Below are positions 1 through 55,414 of a stretch of DNA of 55,414 nucleotides, piece after piece. Made by a program: the position numbers and the translations under genes. The notes under the pieces were generated by a model. The model was given only the letters and a program-made list of their open reading frames with translations. It did not search any database and was not told the origin of the DNA. The first letter of the stretch is position 1. The number at the start of each line of letters is the position of its first letter. The DNA comes from a virus (taxonomy: Duplodnaviria; Heunggongvirae; Uroviricota; Caudoviricetes; Demerecviridae). The stretch is taken from IMG/VR virus record IMGVR_UViG_3300016480_000208; one strand, 5' to 3'.

Positions 1-35
1 AGGTTCTGTGGGTTCGAGTCCCACCGAGAGTACCA
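1..35 (+). tRNA. 3' fragment of a tRNA (probably Leu), cut by the window edge
   Basis: T-arm GTGGG-TTCGAGT-CCCAC, acceptor 3' strand and CCA; closely resembles the 3' part of the Leu(TAA) tRNA at 4804; anticodon not visible. Confidence 0.8.
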
Positions 36-41
36 AATTAT

Positions 42-119
42 AGAGGGGTAGCTCCAAGTGGTTAGAGCATTCGTTTCATACGCGAACGCGTGTCGGTTCG
101 ATTCCGACCCCCTCTACCA
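42..119 (+). tRNA. tRNA-Met (CAT)
   Basis: Acceptor AGAGGGG/CCCCTCT, anticodon arm TTCGT-TTCATAC-GCGAA, T-loop TTCGATT, CCA. Confidence 0.9.
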
Positions 120-135
120 AATTATGTATTGAGTA

Positions 136-209
136 GTTGCTGTAGTTCAGCGGTTAGAACCCCCCGGGTCGGTCTGGGTACGTCGAAGGTTCGAATCCTT
201 CCAGCAGAT
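136..209 (+). pseudogene. Degenerate tRNA or tRNA-like RNA
   Basis: Good D-arm (GTTC/GAAC), T-arm (GAAGG-TTCGAAT-CCTTC) and acceptor TTGCTG/CAGCAG, but the anticodon arm is non-canonical and there is no CCA. Confidence 0.6.
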
Positions 210-226
210 AGTCTCAGTATATGATA

Positions 227-303
227 ACACAGCTGAATGCGGGTTCGATTCTCGTCTCTGGTAGACCCCAGGGTAGCCTTAACGGTAAAGGCAGAGGTTG
301 TGG
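227..303 (+). ncRNA. Circularly permuted tRNA mimic (YrlA/bacterial Y RNA-like)
   Basis: Order is 5' stem CACAGCT, T-arm GCGGG-TTCGATT-CTCGT, closed acceptor hairpin CTCTGG-TAGACC-CCAGGG, TA, D-arm GCCTT-AACGGTA-AAGGC, 3' stem GGTTGTG. Confidence 0.7.
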
Positions 304-510
304 TGCCAAAGTCGGGCACAGAAAAACAGACTACAAGATATAGAGTTGGCCCTGCTATTTACCTGTCACGTCAGGCACAACTAAAAAACGTAGAATCCCG
401 CAGCAAGAAGGATTCCCTCTCTATATGAAATGCGCGCAATGGTTGAGCCTTGCAACCTAAAAGAAAGGCAGCTAATAAGTGCTTTCCAAAGAGAGTATTT
501 ATTAGTTAAT

Positions 511-587
511 GGGGAAATGACGGAACTGGCATACGTGTCATCTTCAAACGGTGAATTTTCTGGGTTCGACTCCCAGTTTCCCTACCA
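511..587 (+). tRNA. tRNA-Leu (CAA), short variable arm
   Basis: Anticodon arm TCATC-TTCAAAC-GGTGA; Leu-type D-loop; CCA. Confidence 0.8.
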
Positions 588-592
588 AAATT

Positions 593-669
593 AGTACTAC
601 CTTGGGAGAATGCGCTTCGGTACCGAGGCAAAATTCAAGAGTGGGATTAAAGGCCCTTTAGGTAGTACT
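593..669 (+). ncRNA. Structured spacer RNA candidate
   Basis: Perfect 10-bp closing stem AGTACTACCT/AGGTAGTACT with internal hairpins, lying between tRNAs. Confidence 0.4.
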
Positions 670-671
670 TT

Positions 672-746
672 GGAGCTGTAGCTGAAATGGATTAGCATCT
701 GGTTGAAGCCCAGAAGATGTTGGATCGTTACCAACCGGCTCCACCA
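672..746 (+). tRNA. tRNA-Phe (GAA)
   Basis: Anticodon arm TCTGG-TTGAAGC-CCAGA; cloverleaf; CCA. Confidence 0.88.
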
Positions 747-751
747 ATTTT

Positions 752-826
752 GCGGCTATAGTGTTAATGGTAACACGAGACCTTGCCAAGGTTTAATTAT
801 CGGTTCGAGTCCGATTAGTCGCTCCA
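752..826 (+). tRNA. tRNA-Gly (GCC)
   Basis: Anticodon arm AGACC-TTGCCAA-GGTTT; CCA. Confidence 0.92.
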
Positions 827-831
827 ATTAT

Positions 832-905
832 GCAGTTAAGCACAAGGCGTGTCGCCGGCCTTCCAAGCCGCGCAGAGTAGGGTTCGATTCCCTCTAGCTG
901 CTCCA
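832..905 (+). tRNA. tRNA-Gly (TCC)
   Basis: Anticodon arm CGGC-CTTCCAA-GCCG; CCA. Confidence 0.9.
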
Positions 906-1003
906 AATTTGGTTCCCTTGAAGCTGGGACGTAAGCACAAGATTAAAACGGAAGCCTTTAATGTCTTGTGGCCAATAGCGTATTTTCTACTACGAAATAT
1001 TCT

Positions 1004-1032
1004 TTGCATAACACGGGATTTCTTGTTATAAT
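1004..1032 (+). promoter_or_regulatory. T5-type early sigma70 promoter
   Basis: TTGCAT-N17-TATAAT, AT-rich UP element, PN25-like downstream ATAAATTGATGA. Confidence 0.85.
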
Positions 1033-1065
1033 ATTCCTATAAATTGATGAACAAGGAATTTCATA

Positions 1066-1230
1066 ATGAAGAATAAGTATTTTCGTCCATTATCAGAATG
1101 GTCACTCAAAGAGCTAGAAGAATCTATTAGTACTACAAAAAACTTTCTATTAAAGCGAGAAAGTGTGGCACTCAAAGATTACCTTGCCAAATTACTTGTA
1201 GAACGTACAAGTAGAATAGGTAAAAAATAA
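1066..1230 (+). CDS. Hypothetical protein (54 aa)
   Basis: AAGGA RBS after the promoter; MKNKYFRPLSEWSLKELEES...; TAA stop. Confidence 0.75.
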   Translation: MKNKYFRPLSEWSLKELEESISTTKNFLLKRESVALKDYLAKLLVERTSRIGKK

Positions 1231-1234
1231 TTAC

Positions 1235-1309
1235 GGGGCTATAGTATAATGGCTATTATCGGTCACTGTCTATGACAAGATGAGGGTTCGATTCCCTCTA
1301 GTCCCGCCA
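1235..1309 (+). tRNA. tRNA-Asp (GTC)
   Basis: Anticodon arm GTCA-CTGTCTA-TGAC; CCA. Confidence 0.9.
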
Positions 1310-1315
1310 ATTAAT

Positions 1316-1391
1316 GCTTCCATCGACTAAACGGTCAGGTCGCCAGACTTTCAATCTGGAAATGCGAGTTCGATTCTCGCTGGGAGTACCA
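1316..1391 (+). tRNA. tRNA-Glu (TTC)
   Basis: Anticodon arm CCAGA-CTTTCAA-TCTGG; CCA. Confidence 0.92.
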
Positions 1392-1394
1392 AAT

Positions 1395-1466
1395 TCAGGG
1401 CGCAGGCAACAGGAACTCCGTTGTGGTGGTTGCCAATAAGTACGCAGCGACGAGTGAGACCCCTGA
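1395..1466 (+). ncRNA. Structured spacer RNA candidate
   Basis: Closing stem TCAGGG/CCCTGA and internal GGCAAC/GTTGCC stem. Confidence 0.35.
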
Positions 1467-1639
1467 ATAAAAAGCAACCCGGCCCTCTCCCAGAAGTGGT
1501 GATGGAGCTTCCTTTCCTGTAATAAGGTTCCTGTCCGTGACGGGTAAAAGGTTACATTCGGCTAATTTAAAGACCTGAGTTTACAGGTGAAAGGGAGATT
1601 GAGCTTGACTTTTGTTCAACCGTACCTCCCACTTATTTC

Positions 1640-1715
1640 ACTAGGTTAGTACAATAGGTTAGTACAAACGGCTGATAACCGTTAGACACAGGTTCGATTC
1701 CTGTACCTAGTACCA
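1640..1715 (+). tRNA. tRNA-Ile (GAT)
   Basis: Anticodon arm AACGG-CTGATAA-CCGTT; CCA. Confidence 0.92.
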
Positions 1716-1720
1716 ATTTT

Positions 1721-1795
1721 GTTTGGTTAGTTTAACAGGCAAAACACCGCCTTGGTAAGGCGGAATCGCAGGTTCGACTCCTGCACTGAACACCA
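1721..1795 (+). tRNA. tRNA-Thr (GGT)
   Basis: Anticodon arm CCGCC-TTGGTAA-GGCGG; CCA. Confidence 0.9.
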
Positions 1796-1796
1796 T

Positions 1797-1871
1797 GCCT
1801 CTAAAGCATTGATGGCGATGCAACTGCCTTGTAAGCAGTGGAACTGAGTTCGATTCTCTGTGGGGGCTCCA
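1797..1871 (+). tRNA. tRNA-Thr (TGT)
   Basis: Anticodon arm ACTGC-CTTGTAA-GCAGT; CCA. Confidence 0.92.
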
Positions 1872-1877
1872 AATTTC

Positions 1878-1962
1878 GGAAGATTCGCATAATGGTATTG
1901 CAGCGGCTTGCTAAGCCGTGGACCGAAAGGTTCTGTGAGTTCGACCCTCACATCTTCCTCCA
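1878..1962 (+). tRNA. tRNA-Ser (GCT)
   Basis: Anticodon arm GCGGC-TTGCTAA-GCCGT; long variable arm; CCA. Confidence 0.92.
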
Positions 1963-1977
1963 ATTATAGGATTAGTT

Positions 1978-2208
1978 ATGACTACTACTGAAAAACTTGC
2001 AGAGGCTGAAGCTAAATTACTGAAACTCCAAGCCAAAGTAGCAAAGCTAAGGCTTAGAAAACAGAATGAGTGTGATCATGTGTACCTACTTACAGGTAGT
2101 TATAATGATGACGATGGGTACTCTCGTAGGGTATGCACTCAAGTAAACACCTATACTTGCGCTTTATGCAGTCACTCGTACAAAGAAAAGCGTGAGTTCA
2201 ATGCTTAA
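1978..2208 (+). CDS. Hypothetical protein (N-terminal coiled coil, Cys-containing C-terminus)
   Basis: 76-aa ORF with AGGA RBS; TAA stop. Confidence 0.7.
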   Translation: MTTTEKLAEAEAKLLKLQAKVAKLRLRKQNECDHVYLLTGSYNDDDGYSRRVCTQVNTYTCALCSHSYKEKREFNA

Positions 2209-2209
2209 T

Positions 2210-2299
2210 AGAAGGTTCGCATAATGGTATTGCAGCAGCCTGGAAAGCTGTAGACACCTAAGTAGGGTCTTGTGGGTTCGAGTCCCACACCTTCTGCCA
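2210..2299 (+). tRNA. tRNA-Ser (GGA)
   Basis: Anticodon arm GCAGC-CTGGAAA-GCTGT; long variable arm; CCA. Confidence 0.92.
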
Positions 2300-2304
2300 A
2301 TTTA

Positions 2305-2394
2305 GTGGGCAACGTAGGCAAACTGGTAAAGCTGGCCTCTTATAGCTTATAGCGAACGAGGCGTTTGTGAGTTCGAGGCTCACCGTATACCCAC
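2305..2394 (+). pseudogene. tRNA-like element with an expanded 18-nt anticodon loop
   Basis: D-arm, GCCTC/GAGGC stem enclosing TTATAGC-TTATAGC-GAAC, T-arm GTGAG/CTCAC, interrupted acceptor, no CCA. Confidence 0.55.
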
Positions 2395-2404
2395 ACTATT
2401 TAAA

Positions 2405-2498
2405 GGAAGGTCAATCCGATAGCCGGCGACGGAAGCGGTCTTGAAAACCGTCGAGGGTTAACAGCCCCTTGTGAGTTCGACCCTCACACCTTCCGCCA
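2405..2498 (+). tRNA. tRNA-Ser (TGA)
   Basis: Anticodon arm GCGGT-CTTGAAA-ACCGT; long variable arm; CCA. Confidence 0.92.
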
Positions 2499-2574
2499 GA
2501 TTCCGTAAACTCTGGGAAAGAGAGTTTTATGATCTATGGCCAGTATACACTTTTGTACTGGCTCTTTTTATTCC

Positions 2575-2651
2575 GGCCCCATAGCTCAACTGGTCAGAGC
2601 GCTCGGCTCATAACCGATAGGTTACCGGTTCAAGTCCGGTTGGGGACACCA
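2575..2651 (+). tRNA. tRNA with CAT anticodon, Ile2 (lysidine)-like
   Basis: Starts GGCCCC like enterobacterial tRNA-Ile2; loop CTCATAA; CCA. Confidence 0.8.
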
Positions 2652-2676
2652 ATTCTTAATATCTGGAGAACATGTT

Positions 2677-2835
2677 ATGTCTTGGCTTCTATTTTTTATT
2701 GCTGTAGGTTTTGCTTTGTGGTATCGTAAGCAGTATATTGAGGCTGAGCGGTCATGCCATTTCTGGATTAAAAGCACAGAAGAGTGGAAAGAAAAGTTCC
2801 ACGAAGTCGTTCGTGAAGTAACTAATAAAAAATAA
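2677..2835 (+). CDS. Small membrane protein (52 aa)
   Basis: GGAG RBS; MSWLLFFIAVGFALWYRK... hydrophobic N-terminus; TAA. Confidence 0.7.
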   Translation: MSWLLFFIAVGFALWYRKQYIEAERSCHFWIKSTEEWKEKFHEVVREVTNKK

Positions 2836-2856
2836 GGGCCTTAGTGCCCTTTTTAT
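2836..2856 (+). terminator. Rho-independent terminator
   Basis: GGGC-CTTAGT-GCCC followed by a T-tract. Confidence 0.6.
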
Positions 2857-2869
2857 TTCACTTCATTAT

Positions 2870-2898
2870 TTGTGAATTTCCCAGTTTCTTGCTATAAT
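2870..2898 (+). promoter_or_regulatory. T5-type early promoter
   Basis: TTGTGA-N17-TATAAT followed by ATAAATTGATGA. Confidence 0.8.
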
Positions 2899-2931
2899 AT
2901 TTATATAAATTGATGAGAAGGAAATTGAGAA

Positions 2932-3324
2932 ATGCACAAACATATTACAGAAGAATCTAGCTACTTCAGCTCAGAAATGCCTACCAACTACTTGTGTGGC
3001 GTCACCTTTATCTGGCAACTGGCTAAAGATTATGGTAATGGGGAAGTACTGGAAACTGCTTCATCCTATGTACCAGAATTTGCCCTAAATGGATTTCTAC
3101 AAGCCCTGCTCCACGACTTGTTTACTTATGATGAATTCCCTCCTTACGAAGAATTTGAGGAGGAACACTCTGAGGAGCTGTTTGACCAAGTAGAGCGATA
3201 CGGGTTCCCTCCTATTAAGTATATTATTGAACAGAACAGAAATTGCGAAGCTAAGCTATCTCTGATATTTGCTTTCCAACTTGATGAAACTATGCGTATG
3301 CGTAAGGTGGTGCTCAATGGCTAG
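2932..3324 (+). CDS. Hypothetical protein (130 aa; the only ORF here that ends at a lone TAG)
   Basis: ORF track; AAGGA RBS; overlaps the next start (ATGGCTAG). Confidence 0.75.
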   Translation: MHKHITEESSYFSSEMPTNYLCGVTFIWQLAKDYGNGEVLETASSYVPEFALNGFLQALLHDLFTYDEFPPYEEFEEEHSEELFDQVERYGFPPIKYIIEQNRNCEAKLSLIFAFQLDETMRMRKVVLNG

Positions 3325-3568
3325 GAAATGGACTACCCTGGAACGCCTCAAAAATGATATGTGGGAAGAGAGTCGTCAGTTCTTTAGAGAAGATGATCTG
3401 TATGACCTGCTTCGCCTCATGTTTCGCTTGAAGGCCTGTGTGGATTTTAAACTTAACCGTGTTACGGTAGCTGTAGGTGTACACAACCTAGTATTTAGTG
3501 CAGAGAACATCGTAGTAGCTATGAAAAATGCTATGATGCGGGTAGAGGAGATCGAACAAAATGATTGA
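3317..3568 (+). CDS. Hypothetical protein
   Basis: MARKWTTLERLKNDMW...; start overlaps the upstream stop. Confidence 0.7.
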   Translation: MARKWTTLERLKNDMWEESRQFFREDDLYDLLRLMFRLKACVDFKLNRVTVAVGVHNLVFSAENIVVAMKNAMMRVEEIEQND

Positions 3569-3668
3569 CTATTGTCCTATGTGTGAGTCGGAAGAATTAG
3601 ACCACTTCATGAATGGGGAAACCTACTGCCAAGAATGCGGGCATACCCATAATGAGGAAGAAGAGTGA
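3561..3668 (+). CDS. Small zinc-ribbon protein (35 aa)
   Basis: MIDYCPMCESEELDHFMNGETYCQECGHTH..., two CxxC motifs; GAGGAG RBS. Confidence 0.7.
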   Translation: MIDYCPMCESEELDHFMNGETYCQECGHTHNEEEE

Positions 3669-3922
3669 TGATTTTACTATTTTCAGGACTGTATGTACTT
3701 CTTTGTATTCTTGCCTTTTTAGTGTGGCATGACTTTATCGCGGCCCCTGATGAAAAGTCCTTGACAGGGAGGATTGTAGTTAAGCGTAAGTGGCTTAGGG
3801 TGCTGGCGCGCATGAGTATGTTGCTATTTGGCCCCCTATGGTTCTTAGCGCTCATACTGGGAGCTGTGTATATGGCAATAACCCGTATTATTGTAACAAC
3901 TTTCCGAAGACTCACTAAGTGA
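3665..3922 (+). CDS. Membrane protein with two TM helices
   Basis: Two hydrophobic stretches; overlaps upstream stop. Confidence 0.7.
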   Translation: MMILLFSGLYVLLCILAFLVWHDFIAAPDEKSLTGRIVVKRKWLRVLARMSMLLFGPLWFLALILGAVYMAITRIIVTTFRRLTK

Positions 3923-3966
3923 TTACAAAGTCTATTGCAATTAACCCTGTATAAAGGATTTATAAA

Positions 3967-4287
3967 ATGAAACTAGAAACTTACGAGTATGATGAACCGC
4001 CAGGTGGTGCAGAACTTTGTTGTGGTATGTGTGGTAGTGTAATGTACTCAGATCCACATGCAGGAAGTGGGGACGACCACCATGTGTGTACTAACTGTGG
4101 GTACGTTTTGGCCTGTAGTTTTCAACACCAAGACCCGCCAACCATTGGAGTAAACTTCGGCTTTGCCAGACCCAATGCCTGGATCATCGAATCGGCAAAA
4201 GCTAAGCTGGCAACAGATATTAATAAGCATAAATGGTGTGTTGTAGAGGGTTCGGACGGCCAGTTCAGGCTCTACATACTTAACTAA
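3967..4287 (+). CDS. Hypothetical zinc-ribbon protein
   Basis: CGMCG...CTNCG; AAGGA RBS. Confidence 0.7.
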   Translation: MKLETYEYDEPPGGAELCCGMCGSVMYSDPHAGSGDDHHVCTNCGYVLACSFQHQDPPTIGVNFGFARPNAWIIESAKAKLATDINKHKWCVVEGSDGQFRLYILN

Positions 4288-4364
4288 AGGTACATACTAT
4301 GTATAAGCTAAGATGGAGTAAGGTTTTCTTTCATTGAGGTACGTTAACTTAGTGAGGAAAACAT

Positions 4365-4763
4365 ATGTCTAGAACAATCAGAAGAAAGAATGGCTGTCAC
4401 CACTTTACCCCTAGCTCTAATCTGCTAAATCCTGTTTGGATTAATGAACAGAAAGAAGTAGATGGTATTTGGTATGTGGGTTGCTACGAGAGAGTCCGTA
4501 AAACTCGGGAGATAGTTCTTAACTGGTATTCTATCGAAGAATACATTGAAAATGAGAGGAAGTCTTACCATGAACGCTGGGGTAAATACGAGCATCGTGA
4601 TAAGAAAGTTCTTCGTCACTATTCAAAATCAGTGAAGCACTATTATAATCGTGCTGGTCGTGCTAACAAGCGTAAGCAATGTTATGATCTTATGAAAGAC
4701 CCCGAGGCAGACTTTCTGCTGGAGACAGCATATCAAAAGGGCATAGTCTGGGTCTTTGATTGA
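4365..4763 (+). CDS. Hypothetical phage protein
   Basis: 132 aa; GAGG RBS; basic MSRTIRRK start seen in many phage hypotheticals. Confidence 0.75.
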   Translation: MSRTIRRKNGCHHFTPSSNLLNPVWINEQKEVDGIWYVGCYERVRKTREIVLNWYSIEEYIENERKSYHERWGKYEHRDKKVLRHYSKSVKHYYNRAGRANKRKQCYDLMKDPEADFLLETAYQKGIVWVFD

Positions 4764-4803
4764 GTATTTAAATCTGAGCACTTACGAGTGCTCTTTCTTA
4801 AAT

Positions 4804-4880
4804 GCTCCCATGATGGAATTGGCATACATACTAGACTTAAAATCTAGGTTCTGTGGGTTCGAATCCCACTGGGAGTACCA
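4804..4880 (+). tRNA. tRNA-Leu (TAA), short variable arm
   Basis: Anticodon arm CTAGA-CTTAAAA-TCTAG; CCA. Confidence 0.92.
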
Positions 4881-4897
4881 ATTCAATAAAATACTTA

Positions 4898-4926
4898 TAG
4901 CCAATAACGCGAAATTATGAGATAAT
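4898..4926 (+). promoter_or_regulatory. T5-type early promoter
   Basis: TAGCCA-N17-GATAAT followed by the shared AAATCGGGAG motif. Confidence 0.55.
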
Positions 4927-4952
4927 ATTCTTATGAAATCGGGAGAGCTTCT

Positions 4953-5315
4953 ATGAAGATGAAAAAGTGTATTTCAGAGGGTAAGTTTAAGCGCGTATGT
5001 GAAATGCCTGACACCACGCTGCTTATCGCAACTGATATACTAGAGAGGCCTGAGCTGGTGATGTGGCATCACTTGGTCACTGTTAAGGGGAATTACACAG
5101 TAACCCAGACCTTGATAGCTAGAAACAAAGGTTATTACTACTACCAGTACAAAGATTGGACAGGTGAGTGTAAGCACTATCGTACAGTTAAGGTTCCTGG
5201 GCATTTAGGTCTTGTAACTGGGATCCCACTTCTTATCAGTAGGGGTGGAAGAATAGAAGTTGAGCGTCCTTTTAAAAGTACCAAAGCTTTCGGAGCAAAA
5301 ATAGAATTAGTTTAA
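4953..5315 (+). CDS. Hypothetical protein
   Basis: 120-aa ORF; GGAGAG RBS. Confidence 0.7.
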   Translation: MKMKKCISEGKFKRVCEMPDTTLLIATDILERPELVMWHHLVTVKGNYTVTQTLIARNKGYYYYQYKDWTGECKHYRTVKVPGHLGLVTGIPLLISRGGRIEVERPFKSTKAFGAKIELV

Positions 5316-5329
5316 GCATTCGTATGAAT

Positions 5330-5492
5330 GCTTTGTCAGTGGTTGACGAGATTGGATGTACTAGGGTTCGAATCCCAGTAGGCCTAATGGTGGCATAGTA
5401 AGTTGCAACCTTTCAATCTCAGGGATAATGAGCATTCTCTAGGGCGGCCTGATCAGCTTTAGGCCCTTCCCAGCTCCAATCACTGACAAAGC
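5330..5492 (+). ncRNA. About 163-nt structured RNA with T-loop and D-loop-like elements
   Basis: Long closing stem GCTTTGTCAGTGGTTG/CAATCACTGACAAAGC; inner GAGATTG/CAATCTC; T-arm GGG-TTCGAAT-CCC followed by GCC-TAATGGT-GGC. Confidence 0.6.
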
Positions 5493-5568
5493 GTTCCTAT
5501 AGTTCAATCGGATAGAATTGCCCTCTCCTAAAGGGCGGATTCCCGTTCAAGTCGGGATAGGAACACCA
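5493..5568 (+). tRNA. tRNA-Arg (CCT)
   Basis: Anticodon arm GCCCT-CTCCTAA-AGGGC; CCA. Confidence 0.88.
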
Positions 5569-5574
5569 ATTTAA

Positions 5575-5650
5575 GCTCCCTTAGTCTAGTGGATAAGGCA
5601 ACTGGCTTCTAACCAGTTAAACGTAGGTTCGAATCCTACAGGGAGTACCA
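5575..5650 (+). tRNA. tRNA-Arg (TCT)
   Basis: Anticodon arm ACTGG-CTTCTAA-CCAGT; CCA. Confidence 0.92.
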
Positions 5651-5706
5651 ATTTCATTTATAGGAGTCGTCATGAATCACCCAACAAAGCTTAAAGGAGA
5701 CAATGA

Positions 5707-6084
5707 ATGATCAATGTGGAACAAATGTTAAACATTGGTAGAGACTGTGGCCTAATCACAGTTTACGAGGCATGGAGCCAAGTACAAAGCCATTGGGATG
5801 TGTTTTTTGAACTTGATAAGTTTGCAGAACAGCAAACCGTACTCAACTACGAAATGTTTGAAAAAGGTTTACTGGAGTTGAGCGAAGATGGCAAAACTCG
5901 GTACAAGTGGCCAGAAAAAGATGAGACCATTGTAGATGCTATGAATCGTCTGGGTATGGTCTATGTAGAACCAGATTGGGACAAGGTCGAAAACGAATCT
6001 AGGCTTGCCGAAGGCAACATATGTGGGCTCCCCTGTGACGACATTGTGCTTGATAATCCAGAGGAGGGTGACGGTGTACTGTAA
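5707..6084 (+). CDS. Hypothetical protein
   Basis: 125 aa; AAGGAG RBS. Confidence 0.75.
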   Translation: MINVEQMLNIGRDCGLITVYEAWSQVQSHWDVFFELDKFAEQQTVLNYEMFEKGLLELSEDGKTRYKWPEKDETIVDAMNRLGMVYVEPDWDKVENESRLAEGNICGLPCDDIVLDNPEEGDGVL

Positions 6085-6334
6085 AGACTGCGGCGAAGTA
6101 ATGGAAGGTGATGGTTTTAGTGTTGTAGTCCACTGCCCTAATGCTGACTTCCTATTCTGGTATGACAAAGAGCCTGATGCCTCCCCGGTACACTGTGAGA
6201 ATACAGGTCAGTGCTCCTACTGTCAAGGTACGGGAGAGGTTGAAGGTATCCCAATTGACGGAGGCCCACACTACCGCTGGATGAAGCCTAAAAAGCATAA
6301 GTGCTACAAATGTACTGGTACAGGACACACTTAA
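6068..6334 (+). CDS. Zinc-finger protein with DnaJ-type CxxCxGxG repeats
   Basis: GTG start after GAGGAG; CKDCG, CSYCQGTG, CYKCTGTG. Confidence 0.7.
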   Translation: MTVYCKDCGEVMEGDGFSVVVHCPNADFLFWYDKEPDASPVHCENTGQCSYCQGTGEVEGIPIDGGPHYRWMKPKKHKCYKCTGTGHT

Positions 6335-6549
6335 TGAAAGTATTCTGCCACAGATATAAGTGGGGCCACGAGGGGAGGCGGCGCAAGCTGTTCTCCCTTC
6401 TAAACTCTGGCTCAGCCAAAATATTGGAAACCAATAAAGACGGCTGGTTATTTGACATAGATGGTAAAGTGTACGGAGTCAATAGGCGTGGACAAATCTA
6501 CAAAAGAGTTACTGAAAGTCAATCACCCTCTGTCGAAGGCACTACGTGA
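6334..6549 (+). CDS. Hypothetical protein
   Basis: TAATG overlap with the upstream stop. Confidence 0.6.
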   Translation: MKVFCHRYKWGHEGRRRKLFSLLNSGSAKILETNKDGWLFDIDGKVYGVNRRGQIYKRVTESQSPSVEGTT

Positions 6550-6691
6550 ATACGTTGCGGCTACGTGGAAGGAGCCGTGGTTTGTTTCTTACGTGGTTAA
6601 GGAAGGTAACACACTATACTACCAAATCAGCAACGCATCTACCCACAAGTATAAGAAACTTACCATGAAAGTACGTCATTTAAAAACTTAA
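6461..6691 (+). CDS. Hypothetical protein (start uncertain)
   Basis: ORF track; fills the gap to a terminator-like hairpin. Confidence 0.5.
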   Translation: MVKCTESIGVDKSTKELLKVNHPLSKALREYVAATWKEPWFVSYVVKEGNTLYYQISNASTHKYKKLTMKVRHLKT

Positions 6692-6768
6692 GCTGCGCCA
6701 CAGACGCAGCTTTTTCTTTACCCTTAAAACGTTACGTGTAACAATGTAAATTAAAAATAAAGTAATCA

Positions 6769-6797
6769 TTGAAGAAAAGCCCTTTTATTGATATAAT
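6769..6797 (+). promoter_or_regulatory. T5-type early promoter
   Basis: TTGAAG-N17-TATAAT with UP element and AAATCGGGA. Confidence 0.8.
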
Positions 6798-6820
6798 ATT
6801 TACATGAAATCGGGAATGGT

Positions 6821-7183
6821 TTGGAGGTATTTATGTGGGTAGCCTATCTAAAAGACTATAATATAGAAGATATGGGTGACGTAATCATCTATATTGAAAA
6901 TACTGTAACTGGTATTAAACGAGAGATAGATGTTGGGCTTCGTCGTAGTGGGGAGCCTGGTGATAAATCATGGCAACCCAGTACTCGAACTCTGGAAAGT
7001 TTTGGTCTTACTAGAAAAGAGTGGGAAGACAATATACTACAGTTCTGCGATTGGCTAGGTAAAGAACTGCCTGTACAAGAAAAATATAATATCAGGACTT
7101 TTGACTACTGTTTTGAAGATCAACTCTCCCTTGAAGCCGCAGAGGCAATGGTTACAGCGTTTAATAACCAACAACTTAGGTAA
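6821..7183 (+). CDS. Hypothetical protein (probable ATG start at 6833)
   Basis: GGAGG precedes the ATG at 6833. Confidence 0.7.
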   Translation: MEVFMWVAYLKDYNIEDMGDVIIYIENTVTGIKREIDVGLRRSGEPGDKSWQPSTRTLESFGLTRKEWEDNILQFCDWLGKELPVQEKYNIRTFDYCFEDQLSLEAAEAMVTAFNNQQLR

Positions 7184-7189
7184 TTAAAA

Positions 7190-7525
7190 ATGAAAGGTCT
7201 TTTCTTAGATGATGAACGCAACCCTCAAGATGTTACGTGGGTTCAATACCCAAAAAATATTGAATGGACTGTGGTTCGTACATTCTCTGAATTTGCTAAA
7301 GTAGTACAGAGCAGGCCTTTCGATCTAATGTCCTTTGACCACGACCTACAGGATTTCTCTAAGGGTACTGAAATGACTGGGTATGATTGCTTGAAGTTTT
7401 ACTGTAGTTTCGGGCTTTATATTCAAGAATACCAGCCCCCTACCGTTATAGTTCACAGCATGAATCCTATTGGTAAGGCGAATATCTTGTCATACTGGAA
7501 AAACTATTTGGAGAGTTTAAAATGA
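7190..7525 (+). CDS. Cyclic-phosphate-processing receiver-like domain protein
   Basis: LFLDDERNP...VVRTFSEF...SFDHDL...TGYD...VHSMNPIG motif series typical of this family. Confidence 0.8.
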   Translation: MKGLFLDDERNPQDVTWVQYPKNIEWTVVRTFSEFAKVVQSRPFDLMSFDHDLQDFSKGTEMTGYDCLKFYCSFGLYIQEYQPPTVIVHSMNPIGKANILSYWKNYLESLK

Positions 7526-8544
7526 CTGTAGGATTTTTAACGGGTAAGTTCGCCCCGCTTCATACAGGTCACATTTACTTTATCAGCAAAGCTGCTACTA
7601 TGGTTGATAAGTTGTATGTTGTCCTAAGCTATGATGGTAAACGTTTTAAAGACGACCCACGACTCTCTCTAAAGAATCGCTTGCTGTGGTTAAAGACCAC
7701 CTTTAAAGATTTGCCACATATTACAGTTACTTTTGTTGACGAAACAGAATGCCGACCATACCCCGAGGGTTGGAGCGACTGGGCAGCTCTGATGAAGAGT
7801 GCTCTACTTAAATTTAACGTAACTAATGTAGATAAGATATTCTCCTCGGAGCCAGAGTACACAGAAGGCTTTAACAAATATTGGCCGGAAGCCGAGCATG
7901 TGATAGTTGATGCGGAGCGTAAAGAGGTAAATATCTCTGCCACGGAGATTCGTGCCAATCCTTTTAAATTCTGGAGCTACATGCCTTCTATAGTGCGTCA
8001 GCATTATGTAAAGAAAGTATGTATCATTGGTACTGAGAGTTGTGGTAAAACTACCTTAACTAAATATCTTGCCAAGATTTACCAAACTTCATGGGTGGAA
8101 GAATACGGACGCAAGTTCTGTGAACAAGATATGTGCATGGATGAATCCCTGCTACAATTCAATGACTATGCACTAATAGCGTCTCGCCGGTATGAAGATG
8201 AAGTGCAGGCCACTAAGACAGCTAACAAAGTCTTATTCGCAGACACCAATGCGTTTGTAACAAACTTCTACTGTAAGCTGTACGAAGGCAATACTCACCC
8301 TCTTGTAGAAGAGTATGAGCTGTTAGAACGGTACGACCTGACTCTATTCTTAGATAGTGACGTAGAATGGGTAGCTGATGGGCTGCGTGTCAATAAAGAC
8401 CGGAGTAAAACAGACGACCTATTTAGGTCTATGCTAACTCTACGTAATATAGACAACTTTGGTAAGCTGATTCGTATTTCTGGAACCTACTCCGAGCGTT
8501 TGGAGAAGGCAATCAAAATTATTGACGAGGAGTTCTTCAAATGA
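7522..8544 (+). CDS. nadR: NadR-type NMN adenylyltransferase / ribosylnicotinamide kinase
   Basis: GKFAPLHTGH (HxGH), ISATEIR, Walker A GTESCGKTT, EEYGR; no HTH repressor domain. Confidence 0.95.
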   Translation: MTVGFLTGKFAPLHTGHIYFISKAATMVDKLYVVLSYDGKRFKDDPRLSLKNRLLWLKTTFKDLPHITVTFVDETECRPYPEGWSDWAALMKSALLKFNVTNVDKIFSSEPEYTEGFNKYWPEAEHVIVDAERKEVNISATEIRANPFKFWSYMPSIVRQHYVKKVCIIGTESCGKTTLTKYLAKIYQTSWVEEYGRKFCEQDMCMDESLLQFNDYALIASRRYEDEVQATKTANKVLFADTNAFVTNFYCKLYEGNTHPLVEEYELLERYDLTLFLDSDVEWVADGLRVNKDRSKTDDLFRSMLTLRNIDNFGKLIRISGTYSERLEKAIKIIDEEFFK

Positions 8545-9257
8545 TCTATAAATTAGGGTATTTTGCTATACCGTATTTCTATGCGATCTACAATGACGTT
8601 GCCACATTGCCTAACGGTCGTAAAGCTTACCTAGCAGCAATGCTTGCCACTATTGTAGGGCTCTCGATCTACTGGGGTGATACGTGGTACGGAATGCTTA
8701 GTGCGTTCTCTGGTGTTATGTGCGTTGTGTTAGTTGCTGAAAAGCGGCTATCCAACTTTGGTTGGGGGTTGCTTAACTGCAGCCTGTACGGTTTTATCTC
8801 TTACCAGAATGGTTATTTTGGAGACATGACACTAAACTGGCTGGTCTATGTGCCATTCCAGTTTATTGGGTTCTACCTCTGGAACCGTAGCTTGCAAGAT
8901 GAAGTGGAAGTAACTTCCAAGTCCCTGGCTTGGTGGGATATTCTGAACATCGCTACAGCAACTGCGGTGGCTGTGTACATCGGACAAGATATTCTGGTTA
9001 AGTTCGGAGGCAACCATCCGTGGCTAGACAGCTTTAACGTTGTTCTGTCGTTGGTGGCTACTGTGTTGATGGCAAAAAGGTACGCTGAACAATGGCTCTG
9101 CTGGATTCTAGTAAACCTCTCCGGCATTGCTATGTGGGTAAAAGCTACGATGGCTAATGATGGGGAAGGTGTTGCTACTTTGATTATGTGGTCTGCTTTC
9201 TTGCTTAATAGCCTATATGGCTACTACAGGTGGAAAACTACAGCGGAACGAGGTTAA
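8541..9257 (+). CDS. pnuC: Nicotinamide riboside transporter PnuC
   Basis: Multi-TM protein; WLDSF...ATVLMAKRYAEQWLCWILVN; coupled to nadR. Confidence 0.93.
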   Translation: MIYKLGYFAIPYFYAIYNDVATLPNGRKAYLAAMLATIVGLSIYWGDTWYGMLSAFSGVMCVVLVAEKRLSNFGWGLLNCSLYGFISYQNGYFGDMTLNWLVYVPFQFIGFYLWNRSLQDEVEVTSKSLAWWDILNIATATAVAVYIGQDILVKFGGNHPWLDSFNVVLSLVATVLMAKRYAEQWLCWILVNLSGIAMWVKATMANDGEGVATLIMWSAFLLNSLYGYYRWKTTAERG

Positions 9258-9296
9258 TACGTGGGGCTTCGGCCCCACATTAAAATAAAGTAAAAA

Positions 9297-9325
9297 TTGC
9301 TTTGAACAGGTTTTCTTGATATAAT
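9297..9325 (+). promoter_or_regulatory. T5-type early promoter
   Basis: TTGCTT-N17-TATAAT with UP element and AAATCGAGAG. Confidence 0.85.
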
Positions 9326-9365
9326 AATTGCATGAAATCGAGAGAAGTTCTTCAAAGGAGTTTAT

Positions 9366-9656
9366 ATGTCTATAGAGCGTACTCACAAGTTTACAATGAT
9401 TGCTAAGCGTTTAGGTGTAGGTGCATGTAACGACTCAATAGAAAAGTGTGCGGCTGGTCTATCCACAATGTCGGTACAAATCAACCGTATGGGTGAGTTC
9501 TACCATGCAGATAAGTTTTTAGAGGCGATGGACGATATTATACTCCGTGCAAGCATTGATAAGTCTGGGTTGAACCCTAGCGATAAGTTCTTTTTAGGTA
9601 TGATAAAAGATACTCTTATATTAAGGGCATATCAAGAATTAACAAAAGACGAATAA
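9366..9656 (+). CDS. Hypothetical protein
   Basis: 96 aa; AAGGAG RBS. Confidence 0.75.
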   Translation: MSIERTHKFTMIAKRLGVGACNDSIEKCAAGLSTMSVQINRMGEFYHADKFLEAMDDIILRASIDKSGLNPSDKFFLGMIKDTLILRAYQELTKDE

Positions 9657-9663
9657 TTTTAAT

Positions 9664-9739
9664 GGGTGTGTGTCTGAATGGTTTAGGTGCCGAATTGCAA
9701 ATTCGCGTCATGTCGGTTCGAATCCGACCACATCCTCCA
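9664..9739 (+). tRNA. tRNA-Cys (GCA)
   Basis: Anticodon arm CGAA-TTGCAAA-TTCG; T-arm; CCA. Confidence 0.88.
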
Positions 9740-9755
9740 ATTTAAGGTAAATGCA

Positions 9756-10028
9756 ATGCCTATTGAAAAAGTAGTTAGATGTGATAGTGCCGACTGTGGG
9801 GCAGTTGTAGAACCTAATACTGGCTTCGCTGTACTAGGAAACATCCACAAAGTGGGCTCCACCAAAGAAAGTATCGGAGTTTTTGATTGTGTGGGTGGTG
9901 GCCTAGTTGGCAACAACATAGAAGACGGTGAAGTTGTTCGCGCACTGTACTACTGCGACAATTGTATGGCGAGAATCTTGGGGTTCTCGCGAGTACAAAA
10001 CCGACAAGACTGTATAGGTTCACCATAA
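9756..10028 (+). CDS. Hypothetical Cys-containing protein
   Basis: MPIEKVVRCDSADCG...YYCDNC; AAGG RBS. Confidence 0.65.
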   Translation: MPIEKVVRCDSADCGAVVEPNTGFAVLGNIHKVGSTKESIGVFDCVGGGLVGNNIEDGEVVRALYYCDNCMARILGFSRVQNRQDCIGSP

Positions 10029-10038
10029 GGAGTAACGT

Positions 10039-10188
10039 ATGCGTAAAGTACAAAAACGAGGTAAAATTCTCCGTAAAGCAACATACGCTATCATTTACGG
10101 GGCATCTCCAAAGATTGTGGCGAAAACTACCGGCCTAGGCCTTCGTCGCTCTAAAGTACTGGCTAAATGCTTCACCACTTCAAAGTAA
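10039..10188 (+). CDS. Small basic protein (49 aa) with a PolA motif-B-like segment
   Basis: AAGGAG RBS; KATYAIIYGASPKIVAK. Confidence 0.6.
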   Translation: MRKVQKRGKILRKATYAIIYGASPKIVAKTTGLGLRRSKVLAKCFTTSK

Positions 10189-10191
10189 TTT

Positions 10192-10220
10192 TTGCATTCA
10201 ACTAAATTTTAACGTATAAT
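10192..10220 (+). promoter_or_regulatory. T5-type early promoter
   Basis: TTGCAT-N17-TATAAT followed by AAATCGAGAGAGG. Confidence 0.85.
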
Positions 10221-10250
10221 ATACTTATCAAATCGAGAGAGGAATATCAA

Positions 10251-10880
10251 ATGTCTAAAGAAATCACCCTGACCGAAGCTCTGGCAACCCTGAAAGTTCT
10301 GCGTGCCAAGCAAGACAACCTTGTTCGTACTGGTGCCTTTGTTGGAGTCTCGGCACGAGATAAGGTTGGCTCCCAGACTAAGGAAGTTGCCTCCGCGCAA
10401 TTCCAGTCTGAGTTTGACCGCCTGAAGGCCTTCTCTGCGAAGATTCAGGAAATTGGGGCCAAGCTGTACGAGGCTAATTCCAAGACCACAGTAGTTGTTG
10501 CAGGCAAGACGTACACTCTTGCTGAGGCAATCTACCGCAAGAGCCACACTTCCGAGGAAGCAGAACGTATTCGCGTTCTAAAGGCTGCCCTGCAACGTGC
10601 GGAAGCTACCGCAGCTAAGGCTAAGGAAGTAGCTGAAAAGCGTGCTGACCAACAGGTGGAAACACTTCTGGCGGGTCGCAACAAGGATACTGGCGTAGCT
10701 GACTTGGCCGTAGAAATGCGTACCAAGCTGATTGCGGACGAAAAAATTGAAGTCGTCGACCCTAACAAGTTGGCTGACTACATTCTGGCGGCCGAGGAAG
10801 ATCTTGTATCCTTCTCTACCGAGGTTGACGTGGCAATTTCTCTGGTGAACGCAACCACCAAGATTACTGTCAACATTTGA
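10251..10880 (+). CDS. Coiled-coil hypothetical protein (DIP1984-like pattern)
   Basis: 209 aa; highly expressed codon style; LTEAL...TLAEAI...NATT pattern; Ala-rich yet TAG-free. Confidence 0.75.
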   Translation: MSKEITLTEALATLKVLRAKQDNLVRTGAFVGVSARDKVGSQTKEVASAQFQSEFDRLKAFSAKIQEIGAKLYEANSKTTVVVAGKTYTLAEAIYRKSHTSEEAERIRVLKAALQRAEATAAKAKEVAEKRADQQVETLLAGRNKDTGVADLAVEMRTKLIADEKIEVVDPNKLADYILAAEEDLVSFSTEVDVAISLVNATTKITVNI

Positions 10881-10887
10881 CCTAAGT

Positions 10888-10910
10888 GGGCCTCCTACGG
10901 GAGGCTCCTT
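10888..10910 (+). terminator. Terminator-like hairpin
   Basis: GGGCCTCC-TACG-GGAGGCTC. Confidence 0.55.
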
Positions 10911-11228
10911 AAACAAGCTCTCGAATAGCGAAAACACTAGATTTTGTCCCTTATGGCCATGTGGGATAACAGGGCCAGCCATTACTTAATGAACTCATAT
11001 ACTCATTATTGTATTCGATGTTGATTCGAATCTATCTAATAGAGAGAAAGTTTATAAGTTTAAATGGTAACGCTTACGCGTTAAGTTTTAAGCCTTATGT
11101 ACTTAGGTGTTAAGACATACAAGATTAGTAATTATTGAAATCCCAGACATAAGTTTATGAGGATTGCAAATGACCTCTGTGTTTGCACTGGGCTGCTATT
11201 CGAGGGTTTGATTTAAGGAGCTTTTTAA

Positions 11229-11591
11229 ATGCTTTTCTATTCTTATGAGAAACTATATCTCCTCTAGCGTGGAGATTCAGATAAAATCATGTATCTGTTC
11301 AAGCGACTAGCCTAGAACAAACCTGATGCACTGTCAACCTTATCGGGCAATAACTGGATAGTAAATCCAACCGTGTTAACTCTGACCAACTAGGATAGCG
11401 TTCAATGCGCAGAATTTTTGGGACTCCTCTCGTTTAGGCACTACGCAGAGTTTAAATGCACCGGCAAGACCGAACTTTCAGTTCGTGATTTGCCGAGTTG
11501 GATAACGTTATCAAGTTTAACCCCGTCACCCTTGTGGGTACTACGTGGAAATGAAATTGTTTTTCCAACAGAAAACCCACCCATCCTGTAA
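11229..11591 (+). CDS. T5-like conserved protein encoded upstream of D11 (TAG read-through)
   Basis: MLFYSYEKLYLL*RGDSDK matches T5 YEKLYLLARGNSD; 120 codons; TAA stop; missed by the ORF track. Confidence 0.85.
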
Positions 11592-11641
11592 TACCGCAAT
11601 TTGGTCATTTTATCCCTATCTTTGGGAACCGAGACATACAT

Positions 11642-12361
11642 ATGAGCATTAATAACTGGGGCACTGTAAAGGGCGAAAGCCAATCCGAAGGTCTGAACTA
11701 CGCAAAAATGGTTAGCGGCACTCCGCTTGTTTGCCGAATCGTATCTGGTGTGCGTCCTCGCTACCAATACTGGCTGACTAACTCCATTGGTCAGAAACTT
11801 CCGTTCGAGTCACTGTCTTTCAATCATGAAAATGAAAAGTGGATTCGTGGTGCCATTGACCCGGTTCGTGAAAAAGGCTTCACTGAATCTGATGGCAAAG
11901 GGGGCACTAAGCCTATCTCCTCCAAGCGTGCATATGCCTGTGTTATCATCAATCGTGCTACTAACCAGCTAGAAGCTCTTGACCTGAAGAAGTCCATCTT
12001 CGATGGCGTTATCAAGTTCATGCAAGAATCTGACGAAGGCTATGCCAACCCGTCCGAGTTTGAACTGGTTATCGACAAGACTGGTCAGAAGTGGAATGAA
12101 GTTAAGTATGCGGTTAACGTGATGGCTACCCTGAAAGCTAACCGCGACAAGGCGACTGTTAAAGCACTGCATGAACAGGACGAAGCCCTGTTGGCCAACC
12201 TGAAAGACCCTATGGAGTACTGGCCGCGTCAAACCGCTGATGAACAGCGTGCAGCTCTTGAGGAGTTCCTTGCTCGTACTGCTGATGAAGCCTCTGGTAA
12301 CGCTTCAGCAGGTGGTGCTGGTAATGGTGGTGCCGAAGAAGCAATGAGCGATCTGGACTAA
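11642..12361 (+). CDS. D11: D11-like putative ssDNA-binding protein
   Basis: RIVSGVRPRYQYWLTN, acidic tail EEAMSDLD; TAG-free. Confidence 0.9.
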   Translation: MSINNWGTVKGESQSEGLNYAKMVSGTPLVCRIVSGVRPRYQYWLTNSIGQKLPFESLSFNHENEKWIRGAIDPVREKGFTESDGKGGTKPISSKRAYACVIINRATNQLEALDLKKSIFDGVIKFMQESDEGYANPSEFELVIDKTGQKWNEVKYAVNVMATLKANRDKATVKALHEQDEALLANLKDPMEYWPRQTADEQRAALEEFLARTADEASGNASAGGAGNGGAEEAMSDLD

Positions 12362-12369
12362 TAAATTAA

Positions 12370-12394
12370 GGGGGCATATTGCCCCCTTTCTTTT
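12370..12394 (+). terminator. Rho-independent terminator
   Basis: GGGGGC-ATATT-GCCCCC-TTTCTTTT. Confidence 0.8.
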
Positions 12395-12403
12395 AGGAGA
12401 AAA

Positions 12404-13375
12404 ATGAGAGTACTATTCACGTAGGACTGGCATATTAAACTAGATGTGCCCAAAGTGCCAAACCACTGGCAGATAGAAAGATTCCACGCGATGGTTGATG
12501 AGTTAAATGCTGTTCCAGATGTAGACATGATAATTATTGGCGGAGATTTGCTAGACACAGCAAAGCCCACTTCCAAAGAAATAGAGCTCATGTTTGCGTT
12601 GCTAGCTAAGCTCAAGAAAAAGACAATCATATATAGTGGCAACCACGAAATGACTAATGACAAGGTTCTAGGCAAGTATAGTTGTTTGCACAACTTCTAG
12701 GACGAGATTAGTAGGGGCAACCCGCTAGTAGAGGTTGTATACTCCTATCGTAGTAATGAGTTTGATGTAGTAGGGTATGAAGAAATATCTAACAAAAAGC
12801 TGCACAAACCTCCAATGTCAAAACTATGCTTTACGCATGTTCGAGGAGAAATTCAACCACACGTAAAGTGGGAAATAGACCCCAAATTCTTTGAGCAATA
12901 CGAGCTTGTACTAACCGGAGACCTACATAGTCATGAAAATACTCAAGGAAAGTTTATCTACCCTGGTAGCCCTCTTACAACCTCTTTTCACAGAACCCGC
13001 ACTACTGGCAATGGCTATCTTATTGTTAATACTGATCTTCTAACTTGGGAGTGGTTCCCCCTAGCTCACCTACCACAGTTGATTCGTAAGACTGTTAGCT
13101 CTCTGGAAGAGATGGTAGAGACTAAGCATGATTGGACTATATATGAGGTAGAAACCAATGTGCTACAGTCTAAGGATATTAAGAAAACTTAGCTGTTGGA
13201 TAAAAAGATTGTATCTGGATTTGCCAAGGAGGCCGTACTAGACCTGCAAGGGACACCTATGTCCTAGGAAATGCAGCTGTTCCTGACAGATATTGCAAAG
13301 TTGCCTAAGCAAGACGTAGACAGGCTAGTAACGCAATTTAACGATTACTAGAGGAAATACGATGAAAATACTTGA
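12404..13375 (+). CDS. D12: Recombination nuclease D12 (SbcD/Mre11-like; TAG read-through)
   Basis: MRVLFT*DWHIKL, GGDLLD, SGNHE, LTGDLHSH, IYPGSP; 323 codons; TGA stop. Confidence 0.93.
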
Positions 13376-15233
13376 ACTAGGCTTTGAAAACATGCTGTCC
13401 TACAGGGACAAAACTTCTATTAACTTCTAGGAGCCAGGAGTTACTGTGGTTACTGGCCCTAATGGTGCCGGAAAGTCAAGTATACCTACTATATTGGAAG
13501 AGTTGCTGTATAACAAAAATAGCCACGGCCTAACTAAGTAGGAAATACCTCATAGGTATAGTGAATCACAACACTATAGCGGTTACGTTGTATTTGTGTA
13601 GGACAATGACACCTATAAAGTTGTTAAGACTGTTAAGTCCACATAGAAGTTGCAGCTATTTAAAAACGGTGAAGATGTAAGTTCCCATACCGCTACACAA
13701 ACGTATTAGTCTATCGAGCAAATTATTGGTCTGGACTTTAATACGTTCTCCAAACTGGTAAACCAGAGCATGGATTCTAGTCTGGACTTCCTCTCCGCTA
13801 CTGACTAGAAGCGTAAAGAGTTTCTGGTATCTCTGCAAAACTTAGAAAGGTACTACGAAGTCGAGGAGGCCATAAAGGCAGATAAGAAAAAGGTTGATGC
13901 TCAATTAGCTTAGGCAAGTGCTCGTGTAACTACTTAGCGAAAGTGGCTACAATCTTTGGATATCCCTCCGATTATGGATTTGGTGCCTGAACCAACTACC
14001 GAGGAAATTGATCTATGGAATGCCGAGATTTAGCAATGCAGGCAAGAAATGGGCGAAATCAAAACCCAGCTAAACTACGCAGATTCAAACAACCAACGTA
14101 TCTCTGCCCACAAATAGAAAGTGGCCAGTGCAGTTGCATAGGTCAATAGGGCTAAGCAAAACGCGATTCAAAAGTTTATTGACTGCGCCCAACCGCCGGA
14201 AACTTCTCAGCTACCAAAAATTACGTATGACCTTGGGTAGTTGTCTAGCCGTATGTCTGATATTAAGTAGAAGCACGCGAAACTAAAGGCAGAAGCCTAG
14301 GTGACTCAGTGCCCAACCTGTAAGTCCTCACTAGATAGAAGCTAGACTGTAAAACTAGCCAATGAGCTGGCCTAGGAATACAAACTATTAAAGACAGAAG
14401 CTGAACAGCTACAAGAGTCCAAGTAGTTCCTGGAAACCTACGAGCAGTATCAAAAAGCTCAAGAAGAAGTAGCACGTACTACGGAAGTACTAAATCAACT
14501 GGAATCTGAGGATGTTGGTACGCCCATTGACGTAGCAGCCCTACAAGAAGCCTACAAGAAATTAGAGGCCTAGATAAAGACACTAGAGGCCAATATCTCT
14601 CAAAGGAACAAAGAGGTATCTTAGGCCCGTCGTGCTAACGACGAGATTAAGGCTAGCAACGCTGCTCGCGAATCTAAGCTGGAACAGGCAAAGTAGTACA
14701 AAACCGACCTAGAAGAATCTGAGCAGGTAGAGTCGGAACTATCCTAGAAATCGTAGGACTTAGGACTTCTTTAGAAAAGTACTAAAGACCTTGTGGGTTA
14801 TAAGATAGAATCAAATATTAAAGTGTTTGAGTCACTCATCAACCATAATCTATAGGAGCTTAGTGATGGCCAGTTTGGCATTGGTTTCGAGCTTGATAAA
14901 ACAAAACTAGGTGTTGTAGTTTTCGACCACGGTACTAGAGTATCACTAAAAGCTCTTTCTAGTGGGGAAAAATCTCTGGTACATGTAGCGACATTACTAG
15001 CTATACGTGACACTATGGTGCACAGCTATGGGGAAGACCTAAACCTTCTCTTCTTGGACGAAGTTATTTCGGTCCTAGACCCAGAGAAGAAAGACGTTCT
15101 AGTAAGCCTGTTGCTTAAAATTACCAACATGTCTATATTCCTGGTTTCGCATGGATATAGCAATCAACTAACTAAATCGTTGTTAGTAGAAAAGCACCCC
15201 GAAGGCTATTCTACTATTGTTCAGGAGAGTTAA
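13362..15233 (+). CDS. D13: Recombination ATPase D13 (SbcC/Rad50-like; TAG read-through)
   Basis: Walker A GPNGAGKSS, SSHTATQTY, CPTC hook, LSSGEK signature, FLDEVISVLD; 623 codons. Confidence 0.93.
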
Positions 15234-15235
15234 TT

Positions 15236-15691
15236 TTGGGAAATCCAGCATAGGCCAAGGGCACACGTTTTGAGACGTAGATTGCCAAAAAGCTAACTGA
15301 ATTGACTGGAGTGAAATACGTGAGGGTGCCCCTGTCTGGGGCATCCCAATTTGCCAAAGGAGACCTTATGGTTGACTTGCGAGAGGGGAAGCTATCGAAC
15401 TTCTGTATCGAGTGTAAATCCTACGCAGATGACCAAATAACAGGGAATCTACTATACCCAGGCAAACAAGTATTTGACCAGTGGGCAGAACAAACCTTTC
15501 GTCAAGCAAAGGATATGAATGCAAAACCGATGCTAATTTTTAAGAAGGATCGTGGCAAGCCAATTGTTGCCATAGATTTTGAAGTAGATGGTGTGTAGAA
15601 CTCCATGAAAATTATACGACCTTCTGGTACACTTTATCTTTATTTGTTTGACGATCTTATGCCCGTGATTAAGGACACCTTATATAAATGA
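15236..15691 (+). CDS. D14: D14 Holliday-junction-resolvase-like nuclease (TTG start; TAG read-through)
   Basis: AKG..FE, RVPLSGA, KGDL, CIECKSY, KPMLIFKKDRG. Confidence 0.88.
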
Positions 15692-16614
15692 GTTATGAAG
15701 AAATTGATGACCTGGCCCCTAAACAAAATCTATGGGATAAAGCCTTGGCCAGAAAAAATGTTAATGGAAAAAATCTCCTAGTTGTGGATATGAACAACCT
15801 TGCGTATCGCTATAAACAACGCGGCCAAGTAGATTTCTAGGAAGATATGATTCGCACCGTAGAGTCTCTAGCAAAAAGCTACTCGGCACTACATATTGTG
15901 TGTGCGTGGGATCACCGCTCCTCTTCTTACCGTAAAAGCATTTATCCTGGATATAAGGGCGGGCGTAAAGAAAAGTACAAAGACCAAACCCCAGAGGAAA
16001 AGCTTCAAGCAGAAATGTTCTTTAACGGGTTAGATGAAGCATACCAGCACATGGTAATCCACGAAAAGAATACAGGCTTTGTTACCAATTTCAAATTTGA
16101 GTTTGTAGAAGCAGATGACCCCATTGCACTAACTGTACAAGTTATGGAACCATTTGTAGATCACATTTGGGTTATCTCCACTGACCAGGACTTCTGTCAG
16201 CTTATATCCAATAAGGTAAGTCTTTTTGCATATAAGTCTCGTAAAGAGTTTACCTTAGACACGATGTTTGAATATACTAACGCAGACTCAGGTGAGCAGC
16301 ACCTATTTATTAAGTGCCTGCAAGGTGACTCTGGAGACTCCGTTCCTGGGGTTCCAGATGTTGGCCCTAAGAGGGGCTATGGCCTAGCTAGAGAGTATGG
16401 AGATATCTTCTCCCTGATTGCGGCGCTACCTATTGAAGGCAAACAAAAATATATCGTGAAATTAAATGAGTTCGGGGCTAGCAACCTAATGCTGAACCTA
16501 GAGCTGATGGATTTAAAGAGCTACTGCGCTACAGCCATTGCATTCCCTAACCCTGCAAACCTAGACTACATGTTTGATAAGCTTGAGAAAATTAAGGAGA
16601 TCTATAATGTTTGA
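15688..16614 (+). CDS. D15: Flap endonuclease / 5'-3' exonuclease D15
   Basis: NLLVVDMNNL, DF*EDMIRTVESLAKSY, VEADD, QGDSGDSVPGVPDVGPKRG; one in-frame TAG. Confidence 0.95.
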
Positions 16615-17089
16615 TGAAGCACCTATGCCTTTGCTGTATTCCGTCGATAAACCAGAACTTGAGCCTGTAATTGGAAGTGCTCAAGCTGCTGGTATGGATT
16701 TGCGATGCAACCTGAATTTGCGCAAAGACCAACCATTCCTAATACTCAAGCCAAACGAAAATGTAACCTTCGGTACTGGTATTCGTGTTGTGATTCCAGA
16801 AGGGTGGGTAGGGTTAGTAATGCCACGTAGTGGTCTTGGGTTTAAATATGAAGTCATGTTGGCCAACACTACGGGGGTTATTGACTCTGATTATCGCGGG
16901 GAGATTATAGTTAAGTTAGTTAACCGAGGTAGGCAAGATATGGTTCTGGAGCAGTATGATAGGGTTGTTCAAATGGTAGTAGTACCCCATTGGTATATGA
17001 AACATATTCAGAAAGTAAGCCCAGAAGTTATTGCCTCCTATGGTACTGACCGTGGCGAGGGTGGTTTCGGACATACCGGAACTAAATAA
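16607..17089 (+). CDS. dut: dUTPase
   Basis: AAGMDL, PRSGLG, GVIDSDYRGEI, RGEGGFGHTG; TAG-free. Confidence 0.97.
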   Translation: MFDEAPMPLLYSVDKPELEPVIGSAQAAGMDLRCNLNLRKDQPFLILKPNENVTFGTGIRVVIPEGWVGLVMPRSGLGFKYEVMLANTTGVIDSDYRGEIIVKLVNRGRQDMVLEQYDRVVQMVVVPHWYMKHIQKVSPEVIASYGTDRGEGGFGHTGTK

Positions 17090-17119
17090 AAGAAAAGGAG
17101 CCCTAGGGCTCCTTTTTTG
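17090..17119. terminator. Bidirectional terminator between convergent genes
   Basis: AAAAGAAAAGGAGCC-CTAG-GGCTCCTTTTTT. Confidence 0.85.
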
Positions 17120-17659
17120 TTATACACGATTTTTGATCCAACCGTAGAGGAACCTTTCATTCTTGGGGTTCTTTTCAGAGATCTCCAAGTAATGAGTTCC
17201 TTGTGTGCAGCGGACGGCTAGCAGGAGAGTATCCTAGGAGCCACGCTACTTAATGAAAGCATTAAGCTATCCCAGAGTAGAGGGGCCAATCTTACCATCT
17301 ACAGGCTGGTCAGCGTAGTACTTCCCCCCATCATTAAACGCATTTAGCCAACGCTGGAGCATCTTAATAGATGTTGCGGTACCCTAGTTGATACCAAAGT
17401 CTATCAAGTCCTCCCCAAGCTTGGCGTCAATGTCATAAATCTGGTCTAGCTTAGGTTTCTTAATATACTCCCTAGCATAAATATCTTTGGCCGTCTGGAG
17501 CGGCAGAGCGCTCATATGGCCAGTATAGCCATTGGCACGAGCAACCTATTCAGTTATTCCGTATTTAGTCTAACCCCCACTATCGTAGTGGTCATTTCCA
17601 TACTAACCTTCAAGATTGACTACGTGATCAATAACTTTATCGTAGTCTGACTGCTTCAT
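17120..17659 (-). CDS. Glycoside hydrolase family 108 lysozyme (endolysin; 7 TAG)
   Basis: EG*Y..D..D.GG*TKYGITE*VARANGY, LQRWLN, DGKIGPSTL, C-terminal FLYGWIKNRV; 179 codons. Confidence 0.9.
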
Positions 17660-17707
17660 ATTATACACTCCTGCTATTACGCTAGTTGTTTAAAGCGGAC
17701 CAATTTG

Positions 17708-18190
17708 TTATATAAAGTTCAACGCAGCGGTTGCAGAATAAACTATTGTCCCACCCTCAGTGGCAGCGAACTCGTAAGTTTGAGATCGAACTGTTCCCTT
17801 GTTTGGATTTAATACGCCACGTTGGACACCATCTACTTGGTACCACCGAGCCTCTGTGCAGTTGATATATGTGATCCCACCATTTCGTATACGCACCCAC
17901 GCCCTACCATCGAAAATGGGGTAAGATTTAACGGTTGTGCCATCTATATAAGTGTAGATTGTCTGATTGGTTGATGCATTATAGCTAAACGTCGCATATG
18001 GCGGCGTATTGTTTCCAGTGACAACGGATTGTATAGAAGCAATCTTCTTAAGACTGGCCATACCAGCCAGTCTAGACACTAAACCAGTAGTGCCCAAACC
18101 AGCATTAGACATAATTTGAGATGCTAGACCATTGCCGTTAAACTCTGTATTGGCTTGCGATAGCATGAACGGTAAATTTGGTACTGCCAT
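17708..18190 (-). CDS. Tail-fibre-associated protein (putative tip adhesin)
   Basis: 160 aa directly after the chaperone-bearing fibre; MAVPNLPFMLSQANTEF start; TAG-free. Confidence 0.6.
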   Translation of the reverse strand: MAVPNLPFMLSQANTEFNGNGLASQIMSNAGLGTTGLVSRLAGMASLKKIASIQSVVTGNNTPPYATFSYNASTNQTIYTYIDGTTVKSYPIFDGRAWVRIRNGGITYINCTEARWYQVDGVQRGVLNPNKGTVRSQTYEFAATEGGTIVYSATAALNFI

Positions 18191-18221
18191 AGTTATAAAC
18201 GGGGATTTCTCCCCGCCTCCT

Positions 18222-21200
18222 TTAGTTAATTTTCGATTCGAGATATTTAACTCTGTCCGTCAGTTCCTTGATAGCTTCCACCAACAAAGCATTGACGCCA
18301 GAGTTGGAAATAGTCAGCACATTGAGGTTATCAACTGGGTTGACCACTTCGGTTACTGCCTCAGGAAGAACAAGTTGGACGTCCTGAGCAATCAATCCAA
18401 CTTCGTGAGTCGAATAGTCGTTGGACGATAGCGATTGCTTCTTGTCGTACGTGTACGCGCACAGTTGGCTGACCTTATCGAGAGCTCCGCTAATCTTCAC
18501 GAAGTTCTTTTTAAGTCTGCGATCTGATCGGATATTGACATCATTGAAGTTACCGTTCCCAACAACGTACAGACCACCGCCAGTATCAGCTTGGAATCGC
18601 AGAGCTACTTCCCCGCCACTTCCGTTAGATGTAGCAAGACGATAGTTTCCAGCTCCGTCCACATACGTACAGACTGCGTGCTTCCCTGGTATGTGATACT
18701 CGAGCATTGGGTTGGTGCCAGCGTTAACTTCAACACGACCTGTTAGTATGCTATCACCACGCTTGACCAACTCGTAAGGTCCTTTCTGAGTGCCGCCTTC
18801 TTGACCGCCAATCCACGCTTGCGTTCCAGCAAAGCTGATAGCCAAGTATCCGAAGTATCCTGCTGCGTTTCCGTGAGCTTGGTTGAAGAGATATGTCCAT
18901 CCAGTACCATTCGGAATGCCCGCAATGTTGGATCCTTGGAAGAATCCAGATTGACGACGGAGATTACAATCGCCCAAAACTGTGGAAATGCCAGTTCCGT
19001 AGGTACCTAAACCGTAACCACTAGGAGCAGCACCTACGTTAGCTGCCGTCAAACTAATATCGGCTGTACCGTCAAAGGAAACCCCTGCAATAGTACGAGC
19101 GGTTGCCAGTTTAGTAGCAGTTGCAGCATTGCCAGTAGTGCTTTGGTTACCTGCGATATTCACACCTGGAAGGTTGATATTCGCAGTGCCATCGAAAGCA
19201 ACACCACCTATAGTTCTAGCAGTTTCAAGCTTAGTAGCTGCCACGGCTGTTTCTCCAGTCTACAGAGCACCTACGTTTGCTGCAGTCAGGGTAATGTTAG
19301 CTGTACCATCAAAAGCAACGCCCGAGATAGTTCTAGCGGTTGCCAGCTTGGTAGCAGTAGCAGCATTACCAGTAGTACTCTGAGTACCTGTGGTATTCAC
19401 ACCTGGGAGGTTGATATTCGCGGTACCATCAAAAGCAACACCACCGATAGTACGGGCAGTTGCTAGCTTAGTAGCCGCAACTGCGGTACCGTCAGCCTAC
19501 AGAGCACCTACATTTGCTGCAGTCAGAGCAATGTTAGCTGTACCATCAAAAGCAACACCTGCTATAGTGCGAGCAGTTGCTAGCTTAGTGGCCGCAACTG
19601 CGGTACCGCCAGCCTACAGGGCACCTATGTCTGCTGCGGTGGGTTTATTAACTGGTGAATAAACCCGAGAGCCTGAGTCGTGAACCCTGTTGAAATACTC
19701 ATTGAATGAATAGCTGAGGGCCCCAGTATCGCCGTCATAGATATTCCCGCAACTCATTTTTACGGTGCCGGAGAGTATCGCGTCATTGCTTAGAACGAAA
19801 GTGCCGTCAGCAACGAACGTGGGCTTCCCGCCATCCGTGCCGCGATTGATGACGGAGACCCCAATATTGCCCCACATGCGCTTACCGCGAACCCATACGG
19901 TTGTACCTCCAGCCTCTTTTTTGACTGCAAGCTCGATCATGTCGGGAGCGCCATATTTCCTATTCACCGAAACGTGAAGAGATCCTACCGGGTCACCCGA
20001 ACCCTCGTAACGACTTACGGAGACATAGTACCGACCGCTGGAACCTGCATAGTTCTTATCAGCACTAACGATGATGTCAAAGGTGGTATCAACGAGGGCT
20101 GATGTTGTGTGCTCACAGAGCTTGTACCAGCGATAGAGATAATCACCACCGACGTTGGATTGGAGTGGTCCTAGACTCCTGAACCCTTCGCCAACGTAAA
20201 CCTCTCTGCTGGTTGCCCCAACATCTTCTGCAGTTGGCTTGTTCCCTTCATGGTAAATCTTGTGGGTAGCCCCATATTCGCCACTACGCCATGTGAGAGA
20301 GTTATCAGCCCCTATCGTGCCCCCAATCCACAGGCGTCCTCGCTCAGTGCCATCAGGTGCTCTCCACATAATGTCTGCCATGTCACTAGCAGATACCCCT
20401 ACAAGGTCCAGCAGCCCTGTAGCCCCTAACGTTCCAGATACAGTCCCGCCAGTAACAGGCAAAGCCCCGATTTCAGCCAGAGACCAGGTTACATTGCCGC
20501 CACCATTCACGGACTTGGCAGCATCGCCAATGGTCAAGGTGCGAGCGGTGCCCCAGTTCTCCGTGGTGATGTTGCCGGAGCCGTCAAAGTTGGTGCCGTT
20601 AATCTGGCGAGCCGTAGCCAGCTTGGTTGCCGTGGCCGCATTGCCAGCAAGAGCGCCCGTGAATGTCGGAGCAGTCACCCCAGCAGCCACGACCAGCCCT
20701 GTAGACTTTAGTGACATCCAATCGGTAGTGTTCGCCCCGCTTACACCCTGCCACTTGAAGTATTCATTACCGTTATCCCCGGTTTTGAACCACATGTAGC
20801 TGTCGGTGTCGCCGTCAGCGGTATTCTTGAAACCAATCTTCGCGTAGTCAGTATTGAAGCTCCAGCCCAGCTCGCTGGCGGCGTTGACGAACGTCAGCCC
20901 ACCAGTCATGGTGTCGCCAGTCTTGGCTACCGCACCAACATCTGCGGCAGAAAGAGTAATGTCGGACGTCAACGGCTGGGAGTTAATAGTACGGGCCTGC
21001 GGAACAGCACCGACATCCGCAGCAGTGGGTTTGTACCCTGCGTGATAAATCCTATGAAGAACCCCGGCAGACGTCTGAACACTGACGTCACCATCTTTTG
21101 CGTTGAAATTCAACTTGGCCGCAAAACTGCCGTCGCCAAACCTGACAGTATCTCCTGCGGAACCAATAACGTCCTTGCCGGCCACTCTAAAACCAGTAGG

Positions 21201-24200
21201 CACTTCGAGCGCACCAGTAAGAACACCACCCACAATAGGCAGCGCACCGACATCGGCAGCAGTCGGTTTATCGACAGAAGTGAAAATGTAATTCCACGCA
21301 CCCGCCGCCGCACCATTTATGCCATTTCGTGTGTAGATACGGTTGTTGTGGCCGAACAGAATTTGGCTATACCATACACCATAACCAGCATCATTACCCG
21401 GCCCCACAGTAAGACCGTGCCCGTAGATACCAGCGACAGGCATTCCGACAGAGGCGGGAATCGCAGAAAAATAACCGGGACGGGCATTATCAGCGGTATT
21501 CAAATCGGCTCTTTGGCCACGACCACGCCAATAGGTATTATCCGCAGCAGCAACCGCGCCGACATCCGCAGCAGTCGGCTTGTTCCCTGTGTGGTAGAAA
21601 GTATGCCCTCTTGAATGGGCTATATCTCCGCCGTGTTTCAGCAAGAAGAATTCAGTAGGGGAGCTATCGGAGCCGCCAGTGGCCACATACATGCCAGAGC
21701 CGTCCCACGTTCCGACACCTCTTTTATACAAACCGAAGTTGAGGTGGGTTATGTACCCATCAGCCGCACGAGCAGCCATGTGCCCGAAGGGTATGAAAGA
21801 AGAAACAACCCCTACGTTCTCTAACTGCCGCATCAACGGAGCTGCTGTAAGGCCGGTGACGGTATCTTTGAGGGCGGAGGAGTGTACAACAACACTCCCG
21901 CCCAAAGAACCCCCTGCAATAGGCAAAGCCCCGACATCAGCTGCAGTAAGGGTAATGTTAGCCGTACCATCAAAAGAAACGCCTGAGATAGTGCGAGCAG
22001 TTGCTAGCTTAGTAGCAGCCACCGCAGTAGCACCAGCCTACAAAGCACCAATATCTGCCGGAGTAGGCTTATTTCCTTCATGGTAGTATAGACTACCACC
22101 ACGGTACCTTCCTGACCCTTTGGCGAAGTCTGCTAACATATTGAGTTTGTTGGTCGCCCCGGTTATAGCACTCGGGTTATCTACCTATGCCACAAAAGTG
22201 GAAGTACCATGAGATATATTAGCACCTGTGCACTGCACGGTCTAAGATCCCTAAACCCTTAGAACTACAGGGAACTACCTAGCCTCTACGTATATGGCGT
22301 AGACCCCTTCCTACTCACTAGGCCCAACTATACTATGTATCGCTCTTTCGGAGCTGCTATAGGCAGTAAATACACCATCTACTATAGAGGATTTGTCACT
22401 CCATCCAGCCTATCTTACTATACCATCAAAGGAGCAGTTGTTCATAGGGTCTGAACCAACACTACTCCTAGTGGTTATGTACAATGCTTGGTCATTATAG
22501 TAGTTAGTGACTACTATAGGGTAGTATTTACCCTATACTAAGCCCGCCGGCTAGTTGATTGTTATTGACTTCCTACCTAAAGCTTCGATTTCAGAAGTGG
22601 CAAGGGTACCAAGGTCCTAAGGCACTAGAGTAACATCCGCATTCAGACGTTTGCCGTTAACAGTACGAGTGTCAGGCACTACAGATAGTTCAGCCGCAGT
22701 TGGTTTGTTCAGGGAGGTATAGTGCACAGCCCACTAAGTGGCACTATCTACCACATCACTGGACAGACTGAATCTAGAGTATACTAAACCCCCAGTATCT
22801 ACATACAACTGGGCCCTACGGTTGTCGTTGTAGGTGGATTGGAAACCAGCACCGTTGCTTGGATAGCCCTACTGACCAGGGCTAGCTTGTGCAAAGAACC
22901 CGGACTTTGTGTTAACCAGAGGAGAGGACCCACCCAAACCAAAACCCGCTGGGGCAGCCCCAATCTCATTTAATGTCCAAGAAGTATCGGCAGAACCATT
23001 AACGGCTTTGGAGGTTTCACCTATAGTTAAGTTACGAGAAGTACCCCAGTTCTAGGTAATAATATTAGCAGTACCGTCGAAGCTTGTTCCGTTAATTGTT
23101 CTAGCAGTTACCAACTTAGTTGCTGATACAGCGTTAGCTGTTGCTGTAAGCTTAGTAGCAGCCAAGTCATACGCGGCTTTTACCCCTGCTGTGGTGGCGT
23201 AAGTTGTAGTAGAAGCATCGTTGGTCTAAGAACTGGCAGCCCAGTTGTTAACAGCACTAAGGCCTACATCAGTCTTGGTGACAACAACTGCCCCTGTACG
23301 CCCATTTACAGAGGTGACAGAGTCAGTACCATCCATCTTAAACCAAATGGAGTTAATGTTATCCCAATGAATGTAGTCACCAATTTCGTACTACACACTT
23401 AAGATAGTACCGGCCTATGTGATTCGGTAGAAGTCCTAAGTTAGACCATTTGGGTTAGGTGGTGCGGTGCCTGCCTAGGCAGACCAGCCACCACGCCACA
23501 CTAGCTGACCACTGGCAGTTTGGGCAGACTGCGCTGCTTTAGCTGCGTAGTGTAGTGCAGAATATAGCCCACCAGAAACTACGGAGTTTTCCGGATTAGC
23601 TGCCCACTTTTGTGCAAGAGTGGTGCTGTTAGCTGCTTCAGTTGCCTTAGTTGTTGCTGTAGCCTAGGAAGCAGCAGCATTAGTCTAGCTAGTGGAAGCC
23701 TCCCCTGCCTTGGTTGTTGCTGTAGCCTAGGAAGCAGCAGCACTAGTCTAGCTGGTAGATGCTTCGCCAGCTTTTGTAGAGGCAGTGGTCTAGGAAGCCG
23801 CAGCGTTAGTCTAACTAGTAGATGCTTCTCCTGCCTTTGTAGAGGCAGTAGTCTAGGAGGTGGATGCCGCAGTCTAGCTGCCCGCAGCATTAGTCTAGGA
23901 AGTCTAAGCGGCGTTCTTGCTGGATAAAGCGTTAGTCTCAGAAGTCTAAGCGGCATTTTTGCTTGCTAGAGCAGCCTAAGCACTGCTAGAAGCTTCTGAT
24001 GCTTTAGTTGTTGCTGTGGTCTAACTGGTGGAAGCAGAGGTCTAGCTCTACTAAGCCTACTGCGCACTGTTATCGGCCTAGGAGGCAGCAGCCCCTGCAT
24101 CACTCTAGCTTTGCTAAGCCTAGGTCTAGGATGTTGCTGCCTAGGATGCTTTTGTACTGGCAGTAGTCTACGAACCAGCTGCAGCAGTCTAGCTGTTAGC

Positions 24201-25535
24201 AGCATTAGTCTATGAGGTCTATGCTGCGTTTTTGCTAGCTAAAGCGTTGGTCTCAGAAGTCTAAGCAGCATTTTTGCTTGCTAGTGCAGCCTATGCGCTG
24301 TTGGAAGCTTCTGTTGCCTTAGTTGTTGCTGTAGTCTAACTAGTGGAAGCAGAGGTCTAGCTGGACTATGCGTCGGACGCACTGGTGTTCGCCTACTAAG
24401 CTGAATCCTACGCACCACTCTAGCTCTACTAGGCCTAAGTCTAAGAAGCTGAGGCTTCTGTTGCTTTAGTTGTTGCTGTAGTCTAGGATGTGGCAGCACC
24501 AGTCTAGCTGTTAGCGGCATTAGTCTATGAAGTCTAAGCTGCGTTTTTGCTGGCAAGTGCATTAGTTTCTGAAGTCTAAGCAGCGTTTTTGCTAGCTAGG
24601 GCAGCCTATGCACTGCTAGAAGCCTCAGATGCCTTGGTTGTTGCGGTAGCCTAGCTGGTGGAGGCTGAAGTCTAGCTCTACTAAGCCTACTACTTGCTAG
24701 TGTTTGCCTAAGATGCAGAATCTGCTGCATCACTCTAGCTCTACTAAGCCTAAGTCTAAGAAGCCGCAGCTTCCCCTGCCTTGGTACCTGCTGCAGTCTA
24801 GGAAGTGGCTGCTTCGCTTGCTTTGGTGCTGGCAGTGGTCTAAGAAGCCTAAGCTGCATTTTTACTAGCAAGTGCATTAGTCTCAGAAGTCTAAGCAGCG
24901 TTTTTGCTAGTTAGAGCCCCCTATGCGCTATTGGAAGCTTCTGTTGCTTTTGTAGTAGATGTAGTCTAGCTAGTAGCGGCAGCAGTCTAGCTATTAGCGG
25001 CAGCAGTCTAGCTACTAGCAGCATTAGTCTAAGAAGTCTAAGCAGCGTTTTTGCTAGCTAGGGCATTAGCTTCAGAAGTCTAGGCAGCGTTTTTGCTTGC
25101 TAGTGCAGCCTAAGCGCTGCTAGAGGCTTCTGATGCTTTAGTTGTTGCTGTAGTCTAAGAAGTCTAAGCGGACTATGCAGACTAGGCCGCCTAGTCCCTG
25201 GCCTATATTACGTCCTACAGAAGGTCATAATCCACATCTTGCAACTATGATTGATCCTAAATGATTTGGTTTAAGGAGTAGTTGTTCATAGACTGGGTAA
25301 CAATAACGTTACTAGCTACAGTCCTGTACTAGGTTTCATCCTAGAAACGTACCTTAAATACATAGGTGCCAACGCCTAGAGAGGATGAGTAGTTACCTGT
25401 CTAGTTGGTTATGACGGAAAACTTAGTTCCTGCCAGCACCTCGGTTGAAGTACGAGTCTACTCAAAAATGATCTCAGCATTCTATATTGCAGACCCTTGT
25501 GGTGATTTAAGAATACCACTTGTATTAATTGCCAT
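18222..25535 (-). CDS. Giant L-shaped tail fibre (about 2437 aa; TAG read-through) with a C-terminal peptidase S74 intramolecular chaperone
   Basis: One frame joins ORF-track pieces 19614-22022 and 18222-19244; stf-like SKNAA*TSETNA repeats; ATKLATARTI..FDGTANI repeats; SDRRLKKN...GLIAQDVQ. Confidence 0.88.
23600..25200 (-). repeat. Ala/Ser/Thr-rich heptad repeats in the fibre N-terminal shaft
   Basis: Many copies of ASKNAA*TSETNA and S*TTATTKA(S/T)EAS. Confidence 0.85.
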
Positions 25536-25798
25536 TACTACCTCGCTAGTAGCCCCTCAAGGGTAAGTGTGGCGTCTGTTGGAGAAATATAAACGCCACA
25601 TCGTTGTAATCTTTTTAAACTTTTACTATCATACAACGAAATATCATAAATGCCAACAGGTAATTGAAAGTCGTATGTACCATCCTGCTAAATGGACTAA
25701 GTACCAGCAACTTTTTCTAGCTGTAGAGCCCCAGAGTTCTGGGGCTCAATCAATACTAAAGTTATACTGGTATTAGTAGTTCCGGTTATTCTGGCCAT
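25535..25798 (-). CDS. Small fibre-collar protein (p132 position; 87 codons)
   Basis: Sits between pb4 and the fibre with a TAATG overlap; GTYDFQLPVGIYDI; ends TAG-TAA. Confidence 0.7.
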
Positions 25799-25799
25799 A

Positions 25800-28700
25800 T
25801 TACCTTATGTGTATGAAGCCTGAGGCTAAGTCTATCTTCATCTTGTAGGTACCTTCTGGGTTCGCAGAAAGCTACGCAGCCCTATCATAGATCACATTTA
25901 TACCTGCTTTCTAGAAAAAGGCTTGGTCTGCTACCATTTTCTCGCCCCTAATAGTACCATTGGCAATAATATCACCATGAACCATTAAAGCGGGCTAAAC
26001 CCAGGCAGACCCATTCCACATCCTTGTCCACGCAACCTAGGGGTTGTTCACCCTATATTGGGTAAGGCAGTCATAGATTACCTGCTAAGAGCCAAAGGTG
26101 TTAATAAAGAACTGATTTGCGCTAGACACATTGAAGTCAGTAGCTGTATCCACTACGGAGTTCTAGTAAATCCCAGGACCTCTCGCCCCAGCAGCACCAG
26201 GAGCACCAGGAGCACCAGGAGCACCAGGAGCACCAGGAGCACCAGTGGCACCCTGTTCGCCTTTTATCTTCTATACAGACCACTAAGACCATATACCATT
26301 AGAACTAGTTCTAGTCTACATCCATATAGAGCTAGTGGAAGCGGTGGAAGACCAATTGGCTGGATTAGCTGTGGGGTCGCCAGGACTACTTGCTACAGAA
26401 GAGTACATAAGCTCTAAAGAAGCTGTATCGGTTAACTACTAAGGGGTACTCCAAGCGCTTTGCTGTGGTACACCACCATCACTAGAAAATATTCTAGTGG
26501 AACTCCATAGCTTCTAGGTACCCTAAGGAATACCATCACTCCAGCCCTACGTAGTTGGTAAAGGAGAACTATAAGAACCTCCAGCAGGAGTCTAGGGCTA
26601 AGAGTTACTTCTAGTAAAGACTATGGACTTAAAGTTGTTTTTACCATCGGCCCCCTAGTCACCCTATTCACCTTTTATTTTCTATACAGACCACTAAGAC
26701 CATACACCGTTAGAGCCCGTTCTAGTCTACATCCATATAGAAGAGCTAGACGCTGTGGTGGACCAATTAGCTGGGCTAGTGGTTGGGTTACCTGGGCTGC
26801 TAACTACAGAGGAATACATAATCTCTAAGGAAGCAGTATCAGTAAGCTGCTAAGGAGCACTCCAGGCAGCTTGTTGTGGGGCACCACCATCACTAGAAAA
26901 TACCCTGGTTGAACTCCATAAGGTCTAAGTACCCTAAGGAATACCGTCACTCCAACCCTATGTGGTAGGCACAGGAGAACTATAAGAACCACCAGCAGGA
27001 GTCTATGGCTAAGAGTTACTTCTAATAAAGACTATGGACTTAAAATTATTTTTACCATCCGACCCCTAGTCACCCTGTTCCCCCTTTATTTTCTAGATAG
27101 ACCACTAAGACCAGATACCGTTAGAGCTAGTTCTAGTCTACATCCAAATAGAGCTTGTAGAGGCAGTGTAGGACCAGTTGGAGGGATTAGCTGTGGGGTT
27201 ACCTGGACTGCTAGCTACAGAAGAGTACATAACCTCCAAGGAAGCAGTATCAGTAAGCTACTGAGGAGTACTCCAAGTACTTTGCTGTGGAGCACCACCA
27301 TCGCTGGAAAATATCCTAGTTGAGCTCCACAGCTTCTAAGTACCATCAGGGATGCCATCACTCCAACCCTACGTGGTTGGTACTGGTGAGGAGTAAGAGC
27401 CTCCAGTAGGTGTCTATGGCTAGGAGTTACTTCTAGTAAAGACTATAGACTTAAAGTTATTTTTACCATCTGTACCCTATTCGCCTTTTATTTTCTAGAT
27501 AGACCACTAAGACCAGATACCGTTAGAGCTAGTTCTAGTCTACATCCATATAGAGCTAGTGGAAGCGGTAGAATACCAGTTAGCCGCATTATCTGTAGGA
27601 TTACCGGGACTCGCAACGGAAGAATACATAACTTCCAAAGATGCAGTATCAGTTAACTACTGCGGAGTACTCCAAACACCTTGTTGTGGCGCTCCACCAT
27701 CACTGGAAAATATCCTAGTTGAGCTCCACAGCTTCTATGTACCCTCAGGGATGCCATCACTCCAACCCTATGTGGTAGGTATTGGTGAGGAGTAGGAACC
27801 TCCAGTAGGAGCCTAGGGCTAAGAATTACTTCTAGTAAAGACTATAGACTTAAAGTTATTTTTACCGTCTATCCCCTATTCACCTTTTATTTTCGAGATA
27901 GACCACTAAGCCCATACACCATTAGAACTAGTTCTAGTCTACATCCATATAGAACTAGTGGAAGCGGCAGAATACCAGTTAGCCGCATTATCTGTTGGGT
28001 TACCCGGACTGTTAGTAACTGATGAGTACATAACTTCCAAAGAAGCAGTATCAGTAAGCTACTAAGGAGTACTCCAAGTGCTTTGTTGGGGGGCACCACC
28101 ATCACTAGAGAATATTCTAGTAGAACTCCACAGCTTCTAAGTACCCTAAGGAACTCCATCACTCCAACCCGACGTAGTCGGTATTGGTGAGGAGTAAGAA
28201 CCTCCAGTAGGAGTCTACGGCTAGGAGTTACTTCTAATAAAGACTATAGACTTAAAGTTATTTTTACCATTATCTCCGTCCTAACCATCCTAGCCATTCT
28301 AACCAGAGAACTGAACAGGGGTTGACCAAGTCTCCCCACTTACTAGTACGTTAGTAAGTGGGTCAATAATACCTGTACACACCCATACTTTTTGTGTCTA
28401 AGGGTTAAACGCCGGAGGGCTGGTTGACCAGCCTGCGGGCGGATAGGCTGTTGCTGTTGGTTTAGCGGGAGCACTCTACGCAGCTTGGTAAATTGGAACT
28501 ACAGATTTACCTTTAAGTGCGTCCGTTATGGAAGTATCACCTCCAGGGGTACCAATAACTACATTACCCTAAATCTTTAGCGTAGTACCATCCCAACGCA
28601 CATACTGCGCGGAATTACCCAGGTCAAACAAGAACTTACCAGTACTATTGTACCCCATCCAAATACCTTGGTTGGCATTACCAAACTAGGGCTTTTCTTG

Positions 28701-29954
28701 GGAGTACAAGGATGGGGAAGTTCCTGATGTATTGGTAAGTACAAAACTAGCAGCGTTTATAGTGTCAGTAATAATTCGACCTGATACGTTAAAGATGTTG
28801 TTAACTGCGTCGAAGGAGAAAGGTACTTTACCTTGTGCATCCGCAATACCGATAGATAGGTTACCTGTAGCCTAGTCTAACTTGAAGGTCTGAACTCTCT
28901 GCGCACCAGTACCTTTGTACTAATTTATCCCATAGTACCCAACCTCTACCCCAGTTTCTTTAGTGAAATTGTCAGTAATGGGTGTGCTAGTAGTTATGCG
29001 CATAGTGGCCACGTCGGAATACGTAGTCATGGTCCCATCGTTTGGCCCCCACTAGGTCGCTACTACTCGCAGCTTGAATTCGATATCAAATGGGAAGTTT
29101 ACTAGTATCTAGGAAGGTGTACTGGACGTGTTAACCTGTTGGGCACCTGTCCAACCACTGGCGTTAAACTTAGCTGTTGGTGTATACTCGACAATAAACT
29201 GTTTGATTTGCTATCCATTTGCTCTAGTCCAGTCCCACTCCACTTTAACATCATAGCGCTCAACGCCATCCTTAATCTTCTACACAGCGAACCTGATACC
29301 TGTAGGCTTACTTGGAGGTATCTACATGTACTGTACCACAACACTAGATGGGTACTGGTACCACTAAGATTGTTCAATAGTTACGCCATCAGGTAATCCT
29401 ATGTTGCCGCGTATACGGAAATTATAAGTGCCAATAGGCATTATCAAGGATATAGGTGAGGTTACTTGACCTGAGTAGCAACTACTCCACGTAGAGTCCG
29501 AAGTGAGCTTGTACTGAATCTCTACAAAATCTGCATCACCCTAACAAAAGAAGTTGACTGTAGGGTTACTTACCCCTACCTCCACCTAGGTGGCAGTTAC
29601 AGTAATATTAGTAAGGGTAGGGGCTTTTTTAGTTCTTAAGCTGAGCGAATCGGATATGTTTATACCGAACTTAGCTGCCAGTAATTCTGGGTCAATCATC
29701 TAGTCGTAGAACTACCCCTTAATAGTGTAAGGGGTATCCTAAACAAGACCAGGAATAGTTACTGAAGTGTACCCTAGCTGGCCTGGGTCTGTTACTAGCC
29801 ATTCCTTAACCTGAACCTAAGATGCATTATAGACCCAGAAGGCCTTACCTAGCAAGTCAGTGTCCATATTAAAGGAGTGCTGTATATATAGCTTAGTATA
29901 GGACTAAGCCCCATATATATTTACCAGTTTTTCTGGTGCTACGTTATTAATCAT
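25800..29954 (-). CDS. pb4: pb4-like central straight fibre, extended to about 1384 aa
   Basis: [24 protein letters not shown]-terminal [21 protein letters not shown]...IHIR match T5 pb4. Confidence 0.9.
26194..26247 (-). repeat. 9-bp tandem repeat encoding collagen-like (GAP)n
   Basis: GCACCAGGA x5 plus one variant copy. Confidence 0.9.
26278..28280 (-). repeat. Five tandem 399-411-bp (133-137 aa) repeats inside pb4
   Basis: GACCACTAAG anchor at 26278, 26689, 27100, 27502, 27901; all spacings are multiples of 3. Confidence 0.92.
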
Positions 29955-32818
29955 TCTAGCTCAGTCCATGTAACTGACTATTCACCCTTGGAGCCTTCCG
30001 CCCTAATACGAATACGATATTCACGATATACGCCTAAACTACCTGTTACGGTTCTGTAGTCCTACTTCATATCCTACAGTAGGTAATTAAAGCTGTATAG
30101 TTTAGTAATTCGCAGGCTCCTAACGAGAGTGTTAGCCTAGTTATAAAATTCTATTACGTAGTAAAGAGGTTGTACATATTGTTCATCTGGAGTCTTATCC
30201 CAAACCAATTGTAAGTAACCACCCTAAAAGATGGAGGCCTCTCCAGGTACTCGGTTTAGTGCTCTGAACCCAGTAACAGGGTTTAAAGATTTAGCTGGGT
30301 TAATAAGCACACTCAGCATCTAAGGCTTACTTCGTACTCCGGTACTAAGCACCTACCGTACTTCAAAGGTATAGTTACCTTCTTCTAGGTTTATAAGTGG
30401 AAGAGATATCTCCGTAGCTTCTGGGTCAGCCTCAACCACATAAGGGTCGGTTTTACCACTTTGGTATACTGTGTAGTACAACACACCAGTACTCAATGAA
30501 GGCAACCACTTAAGTGTGCCGTTTAGACCTATGGAGTCCTGTGCCACAGACACATGTGGAAAGTACTGAAGGTTCCTTGGTGGCAGTACGTTAGTAGAGA
30601 TACCAGGTAGTTGGTTATCACTGTTGTCTGTTTGTGGGGAGTTAATAAACACATCCTACTCATATTCCTTTAGATTTAAACTAACCCTGCCCTACTAATC
30701 TGTAGATACAGACTCTACAAAGAAAGTTTTATTAGAGTAGTTGTACCTACTGTAGGTAATGGTTACTGGGTCGTTTGGTAGTAGGTAGAATAGATCCTAA
30801 TCTGGTCGAATGTTTTCTAACTCTCTAGAGTACCTGGACTTCCTGAGCTCCCTAGCGGCCATACTTCTAGCAGTGTAATAATTAGTTATACCTGCAAAAG
30901 CTAGGTTTAACTTTTTCTCAAGCATACTATCCTGTTGTAGGTAGTTTGCATCGTAGAAGCTAACCTGTATCTGGTTCCACATATTGGCAGGATCAGAGAT
31001 AGCCGCCCCAACCGTGTTGTACTTAGTACGGCCAGTACTATCAGTTATTTTGATACTTCCATCAATTGTCTAATCTAGGTTTATGTTCTAAACGGGCTAT
31101 CTATCTACTTCCTAGGTTAAATAGTACTGACCATTGAAGGTGGTTAGGGAAGCTTGTCCTTGAGTTAGCATAGCACTAAAGCAGTCAAAAACTGGATTGG
31201 CTGTATCAATTACCCAGTTAGTCTGTACAGAGGCCCTGTTGCCCGGAGACTAATTATCCCAGTTTAAATATCTCCAGAAAGGTACCCAAATAGGGTCATA
31301 GCTAGTATCTATTGTATCATACTATTTTGCCACCTATAGGAAGCTATTTAGGTCTATCTAGTTAAGTGGAATCTACTACCCAAATATAGAGGTTGCGTAG
31401 TCTAGTAGTTGCCAAGCTAGATTAGAGGAGGACTTGGTTTCAGTAGGGGTTAGAGAGTCATTATAGGTCTTTATCTTACGCCCCTTTACCTCGAACATAA
31501 CGTCTGGGATGTTATTCCTAGCTTCAGTGATTTCTACCCTCATCACAACGTACTACGTATCTAACAGCCTGAAATTACTATCCCAGTATTCCGGGCCAAT
31601 ATTATTGAGAGATTGTTGGTAAAATTCGCCATTCTACGCCTTAGACACTAAGATACTTGAGGCAGTCTGGTTTTTAAGACCATGATAAACCCAAAATTGA
31701 ATAGTACCATCGTCATCTTTCAATATGTAGGATTGACCATGGACGCTAGGCCCAGAAGCACCTGCTACAGGGTTTCCGCCAGCATCTACTGCCAGCTTAT
31801 TCATAGTGTCTCCATTCACCCTTTTGCGACCGAAGCACACCCGGCCTTCATCGTCCTTGTCGTCAATACAGATGAGAGGTTTATCATCTATATGAATATC
31901 CAAGAAACCTTCAATCTCACCTTCACATACAGCATACACAACCCATACAGTATTGGGGTTATTTTTATCAGTGTCTGCAAAAATAGGGATACCACCTACA
32001 AATTGGGTCCCATAAACTACTGGTAGGTACCTAGCCGCTAGATTGAAGGAGAGATCCACAGATTTTTCTACAGTTTCGTAGTATTCCACTAAGTTCATAT
32101 TCTTACCACCCAGTAAGCCAGAAAGACCCCCTCTTTTTGAGGATTGAATCTTATATCGCTTCTCTTGCTACTGGTATTTAGCCAGTATTTGAGTAGACTT
32201 ATCTGCGTGGAAGAATCCTAAATCGTCAGCGTATTCTGGTCTTTTTGCGGCCCCAGAAGGTACAAGCGTACCATCAGGGCCTGTTACTAACTACCTATGA
32301 CTAGCATCATTGGTAAATCTGCCCTATACCCGCTCAAAGTCGTAGAAGTCATTGGTGCATACCCAAGTAATTGAAGATTCCCCCATGGCTGTGTCCCTTT
32401 TGTCGCTGATGGAACCGCCCTGTATGTTTCCACGGAACCAAATCACTGGGGCATTGCCAGTCATTATTGGCTCAATCTACCCCTATTGGTTAATATATGC
32501 TTGGTGGATAGTTACTTTCTTACCTTGCAAGGAGTGGCCATCCTGTAGGAATAGGGATAGCTGCACAGTATCAAGCCCCGTTGTAACTATATTAATCTGG
32601 GAACTAGATAGCTTAGTTGTTTGGGTATATGAGGAAATAGATTTTAGTATCCCCTACTTATATAGGTTTCCTTTGAATGTTATGTCTGTCTAGTAGTCTG
32701 TGCAGTATAGTTTAGTAGTACCACCCTAAGTAGGTAGTTCCATTTCGACTAGGTTAGCAACCTTTCTATGCGGGTTCTACTAGAAAAACTACTACGCAGT
32801 AGGTAATACATTACGCAT
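29951..32818 (-). CDS. pb3: Baseplate hub / central tail protein pb3 (about 955 aa)
   Basis: GRFTNDASHR, AKRPEY.DDLGFFH, FNLAARYLPVVYG, CFGRK..NGDTM; length matches T5 after read-through. Confidence 0.93.
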
Positions 32819-33423
32819 TATATGGCCTCTCTTAGCTCAAGGGTCGCCCCCTCACTATAAAATCCGTCTGAGTTAAACGTTGGGGTAGATAGTGGGGCAG
32901 ATCTATCTTTAAAATCCATACTAAACCTAATTCCGGTAAATTTAACAGTATTCGCCGTGGTAACGGCGGTACGTAGTGTTGGGAAGAAGTCTATGATTAT
33001 GTTGCTACCACTAATCCTGAAATCAGTGATTCTATAGACCTTTTTATGATTAGAAAACTGCAACAGCATACCCTTTTTAGGTGTAGATACCATACCTGCC
33101 TATGGAAGAGTTACTGAGGTCTAGGTTGACTACTACACCGTGTAGCTATTTAACTTAAACGTGTAGTCCTCGTATTGTGGTAGCCATACCTCTAGTTTTT
33201 CATTTAGCTAGAGGGTTTTATCTATTGCCTAAGCCAGGATATTATATTCGGAAGGCAGCAAGTCAGAATACCCTAGAGTCAGTTCCCAGTAGTGTTCACC
33301 GGAAGATACAGATATTGATTTAGTATTAGGCATCCAGTCCTGAAAAACGGGCTACACGGATACTAACTCTGAGGATGAAAACCCAGGAGCCCCCGGATTA
33401 TTGATTGGATCTGGTAACAACAT
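32818..33423 (-). CDS. pb9: Distal tail protein pb9 (Dit)
   Basis: MLLPDP.NNP, WLPQYE, FSNHKKVY, LELREAI; 201 codons. Confidence 0.9.
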
Positions 33424-33469
33424 TGTTAGCTCCTAAATAGGGAATGAGACCCTTAATAAGTATAGTTAT

Positions 33470-33498
33470 ATGATACGCTATAGAATAATAATTGGCAA
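33470..33498 (-). promoter_or_regulatory. sigma70-type promoter upstream of pb9
   Basis: TTGCCA-N17-TATCAT on the minus strand. Confidence 0.65.
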
Positions 33499-33513
33499 TG
33501 ATTTTTAAAAAGT

Positions 33514-33543
33514 AAAAAGAAAGGAGGGCAATTGCCCTCCTTT
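33514..33543 (-). terminator. Terminator after the tape-measure gene
   Basis: AAAGGAGGGC-AATT-GCCCTCCTTT with a minus-strand U-tract. Confidence 0.8.
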
Positions 33544-33545
33544 AA

Positions 33546-36500
33546 TTACTTCCTATACATAGAGTAACCTTCGCTGTTAAGCTGGTACTCCATACTAGAG
33601 GCAAAAATCTGACCATTCTTTTGCAAGTATGATTGAAGGCTTTCGCTATCCAGTGCTTGTATAGTTACATTGAAATTACTGCCGTAGCTGTTGCTACTAG
33701 CTTGGTTCTAGGCCGTAATCATACCCGGGGTGTCAAAAGCCACAACTTCTGGCCCGTTTTCCCCAACAAGAACCTGGTGGTTAGCTGGAGCACGATTACC
33801 TACCGCACGAGGCTTGAAGTCAGACGCATTACCAACCCCATTACCTCCTTGAATGTACTATAGCTCCCCAGCGGAGGCGCTTCTAGAAACATCAATTCGG
33901 TTGTCTCGTTCCCCCAAGGATAGGGAGGGAACAGAAGCCTCACCAACGCTAGCAATTGCACTCCCAGACTGCTAGGACTTAAGTGCCTACTAACCCATCA
34001 ACTAGGTAGTAGCGGCCATAGCATAGCTTACTGGTGGTGGTAGAGTGGCTAGAGCCTGAGTAATACCCATAGCGGTCTGCATTACAATCTGCTCAGTCTA
34101 AGCCTTCTTCTGCGCCGCAGCCTTTTCAGCTTCTAGCTTTTGAATCTTCTTCTTAGACTCTTCAGACTTACCATCTCGCTCCTTTTCCGCAGCTATCTGT
34201 TGGTCAATACCTGAAATAGTTTGTTGAGAAGCCATGTTCAACATGGAAGCTACGGTAGACATCCCCTACGCGGCTACCTGCTACCCTGTCTATGCACCCT
34301 CACCCATCTAATGGAAAGCCAGCCCCAGATTAGAGACGTTAGCAACCATATCTGAAAATGCTGGGTTATAGGAGGAAAGTTCAGAGAAGGATTTATTAAT
34401 TGCATCCATTGCTGTCTACAATTCCTACTCCTTTAGCTACTAGTCTCCTATTTGGGTAGGCCCTTGTATTAAGGGTACTGAACCCTAGCTGCCTAACGCG
34501 TCCATGCCTAAGTTACGGTACTTAACAGATTCTGCCTGTTTTGCATTCTACTGCTGTAGCTCAAGCTCACGTAACTACATCTGTTGATCATATATTTCAG
34601 CCCTAGAAGCTTTTTCCTATTGAAGGGTCTAAATAAACTCCTTCTTAGTCTAAACTTGTTGCTATAATATGTCCAGCTCACTAAGACCCATCTCCCTACC
34701 ACGAAGCTATACCTCCTATTCTAGCGCTTCGTACTTAGATTTTACTATACCCGTCTATGCCTGCGCTTGCTCTAGTTGGTTAGCCTTGATTTCGTTTTGA
34801 ATCTATAGTGTAGATTCTTCGGTTTCACCGTATTTTATGGCTTTTTCTAGCTTTAGCTTCAGTATTTGCTCACTATCTTTTAGTAGTTGTAGCTCCTATA
34901 TAGAGCTCTAAAACCTATCCTTAGAGGTTTGAGCTAGTAACGTGTCTAGCTTTAGTGCTTCCTATTTGGATTGGGCGATCTGGGTTTCCCTATCAGAAAT
35001 AGCCCTTAGTATATCCCTCTTCTGCGACATAAGGTCTACTAGTCGGTTTTCCTACTAGGCTTGGTCTTCCGGTTTGGAGATACCCCTATTCTTCTAGTTA
35101 AGATCCTATTGGTAGCGTATCTGCTGCTCAATCAGCTTTAGTTTCTACTTTAGGGGATCCTAGTTATTTAATACAGCCTCCTAGTACTAGGTATCTGCGA
35201 GTATCTGCCTCTGCTGAGCCAGGGTCTCATTGTGGGATGCCTGCAGGGCGCGTCTCTCCGCATCAAGCTTTAATTGTTGTGCTTTTAACTCCAAGATTTT
35301 CTGTTCTGGGATTAGGTTTACTGTTTCTCCATTAGAGTTTTTAATAGTTGCCCTCTACAACTCCTCTTGGATTAGTTTAGACTGTCTAGCATTTTCCTAC
35401 ATAGCCTAAGTTTCACCCTACCCAAACTGTAGGTTTTTCTACAGGTTCTATGCGGTTACGTCGCTTTCTCTAAGACTGGTCTTAGCAAACTCAGCGTAGC
35501 TCTAAAAAGCTTTCTCCTTAGCAACCAACTCCTCAAAAGTGCTTACGCCCACTTTTGCAAACATCTTATTTAACTGTTCTGATTTTTGTTTAATGGTAGC
35601 AGAGTCCGCATTATAGTCATTTTTTAGCTAGTCTAACTGGTTTGCCGCATCTAAGGCACCCCTTAATTGAGCTAAGGGCTTTTCTATAGCCAGCTGAGTG
35701 AATTTATTCTCTAGGTCAAAACCCTGCATCACTTCTCCAGCCTCTTTTATTACCTGAGTACTGGAGTCAAACTATGCTTTAGCTCTCTACTAGGCCTGGC
35801 TAGCTTGTACAGACCCTACGGTGTACTTAGTTTGGGCCTCGGTCAATCGAATATAAGTACCTGACTGACTGGCCAGGGACATATTAAGCGAACGCATTTC
35901 AGAGTCTAATATGTTAATTGCCTGCTACGCCTTCAGCTTCTGGACAATGGAAGCTTCTTCGGAATTGTAGATCTCTTTTTGCTGCTACAGTTGCTTCTTA
36001 CGTTCTTCATACTAGTCCCGGATAACCTTCAAATCCTTAGACTCAGTCTGTAGCTTGTACACTTGAAGCATATTTCCTTTGGCCTACTATTCCTATTGTA
36101 CATCAGCCAAGGTATTAATACGTTCTGTAAGTACTTCTACCGCAGTAGGGTCCATCATCTAGTTCACCCCTTCTGCTAAAGGTCTCTAAACTTCAGATAT
36201 CCATTTTTGGCCTGACTTAACAGCTTGGTCTATATTCTACGCAAACTTTTCCCACTAAGTGGCCTTCATCAGGTCATCCAAGTACCCAAATTTCTTAGTA
36301 GATTCCTCAATTACAGCATTAGCGTATGCTTGTTGCTTCTGGTACCCACTAAGGGAGGTCGCCTACACCCCTAGCTGCTTAGCATACTTATCGTAAGCTT
36401 CGTTTAGCCTTACTGTAACACCCAGTTCGTCTAGAAGTTCAATCTCTAGCTTAGACACACCACGAATAACCCGGTTCATGGCATCGTCTAAATCTACACC

Positions 36501-38237
36501 TAGAGCCACAGAGGCACGACGCGCAGCTAGTGTAAACTGCTCAACCTGGTCTGGGGAGAATCCGTAGGCGGAAGCTTGGGATGCTTTTAGCATAGCCGAC
36601 TCAAAACCAATAGCATATCCAGTAGCTTCCTGCATAATACCTGCTAAGGTGGAAAGAGCAACACCCTGTTCCTAGCCTATAGCGTTGTTAATCTTCTCAA
36701 GCCGGTTTAGCCTGTCACCAGCCGCTAGCTGGTTATAAGCTTCAGTAAGTGCATACACGTTAGCGGCTATAGTTGCATAGATCATAGGCAGAGGGCCAGC
36801 GATTTTTGCCAAGTCCTAAAACGCCCTTGTACCACCTTTGGTACTTCTCTGAACCCCTTCAATTCCTTTAGTGGTTTTTGCCTAAGAGTCCCCGGCACCC
36901 TTGAGCCCTTCTTGTAGTTTTTCCGTGCTGGCAGCGGTCTTCTTGGTTTGTTGATCAACCTTTCTTAGTGGATCAAGTAATCTTTCTAAGGTAAGAACCA
37001 CCTCATCATTGCCCTGTCTAGCTATGTGGGTGTATTCTTCGAAGGAGGCTGAAAGCTCACTAATAGTTCCTTCCACATCCTGTATTGCTGCAACTACTCC
37101 ATCGAAGTAGTCCTACATATTAGCCCCAGTACCTATAGTTTCTAGAGAATTAGCTAAGCCCCTAGATAACTTTCTAGCCTCCGTTAGGGCGGCGTTGGTA
37201 ATGTTTATCTGCTCATTAAGTAGTTCTGTACCTGCGGCAGCATCTTCCATCCTGTCACCTAACTAGGACTACTATTTTTCTGCCTACTTAAGAGCTCTGC
37301 TATTAACCTTAATAACTAACTCTTCATTGCCCTGCTTAGTTATGTTGGTGAACTATTCGAAAGATGCCGAAAGCTTGCTAATAGGTCCTTCCACATCCTG
37401 TATTGCTGCAACTACTCCATCGAAGTAGTCCTATATATTAGCCCCAGTACCTATAGTTTCTAGAGAATTAGCTAAGCCTGTAGAGTGTTTTCTAGCCTCG
37501 GTTAGCGCAGCATTAGTAGTATTAAGTTGTTCATTAAGAAGTTCTGTACCTGCGGCAGAGTCTTCTAGCCTATCCCCAAGCTAGTTCTAGTCTTTTACTG
37601 CTTGTGTTAGAGCTATGCTATTAACCTTAATAGCTAACTATTCGAAAGATGCCGAAAGCTTGCTAACGGTTCCTTCCACCTCCTGTATTGCTGCAACCAT
37701 CCCATCAAAGTATCCCTACATGTTCGCCCCAGCACCTATGGTTTCTAGGGAGTTAGCAAAGCCTCCAGATAGCTTTATGGCCTCGGTTAGCGCAGCATTA
37801 GTAATGTTTATCTGTTCATTAAGAAGTTCAGTGCCAGCAGCAGCATCCTCCACCCTATTACTTAGCTAATCCTAGTCTTTTACTGCTTGTGTTAGAGCTA
37901 TGCTATTAACCTTAATAACTAACTCTTCGAAAGATGCCTAAAGCTTGCTAACGGTTCCTTCTACGTCCTGTATTGCTGCAACCATCCCATCGAAGTAGTC
38001 CTATATATTAGCCCCAGCACCGACTCTCTCCAGCTAGTTGGCCAAACCTACAGATAGCTTTATGGCCTCTGCAAGCGCGGTATTGGTAGTATTAAGTTGT
38101 TCATTCAGTAGCTCTGCCCCTGCCGCAGAGTCCTCTAGCCTATCCCCAAGCTAGTCCTAGTCTTTTACTGCTTGCTTTAGAGCTCTGCTATTAACCTTAA
38201 TAACTAACTCTTCAAGAAGCTTAGCATTTTTTGCCAT
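33546..38237 (-). CDS. pb2: Tape measure protein pb2 (about 1563 aa; TAG read-through)
   Basis: QEATGYAIGFESAM..ASQASAYGF, NRVIRGVSKLEIELLDELGVTVRLN; C-terminal NVTIQALDS. Confidence 0.93.
36960..38215 (-). repeat. Four tandem 285-318-bp (about 95-106 aa) repeats at the TMP N-terminus
   Basis: TTAACCTTAATA anchor at 38191, 37906, 37621, 37303. Confidence 0.85.
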
Positions 38238-38317
38238 GATTGCTCCTAAAAATAAAGCCCTGAGCCAATATAGCCTCAGGGCCCGAAATAAATATCTTTC
38301 GTAAAGTGTGGAGGAAC

Positions 38318-38737
38318 TTATTTGTTTACGGGTGCTACGCGGTTTTTCCTGGCCTGCTTGGAGGCTATGTCTCTCGCTCGCTTAATAGGCTCTTCATCGA
38401 CGATATTTATCATCTCAAGCACCTATACCCTAGAATCCTCTGGGACTTGATAGATATCTAACAAGACCATTAAATTATTGTAGTCTTTACCGGTGTATAT
38501 GGGCGCGGACATTGCTGGTACTAGGTACGTGTCCTGCATTTGATTGTAGATTTCTATCTAAGTTACTGCTTCGTAAGATAGTTCGGAGAAGTCTATGGGT
38601 TTTTTGCTCAAGTCAGGCTCTTGACCCAACTCTTCGCAGACTAGTAAGTATTTTTCCCATGTAAGACCCAGCTTAGCCTTCTAGGTTAAATACCTTCGAA
38701 GGGTCTCTCTCTAATCATGCAGTCTTTGTTTCTCGAA
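38318..38737 (-). CDS. Tail assembly chaperone extension (p138-like; probably made by frameshift)
   Basis: LTWEKYLLVCEELGQEPD, YTGKDYN; open in the +1 frame from TTT CGA of the upstream gene. Confidence 0.7.
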
Positions 38738-39119
38738 ATCGGTCTACGTTGTGAACCACCTAGGACACCCAATCTTCAAAGGGCTTCCAGTTTTCGTATA
38801 GGAATAGGGCGTTTTCTGGGCAGAATTCTACTTCTTCTTCCAAGTCCTAGTCCTCCTCCACTAGCATCCACTCCTAAATGTGCTTCAACTTAAGGCCTTT
38901 CCAGCCCTTTACAGCCGATTTTACGAAGTTTTCAGAAAACTTTTCCTAACTAAATTCTTGGTGAACTTTGTCTCCGTCAACGACCGTTACATAACCACTT
39001 CTTAAGTTGCTGGTAGTCTATTTACGGCCTTGGTATGCCAGCTCAAACTCTACCCCTGGAAATAGCTCCCAATCAAAAGCTTTGATCTTTTCAACTTTTA
39101 CTTTGTTCTACAGTAACAT
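38715..39119 (-). CDS. Tail assembly chaperone (p139-like)
   Basis: AVKGWKGL, FCPENALFL, ends DRFRETKTA; 134 codons. Confidence 0.85.
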
Positions 39120-39120
39120 C

Positions 39121-40002
39121 TTATTCCTCCCTAGGGCCCATTATTTCTATTGTATCGGTGGCCCTAAAATCCCAATAAAGGGTATTAACTGACTAAATAT
39201 TCAATCTCTTGGTGGCCAGCCCATTAACCTATCTAACACGTAAACCAGACTGAGAAACCTCGAAGTCTGTGTACATGCTATCCTACATTTCTAGCCTATC
39301 TTTAGTAACGTACTCTTGGATTACTCCCCCAAAGTTTGATTCACCAACTATCTTTGCGCCCTAAGGCACAATTAAGTCTGTATTAAAACAATTTACTTGT
39401 GAAAGTTGGGTATACTATCGTTGGAAAGTTACGGACTATCCAACCTATGAGGCTTCGTACCCTGACAGTTGTGTAATTACTGGGCCAGGGAGCATATGGT
39501 CGCCTTGAGTGTCTAGTGAGACCCCGGACAACAGAGAAGAGTCCTACTGCTACAAAGTGCGTGCAGATAGTGTAATAGTGGTTTGCCCCACCTTATCTAG
39601 CTAGAAAGGCAGGTCTATACTTTCTACCTAGCAACCAGTTAAGCAATACTACCCCGCAGGAGAGATTACATATATGGTTGCCTCTTTCTACTAGTCACCC
39701 AATTTTTCTGGATAACTTAAAACTAAACGTCTGGGCTCATATTCATGAAATCCTGCCATTCTAAAGAATACTGATTCTCTAAAACCTTTTGTGATATAGG
39801 TGGTTAGAGTTATGGAGAAGCTTGAGTACTCTCTGGCCTGTAGCTACGGTGGGGCGTAACCAAATAGGGTTTTTCTGTTTGGGCCCTACTGCCGTATTGA
39901 AGTATCCCCAGATAGCTCAGTAATTGCGTCTAGAAGAAGCCACTGGCCTTCGAAGTATAAGGCAATTTTTGCATCATAAAGAATTAGTGGGTTTCTAGTC
40001 AT
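39121..40002 (-). CDS. Minor tail / baseplate tube protein (p140 position)
   Basis: Follows pb6; about 293 codons with TAG read-through; KRLNI near the C-terminus. Confidence 0.75.
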
Positions 40003-40020
40003 TATCAGTATCCTTTAGAA

Positions 40021-40042
40021 TGTGAGGGCAGTAGCCCTCACA
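40021..40042 (-). terminator. Hairpin after the major tail gene
   Basis: TGTGAGGGC-AGTA-GCCCTCACA. Confidence 0.6.
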
Positions 40043-40047
40043 GATTA

Positions 40048-41187
40048 TTAAACTGTAGTGACAAATCCTGTTGTCAGGAATTGGTCAATCTTTGTTTTGT
40101 TGAGGTTCGGAGCCATACAGAAGCGAACTTCATCACCAGCAGCCATATCAGAACCTATACCCTTAAACTCAATGCTTAGACCCATAGCGTCTTCAGTCTG
40201 TAGTTCTGGAACTGATAGGTGGGCGGCTGGTAGGTGAACTACCACACCCGGGACCATATTGCTAGCGTAGTAGCCACCAATCATTAGCTGAATCTTAAAT
40301 GAGTTAACAGTGCCGGTCATTTGGGTTAGGAGCTTCCAAAGGTCTGAAGAACCATTGGCAACGTCATTCAAATAACACTCTAGACTACCACTAACATCCA
40401 AGCCTCCAGTAAAGTATCCAATAGGACGGTTTACACGGTTAAGGGTGCTTGGGGTCAGGTAGCTAATATTGTTAGAGATGGTAATGCTTGCTGCTGTAAT
40501 ACCAATCTGGTCGTAAGTCAGGCCACTAGGAGCGTTATTTACAACCTTCAATATAGAAAGCTTGTTCTTGATGTAAGAGTTTTGAAGTCTTACGAACTCA
40601 GCATCAGTGATACCAATAGTAGCTGGGTCAAACGGTTGAGCACCCAGAGGCTCAATCAGACCAGCGTTACCAGACCAAGTAACCCTAGCAATATCACTGA
40701 TATCTACGGAGATTTCAGCAGTATTGATCTAAAGGTCAGACGCTTTAAACCACAAAGAATCAACAAGCATATACAGGTGGGCTTTTGATAGCTCATGGTA
40801 CTGGCTATCCTTGAAAGAAACCACTTGGTTCATTTTGTCTTGGTATACACCCTTCTCTTTAGTGCCTGGGGCGTAAGGGGAACCAGAGGCCAAGCAATGC
40901 CACAGAATCTAGTCTGGGGTGCTTACGATAGCGCCAGCATCTGCTGCCTAGATAGGCTGAATGTAGTTAGAAAATGACCACTCACCTGGGTCAATAGCAT
41001 CTCTAAAACGACGAGACCCACGAGTAGGTTTGGGTCCTGCTTCATCTAGAGTTATATCAGTGTTAGTAGAAGTTTGACCGAAACTCAGGTCATCCCCTAC
41101 TAGGATTTCAAAGGTATTTGCCTTAGTGAACCCGGTGGTTACTGTGGAAACAAATACACGGGTATTACGAAGTAGTTGTACCTACAT
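40048..41187 (-). CDS. pb6: Major tail (tube) protein pb6, without the C-terminal Ig domain
   Basis: M*VQLLRNTRVFVSTV, EAGPKPTRGS, SYIKNKLSIL, YLTP..LNRVNRPIG; 379 codons. Confidence 0.95.
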
Positions 41188-41231
41188 TATTGATTATCTC
41201 CAGTATCTCCTAGACCTGTTGGTCAGAAAGA

Positions 41232-41708
41232 TCAAATTATTCTACCTTCTTCACAATATTTGAGGGTGATAGAAAGCTCACCAATGGCTATAGGTCTTAA
41301 AATACCTTCATCGGTTGTAAGTCCGCTTAAGTTGTCGATGGCTACATACCTAGTCTCGGTGGAACCATCAGGATTACTAACAGTATATTGTATACGTTCA
41401 GGCGTATCAAGAATTTTTTTAAGGTCTCTCAAGAGTAGCTGTATTTGTCGCTCTGAGTCATACTCGTCCTTGTAGTAGGCCCTAGCATACACCCTAAGGA
41501 GAGTCCAACGCACACCGCCAGGCTGGTATTCATATTCCTCAGGCCCCTAAGTGATAGTAATCATAGGGAAAGAGGTTACCTCCTGGGCTAAGTAAGATTT
41601 GGTTTGTACGTTGTTGTAGATGTTATGAAAATACTTAACACCTACGTTATCCTAGCTTAGTTCGGTTTTTATCTTAGTGGCTAGGGCTTCGCAAATATCT
41701 ACTGACAT
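41232..41708 (-). CDS. Tail terminator protein (p142-like)
   Basis: FPMITIT*GPE, TTDEGILRPIAIGE. Confidence 0.85.
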
Positions 41709-42454
41709 TATCTCCTCCAATGTTGTTTGATATCAATCTTGTATCTAGTCAGACCTAACTGGGCTGCCTATTTCTACAGCTATTCGGTGATTAGTTTTTG
41801 TGGGTTCCTCTAGGTACTGGATAGTCCTCTGTACCTAGACACCTAGGGGTCGAACACTGAGTAAGGACGAACCATGTAAGTGAAAAACACGGATAAAGTG
41901 TTATTCTTAAGAACTAGTGGTTTCAAGTCCACACTGTACTATAGCCTACCAGTACGGTATACTAGACCAGATGTACCAGGGCTTTTCATCTCAGCGACCA
42001 CATTGGATATAGTTGCCAACTTAAGGGCGTTCCTAAGATTTACCTCAGATACGAACCTACCCCTACCATCACGTAGTCCCTAGTCAGACTTTTGACCACG
42101 ATACCTACTATACTTGCCGATATGGGTTGATATTATCTATTTTTTAGTTACAGCTCTAGACTATGGCTACATACCCATAGCCTAAAGAATTCTATTCATG
42201 ACGTCTAAGTCTCCAGAAATGATAGCCTCCTAAACATTGTCTACCAACTTTTCAGTTACGGTAGGGTTATCTTTAACTGGAGTTTTGAAGTTAAAGCTCA
42301 CACTAGCTATTGATTCTTTTGGGTCTCTAGAGTCACCTAGTTTAATGGTTTCCGTTATTCTAAGGTTACCACGTTCTTTGGCTAGATCGTCGTTATACTC
42401 TTCTGGAACCTCTAGCTGCTTCACTAGCTTATCTGTAAAGAATTTACTCTACAT
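41708..42454 (-). CDS. Tail completion protein (p143-like)
   Basis: YRTGRL*YS, TYMVRPYSVFDP*VS, *RNPQKLITE*L*K*A (T5: ARNPQRLIGEAIAKAA). Confidence 0.9.
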
Positions 42455-42456
42455 AA

Positions 42457-42966
42457 TTACTTCCTATATAGGTCTAGGATAGATTTTACATGGGAGGGAA
42501 GGTAAGATACCTTATCAAAGTTTATAGCCTCACCACCCTAGGAAATCTAGGACTTGTATTCTTGCTTGTGGTAAAACTTCACCAACTCCATTACTGCGAC
42601 CTTAAGAGCTGCTAGGCCTGGAATATTCTAATTGGCAGCTGTGGTGCACACTAGCTTTATAGCACCAGACACCTCCTTAGATAATACCACCATATATCCA
42701 CGCATGACAATACCTGTCACATCGGTCAGGTTGCCATTTACGTATACTTCGGTTACCTAAGAAATACCTTCTTGGTCAATAATCATCCTGTTGTTGGGTA
42801 GTGGCAGATAGTCCTGTACTTCTACTGTGCCCTATGTAACCTCTTTTATGTTGGTATAGTCCTACACAAAGGAGTTCTACATATCAAGTAGGTTAGTCAG
42901 TTTCTACTCATCTTGCGGAGTAGTGATAGACATATACTACTTTAGTTCTGATAATGTTGCAAACAT
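42457..42966 (-). CDS. Head completion / head-tail connector protein (p144-like)
   Basis: LKVAVMELVKFYHKQEYK, GGEAINF, LPSHVKSILDLYR; 169 codons. Confidence 0.85.
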
Positions 42967-42982
42967 TTTACCTCCTTTAGAT

Positions 42983-43017
42983 AAAAAGAAAGGGAGAGAG
43001 ATTTAATCTCTCTCCCT
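42983..43017 (-). terminator. Terminator after the major capsid gene
   Basis: AGGGAGAGAGAT-TTA-ATCTCTCTCCCT with a U-tract. Confidence 0.8.
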
Positions 43018-43031
43018 ATTAGGAGTCACTA

Positions 43032-44414
43032 TTAAGCAGCAGCGTACTTAGCAGACACAACACCGTTCGGGAACATGCGTTGCAGGTTCAGACGCTGAGT
43101 TGCGTAGTAAGCATCACGCTGCTTACCAGCTTGACGTTCTTTCTCAACAGTCAGTTGACGCTGACGCGGAACTACGAAGTTGTCGGTGTAAACGATAACT
43201 GCATACTCGGCACCCACTGCCTTAGCCGGGAAGTACTCGGAGATAACTACTGGCATACCGTAGATACGACCAACTTGACCTTGAAGCTTAACAGAAGCTT
43301 CACCAACTTGGTTAACATCTTGCCACTCAGGATCTTCCAGCAGGTCGTAGTAAGCGTCCAGGGAGACAATCAGAGTCAGCTTGTTAACGTTGTAGCCGTA
43401 ACGGCCAAGGTGACGACGCAGCTTGGAGATTCCCAGTGCAGTAACCTTAACAGAACCGTCAGCCTTAGCTGGGGTAGTAATAGCGCGGCTATCGTCCGCA
43501 GCGAACTTCAGCAGGCCCTTCGGAACGCCAGAACCAGTACCGTTCATGAATGCATTCTCAATCGCCTTAGCGTGAGATTCAATCAGGTGACGACGCAGGA
43601 TAGGCAGCAGAGGAAGAACAGCGTCTTCTTCAGTTTCGTCAGTCATGAAGATCTTAGCAGCCAGTTTGAAGGTGCTGAAGGTCATTTCACCCAGGGTAAC
43701 TTCGATTTCGTTACCAACAGTTGCGTCGGTACCAAAGGTGGAGTTATCTACCCAGTTGGCAGTACCAGCTTCTGGGTCAACCAGCATGGTCAGGGTCTTG
43801 GAGTTCATCGGCAATTCGGTGAACAGGTTACCTACAACCAGGGCCTTCTGGATATCACGCAGCAAGTTGGTGGAGAAAGTGGTTTCGTAGTCTTCGCTAG
43901 AAACTTGGATAGAAGAAGAACCGTTAACGGCCTTCAGGTGGCTCTAACCGTACTTGGTTTCAAACAGGCTCTTCTCAGTCAGATAAGACAGGAATACCAC
44001 GTTTTCAACTTCACGGGACAAGTCCTCAGACTTAGCAAAACGCAGAGCACCTACGTTCATGGCTGGTAGGCCGGTACGAGCAGCAACCAGTTGGTTGATT
44101 TCGCCAGCTTGTGCCTTAACTTGCTCCTGCATAGCTTCCAGAGCGTCGGCGAATGCCTTGCCGCTTTCTTGCAGCTTAGATTCCAGAGTCTTGATGGTTT
44201 CGTTAGCAGCTTCTAGAGACTTACGCTGTTCTCCAGTGGCACCTTCGATAAGAGCCTTGATACGCTCTTGTTCAGCCTTCTCTTTAAGAGCCTTTTCCTC
44301 GGCTTCCTTCTACGCTTTCTGAGTATCGTTCAGAGTCTTCAGAGCGGTAGAGATATCGTCAAGACCAAGCTGGGCGCGCAGAGCGGTAATATCAATGTTT
44401 TGATTCTCGTTCAT
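43032..44414 (-). CDS. Major capsid protein (HK97 fold, T5 pb8-like; 2 TAG)
   Basis: KLAAKIFMTDETEEDA, DAYYDLLED.EWQDV, ERQAGKQRDAYY; 460 codons. Confidence 0.96.
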
Positions 44415-45052
44415 TTCACAGATTTCCTTAAGCACCCAAGCTGACGAGCTAGTTTTACAATTTCTGGCTCAACAGGGGCAATTTGTGTATTTTGTTTTTT
44501 GGGAGTAGGTTCTTTAATCAACTTAGCTTTCAACTCTTCACGGTTTTGAACACCAAAAGATTTTGCCAAGTCAAACATAGAGTCTTGGTTACAAGGGACA
44601 GAAACTACAGAAAGCTCTGTCATTTCTATCTCAGTCATAAGAAAAACATCAACATCAGGTTTATATTCCCAGTCTAGGAGACGGAATCCAATGGAGAATG
44701 CTTTTAGGATATTCTTCTTAATCTACTGGAATACAGCTGGGATTGTATTGGAAATCCTCACTCGAACAAAGAGACCTTCGTCTTTTACTTCTAAAGACTC
44801 AACTACTCCAATAGGCATGGAGTGGTTATGGTACGCCAGTACAATGGGGTTCTTTCTATAGTTAGAAAGCTAAGACTCTTTTTCCCACGTACTACGCGGA
44901 ATTAAATCCCCGGCCCTATCAACGGTCGTGGTATTAGCCATACCCTCAATTATGATATCGTCTTCATCACCACCTTCTGGTGCGGCTTTGATTACGGAGT
45001 TAATAGAGAAGTCTATAAGACCCTCTGCCCCCTTGAAGCGTTCATCACTCAT
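44411..45052 (-). CDS. Prohead protease (pb11-like)
   Basis: IEGMANTTTVDRAGD, *LSNYRKNPIVL, KAFSIGF, ELSVVSVPCNQDS. Confidence 0.93.
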
Positions 45053-45335
45053 CTTTCTTCACCATTACTTTAGGAGGTGGAGTAGGCTTCACAGGTTTGG
45101 CTGTATCTGGAATAGCCTTAGTAGGCTGTACAGCTTCACGTGTTTCTGCATACTTCGTAAACTCTTCTTCCAGTTTCTGGAAGGCTTTACCAAGAGTAGG
45201 CTCACAGTAAATGCCTTTCAGCATCGCTGGAGTTACAATGGATTCAGTCTATCTAGTAGCGAAGAATAGGTGACGTGGAGGGAGCTTTTTACCGAAAAGC
45301 TTAACCAGCTATTCAAGTTTGCTTTGCTCAATCAT
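45045..45335 (-). CDS. Small protein between portal and protease (position of T5 pb10), Pro-rich C-terminus
   Basis: 96 codons; ATGA overlaps on both sides; 2 TAG. Confidence 0.7.
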
Positions 45336-46573
45336 TTGTCATCCTCGTTTGCTGGCCTGCCACCTTCTTGTCCTGAAACCCCAGTACCAGAACCCTAGAT
45401 ATTCTAAGGTACCCTGATTTGAGTTGTTTCTGGCAGTTTCAGTGCGGAAAGCCCTAACATAAGTCTACCTTCGTCTGCCGTAATCAACCCGTTATTCACA
45501 AGCTACGTTACACGGGTAGCTTCCTTCTGAGTATCAGGTGAGAGAGCAAATACGTCCGAAGTATCTAGTTCGAAGCTATAACCGAAAAACGCAGAAAGCT
45601 AACCGGTAAATTTCTTTAGGTTTGGTAGAATTGTTAAACTAAACATCAGGTCAATATTTGGCCTAATGTTAGCATTGTTCCCACCCTCAAGAAGGATAGG
45701 CGGAACTCCCATCTATGTACAGATTGCCTCGTTGTGGGCCTTCTTATCTTCATTGATACCTAACTGACCCATATCGATTTGGGCAGTGTTTTTAGCTTTT
45801 AACCCCGCATCTAAGATAATTGCAGAGTTCATAAACTTACCATTCTTGGTATTAAAGTTTACGTTTATGGTATCTAGGAGTTTGTCCTTAAAAGACTTAC
45901 TTAGTACAGATTCTGACTCCAAGATAAGACCAAGCATAGTACCATTATCTAGGTAGCGCTCCTTGAAAGAGCTTAGCTTGTCTTTTCTTATGATATCATT
46001 TTCCGCAGCCTTATAGCGCGAGTTCGCGCTGATGGCTGATGCCCCTACCCCGTGAGTGTAAGAGTTATCCTTAATAAAGATAACTTCATCAGTACTTAAA
46101 CGACGGTCTCCAAACATGTAGTATTCCACAATATTATTACTGCCGGAGTATACTTTGACTTCTGTTTCTGGAATGTGGTAAAGGGCAGTGCCGTCCCATA
46201 CCGCAAAAGCTCTTCCACTCATCCAGTAGTCGGTAAGTAGGAGTCTCCAGAAGGAGTTAGCATCTTGGAATAGGTTTGGCTTAATCTCTAGTAGCTTAGC
46301 CAGGGTAGCCTTGCTTGCAGTACTATCTTTCCGATTCATCTCAGATAGACCCTTGGCTAGGGGGGTTACGTTAAGCTTTTTGCCAACCGTAATTTTTACC
46401 TCAGCCTAGCTATCAACTAGGATATTTACGCACCTATTGAAAACTGGGTCGAGCTTATAGGAGTCTGCCGCAGTTCTCTTGTTAGGGGTAGCGGTTTCGC
46501 CCATAGGCTCTTTATCTTTGATATCAGACTGCACTGGATTCTTTTTGGTGAATAGCCAGCTTTTAATATTCAT
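45332..46573 (-). CDS. Portal protein (pb7-like)
   Basis: GGNNANIRPN, LVNNGLIT..EGR, IRVP*NI*GSGTGVSGQEGGRP; 413 codons. Confidence 0.95.
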
Positions 46574-46584
46574 TCGGTGTCTCC

Positions 46585-47010
46585 TTAGCACTTAAATCTG
46601 GAGAAGCGACCCTAAGAAGCCTGGGTATGGGAGCCCGACTACTTATCGTGTTGCTTCTGAACCCAATTACGTTGGGCATCTGCTGTATTAAGGAGAGGAG
46701 TCACACCATAGATTCTGTGCAACTCTTTGTGGTGTCCCTAGCAAAGAGTTACTGTGTCATCAACTAGTTCGTACCACCGCTCCTTATAAATCTCTTCCCG
46801 GATTGAAACACACTCGTCTTCCGTTTCCGGCTAGGGCAAGTTATTTGCAGTGATAAACTAGTCCACAACTAGTTTAACAGAGTGATAGTGGTGTAACTCC
46901 AATTCTTGTTCAGAGGAACAAATGGCACAGCATTCCTACTTTTTGTAGTTCTACTTAATACCATCGCGTACGTACTTAACGACGTCACGCTTCTTAGTGT
47001 TAGCAGCCAT
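46585..47010 (-). CDS. T5-type nicking HNH endonuclease
   Basis: RDGIK, CCAICSS..ELELHHYHS, VTLC*GHH..LHRIY. Confidence 0.88.
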
Positions 47011-47035
47011 GGGCTCTCCTCATTTCTATATAAAC

Positions 47036-47064
47036 ATGATATGCTATAGGTTTGTATTTGTAAA
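47036..47064 (-). promoter_or_regulatory. sigma70-type promoter candidate
   Basis: TTTACA-N17-TATCAT on the minus strand. Confidence 0.5.
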
Positions 47065-47097
47065 GATACGTTTAAAAGTTCACTGGCACAGACTAAA

Positions 47098-47499
47098 TTA
47101 GAAGGTGTACTTCCAGTGAAGGGTTAACACACCTAACTTACTTGAGGGGATCCAACCTATAATAGAAGTAATGGGCCCTGTTTTGTATCCCAACTCAAAC
47201 TGTCCAGTAGGTAACAAATCATAATTAATGGGTGTGTCGCCATACCCAGTAACCGCCCCAACTTGTACACCCTAATAAACGTCATCAAACCACCAACCAT
47301 AGCTCTTAGTAACCATTAAGGAAGGCTCATAGTAAGAGTTGTTGAACTATACCACGCTCCAGCCACCATGTTCAAAACCAACAGCCAGATTACGCTCGTT
47401 AAGGTGTCGGGTCTCGTTCTTGTATGTATACTCTCTATCACCGATATGGTAGGATAAGCCCCCTAAAATTAGGGAGCTCTACAAAGTCAACTATAGCAT
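47098..47499 (-). CDS. Exported beta-rich (outer-membrane-barrel-like) hypothetical protein
   Basis: Signal-like N-terminus ML*LTL*SSLILGGLSYH, NERNLAVG, GAVTGYG, aromatic C-terminal F. Confidence 0.65.
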
Positions 47500-47502
47500 A
47501 AA

Positions 47503-48795
47503 TCACCTTACGAAAGTATAAATTGCATATCTAAATGCGTCCGCAACGTGAGAGTACTCATCATGTAGGGGTCTTGGATCACGGCTGGGGTCGATTTCAG
47601 GATCCCACTGATAGTTACGCAGCATCATAATATGCTTAGTACAGTTGTCTAGAACGAATAGTTTGTCCTGCTGGAATAGGGATTGGATGTACTCGATACT
47701 ATCAAGAGTAGATTTCTTCTACTTGATACTCTAAATATCATGCAACATCTACAAGTCAGCAGCAAACTGCGCGGCAGCGTAGTCCACAAATACCATGTCA
47801 ATCCCATACTTGTCCATTAGCTTAGTGAAGTTCTCAGCATGCTGCTAAGTAGTAAGTCGAGCCTATTCGTACTCATCACATACATAGAATATATCCTTCT
47901 AGCCGTGGTACAGCAGACAGCTACCAGCAGTACTATCGGTATAACCGTGGTCAATACCCATAATGAATTCGAAGGTACCATCGTACTAGGGGAGCTATGG
48001 AACAACGTGACGCTCCTGGTCGAAGCAGGTAAAAATCTGAGTTTCAAATACGTCGAAGTCAGCCTCGTATTCTTGTCTGAACTTCTAAGGAGAACAAGTA
48101 CGACGAGCTTCTTCAATAACAGATTCTGGAACGCGAGGGTTGTCTCGGTAAGTACCGTGTATAGATGCCCAACGACTAAGCTCTTTGTCAGTACCCCGGT
48201 CATAGAAGGTACGGAACCAGTTATCCCCACGTGGGGTACTAATGAATAGCTACTTACTATTCATTTTATCAAGCATCGGACCAATCTGTACGTCAAAGGT
48301 ATCACCACCACGTCTATCAATCTACGCTTCTTCATAGATTACTAGGTCATAAGAACGTCCTACTACTGAGTCTGCGCGGTTTACGGAACCTAGTTTAAAA
48401 AAGGAACCATTCTCAAGTTCGATTTCTTTATCCTTAGCGTTCTCTTTAATAGTCTCTACACCTGAGCCTTTAAGAAGCTTCTTAATTTCGTCCCACCCGA
48501 TGTTCGCGATAGAGTAGTTAGGCTACATTACCAGCACTGAGGCACCTGGCTCTAGGAGCTTTAGAAACTAGCAAGTGTAAGCAATAAAGGACTTACCTAC
48601 ACGTCTGGAAACGCAGCAAGTAAGATAACGACAACGCGGGTCGTTAAGCTAATTAATAATACCTATCTGTACTTTGTTAGGCTCTACACCTATTACGTCC
48701 AGGTAGTTCTCTACTGGGAGCTAGAAGAAGCGTTCATCGACTGGGATATTCTTATTTAGCTCCTAATAAGTTATCCAATCTCGTGTGACCTTCAT
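47503..48795 (-). CDS. Terminase large subunit (about 16 TAG)
   Basis: SRRVGKSF, GRSYDLVIYEEA*, LFISTPRG, GIDHGY, HDEYSHVADAFRYAIY; 430 codons. Confidence 0.96.
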
Positions 48796-49256
48796 TACCT
48801 CTTACCTTTAATAATCTTATCAAGCAACTAATTGTAGTTCTCACCACCATTGATTTGAATGTTGGTTGTGTTGTTATTTTGGATAAGATTTGTGGTCTCC
48901 TAGAGTTTCATTGACATCTGGAGTTCTTGCATCTTCATTTTATGAACCTTCTCTAGAAGTGTTACTATATCCATATCTGGAAGCATGCCTGTTTCTTCCA
49001 TTTCTTCAATCTTGGCATTTATAATTTCGTCTAGTAGCCCAAACATACGGTCTCGGTTTCTAAAACCGGCCTCCGCAAACTTTTGGTCTAGCAACGCTTT
49101 TACCGGACGCTGTGACAGAAACGCTGATACGTTTTCGATAGGCATATTTAACTATACGGCTGTATCAGACATATTGCATCCGTTAGACAAATATGAGTTC
49201 ATTACGGTAATAGCCTCAGGAGAAACCTCCAGAGGTACAAGTTCTTTAGACTACAT
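48795..49256 (-). CDS. Terminase small subunit
   Basis: EAGFRNRDRMFGLLD.II..KIEEMEETG, NY.*LLDKI; TAATG overlap with TerL. Confidence 0.9.
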
Positions 49257-49301
49257 GGTGTGTTCCTCCTAGCCACATACGGGCAACTTTCTATACTTAA
49301 G

Positions 49302-49330
49302 AGTATACCGTGGCCTCTTGTGAAGTACAA
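49302..49330 (-). promoter_or_regulatory. Promoter for the late operon
   Basis: TTGTAC-N17-TATACT on the minus strand. Confidence 0.7.
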
Positions 49331-49355
49331 CTCATTTTTTATTTTAGCAAAGCGA

Positions 49356-49384
49356 TTGCACTTAAGTGGGTTTCGTGGTATTAT
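49356..49384 (+). promoter_or_regulatory. Divergent promoter for the HNH-AP2 gene
   Basis: TTGCAC-N17-TATTAT. Confidence 0.7.
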
Positions 49385-49404
49385 ATAGTTTTGGAGGAAC
49401 TTCT

Positions 49405-49899
49405 ATGAACTTTAGTGATTATCTGTATTATGATGAGACTTCCCCTAGTTGTCTAAGGTGGAAGGTATAGCGTGGAAATCTTAAGTAGGGCGACGTTGCC
49501 GGTGGTATACATAAAAAAGAGAATAAGTGGAGGGTGTGTGTCGGAGGTACCAAGTACTATGCTCATAGGATAGTATGGTCGCTCCACAACCCAGGATAGG
49601 AAGTGCCTAAGTTTATTGACCATAAAGACCGTAACGGGTTAAACAATGTGTATAGCAATCTTAGATAGGCTACTCATTAGCAAAATATGTACAACCGTGA
49701 GTCTTCGTGCAGTGCCGTGAAGTTTCGTGGGGTTTTTCATCAATCGGAAAACTCGTGGCAGTAGCGTATACAGGTGGAGGGGCGTAAAGTTTCTCTAGGT
49801 TCGTACAATAACCCCGAGGACTAGGCAAGGTAGTATGATGAGTAGGCTAAGAAGTATTTTGGTGAGTTTTAGGTGCTTAATTTCCCTTCCGGCGCTTAA
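49405..49899 (+). mobile_element. HNH homing endonuclease with a C-terminal AP2 domain (10 TAG in 164 codons)
   Basis: DETSPSCLRWK, AHRIVW, IDHKDRNGLNN..SNLR, WQ*RI...LGSY..PED*AR*YDE*AKKYFGEF*VLNFP; GGAGG RBS. Confidence 0.92.
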
Positions 49900-50033
49900 A
49901 AGCACTTTCCAAAAATTTCAAGGGTTACACATGAAAAGGGGCCTATATAGCTAAATGAGAATGATAGTCAATTAACCGCCCTGGGGCTCAAAGGAAACCG
50001 GCCCCCTTTGGAGCCGGAAAAATTAACTTGATT

Positions 50034-50681
50034 TTATTCAGTTTGCATGATAGCCCCGAAAGTCAGAGCATAATGATCATCAAACAAGGGCAAGGATTCA
50101 TCCGGCATCATGTCAAAATCATCTTGCACTTGTTGATCCAATGCCGCCTGCATCCCTTGACGGAAAGCAAGATCTAGGCGCTCGTTAATGCTCTTGGCGT
50201 CGAAAGTAATCACGCCAAGGGAAGCGGCGGCCTCTAATACCCCGTCATGATCATCATATAGATGGATCACTGTTTCGGTGCGGGTTGCTTTGAGGTGCTG
50301 GAGCCAAGCCGCTTTGTATGCTGCATCACCCGAGCGCATGATAGCCTGCGCCATATCAGGCGGGAATGCCTTGTGCAGGCGATCACGGCTGGCAATGAGT
50401 GCAGTCTTTAGGCCATGCTGGCGAAGAAAAACATAATCACTTTTTCGCATAAATCGGGCGGTACAGATCCCCACGCTCTCCCCCTTATCAATCAGGGCCC
50501 TCATGTGGTCAGCCAATGGGAGCAGACTATCCGCCATGATCTTTTCGTGCTGGCAGGCTTCGGCGCGATAGCGGTCGAGGTTAAGATCCCCATTGGCCTC
50601 AAGGCAAGGGGCGACACGGTGCAGGGAGTCGATGGCCGTCCCATCGAGATCGAACAGGTGTAAGATCCTATCTTTAAACAT
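50034..50681 (-). CDS. dmp: Deoxynucleoside-5'-monophosphatase (HAD family)
   Basis: FDLDGTAIDSLHRVAPC, ICTARFM.KSDY, YDDH.GVL; GAGGAG RBS; TAG-free. Confidence 0.93.
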   Translation of the reverse strand: MFKDRILHLFDLDGTAIDSLHRVAPCLEANGDLNLDRYRAEACQHEKIMADSLLPLADHMRALIDKGESVGICTARFMRKSDYVFLRQHGLKTALIASRDRLHKAFPPDMAQAIMRSGDAAYKAAWLQHLKATRTETVIHLYDDHDGVLEAAASLGVITFDAKSINERLDLAFRQGMQAALDQQVQDDFDMMPDESLPLFDDHYALTFGAIMQTE

Positions 50682-50748
50682 ATTTTTAATCTCCTCAACG
50701 GGTTTTGAAATCGCGCCTGCCAAGGACTAGGCGCGAGTTACTGCATAA

Positions 50749-52314
50749 TTACGCAATGATCTGCATGGATCCATCATTGCAGACGATAACGTGGGAGTGC
50801 GACCAACTGGACGCGCCAACGTTATATCCCATATCGAAAGAGCCAGTCACACCCGATACGGCTACACGTTTGCCGTTTTTATATCCGCTGTGAGAGTGGC
50901 CGATCACATAAGATCCCCCCAAACGCTCGAAAGCAGTATACCCACCCCGAGCCCCATTAATGCCAGCGTCGCCATGATTGGATAGTTCTACCCCGTGAAC
51001 CATGAAAGACTCGTCACGGTTCAAAAACTTGATCCGGTTGTAATCGAGATCCGGCGCTACTAGGCGCAAAGCACGCTCAAGCGGGATCTGATTATCCTTG
51101 CCCCCTTCTAGTGCGGTCTGGTATCGGGGCTTTTGAAGGTCACACCAAAGGGGCAAATTAACCGGATCTTGGCGCGGGTCGGTTTCTTCAAGCCAGCGAT
51201 CCAAGGCGCGATCATGGTTTGAATTGACGATCACGATCTGGGCGTCGGTATCATTGAGCAGCAGGGAGATCACGGCTCCAGCGTCGGCAACATCATCAGC
51301 AACGGTGCGGCCTTGCTGGGTGGCGAGGAATAAGCCGGATCCCCTGTTGTGGTGATTACGGCTAGTGAAATCGAGGAGATCATGAAGAACAACATGCCCT
51401 GCCAAGGTTTCGCTTGCCAATTGGATCAGGCGCTCCATCTCGTCATCATCCAGCTTTTCGGCGTGGATGTCGCCAGCGACCAGAACAGCATCACCGACCG
51501 GATCCGCCAAGCCGTATTCATTGATCGGCAGGCCACGGAAGAAACCTTGACCATCATTGTTCAGTTGAACCTGATCGAAGGTGCCGTCATCGTGAACCAC
51601 AGTGAAGCCGATAATATGATCGGCTGACGCTTCGGAGCCTGCACGACTGACACGGTAGCGAGGAGCGCAAAGCGTACCAGTGGTGACGATCCAGCGTTCC
51701 GGCTGGCCCTTGGCGCGTGGGAGTGATTCAGCTTGTTGTTTGACGTGTGGGAGAATCGTTAACAGGCGATCCCCTGACAACAGCTTAGCCATATTGATTG
51801 GCTTTTTGGCCGTGGGCAACACGTCGCCATTCAACAGCAGCACCGATTCATCACCCAGCCAAGCGGGTGCAGCTTCGCAAGGCATGATCAAGTGATCGGC
51901 CTCATCGTTTTCTCCGACCATATATGAACAGGCCACGGGCAACAGCTCATAACCCAACTGGTTAGCCAGCATCCGGGCAGTGGCAACGGCAGGGGCCACA
52001 AGCGCGGTGTTATTCTGGATACTGAAAACAATATACCCGCCAACAGGCTTAACAGGCGCGGCCTTGAAATGTTGATCGCTGGTGGTGAACTCCGGCGGCA
52101 GGGGCTCGGATAGCCCCTTGGCTTTCTTGCCCTTGGTGGGCTGGTTAGCGTCGAGGAAAGCGGTGATCTCCTTTACACGGCCCCCCTTGAAAAAGCGATC
52201 TGCCAGCTGATCCACGACAGCGGCGCGGCTGGTGTCGAGGTGCTTTCCGTAAAAGTTGAGCCCTAAGGCTGCGGCCAGGATTTCAGCTTGTTGATCTTGG
52301 GTAAAGTTGTGCAT
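50749..52314 (-). CDS. A1: A1 protein (DNA transfer / host DNA degradation)
   Basis: GDIHAEKLD, HDLLDFTSRNHHNR, SNHD, GVTGSFDMGYNVGASSWS; 521 aa; TAG-free. Confidence 0.95.
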   Translation of the reverse strand: MHNFTQDQQAEILAAALGLNFYGKHLDTSRAAVVDQLADRFFKGGRVKEITAFLDANQPTKGKKAKGLSEPLPPEFTTSDQHFKAAPVKPVGGYIVFSIQNNTALVAPAVATARMLANQLGYELLPVACSYMVGENDEADHLIMPCEAAPAWLGDESVLLLNGDVLPTAKKPINMAKLLSGDRLLTILPHVKQQAESLPRAKGQPERWIVTTGTLCAPRYRVSRAGSEASADHIIGFTVVHDDGTFDQVQLNNDGQGFFRGLPINEYGLADPVGDAVLVAGDIHAEKLDDDEMERLIQLASETLAGHVVLHDLLDFTSRNHHNRGSGLFLATQQGRTVADDVADAGAVISLLLNDTDAQIVIVNSNHDRALDRWLEETDPRQDPVNLPLWCDLQKPRYQTALEGGKDNQIPLERALRLVAPDLDYNRIKFLNRDESFMVHGVELSNHGDAGINGARGGYTAFERLGGSYVIGHSHSGYKNGKRVAVSGVTGSFDMGYNVGASSWSHSHVIVCNDGSMQIIA

Positions 52315-52403
52315 TTGATAATCTCTCTCATTTGAGGCAAAGCGGTTAACGGCTAACCGGGAAAGGGCTCTATCATGTGATAGAGCCCTTGGGCTGTTAG
52401 CTG

Positions 52404-52841
52404 TTATGCTTCGAGATCTTCATTACCAATAGGGCGACCTTGTAGCAGGGCCAGCAGGGCCAGCAGAGCCGGACGGCCAGCATGTTCAAGGCTGGCGAAG
52501 ATCTCGGCGGCATTGTCGCCAACGGTCGGATCCTTCTTTACGATCTCGTCCGAGATCAGGCTCGCGAGAATCAATTTTTTCTGACGGGTGGCGCCAGTGG
52601 TGCCAGCGGTCGATTTCGCCTCACCTTTGATATACTCGCCCAATTGGGCCAGCTTTTGGCGAACAGACCGATCACTTGCTGCACCTACTGAGGAGGCCAG
52701 ATCCATCAGGAATGGCTTGCTGTTGGCGGTTTCTACCTTGCCCCCGTCCTTTTCGATCTGGGCTTTGTAGGCGGCGGCGACGATGGCGGCGTTTTTCTCA
52801 TCCCATTTAAAGGCTTTAGGGGCGTTTTTGGTGGTAGTCAT
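52404..52841 (-). CDS. A2: A2 DNA-binding protein
   Basis: FKWDEKN, ANS..L...A..VGAAS..SVRQKL; upstream of A1. Confidence 0.88.
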   Translation of the reverse strand: MTTTKNAPKAFKWDEKNAAIVAAAYKAQIEKDGGKVETANSKPFLMDLASSVGAASDRSVRQKLAQLGEYIKGEAKSTAGTTGATRQKKLILASLISDEIVKKDPTVGDNAAEIFASLEHAGRPALLALLALLQGRPIGNEDLEA

Positions 52842-52939
52842 AACTTAGATCCTTTTGTCAATTGTTAACCCTGATATTAAAGCAGGGCGGGCAGAATTGC
52901 CCGACAATAGCGCCATATTGGCGCTATTAGCTGGCAATT

Positions 52940-53068
52940 TTACTTAGTCATATATCTGACACGGAAAACATAGTCCGAAACCTCTAACAGGCGCATCCTT
53001 TGGCGCGGCGTTAAAAGGTGGTGCAAATGGCTATAGGCAGCGAGCGCGTTATCACAATTTAATAACAT
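52940..53068 (-). CDS. Possible small pre-early ORF (42 aa)
   Basis: GGAG RBS; MLLNCDNALAAYSHL...; TAA. Confidence 0.35.
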   Translation of the reverse strand: MLLNCDNALAAYSHLHHLLTPRQRMRLLEVSDYVFRVRYMTK

Positions 53069-53394
53069 ATTTATTACTCCGGTTAGCGGAACTCGGTGAA
53101 GGACTCAAATTGAGCCCTTGGGCTAGTCTCGCCTTTGTTTCAAAGAGCTTTACAGTGGTCGATCCCTATTCGGGGCCAAGGTGGAGGGGCGTGGGCTTGG
53201 TGTTCGTGCCTTGCTTGCTTTCCATGTGACAAATATTGCCCTACCACGTTTTCATTGTATAACGAGAAATTTTACTGGTGACGATTGATTCCACTCATCT
53301 AGGGAGGCGCTATTGGTTAATGAGACGGGCGCGCGTGATAGCATGGAAAAATCCGGCTGTCAAATTTATTTTTGGGGAGTTAACCCGGCTTAAA

Positions 53395-54260
53395 TGAGAA
53401 TAGATCGCATTGTAAGTTGAGCAACAGCTCTAAAATATTTTTTATCCACAGGTCACCAAGTTATCCACAATTTGCCCGCTCGCGCGCGCCGATTTGGGGA
53501 TAACTTTTCGATTTTCGTGCTGCTACGTGAAAAGATGCGAACTTATCCACAATTTGAAAAATTGGGTCACTCTCCGTTTGTGTAATTTTACCCCAAAATG
53601 CGCTGGCGCAATAGTTGGATGGGTGGCAATACCCTAGTGGCCCAAAGGGCCCAAAATGCGTTATAAAGCGTTCTAGAGCGTTATATTTGAAGCACGTCTG
53701 TAGCGTGCACAAAATTCAAGAAGTGTGCCAGAAAATAAATTTGACAAAAAATTTATTTTGTGATCTTAAAATTCTTGGCATGGAACTTGCTTAAATCTGG
53801 TATTGATAACCACTATCATTGTTGCTTTATACCGGAAAAAAGAAACAATGAGAATTTGTCGCATTTGAGAATGATTTTCATTCTTTTTTATTAAAAATTC
53901 ACATTTTTTGCATATTTATTTATGCAATAAAACTGCATAAATAGTATCTACAGCCCCATTTGGACTTATTCTTTTATTCACAACCAAATTGTGGATAACT
54001 TTCTAATTGTTAACGAAATGTTAATGGCATGAGTCTTGCATACGAAACGAGCGGATTTTGGAGCGTTTCTGTTAACAAAATTTTAACAGAAAAACCACTG
54101 TATAGGCATACAGGGTCAAAGGACTGTATAACTTATTAACAGGGCCAGGAAGGCTCCTAGATCGCGCTGTATTGAATAGTTGGAGGCTGCCCCTTACTAA
54201 AGGCAAGGGTAAATCTGTAGCGTATAGAGCCTGGCAGAGCCTGGATGAGAAACGTTATCA
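53395..54260. promoter_or_regulatory. Fur-box-like 7-1-7 sites
   Basis: 53395, 53804, 53849, 53866, 54246 (e.g. TGATAACcACTATCA, TGAGAAAcGTTATCA); another at 49956. Confidence 0.55.
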
Positions 54261-54985
54261 TTTGACTGCGCCGCGCGGTGGGAGTGACGTGCTACAAAAT
54301 ATGATCCATACCAGGCAGGAAAGCACAAGAAAATAAATTTAAATTATTTTGCAGAAAGGCCTTGACAAGCGCAGTTTTGACTGCGCCGCTTTGGGGTTTG
54401 TCTTTAGTCTTTAGTGTTTAGTCTTTGACTGCGCCGCGGCACGTCACTGGCGTGCTACAAAAAATGGTTGCGAGTCTGAAAGCCCTTTGGTACTATAATC
54501 TTGTGGTCGGGAAATCCCTCCCGACCTTTTCCTGGTGATAGAGGTGAGTTATGAAAAAAGTTTCCTTTGTTCAAGATGGTGCCATCGTCTCCGCTCCAGC
54601 TTCTTATGGTGTGGTAGACTTTTCCATCGGGGGCCAATTGGCTCGCAAGGAACTGCCCGAGGCTGATGGTCGCACTAGTCATGGGCTGGTGGCTATTAAT
54701 GATCTGCGAGATCGTATAGGTGAGTATATCAAAGACTATGCCAAGGAATCGTTGAGCCAGTACTGGGGGCGTATCGTGATTGGTTATTGACAAAATGCCC
54801 TAGCTGGTCTAGGGCATACCCGATCCACTGTAGCACGTCAAAGGCGTGCTACAGTTTTAGCCCTCCTACAGACCACCGACCTATAATACACCACCACCCC
54901 CATCACGCGCTTACAGCGCGATTCAGGGCCCTTCTAGGGCATACCGGATAATCCACTACCCGACCGACCCTGTATATCCATACAG
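54098..54985. promoter_or_regulatory. Two LexA (SOS) box matches
   Basis: CTGTATAGGCATACAG 54098-54113; CTGTATATCCATACAG 54970-54985. Confidence 0.65.
54551..54790 (+). CDS. Hypothetical pre-early protein (79 aa)
   Basis: GAGGTG RBS; TATAAT upstream; TGA stop. Confidence 0.7.
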   Translation: MKKVSFVQDGAIVSAPASYGVVDFSIGGQLARKELPEADGRTSHGLVAINDLRDRIGEYIKDYAKESLSQYWGRIVIGY

Positions 54986-55133
54986 TATGTATAACCTGTT
55001 ATTATCCTGTGGATAACTCCAAATAACTCTGTATACGCATTAAGCAAGTTTCATGCCATTCCTTAATTTTTTAACAAAAAGATGATTATGCTGCGGAGTA
55101 AATACGAATTATTATCATTCGTATTCGGTGGAC

Positions 55134-55365
55134 GTCTAGATGTTTAGATGGATAGACGTCTGGATGTTTAGACGTCTAGATGGATAGATGTTTAGACGGC
55201 TAGATGTTTAGATGGCTAGAAGTCTGGATGGCTAGATGGATAGAAGTCTAGATGGATAGAAGTCTAGATGGATGGATGGCTAGAAGTCCGGACATCTAGA
55301 TGGATGGACGTCTAGAAGTCCGGATGGCTAGAAGTCTAGATGGATGGACGTCTGGATGGCTAGCA
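55134..55365. repeat. 29 x 8-bp degenerate tandem array
   Basis: Units GTCTAGAT, GTTTAGAT, GGATAGAC, GGCTAGAA and similar, in an unbroken 8-nt register. Confidence 0.9.
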
Positions 55366-55414
55366 GGGTATCGACCCTGCGCCAGTAGAAAACCGACAAG
55401 TACTTTTTCGATGT

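Follow-up and report, generated by a model that had tools for sequence, protein, structure and literature searches.

Uneven use of in-frame TAG codons, most likely read as alanine, across the genes of a T5-like Aeromonas phage

The DNA considered here, called the window in what follows, is the whole 55,414 nt stretch of the IMG/VR record IMGVR_UViG_3300016480_000208, and it comes from a T5-like Aeromonas phage whose nearest relatives belong to Shenzhenvirus, in the Demerecviridae. One of these relatives, Mru1, shares about 80-98% nucleotide identity with the window over the aligned blocks and 96.8% across the capsid-terminase stretch. Synteny with T5 extends over dmp-A1-A2, the tRNA island, the D11-terminator-D12-D15-dut segment, and the tail, head, and terminase genes. 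ORFs in the window were called with TAG as a sense codon and their starts refined by ribosome-binding sites (RBS), genome-wide statistics were taken from the relatives Mru1, AhSzq-1, and TS3, and temporal classes were assigned by synteny with T5, not by timing in the window phage. The temporal programme of T5 comprises 17 pre-early, 111 early, and 23 late genes, and T5-like phages have three clusters and no middle class, with recombination, lysis, and tRNA genes all early (PMC8624392). A consensus promoter scan gave no signal over shuffles (13 found versus 15.6 expected), which left promoter class unusable for telling stages apart. The features of the window are the following.

1066..10880, plus strand: early block interleaved with the tRNA array, 18 ORFs; 0 TAG, 142 GCN; rare-codon share 0.26
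4804..4880, plus strand: tRNA Leu(TAA), reading a host-rare codon
5493..5568, plus strand: tRNA Arg(CCT), reading a host-rare codon
5575..5650, plus strand: tRNA Arg(TCT), reading a host-rare codon
7522..8544, plus strand: NadR, 340 aa; 0 TAG
8541..9257, plus strand: PnuC, 238 aa; 0 TAG
10251..10880, plus strand: T5.085-like Ala-rich protein, 209 aa; 0 TAG, 33 GCN
11229..11591, plus strand: T5.125-like ORF, opening the D11 operon; 3 TAG, 4 GCN
11642..12361, plus strand: D11 ssDNA-binding protein; 0 TAG, 25 GCN; rare-codon share 0.05
12368..12388, plus strand: intrinsic terminator directly 3' of D11, in the same position as in T5
12404..16614, plus strand: D12 (5 TAG), D13 (24 TAG in 623 codons), D14 (3), and D15 (1), by T5 homology
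16607..17089, plus strand: dUTPase (dut), 160 codons; 0 TAG, 6 GCN
17093..17116: bidirectional terminator after the dUTPase gene
17120..17659, minus strand: GH108 lysozyme with a peptidoglycan-binding domain, 179 aa; 7 TAG, 11 GCN
17708..18190, minus strand: 160-aa fibre-associated gene, 89% amino acid identity to phiAS4 ORF0039; 0 TAG, 16 GCN
18222..22037, minus strand: L-shaped tail fibre, C-terminal 1271 codons; 3 TAG; GC 0.52-0.59
22038..25535, minus strand: L-shaped tail fibre, N-terminal 1166 codons; 102 TAG (0.31 of Ala positions)
25535..49256, minus strand: native late block, by T5 homology, at least 2 TAG in every gene; pb4 76, pb3 35, Dit 7, TMP 80, chaperones 5 and 6, p140-like 16, pb6 4, terminator 2, Neck1 13, adaptor 9, capsid 2, protease 2, decoration 2, portal 6, TerL 16, TerS 4
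49405..49899, plus strand: HNH-AP2 homing-type endonuclease, 164 aa; 10 TAG, 7 GCN
50034..50681, minus strand: dmp, deoxynucleoside-5'-monophosphatase, pre-early, 42% identity to T5 dmp; 0 TAG, 28 GCN
50749..52314, minus strand: A1 DNA-transfer protein, pre-early, a 521-aa standard-code ORF homologous to T5 A1; 0 TAG, 53 GCN
52404..52841, minus strand: A2 DNA-binding protein, pre-early, T5 homolog; 0 TAG, 25 GCN
53442 to about 55016-55363, no strand: repeat-rich, nearly non-coding stretch with DnaA boxes, by motif count
54551..54790, plus strand: 79-aa ORF (orf79) of the FST-like region, with a strong RBS and a coding score of 17; 0 TAG, 7 GCN

All five perfect DnaA boxes of the window fall in the stretch from 53442, with 0.4 expected, and the 79-aa ORF at 54551..54790 has no family match. 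On the tail side, the C-terminal part of the fibre consists of phiAS4-like distal-fibre segments and a Peptidase_S74 chaperone domain at 88% nucleotide identity to phiAS4 (86-89% for fibre tip and chaperone overall), and neither the fibre tip nor the neighbouring 160-aa gene occurs in Mru1 or AhSzq-1. These similarities indicate that fibre tip and chaperone are an import from a T4-like Aeromonas phage resembling phiAS4. The imported portion holds 3 TAG in 1431 codons versus 102 in the 1166 codons of the native half of the same ORF, which carries a phage_tail_N domain together with Ala-rich repeats, each about 105 codons long; the TAG-free late sequence of the window is, by the same comparison, this imported tip and chaperone.

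Counted within the T5-homologous and neighbouring ORFs, closed by TAA or TGA only, the window contains 457 in-frame TAG codons. The pre-early genes (dmp, A1, A2, orf79) have none versus 113 GCN codons, i.e., a TAG/(TAG+GCN) of 0/113, and the block at 1066-10880 has none versus 142; the D11-dut operon has 36 versus 115 (36/151, or 0.24) and the late genes 421 versus 972 (421/1393, or 0.30), nearly all native late genes using TAG at about 0.30-0.35 of their Ala codons. The skew is far beyond chance: at p = 0.30, finding no TAG at all among 113 or among 142 Ala positions would happen with a probability below 1e-17. It persists after normalization, as TAG per Ala computed by class is still uneven. 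Differences in GC3 or Ala content were considered as its cause and rejected, the Ala+TAG content being 0.076 in TAG-free and 0.077 in TAG-rich early genes.

Several counts had been put forward in an earlier note on this DNA, and they were recovered here. A1, dmp, A2, NadR, PnuC, and the 209-aa Ala-rich ORF, which it listed as devoid of TAG, all lack it; the abrupt onset of recoding that it placed at 11229 corresponds to the earliest plus-strand in-frame TAG, codon 13 of ORF 11229-11591, upstream of which only ORF 2932-3324 touches a TAG, as its terminal codon. The genes named as dense have the densities given (HNH-AP2 10/164, lysozyme 7/179, TerL 16/430), and so do the abundant proteins said to carry few or none (D11 0/239, dut 0/160, capsid 2/460, pb6 4/379), and among virion proteins the TAG fraction falls as T5 virion copy number (PMC11313276) rises (rho -0.65).

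The codon most likely stands for alanine in the window phage, judging from what lies opposite it in alignments. At positions aligned to TAG, T5 has Ala in 24% of cases, 3.4 times the background, and Gln in 6-7%; the log-likelihoods are -660.5 for Ala, -709.8 for Ser, and -761.5 for Gln, with Ala preferred over Gln by 101 units; 8 of 14 fibre TAGs face Ala in phiAS4; and where only one of Mru1 and TS3 has a TAG, the residue facing it is most often Ala (100), then Ser (61) and Gln (56). Reading TAG as Gln (genetic code 15) was therefore rejected on the 24% versus 6-7% at aligned positions. Among recent changes between close relatives the commonest opposite codon is CAG, consistent with a single C-to-T step, and at greater divergence Ala dominates.

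The suppressor tRNA does not lie within the window. A tRNA(CTA) gene is found just upstream, at a syntenic site, in Mru1, AhSzq-1, and TS3, which would put the window phage's own tRNA(CUA) gene roughly 0.8-1.5 kb upstream of the window. Alignment with the adjacent tRNA-Ala, which it directly precedes in Mru1 and AhSzq-1, shows that the suppressor has G3:U70 and A73 in both; its gene is distant from the FST-like region. The identity pair of alanyl-tRNA synthetase (AlaRS), G3:U70, predicts charging with Ala, in which case a synthetase from the phage is not needed, and neither a phage release factor nor an aminoacyl-tRNA synthetase was seen in the window. ORFs with 80-105 TAGs would need about 99% read-through per codon in the face of RF1, a demand that weighs against the explanation preferred below. 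ARAGORN names the Mru1 copy of a tRNA-like gene at 135-210 tRNA-SeC(TCA), which raised the possibility of a second (opal) suppressor; this was ruled out, as the anticodon arm is different from relative to relative and about one-quarter of the genes end in TGA.

Comparison with the relatives indicates that selection keeps TAG out of the TAG-free gene set. For 66 Mru1 TAG-free orthologs (11,342 codons), TS3 shows 2 TAG gains versus 199 expected at the rate in TAG-bearing genes (P about 1e-82). In the comparison with AhSzq-1, 4 gains were seen and 45 expected. Late genes of Mru1 and TS3 have TAG fractions of 0.354 and 0.358, with 110 of 373 TAG sites in common. The FST-like genes are TAG-free in the window, Mru1, AhSzq-1, and TS3, which bears out the suggestion that first-injected genes are kept in the host code, and the orthologs of the genes in 1066..10880 are TAG-free in Mru1 and TS3.

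TAG use is also linked with codon usage in general. With Ala left out, the leading axis of synonymous codon usage is correlated with TAG fraction (rho 0.69, p 2e-11), TAG-rich genes being enriched in ATA, AGG, AGA, CTA, TTA, and TCA, and rare-codon share predicts TAG fraction within early (rho 0.70) as well as late genes (rho 0.57). The host-rare-codon index is a far better predictor than stage: in a binomial model, removing the rare-codon term costs 150 log-likelihood units and removing stage costs 33. Phage tRNAs in the window serve AGG, AGA, and TTA, the CTA tRNA, Leu(TAG), lies just upstream, and ATA is expected to be served by a putative Ile2 tRNA among the CAT tRNAs. The most host-optimal codon usage is that of capsid, D11, A1 (host-rare-codon share 0.10), and the T5.085-like protein, with no or almost no TAG. 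Yet the block at 1066-10880, with a rare-codon share of 0.26 versus 0.32 in late genes, has no TAG at its 142 Ala positions, which suggests a TAG-specific timing effect beyond rare-codon use. Timing and expression level alike predict avoidance of both rare codons and TAG, and sequence cannot fully separate the two.

The best explanation of these findings, and in our judgment a probable one, is that TAG load is set by selection on the need of each gene to be translated without the phage decoder. It starts from the observed distribution of TAG, its conservation, the selection against it, and its link with codon usage, and combines them with a timing taken from T5 synteny, a predicted FST boundary, and the predicted charging of the tRNA. 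TAG would be read by the phage tRNA(CUA) with its AlaRS identity pair. The FST-like dmp, A1, and A2 would be in the cell and at work ahead of the remaining genome, tRNA island included, and TAG would be lethal, hence absent, in these three genes because they act before the decoder is in the cell. TAG would likewise be kept out of the tRNA-island ORFs and of a set of early genes conserved in this respect, namely D11, dut, DNA polymerase, ligase, the origin-binding protein, and NAD salvage; in other genes it would turn over rapidly around an equilibrium of about one-third of Ala positions, lower in very abundant proteins, and newly imported modules would begin TAG-free. TAG may thus be the extreme of a wider split between TAG-free genes with host-optimal codons and TAG-rich genes using codons served by phage tRNAs, and the split appears to track dependence on phage tRNAs more closely than the classical expression stages. 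The contrast between the TAG-free DNA polymerase and the TAG-dense helicase and primase counts against this explanation, which leaves it unexplained.

The replicative helicase, primase, and D10 helicase are TAG-dense although presumably needed alongside the TAG-free DNA polymerase, ligase, and origin-binding protein.

A bolder and tentative form of the explanation supposes two translation regimes, enforced physically by two-step injection, with the phage tRNA array as a checkpoint lock and the Ala amber suppressor as its absolute key. The host-readable core would consist of the FST genes, the tRNA island, DNA polymerase, ligase, the origin-binding protein, and NAD salvage, and everything else would be locked, among it helicases, primase, the recombination and lysis genes, homing endonucleases, and virion components. 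No replication-fork, lysis, or assembly protein would then be finished before second-step transfer has succeeded and the decoder runs, and the lock may also guard genes against expression in the wrong cell or use by competing phages.

The earlier note had instead proposed a strict partition by stage, in which pre-early and early genes keep the host code, middle and late genes are recoded, and the switch to the decoder is a programmed timer for recombination, assembly, and lysis. Its extremes stand: the pre-early genes and the block at 1066-10880 are TAG-free, 23 of 24 late genes carry TAG in both the window and Mru1, and stage retains an independent effect of 33 log-likelihood units. The TAG-dense holin (16 TAG), lysozyme, and HNH endonucleases (the further HNH genes of Mru1 being just as dense) also match the lysis and homing bias of recoded gut phages (bioRxiv 10.1101/2021.08.26.457843). 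What lies in between follows no clean rule, and the strict form is unlikely. Recombination genes cannot form a middle class, as T5-type phages have none and their recombination and lysis genes are early (PMC8624392). The D11 operon mixes 3, 0, 5, 24, 3, 1, and 0 TAGs in order, so that D11, with its conserved T5-like terminator directly behind it, and dut are TAG-free yet share one operon with TAG-rich D12 and D13; D12-D15 belong, as recombination and flap nuclease genes, to the early cluster of T5. In Mru1, where TAG/(TAG+GCN) rises from about 0.01 in pre-early through 0.10-0.12 in early to 0.33 in late genes, 33-36% of early genes genome-wide have TAG, and the same-strand neighbours primase, DNA polymerase, and D10 helicase have 5, 0, and 16. 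Among close relatives the TAG-bearing early genes include helicases, primase, RNR, and holin, and never DNA polymerase, ligase, or the origin-binding protein. TAG is missing from the capsid gene of TS3, the 7 and 4 TAGs of nrdA and nrdB in one relative drop to 0 in another, and the imported fibre tip and chaperone serve as late genes without it. Finally, TAGs are distributed along genes like GCN and not concentrated near starts (KS p 0.67), and early first TAGs, sought as a signature of gating, are no commoner than TAG density predicts.

If timing were irrelevant, TAG could be simply the worst codon because suppression is incomplete, purged in proportion to expression by mutation-selection balance. 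The fall of TAG with virion copy number, the host-optimal, (almost) TAG-free capsid, D11, A1, and T5.085-like genes, and the strength of rare-codon share as a predictor all favour such a cost. However, low-abundance genes with ordinary rare-codon usage are strictly TAG-free across relatives (NadR, 0.26; tRNA-island ORFs, 0.23-0.33; the origin-binding protein), early genes fall far below late ones at equal rare-codon share (0.010 versus 0.251, and 0.164 versus 0.333), and the pre-early genes are TAG-free in all four phages, so that cost on its own seems a little less plausible still than the strict partition. It is very improbable that TAG-free genes are merely recent imports from standard-code phages or hosts, too young for TAG. 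That holds for the fibre tip and chaperone, but the early and pre-early genes without TAG are common to the relatives and syntenic, with a divergence between Mru1 and TS3 like that of TAG-bearing ones (71% versus 65% amino acid identity), they gained 2 TAGs where 199 were expected, and several of them (A1, DNA polymerase, ligase, D11) are core T5 genes. That the host itself reads TAG as alanine, the skew being unrelated to a phage decoder, can be practically dismissed: nothing would then account for the strong, conserved selection against TAG in first-injected genes, TAG is the stop codon of 2 of 14 genes sampled from a standard-code T4-like Aeromonas phage, the window phage has its own tRNA(CUA), and Aeromonas uses code 11.

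The preferred reading, i.e., selection on translation without the decoder, matters in several ways. The idea that a private code times late and lysis genes rests almost wholly on uncultured gut phages, and the same pattern occurs here in cultured lytic T5-like phages, the host of which is easily grown. Should DNA enter by two-step injection of the T5 type, as the layout suggests, the decoder would be wholly out of reach of the first genes. In the relatives, of which several are sequenced, fast TAG turnover can be set against a strictly conserved TAG-free set. Taken together, these advantages open gating, what suppression costs, and what becomes of RF1 to direct test. Public records of Shenzhenvirus-type phages are badly fragmented, and re-annotation with code 15 would place Gln where Ala is most likely meant. 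Literature searches on phage TAG-to-Ala recoding or on Shenzhenvirus recoding returned nothing specific.

Among known systems, amber suppressors of the tRNA-Ala(CUA) type have reportedly been engineered in E. coli, with G3:U70 as the identity element; the phage tRNA shares with them the CUA anticodon, G3:U70, and A73, and differs in being natural, phage-borne, and in service of hundreds of sense positions. Phage tRNA sets are also said to compensate in general for host-rare codons, and here, likewise, genes rich in ATA, AGG, AGA, CTA, and TTA coincide with tRNAs Arg(CCT), Arg(TCT), Leu(TAA), and Leu(TAG); unlike the usual compensation, the dependence on the suppressor would be absolute and not kinetic, because the host cannot read TAG at all.

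As in T5-like phages, A1, A2, and dmp are clustered at the genome end beside the terminase side, and homology suggests a two-step DNA entry dependent on A1 and A2. The perfect DnaA boxes of T5 all lie in its terminal repeats and those of the window phage in the putative FST or terminal-repeat region, and the DnaA-box and repeat stretch from 53442 resembles the T5 terminal-repeat promoter and injection-stop region, the repeat being collapsed in assemblies. T5 uses the standard code, whereas the window phage has a predicted Ala amber suppressor, an inverted replication block, NAD-salvage genes, and a mosaic L-fibre. Sporadic stop-codon reassignment in Demerecviridae is known from cultured phage genomes (Cook et al. 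2024, PMC11210395), where table 15 (Gln) was assigned by software and neither amino-acid identity nor the recoded genes were analysed.

The closest parallel is the early-standard, late-recoded model of Borges et al. (bioRxiv 10.1101/2021.08.26.457843), which also describes the recoding bias of lysis and homing-endonuclease genes in gut phages (crAss-like, Lak, Agate, Jade, and others; codes 15 and 4). Its typical features are present here: in-frame stops in intact genes, a matching suppressor tRNA, standard-code earliest genes, and recoded structural and lysis genes. Further likenesses are the presumed standard-code host with the suppressor encoded by the phage, variable replication genes, strongly recoded homing endonucleases, and a decoder whose own neighbourhood is in the standard code; that recoding delays translation of late and lysis genes is a hypothesis. 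The match with the code-15 model, claimed by the earlier note, thus holds for the pattern and fails for the amino acid, as TAG is most likely read as Ala, not Gln. In further contrast to the gut phages, the T5-like lineage (Demerecviridae, Shenzhenvirus) has cultured isolates, its layout points to DNA entry in two steps, by which the first genes would be kept physically apart from the decoder, and the split follows the axis between host-tRNA and phage-tRNA codons more than gene module or stage. The pattern is a variant of the known early-standard, late-recoded scheme, in culturable phages.

The window derives from a T5-like Aeromonas phage, with a capsid-terminase stretch that is 96.8% identical to that of Aeromonas phage AhP_Mru1 (Mru1) and shows 90–93% identity to AhSzq-1 and AhSzw-1 (Demerecviridae, Shenzhenvirus); over the full length, the identity to Mru1 is 80–98% across aligned blocks. 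The gene order is as in T5:

1-10880, tRNA island with small ORFs, NadR and PnuC
11229-17089, D11-D15-dut operon
17120-49256, minus strand, tail, head and terminase genes
between the terminase side (ending at 49256) and dmp-A1-A2, HNH endonuclease
50034-52841, dmp, A1 and A2
from the end of A2 onward, repeat-rich, almost non-coding stretch

The public records of the relatives are broken up, with capsid, portal and RNR in pieces, and this fragmentation is a signature of in-frame TAG.

When genes are called with TAG as a sense codon and with RBS-refined starts, all the per-gene TAG counts reported in the earlier note are reproduced. With classes assigned by synteny with T5, the four pre-early genes of the window hold no TAG against 113 GCN codons, the 18 ORFs of the block 1066-10880 none against 142, the D11 operon 36 against 115, and the late genes 421 against 972. 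The earliest in-frame TAG among the plus-strand genes lies in ORF 11229-11591, in agreement with the claim that recoding begins at 11229, and a new transcription unit starts at this point, as judged from the hairpin (10889-10909) and the 320-bp AT-rich gap that precede this ORF.

Two ORFs of the TAG-free early block deserve mention. ORF 2932-3357 is the only well-supported one with TAG (3322-3324) as its standard-code stop, to which an active suppressor would add an 11-residue tail, and the same applies to its Mru1 ortholog (45442-45867). The 209-aa Ala-rich protein at 10251-10880, a homolog of T5.085 located in the early region, falls in PHROG 1491, whose label "tail fiber protein" is probably wrong for it; its codon usage is host-optimal like that of the capsid, with a rare-codon share of 0.02, pointing to an early protein made in very large amounts.

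The earlier note had divided the code by stage, with pre-early and early genes free of TAG and middle and late genes recoded, and the two ends of this scheme are supported. No pre-early gene has a TAG, either in the window or in Mru1, AhSzq-1 and the further relative TS3, and nearly all native late genes carry TAG, at 0.30–0.35 of their Ala positions. The centre of the scheme is not supported, because the early genes are mixed and there is no middle class, T5-type phages having only pre-early, early and late clusters, with the recombination, lysis and tRNA genes among the early ones (PMC8624392). Gene by gene, the D11 operon contains 3, 0, 5, 24, 3, 1 and 0 TAGs, and a conserved terminator lies directly 3' of D11 (12368-12388), as it does in T5. 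In Mru1, 33–36% of the early genes carry TAG, with TAG/GCN counts given here for holin (16/14), the D10 (16/23) and D6 (12/24) helicases, primase (5/15), nrdA (7/58) and nrdB (4/30), while no TAG occurs in DNA polymerase (0/62), the origin-binding protein (0/65), ligase, D2, D3 or any of the NAD genes; the TAG-free polymerase gene is flanked by TAG-bearing primase and D10, all on one strand.

Genes of the HNH homing endonuclease type are all extremely TAG-dense in the relatives (TAG/GCN up to 12/1) at any genome position, with Mru1 examples at L004 6382-7092 and 30556-31080, L009 26444-27166 and L008 23570-24286. In the window, a 133-aa late ORF (47098-47499) between a T5.153-like gene and TerL has 4 TAG and 2 GCN codons, and shows a match (E 4e-19) to the C-terminal portion of a PHROG annotated as PagP-like lipid A acylation protein.

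TAG most probably stands for alanine. Of the T5 residues aligned to it, 24% are Ala (3.4 times background), 11% Ser and 6–7% Gln, and likelihoods from empirical substitution profiles favour Ala (-660.5) over Ser (-709.8) and Gln (-761.5). Ala also stands opposite 8 of 14 fibre TAGs in the alignment with phiAS4, and is the commonest residue facing lineage-specific TAGs between Mru1 and TS3 (100 of ~470). A tRNA(CTA) gene is absent from the window; in Mru1, AhSzq-1 and TS3 it occupies a site shortly before the point where the window begins. Its immediate 3' neighbour in Mru1 and AhSzq-1 is tRNA-Ala(TGC), and in these two phages the tRNA(CTA) carries G3:U70 and A73.

After tRNA-Met, at 135-210, the window has a tRNA-like gene with conserved acceptor and T arms and an anticodon arm that is different in each relative: a TCA "anticodon" in Mru1, a CTTCGG tetraloop-like hairpin in TS3, and a GC-rich irregular loop in the window. 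Given this variation, a working opal suppressor was rejected; the gene resembles the annotated stable tRNA-like RNAs of T5.

Synonymous codon usage, analysed with Ala codons excluded, has a first axis that explains 28% of the variance and correlates with the TAG fraction, TAG/(TAG+GCN), with rho 0.69 (p 2e-11); capsid, D11 and A1 lie at one extreme of it. TAG-free genes favour CTG, CGC, CGT, ATC and GGC, and TAG-rich genes the rare codons ATA, AGG, AGA, CTA, TTA and TCA. Phage tRNAs decoding AGG, AGA and TTA are within the window and one for CTA is just upstream; ATA decoding would depend on a putative Ile2-type tRNA among the CAT tRNAs, and neither the window nor Mru1 yielded a tRNA for TCA. 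The combined share of the six codons correlates with the TAG fraction overall (rho 0.69), in early genes only (0.70) and in late genes only (0.57), and removing it from a binomial model costs 150 log-likelihood units, versus 33 for stage. Rare-codon share is thus the better predictor of TAG use, and a stage effect persists beside it: early genes with a rare-codon share equal to that of late genes have far lower TAG. The tRNA-island block has a share of 0.26, yet zero TAG, as expected if rare codons merely slow translation without phage tRNAs and TAG is fatal. The idea that abundant proteins are TAG-poor is borne out among virion proteins, whose TAG fraction drops as the copy number seen in the T5 structure (PMC11313276) rises (rho -0.65, p 0.016, n=13).

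TAG sites turn over fast. Mru1 and TS3 share 110 late-gene TAGs and have 135 and 128 private ones, with an unchanged late TAG fraction (0.354 and 0.358). Among 66 orthologs TAG-free in Mru1 (11,342 codons), TS3 shows 2 gains versus 199 expected at the rate of TAG-bearing genes (P about 1e-82), and the comparison with AhSzq-1 gives 4 versus 45, the TAG-free and TAG-bearing sets having similar divergence (71% and 65% aa identity). These comparisons show that the TAG-free gene set is maintained by selection. Lightly recoded genes are able to flip: the Mru1 copies of nrdA (7 TAGs), nrdB (4), D14 (3) and the capsid gene (2) all have TS3 counterparts with 0, and therefore TAG is no obligatory gate for each late gene. 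The nrdA/nrdB pair (TS3 L011 39101-42660, Mru1 L004 8957-12526) is apparently at the tolerance boundary and could date TAG gain.

The L-fibre ORF (18222-25535) provides a natural control within a single late gene: its first 1166 codons include 102 TAGs, the other 1271 include 3. The TAG-poor part contains segments with 88–89% DNA identity to the distal fibre gene of phiAS4, a T4-like Aeromonas phage with the standard code, and a 160-aa gene located downstream (17708-18190), which Mru1 and AhSzq-1 lack, has 89% protein identity to the phiAS4 gene adjoining that fibre; this near-identity marks the TAG-free late sequence of the window as a recent import. TAGs are already present in phiAS4-like segments of older origin (42% identity). 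In the native half, 22038-25235 contains repeats of about 105 codons, in which GCN and TAG jointly account for ~40% of the codons, with TAGs recurring at fixed repeat positions.

The most likely mechanism, with a timing that we infer, is that genes whose translation has to rely on the host alone would be kept TAG-free and low in host-rare codons, the strictest case being the pre-early genes resembling those of first-step-transfer (FST) DNA. If T5-type two-step injection applies, with a putative FST boundary, the decoder gene would still be outside the cell while these genes act. The window has five perfect DnaA boxes, and every one lies beyond A2 (53442-55016; 0.4 expected), a layout that parallels the T5 terminal repeats, the first-step-transfer DNA, where every perfect box of T5 is found. 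Direct and inverted repeats surround the boxes, one example being TTTGACTGCGCCGC, which occurs three times. Just past the last box, at the distal end of the FST-like region, lies a degenerate tandem array (55129-55363; period 8/16 nt, consensus near CTAGACGTCTAGATGG, roughly 14–28 units), which may be part of an injection-stop or terminal-repeat boundary. The same rule would hold for the genes that lie among those of the tRNA island, and for some early genes that form a conserved subset, while in the remaining genes TAG would drift to about one third of Ala positions, with selection lowering the level in abundant proteins. Because ORFs carry 80–105 TAGs, read-through by the presumably charged suppressor tRNA would be ~99% per codon late in infection. 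The observation in the earlier note is confirmed, and its interpretation is partly supported.

One previous report noted codon reassignment in Demerecviridae, assigning table 15 (PMC11210395). The overall pattern fits the model proposed for recoded gut phages, in which early genes and decoder genes keep the standard code, structural genes, lysis genes and homing endonucleases are recoded, and replication genes vary (bioRxiv 10.1101/2021.08.26.457843). The present phage differs in that TAG is most likely read as Ala rather than Gln, in belonging to a T5-like lineage that has been cultured and in which the genome layout implies two-step injection, and in a split that tracks the host-tRNA versus phage-tRNA codon axis more than stage.

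Follow-up and report, generated by a model that had tools for sequence, protein, structure and literature searches.

In a T5-like Aeromonas phage (Demerecviridae, genus Shenzhenvirus) the amber codon UAG is, judged from its reading frames, a sense codon, and the amino acid it stands for is most likely alanine. The window, the whole stretch of 55,414 nucleotides analysed here, covers about half of the phage genome; gene content and order of the T5 type, the taxonomy given in the records of its relatives and the PHROG assignments agree on the genus. The best explanation, which we consider very probable, is that UAG is read, most likely as alanine, by a phage-borne tRNA(CUA) of alanine type that would be charged by the host.

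Between positions 11229 and 49899, 459 in-frame TAG codons are present among 12,693 codons (3.6%, about one per 28 codons), and the frames bearing them contain neither an internal TAA nor an internal TGA. Under code 11, real-frame ORFs of at least 100 amino acids cover only about a quarter of this region. Reading TAG as sense, about 97% of it is covered by 31 genes, 29 of which carry TAG, and standard-code T5-like homologues align across these codons. All 37 genes curated in the whole window are closed by TAA (25) or TGA (12), none by TAG. The fragmentation under code 11, the single frames obtained with TAG as sense and their TAA or TGA stops had been described in the original prediction, and the observation of in-frame TAG is hereby confirmed. 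The motif strings quoted there, including that of the AP2 domain, were recovered exactly as given (17 of 17), and the codon lengths hold for TerL (430), pb3 (955) and D13 (623), the portal having 419 codons from its first GTG and not 413. The base 3′ of TAG showed no clear bias in comparison to that following GCN codons, so a special anti-termination context is unsupported.

The sole candidate for a TAG stop is codon 131 of orf141; here, the next 10 codons align in TS3. Small TAG-bearing ORFs at 1-11228 and 52900-55414 were left uncounted because they coincide in part with tRNAs, are antisense to better genes or are located in repeats.

Gene identities were assigned using PHROGs and Pfam, and the relevant genes of the window are as follows.

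7522-10880, plus strand: early genes for an NMN adenylyltransferase (NMNAT), a PnuC-like transporter and phrog_1491; 0 TAG, also in all three relatives compared
11229-11591, plus strand: phrog_4258 gene, 120 codons, 3 TAG; the first TAG-containing gene of the block
11642-12361, plus strand: SSB-like gene, 239 codons, 0 TAG, 25 GCN; 0 TAG also in Mru1, AhSzw-1 and TS3
12404-13375, plus strand: SbcD/D12, 323 codons, 5 TAG; the TAG of FT[TAG]DWH stands opposite Ala in 5 of 5 references
13362-15233, plus strand: SbcC/D13, 623 codons, 24 TAG
15236-17089, plus strand: RusA-like gene (3 TAG), flap exonuclease D15 (1 TAG) and dUTPase (1 TAG)
17120-17668, minus strand: endolysin with GH108 and PG_binding_3 domains, 182 codons, 7 TAG
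18222-25535, minus strand: L-shaped tail fibre, one gene, 2437 codons, 105 TAG
19614-22022, minus strand: TAG-free block within the tail fibre, 802 codons
25800-29954, minus strand: straight-fibre (pb4-like) protein, 1384 codons, 76 TAG
29951-32818, minus strand: baseplate hub pb3, 955 codons, 35 TAG
32818-33423, minus strand: distal tail protein, 201 codons, 7 TAG
33546-38237, minus strand: tape measure protein, 1563 codons, 80 TAG
38318-40002, minus strand: two tail assembly chaperone ORFs (5 and 6 TAG) and a p140-like tail protein (293 codons, 16 TAG)
40048-41187, minus strand: tail tube pb6, 379 codons, 4 TAG (12% of Ala-type codons); codon 2 is TAG
41232-42966, minus strand: tail terminator (2 TAG), tail completion (13 TAG) and head-tail adaptor (9 TAG) genes
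43032-44435, minus strand: major capsid protein, 467 codons, 2 TAG (4% of Ala-type codons)
44411-46591, minus strand: prohead protease (2 TAG), orf96 (2 TAG) and portal (419 codons, 6 TAG)
46585-47499, minus strand: phrog_3497 (7 TAG) and phrog_3600 (4 TAG) genes
47503-49286, minus strand: terminase large subunit (430 codons, 16 TAG) and small subunit (163 codons, 5 TAG)
49366-49899, plus strand: HNH-AP2 homing-endonuclease-like gene, 177 codons, 10 TAG, including 5 at Ala-type positions within the AP2 domain
50034-52841, minus strand: pre-early block with PNK/dmp-like orf229, the A1 DNA-transfer protein (521 codons, 53 GCN) and the A2-like DNA-binding protein (145 codons); 0 TAG, also in all three relatives

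The tail fibre illustrates the continuity of the frames, since its single 2437-codon frame carries an N-terminal phage_tail_N domain (residues 1-136) and a C-terminal Peptidase_S74 chaperone domain (residues 2337-2395) at opposite ends. The N-terminal Ala/Ser/Thr repeats, with a period of 315 bp, are TAG-dense. By eye, these repeats look plausible with alanine or glutamine alike, and they were left out of the evidence. The 802-codon TAG-free block is bordered at both ends by the motif GAL-TAG-AG.TAVAATKLATARTI Taken as a separate TAG-terminated gene, this block was rejected, as it lies inside the continuous fibre frame and the bordering TAGs belong to a repeated protein motif. Its residues 323-631 display 74-78% identity to the distal fibre protein gp36 of T4-like Aeromonas phages, and that a fibre block with this relationship is free of TAG is a new observation of the present study.

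The use of TAG differs between genes. In virion, packaging, lysis and recombination genes it is the second most used alanine-type codon; its share of these codons amounts to 4-17% in capsid, tail tube, protease and portal versus 40-60% in low-copy proteins. A1, the A2-like gene, orf229, NMNAT, PnuC, phrog_1491 and the SSB-like gene contain no TAG here and in three relatives (Mru1, AhSzw-1 and TS3), and the genes free of TAG in the window are also free of it in TS3, at 63-90% amino-acid identity. The original prediction had placed the recoding in the middle and late genes, a label which proved too narrow: the genes without TAG are those of the pre-early block (A1, A2, PNK/dmp-like) and a conserved early subset. 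The absence of TAG from A1, A2 and some early genes across the genus, as well as its scarcity in abundant virion proteins, are new here.

This pattern would also fit an ambiguous UAG, which is translated in part as alanine and in part terminated by host RF1, the density of TAG mainly throttling the amount or timing of proteins rather than reflecting a clean reassignment. We consider this possible, if unlikely. The gradient between abundant and low-copy proteins is in line with it, as is the conserved lack of TAG in the pre-early and certain early genes, and release factor genes (PF00472) were not found in Mru1 and TS3, nor was any other anti-RF1 device. On the contrary, essential virion parts with 76-105 TAGs, the fibres and the tape measure, would be out of reach with any appreciable termination at the individual UAG; for the fibre with 105 UAGs, a yield of 10% already demands that read-through exceed about 97.8% at each codon. 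Furthermore, TAG never serves as a terminator, as full reassignment predicts. An ambiguous UAG would refine the alanine reading and offers no alternative to it.

For the identity of the amino acid, five standard-code T5-like genomes were used as references, giving 236 TAG columns with 982 aligned residues. Opposite TAG, alanine leads with 25.1%, followed by serine (13.0%) and threonine (7.0%), and glutamine reaches 4.9%, so that the TAG columns are not dominated by glutamine. When one residue is taken per column, alanine remains best, with serine 43 and glutamine 95 log-likelihood units worse, and it wins 1996 of 2000 bootstraps, the other 4 going to serine. As a control, the column classifier assigned 55 of 57 sense codons correctly. 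In the 24 TAG columns with at least four agreeing references, 15 are alanine, 5 serine and four other residues occur once each; allowing one dissenting reference (n=49) gives 27 alanine, 6 serine and 3 glutamine. Conversely, TAG of the window is present at 15 of 130 columns invariant for alanine in the references and at 1 of 49 invariant for glutamine, but at none invariant for Glu, Leu, Tyr or Trp. At true GCN columns alanine matches 37.5% of the residues versus 25% at TAG columns, and this difference, together with serine as a clear second, suggests that TAG is located mostly at variable positions. For the tail tube, a PDB alignment with T5 pb6, which tells little by itself, places the 4 TAGs at variable positions occupied by S, K, Y and Q in T5.

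Pfam scoring under ten alternative translations of TAG points in the same direction. The AP2 domain scores 31.4 bits with alanine, 23.1 with threonine, 20.3 with serine and 14.3 with leucine, and the translations with Q, E, K, Y, W and G give no reported match. For Terminase_6N alanine is again highest (50.6 bits; glutamine 47.8). Within the genus, the partners of TAG in TS3 other than TAG itself include alanine (84), serine (50) and glutamine (32); GCN is the commonest partner despite needing at least two base changes. Across 37 genes the frequency of TAG correlates negatively with that of GCN only (rho -0.45, p 0.005). Overall composition shows an alanine deficit of 0.68% against the reference phages versus 3.0% TAG, the deficits of Asp and Ile being larger; this comparison favours neither side, probably owing to the higher G+C content of the window.

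A tRNA with the anticodon CUA is known from five relatives (AhSzq-1, AhSzw-1, Akh-2, TS3 and Mru1), in which it is 100% identical. It is absent among the 17 tRNAs of the window, because the window begins within the tRNA island, downstream of the expected place of this gene. The tRNA (L001:41234-41308) comprises 75 nt with a 5-nt variable loop and without a long arm. Its acceptor stem GGGGAUG/CAUCUCC starts with G1-G2-G3-G4 and contains G1:C72 and G3:U70, and the discriminator is A73. G3 and U70 are invariant in an alignment with six tRNA-Ala genes, and with the anticodon arm masked the best 3 of 198 tRNAs are the tRNA-Ala(UGC) of PSTCR5, PR1 and Achelous. Outside the genus, the best full-length matches in the phage database mostly carry a tRNA-Ala annotation, some lying under no tRNA annotation, and E. 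coli genomes gave only weak, uninformative matches, to plasmid tRNAs (Arg, Asn). These features suggest that the tRNA(CUA) of the relatives carries tRNA-Ala identity and is a predicted substrate of alanyl-tRNA synthetase (AlaRS). An alanine tRNA of E. coli given the anticodon CUA reportedly inserts alanine (Hou and Schimmel, 1988; McClain and Foss, 1988). Taken together, column tallies, Pfam scores, codon partners within the genus and tRNA(CUA) identity all favour the alanine originally predicted.

Glutamine (code 15), known from crAss-like and other recoded gut phages and assigned to the genus by prodigal-gv, is very improbable here. A CUA anticodon can attract GlnRS, and amber-suppressor tRNAs can be partially mischarged by this enzyme through U35, so some insertion of glutamine at UAG is possible. 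CAG/CAA are the second or third commonest partners of TAG between close relatives, and the fibre repeats accommodate Q as well. An excess of CAG partners is, however, to be expected, as CAG and TAG are separated by a single transition, and the tRNA with its G1:C72, G3:U70 and A73 does not have a glutamine-type acceptor end. The likelihoods, the invariant columns and the AP2 domain given above argue against glutamine as well. Although AhSzq-1 and AhSzw-1 are listed under table 15 by Cook et al. (2024; PMC11210395, Suppl. Table S1), this table is a software default and no test of the amino acid.

Serine, slightly less probable still, ranks second at the TAG columns, including 5 of the 24 conserved ones, and its codon TCG is one step away from TAG. 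This signal can be explained by the frequent interchange of alanine and serine, since true GCN columns also contain 9.9% serine. In addition to its lower likelihood, bootstrap support and AP2 score, the tRNA(CUA) does not possess the long extra arm that SerRS needs.

The window shares 96.7% nucleotide identity with AhP_Mru1 (Mru1) and 90-92% with AhSzw-1 and AhSzq-1, and the search for relatives with common TAG positions was successful: 280 of 328 positions are shared with AhP_Mru1, 229 of 287 with AhSzw-1 and 119 of 272 with TS3. The five relatives were isolated and sequenced independently (China, Korea, India and one source without a recorded country), and the pattern is common to all, which rules out an assembly artefact. 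That the TAGs are sequencing errors or the genes pseudogenes is close to inconceivable, as the frames are interrupted by TAG only, never by TAA or TGA, and the relatives are viable, virulent phages in culture. Public records of the genus are badly fragmented, that of AhP_Mru1 comprising 377 features.

The claim of a new phage genetic code has to be narrowed. For this genus, Cook et al. (2024; PMC11210395) had entered TAG recoding under code 15, and no paper was found in the literature that reports alanine; the novelty is limited to the amino acid.

Mechanistically, the tRNA island would supply a tRNA(CUA) that combines the acceptor stem, D arm and T arm of a T5-like tRNA-Ala, as seen in the relatives. 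The host AlaRS presumably reads G3:U70 and A73 and not the anticodon, and would thereby load alanine onto this tRNA; the enzyme would come from the host, as no AlaRS gene (PF01411) was found in Mru1 and TS3. TAG has been widely adopted as an alanine-type codon and dropped as a terminator. Its scarcity in the virion proteins of highest abundance suggests that decoding of UAG may be slower or leakier than that of GCN, and the RF1 of the host probably competes. The pre-early genes may be free of TAG because, with a two-step DNA injection of the T5 type, their translation would have to precede entry and expression of the tRNA gene; this account by injection order draws on T5 biology. Carried further, it leads to a timed two-code programme, which we put forward tentatively: the pre-early genes injected first would be written in the standard code, and UAG would mean alanine after the second-step transfer. 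Here, RF1 would have to be neutralized or overwhelmed by an extra factor, because proteins with 76-105 UAGs need near-complete read-through. The code might then act as a one-way barrier, in which standard-code DNA can be imported, as for the TAG-free fibre block with its T4-like kin, and recoded genes would be non-functional outside the phage group.

If the alanine reading is true, a stop codon would here stand for alanine in a phage for the first time. Phage recoding would then extend beyond the glutamine and tryptophan meanings, hitherto explained by weaknesses of GlnRS and TrpRS, and AlaRS, being blind to the anticodon, would provide a third and very simple route. Unlike recoded gut phages, the system is tractable, with cultured virulent phages, a cultivable host and the well-studied T5 group as background. 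For annotation, table 15 writes glutamine where alanine is most likely, and correct proteomes matter, as Aeromonas phages of this genus have been proposed for aquaculture therapy.

Code 15 phages (crAss-like, Lak and other gut phages; Borges et al., 2021/2022; Peters et al., 2022; Cook et al., 2024) likewise combine a standard-code host with in-frame TAG and their own tRNA(CUA), the latter known here from relatives. In both cases, a subset of first-needed genes is compatible with the standard code, and virion and lysis genes are recoded. In contrast, TAG means glutamine there and most likely alanine here, those phages are uncultured gut lineages and not a cultured virulent T5-like genus on a gammaproteobacterial host, and neither a release factor nor a synthetase gene of the phage was found here (Mru1, TS3). 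According to Borges et al., TAG to Gln and TGA to Trp were the only changes they saw in phages with a code unlike that of the host.

UAG likewise means alanine in mitochondria of the green algae Hydrodictyaceae and Neochloris (Hayashi-Ishimaru, 1996; Noutahi et al., 2019; PMC6551751), where the tRNA(CUA) derives from tRNA-Ala, G3:U70 and A73 are kept and most changes lie in the anticodon arm (PMC6551751). These organelles, however, have their own translation system and no rival cellular code, whereas the phage would act in an RF1-bearing cell in which UAG is a stop. The nearest standard-code systems are T5 and other Demerecviridae (PSTCR5, PR1, Vibrio phage Achelous), which share gene content and order at 40-55% amino-acid identity, from the tRNA island through D12-D15, fibres, pb3, tape measure, tail tube, capsid, portal and terminase to A1/A2. 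Their homologous genes contain no in-frame TAG, and they possess tRNA-Ala(UGC) but no tRNA(CUA). Laboratory tRNA-Ala(CUA) suppressors of E. coli are said to have the same alanine body with a CUA anticodon and to be charged through G3:U70 regardless of the anticodon. They are engineered and serve single nonsense codons, whereas here a natural gene would serve hundreds of codons.

The window is a close kin of five cultured T5-like Aeromonas phages, all of which are placed in the family Demerecviridae, genus Shenzhenvirus, in their records. Over window positions 40000-50000 the DNA identity amounts to 96.7% for AhP_Mru1 (Mru1), 90-92% for AhSzq-1 and AhSzw-1 and ~79% for TS3 and Akh-2. A T5-type gene map was obtained using PHROGs and Pfam.

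Gene content and positioned features of the window (gene functions from PHROGs and Pfam)
Pre-early genes: A1 and A2-like
tRNA island, partial: 17 tRNAs
Early genes: NMN adenylyltransferase, PnuC, SSB-like
Recombination and nucleotide genes: SbcD/D12, SbcC/D13, RusA, flap exonuclease, dUTPase
Lysis: GH108 endolysin
Virion module (entire), tail part: L-shaped fibre, pb4-like fibre, pb3, Dit, tape measure, chaperones, tail tube, terminator, completion protein
Virion module (entire), head part: adaptor, capsid, protease, portal
Packaging and mobile: two terminase subunits; HNH-AP2 gene
135-210 (+): tRNA-like gene, directly after tRNA-Met
2932-3357 (+): orf141, one TAG at codon 131 of 141
7522-9257 (+): NAD salvage pair, NMN adenylyltransferase (340 aa) and PnuC-like transporter (238 aa)
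18222-25535: single fibre frame of 2437 codons
19614-22022 (-): TAG-free fibre block of 802 codons
38715-39119 and 38318-38779 (-): overlapping tail-assembly-chaperone ORFs, upstream of the tape measure gene
40048-41187 (-): tail tube gene
49366-49899 (+): HNH_3 and AP2 homing-endonuclease-like gene (HNH-AP2), 10 TAGs
55129-55363: tandem array past the A1/A2 pre-early block, 16- and 32-bp periods, ~14 copies of the consensus unit CTAGACGTCTAGATGG

Overlapping chaperone ORFs in front of the tape measure gene are the usual layout for programmed frameshifting. Next to the pre-early genes, about 2.2 kb (52900-55080) lack a convincing ORF in both codes, and PHROG and Pfam gave no match there. The tandem array, which yields false "TAG-rich ORFs" on either strand, might by analogy be the counterpart of the repeat-rich region of T5 near the first-step-transfer boundary.

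Under the standard code (code 11), positions 11229-49899 fall apart into small ORFs. If TAG is read as a sense codon, 31 genes cover ~97% of this block. The fragmentation of genes by TAG stated in the original prediction was borne out, since 459 in-frame TAGs occur in 29 of the 31 genes (3.6% of 12,693 codons) and none of the 31 frames has an internal TAA or TGA; likewise, all 17 motif strings quoted there were found exactly. The 37 curated genes of the window terminate with TAA (25) or TGA (12) and never with TAG. Furthermore, the proposed search for relatives sharing TAG positions was successful in the independently isolated phages Mru1 (280 of 328 positions in common), AhSzw-1 (229 of 287) and TS3 (119 of 272), and this recurrence excludes an artefact or pseudogene origin of the TAGs. 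TerL was searched for in three relatives (Mru1, TS3 and Akh-2), and each copy contains 14-17 TAGs. It is therefore virtually certain that TAG is a sense codon in this block. Outside of it, orf141 is the sole early-region ORF ending in TAG under code 11; here TAG is probably a sense codon as well, because it is conserved together with the next 10 codons in Mru1 and aligned in TS3.

The identity of the inserted amino acid was approached by a Codetta-like tally, in which all window frames, with X standing for TAG, were run in tblastn against five T5-like genomes (PSTCR5, PR1, Achelous and two uncultured IMG/VR viral genomes), none of which has in-frame stops. The TAG columns (236 columns, 982 aligned residues) hold 25.1% A, 13.0% S, 7.0% T, 6.5% E, 5.5% K, 5.1% N and 4.9% Q, a profile closer to that of true GCN (alanine) codons (37.5% A, 9.9% S, 5.6% G, 5.6% T) than to that of any other amino acid. 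When each column counts with a single residue, the likelihood is best for alanine, with serine 43 and glutamine 95 log-likelihood units worse, and alanine came first in 1996 of 2000 bootstraps. The classifier was controlled on 57 sense codons, of which it recovered 55; its misses, Met and Trp, are single-codon amino acids whose profile is deleted by the leave-one-out step. In columns with agreement of at least four references, TAG corresponds to A 15 times, to S 5 times and to K, F, G and Q once each; if one dissenter is allowed (49 columns), the counts are A 27, S 6 and Q 3. At invariant reference columns TAG is used in 15 of 130 Ala, 1 of 49 Gln and no Glu, Leu, Tyr or Trp positions. Thus the suggested alignment to Demerecviridae homologues favors alanine and not glutamine. 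Conservation is lower at TAG than at GCN columns, and serine is a genuine second choice.

Profiles not derived from phage relatives put the same residue first. When the HNH-AP2 gene was translated in ten ways, the Pfam AP2 model was matched best by Ala at TAG (31.4 bits), followed by Thr (23.1), Ser (20.3) and Leu (14.3); for Gln, Glu, Lys, Tyr, Trp and Gly no match was reported. For Terminase_6N, Ala was highest as well (50.6 bits; Thr 48.5, Gln 47.8, Ser 47.5). Within the genus the commonest non-TAG partner codon of TAG is GCN (versus TS3: Ala 84, Ser 50, Gln 32), a change requiring at least two base substitutions. CAG, which is a single transition away from TAG, is as expected a frequent partner when the closest relatives are compared. 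Over the 37 genes, TAG and GCN frequencies are negatively correlated (rho -0.45, p 0.005), which is not seen for other amino acids. Taken from the sequences, TAG very probably encodes alanine.

A tRNA(CUA) is absent from the 17 tRNAs of the window, which begins within the tRNA island just downstream of the position of this gene in the relatives. In the Mru1 genome record it lies immediately 5' of tRNA-Ala(UGC) (L001:41234-41308), and all five relatives carry the same sequence (100% identity), including those only ~79% identical in structural genes. It displays a normal 7-base anticodon loop with CUA, U33 and A37, an acceptor stem with G1:C72, G2:C71, G3:U70 and G4:C69, the discriminator A73 and a variable loop of 5 bases. 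With the anticodon arm masked and 198 tRNAs from seven T5-like genomes compared, its three nearest neighbors are all tRNA-Ala(UGC), namely those of the standard-code phages PSTCR5, PR1 and Achelous; judged by this, it is an alanine tRNA body carrying a new anticodon arm. PSTCR5 harbors two tRNA-Ala(UGC) genes (L049:6878-7146 of its genome record), one of which is the nearest kin of the tRNA(CUA) of Shenzhenvirus, and the suppressor could plausibly have started from such a tRNA-Ala duplicate.

AlaRS reads G3:U70 and not the anticodon, and laboratory tRNA-Ala(CUA) suppressors insert alanine. Neither AlaRS nor release-factor genes were found in the relatives searched for them (Mru1 and TS3); since they encode no AlaRS, charging with alanine would have to be performed by the host enzyme. 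Partial mischarging with glutamine may occur. The UAG load reaches 76-105 in the most heavily loaded genes, and in a host cell with RF1 a fibre yield of 10% requires a computed read-through of ~97.8% per UAG codon. No context bias in the base following TAG was found in the window genes. The tRNA-like gene at 135-210 has an anticodon loop varying among close relatives (ARAGORN anticodons: 2-base "cg" in the window, "tca" in Mru1, "ca" in AhSzw-1, 4-base "tcgg" in TS3), the rest being conserved. It is without a CCA end, its acceptor stem is mismatched close to the top, and its score with the Rfam tRNA model is 33.9 bits. A "tca" anticodon is of the opal-suppressor type; no gene of the window needs an in-frame TGA.

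The use of TAG is uneven. Its share of Ala-type codons is 40-60% in low-copy proteins (p140-like, completion protein, adaptor, pb3, pb4-like, TerL and HNH-AP2) and 4% in capsid, 12% in tail tube, 14% in protease and 17% in portal, which are abundant. Eight genes with together 224 GCN codons have no TAG. Seven of these (A1, A2-like, the PNK/dmp-like orf229, NMN adenylyltransferase, PnuC, phrog_1491 and SSB-like) lack TAG in the relatives Mru1, AhSzw-1 and TS3 as well, with amino-acid identities of 63-99%, so that the NAD salvage pair contains none in the window and in three of three relatives; the eighth, phrog_11523, carries TAG in the relatives possessing it. A1 and A2 are pre-early genes of T5 located on the first-step-transfer DNA. 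By analogy to T5, they would be translated before the tRNA gene reaches the cell, which would explain their lack of TAG. In the tail tube gene, codon 2 is TAG, a place taken by Ser in pb6 of T5; the initiator Met could be cleaved off if this residue is Ala or Ser, but not if it is Gln.

The fibre frame starts with a prophage tail-fibre N-terminal domain (residues 1-136) and ends with a Peptidase_S74 chaperone (2337-2395; Pfam). A separate 802-codon ORF was rejected, as the TAGs bounding it are internal to one fibre with both terminal domains; on both sides they sit in the repeated motif GAL-TAG-AG.TAVAATKLATARTI. About 300 residues of the TAG-free block are 74-78% identical to gp36, the small distal tail fibre subunit, of the T4-like Aeromonas phages phiAS4, AhMtk13a, AS-gz and 60AhydR15PP, which are standard-code by annotation, with no sign of recoding in it. 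Among the matches listed, no database record covers at least 80% of the block, and therefore no listed Shenzhenvirus record has it in full. From its sequence, the block resembles a receptor-binding module of recent import into which TAG has not yet spread. The HNH-AP2 gene, absent from AhSzw-1 and TS3 and represented in Mru1 by just a 57% identical paralogue, is a mobile gene that uses the altered code.

The original prediction of a new phage code with TAG as alanine is supported for the amino acid, but the recoding itself was not wholly unknown. Reassignment has been described to occur "sporadically" in Demerecviridae, and AhSzq-1 and AhSzw-1 are listed under table 15, TAG as glutamine (Cook et al. 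2024, PMC11210395, Table S1). This assignment is a software default and no test of the amino acid. In the Akh-2 paper the recoding was not noticed, and full-text literature searches found no report of TAG as alanine in a phage. The system is a phage stop-codon recoding, probably via a phage suppressor tRNA, present in a cultured, experimentally tractable phage group. Borges et al. state that, in phages with a code unlike that of their host, they saw no changes other than TAG to Gln and TGA to Trp; the TAG-free pre-early genes described here would represent a T5-specific version of the model of early genes in standard code from the same study. UAG as alanine is known from some green-algal mitochondria, whose tRNA(CUA) has G3:U70 (PMC6551751), as does the tRNA(CUA) of the relatives.
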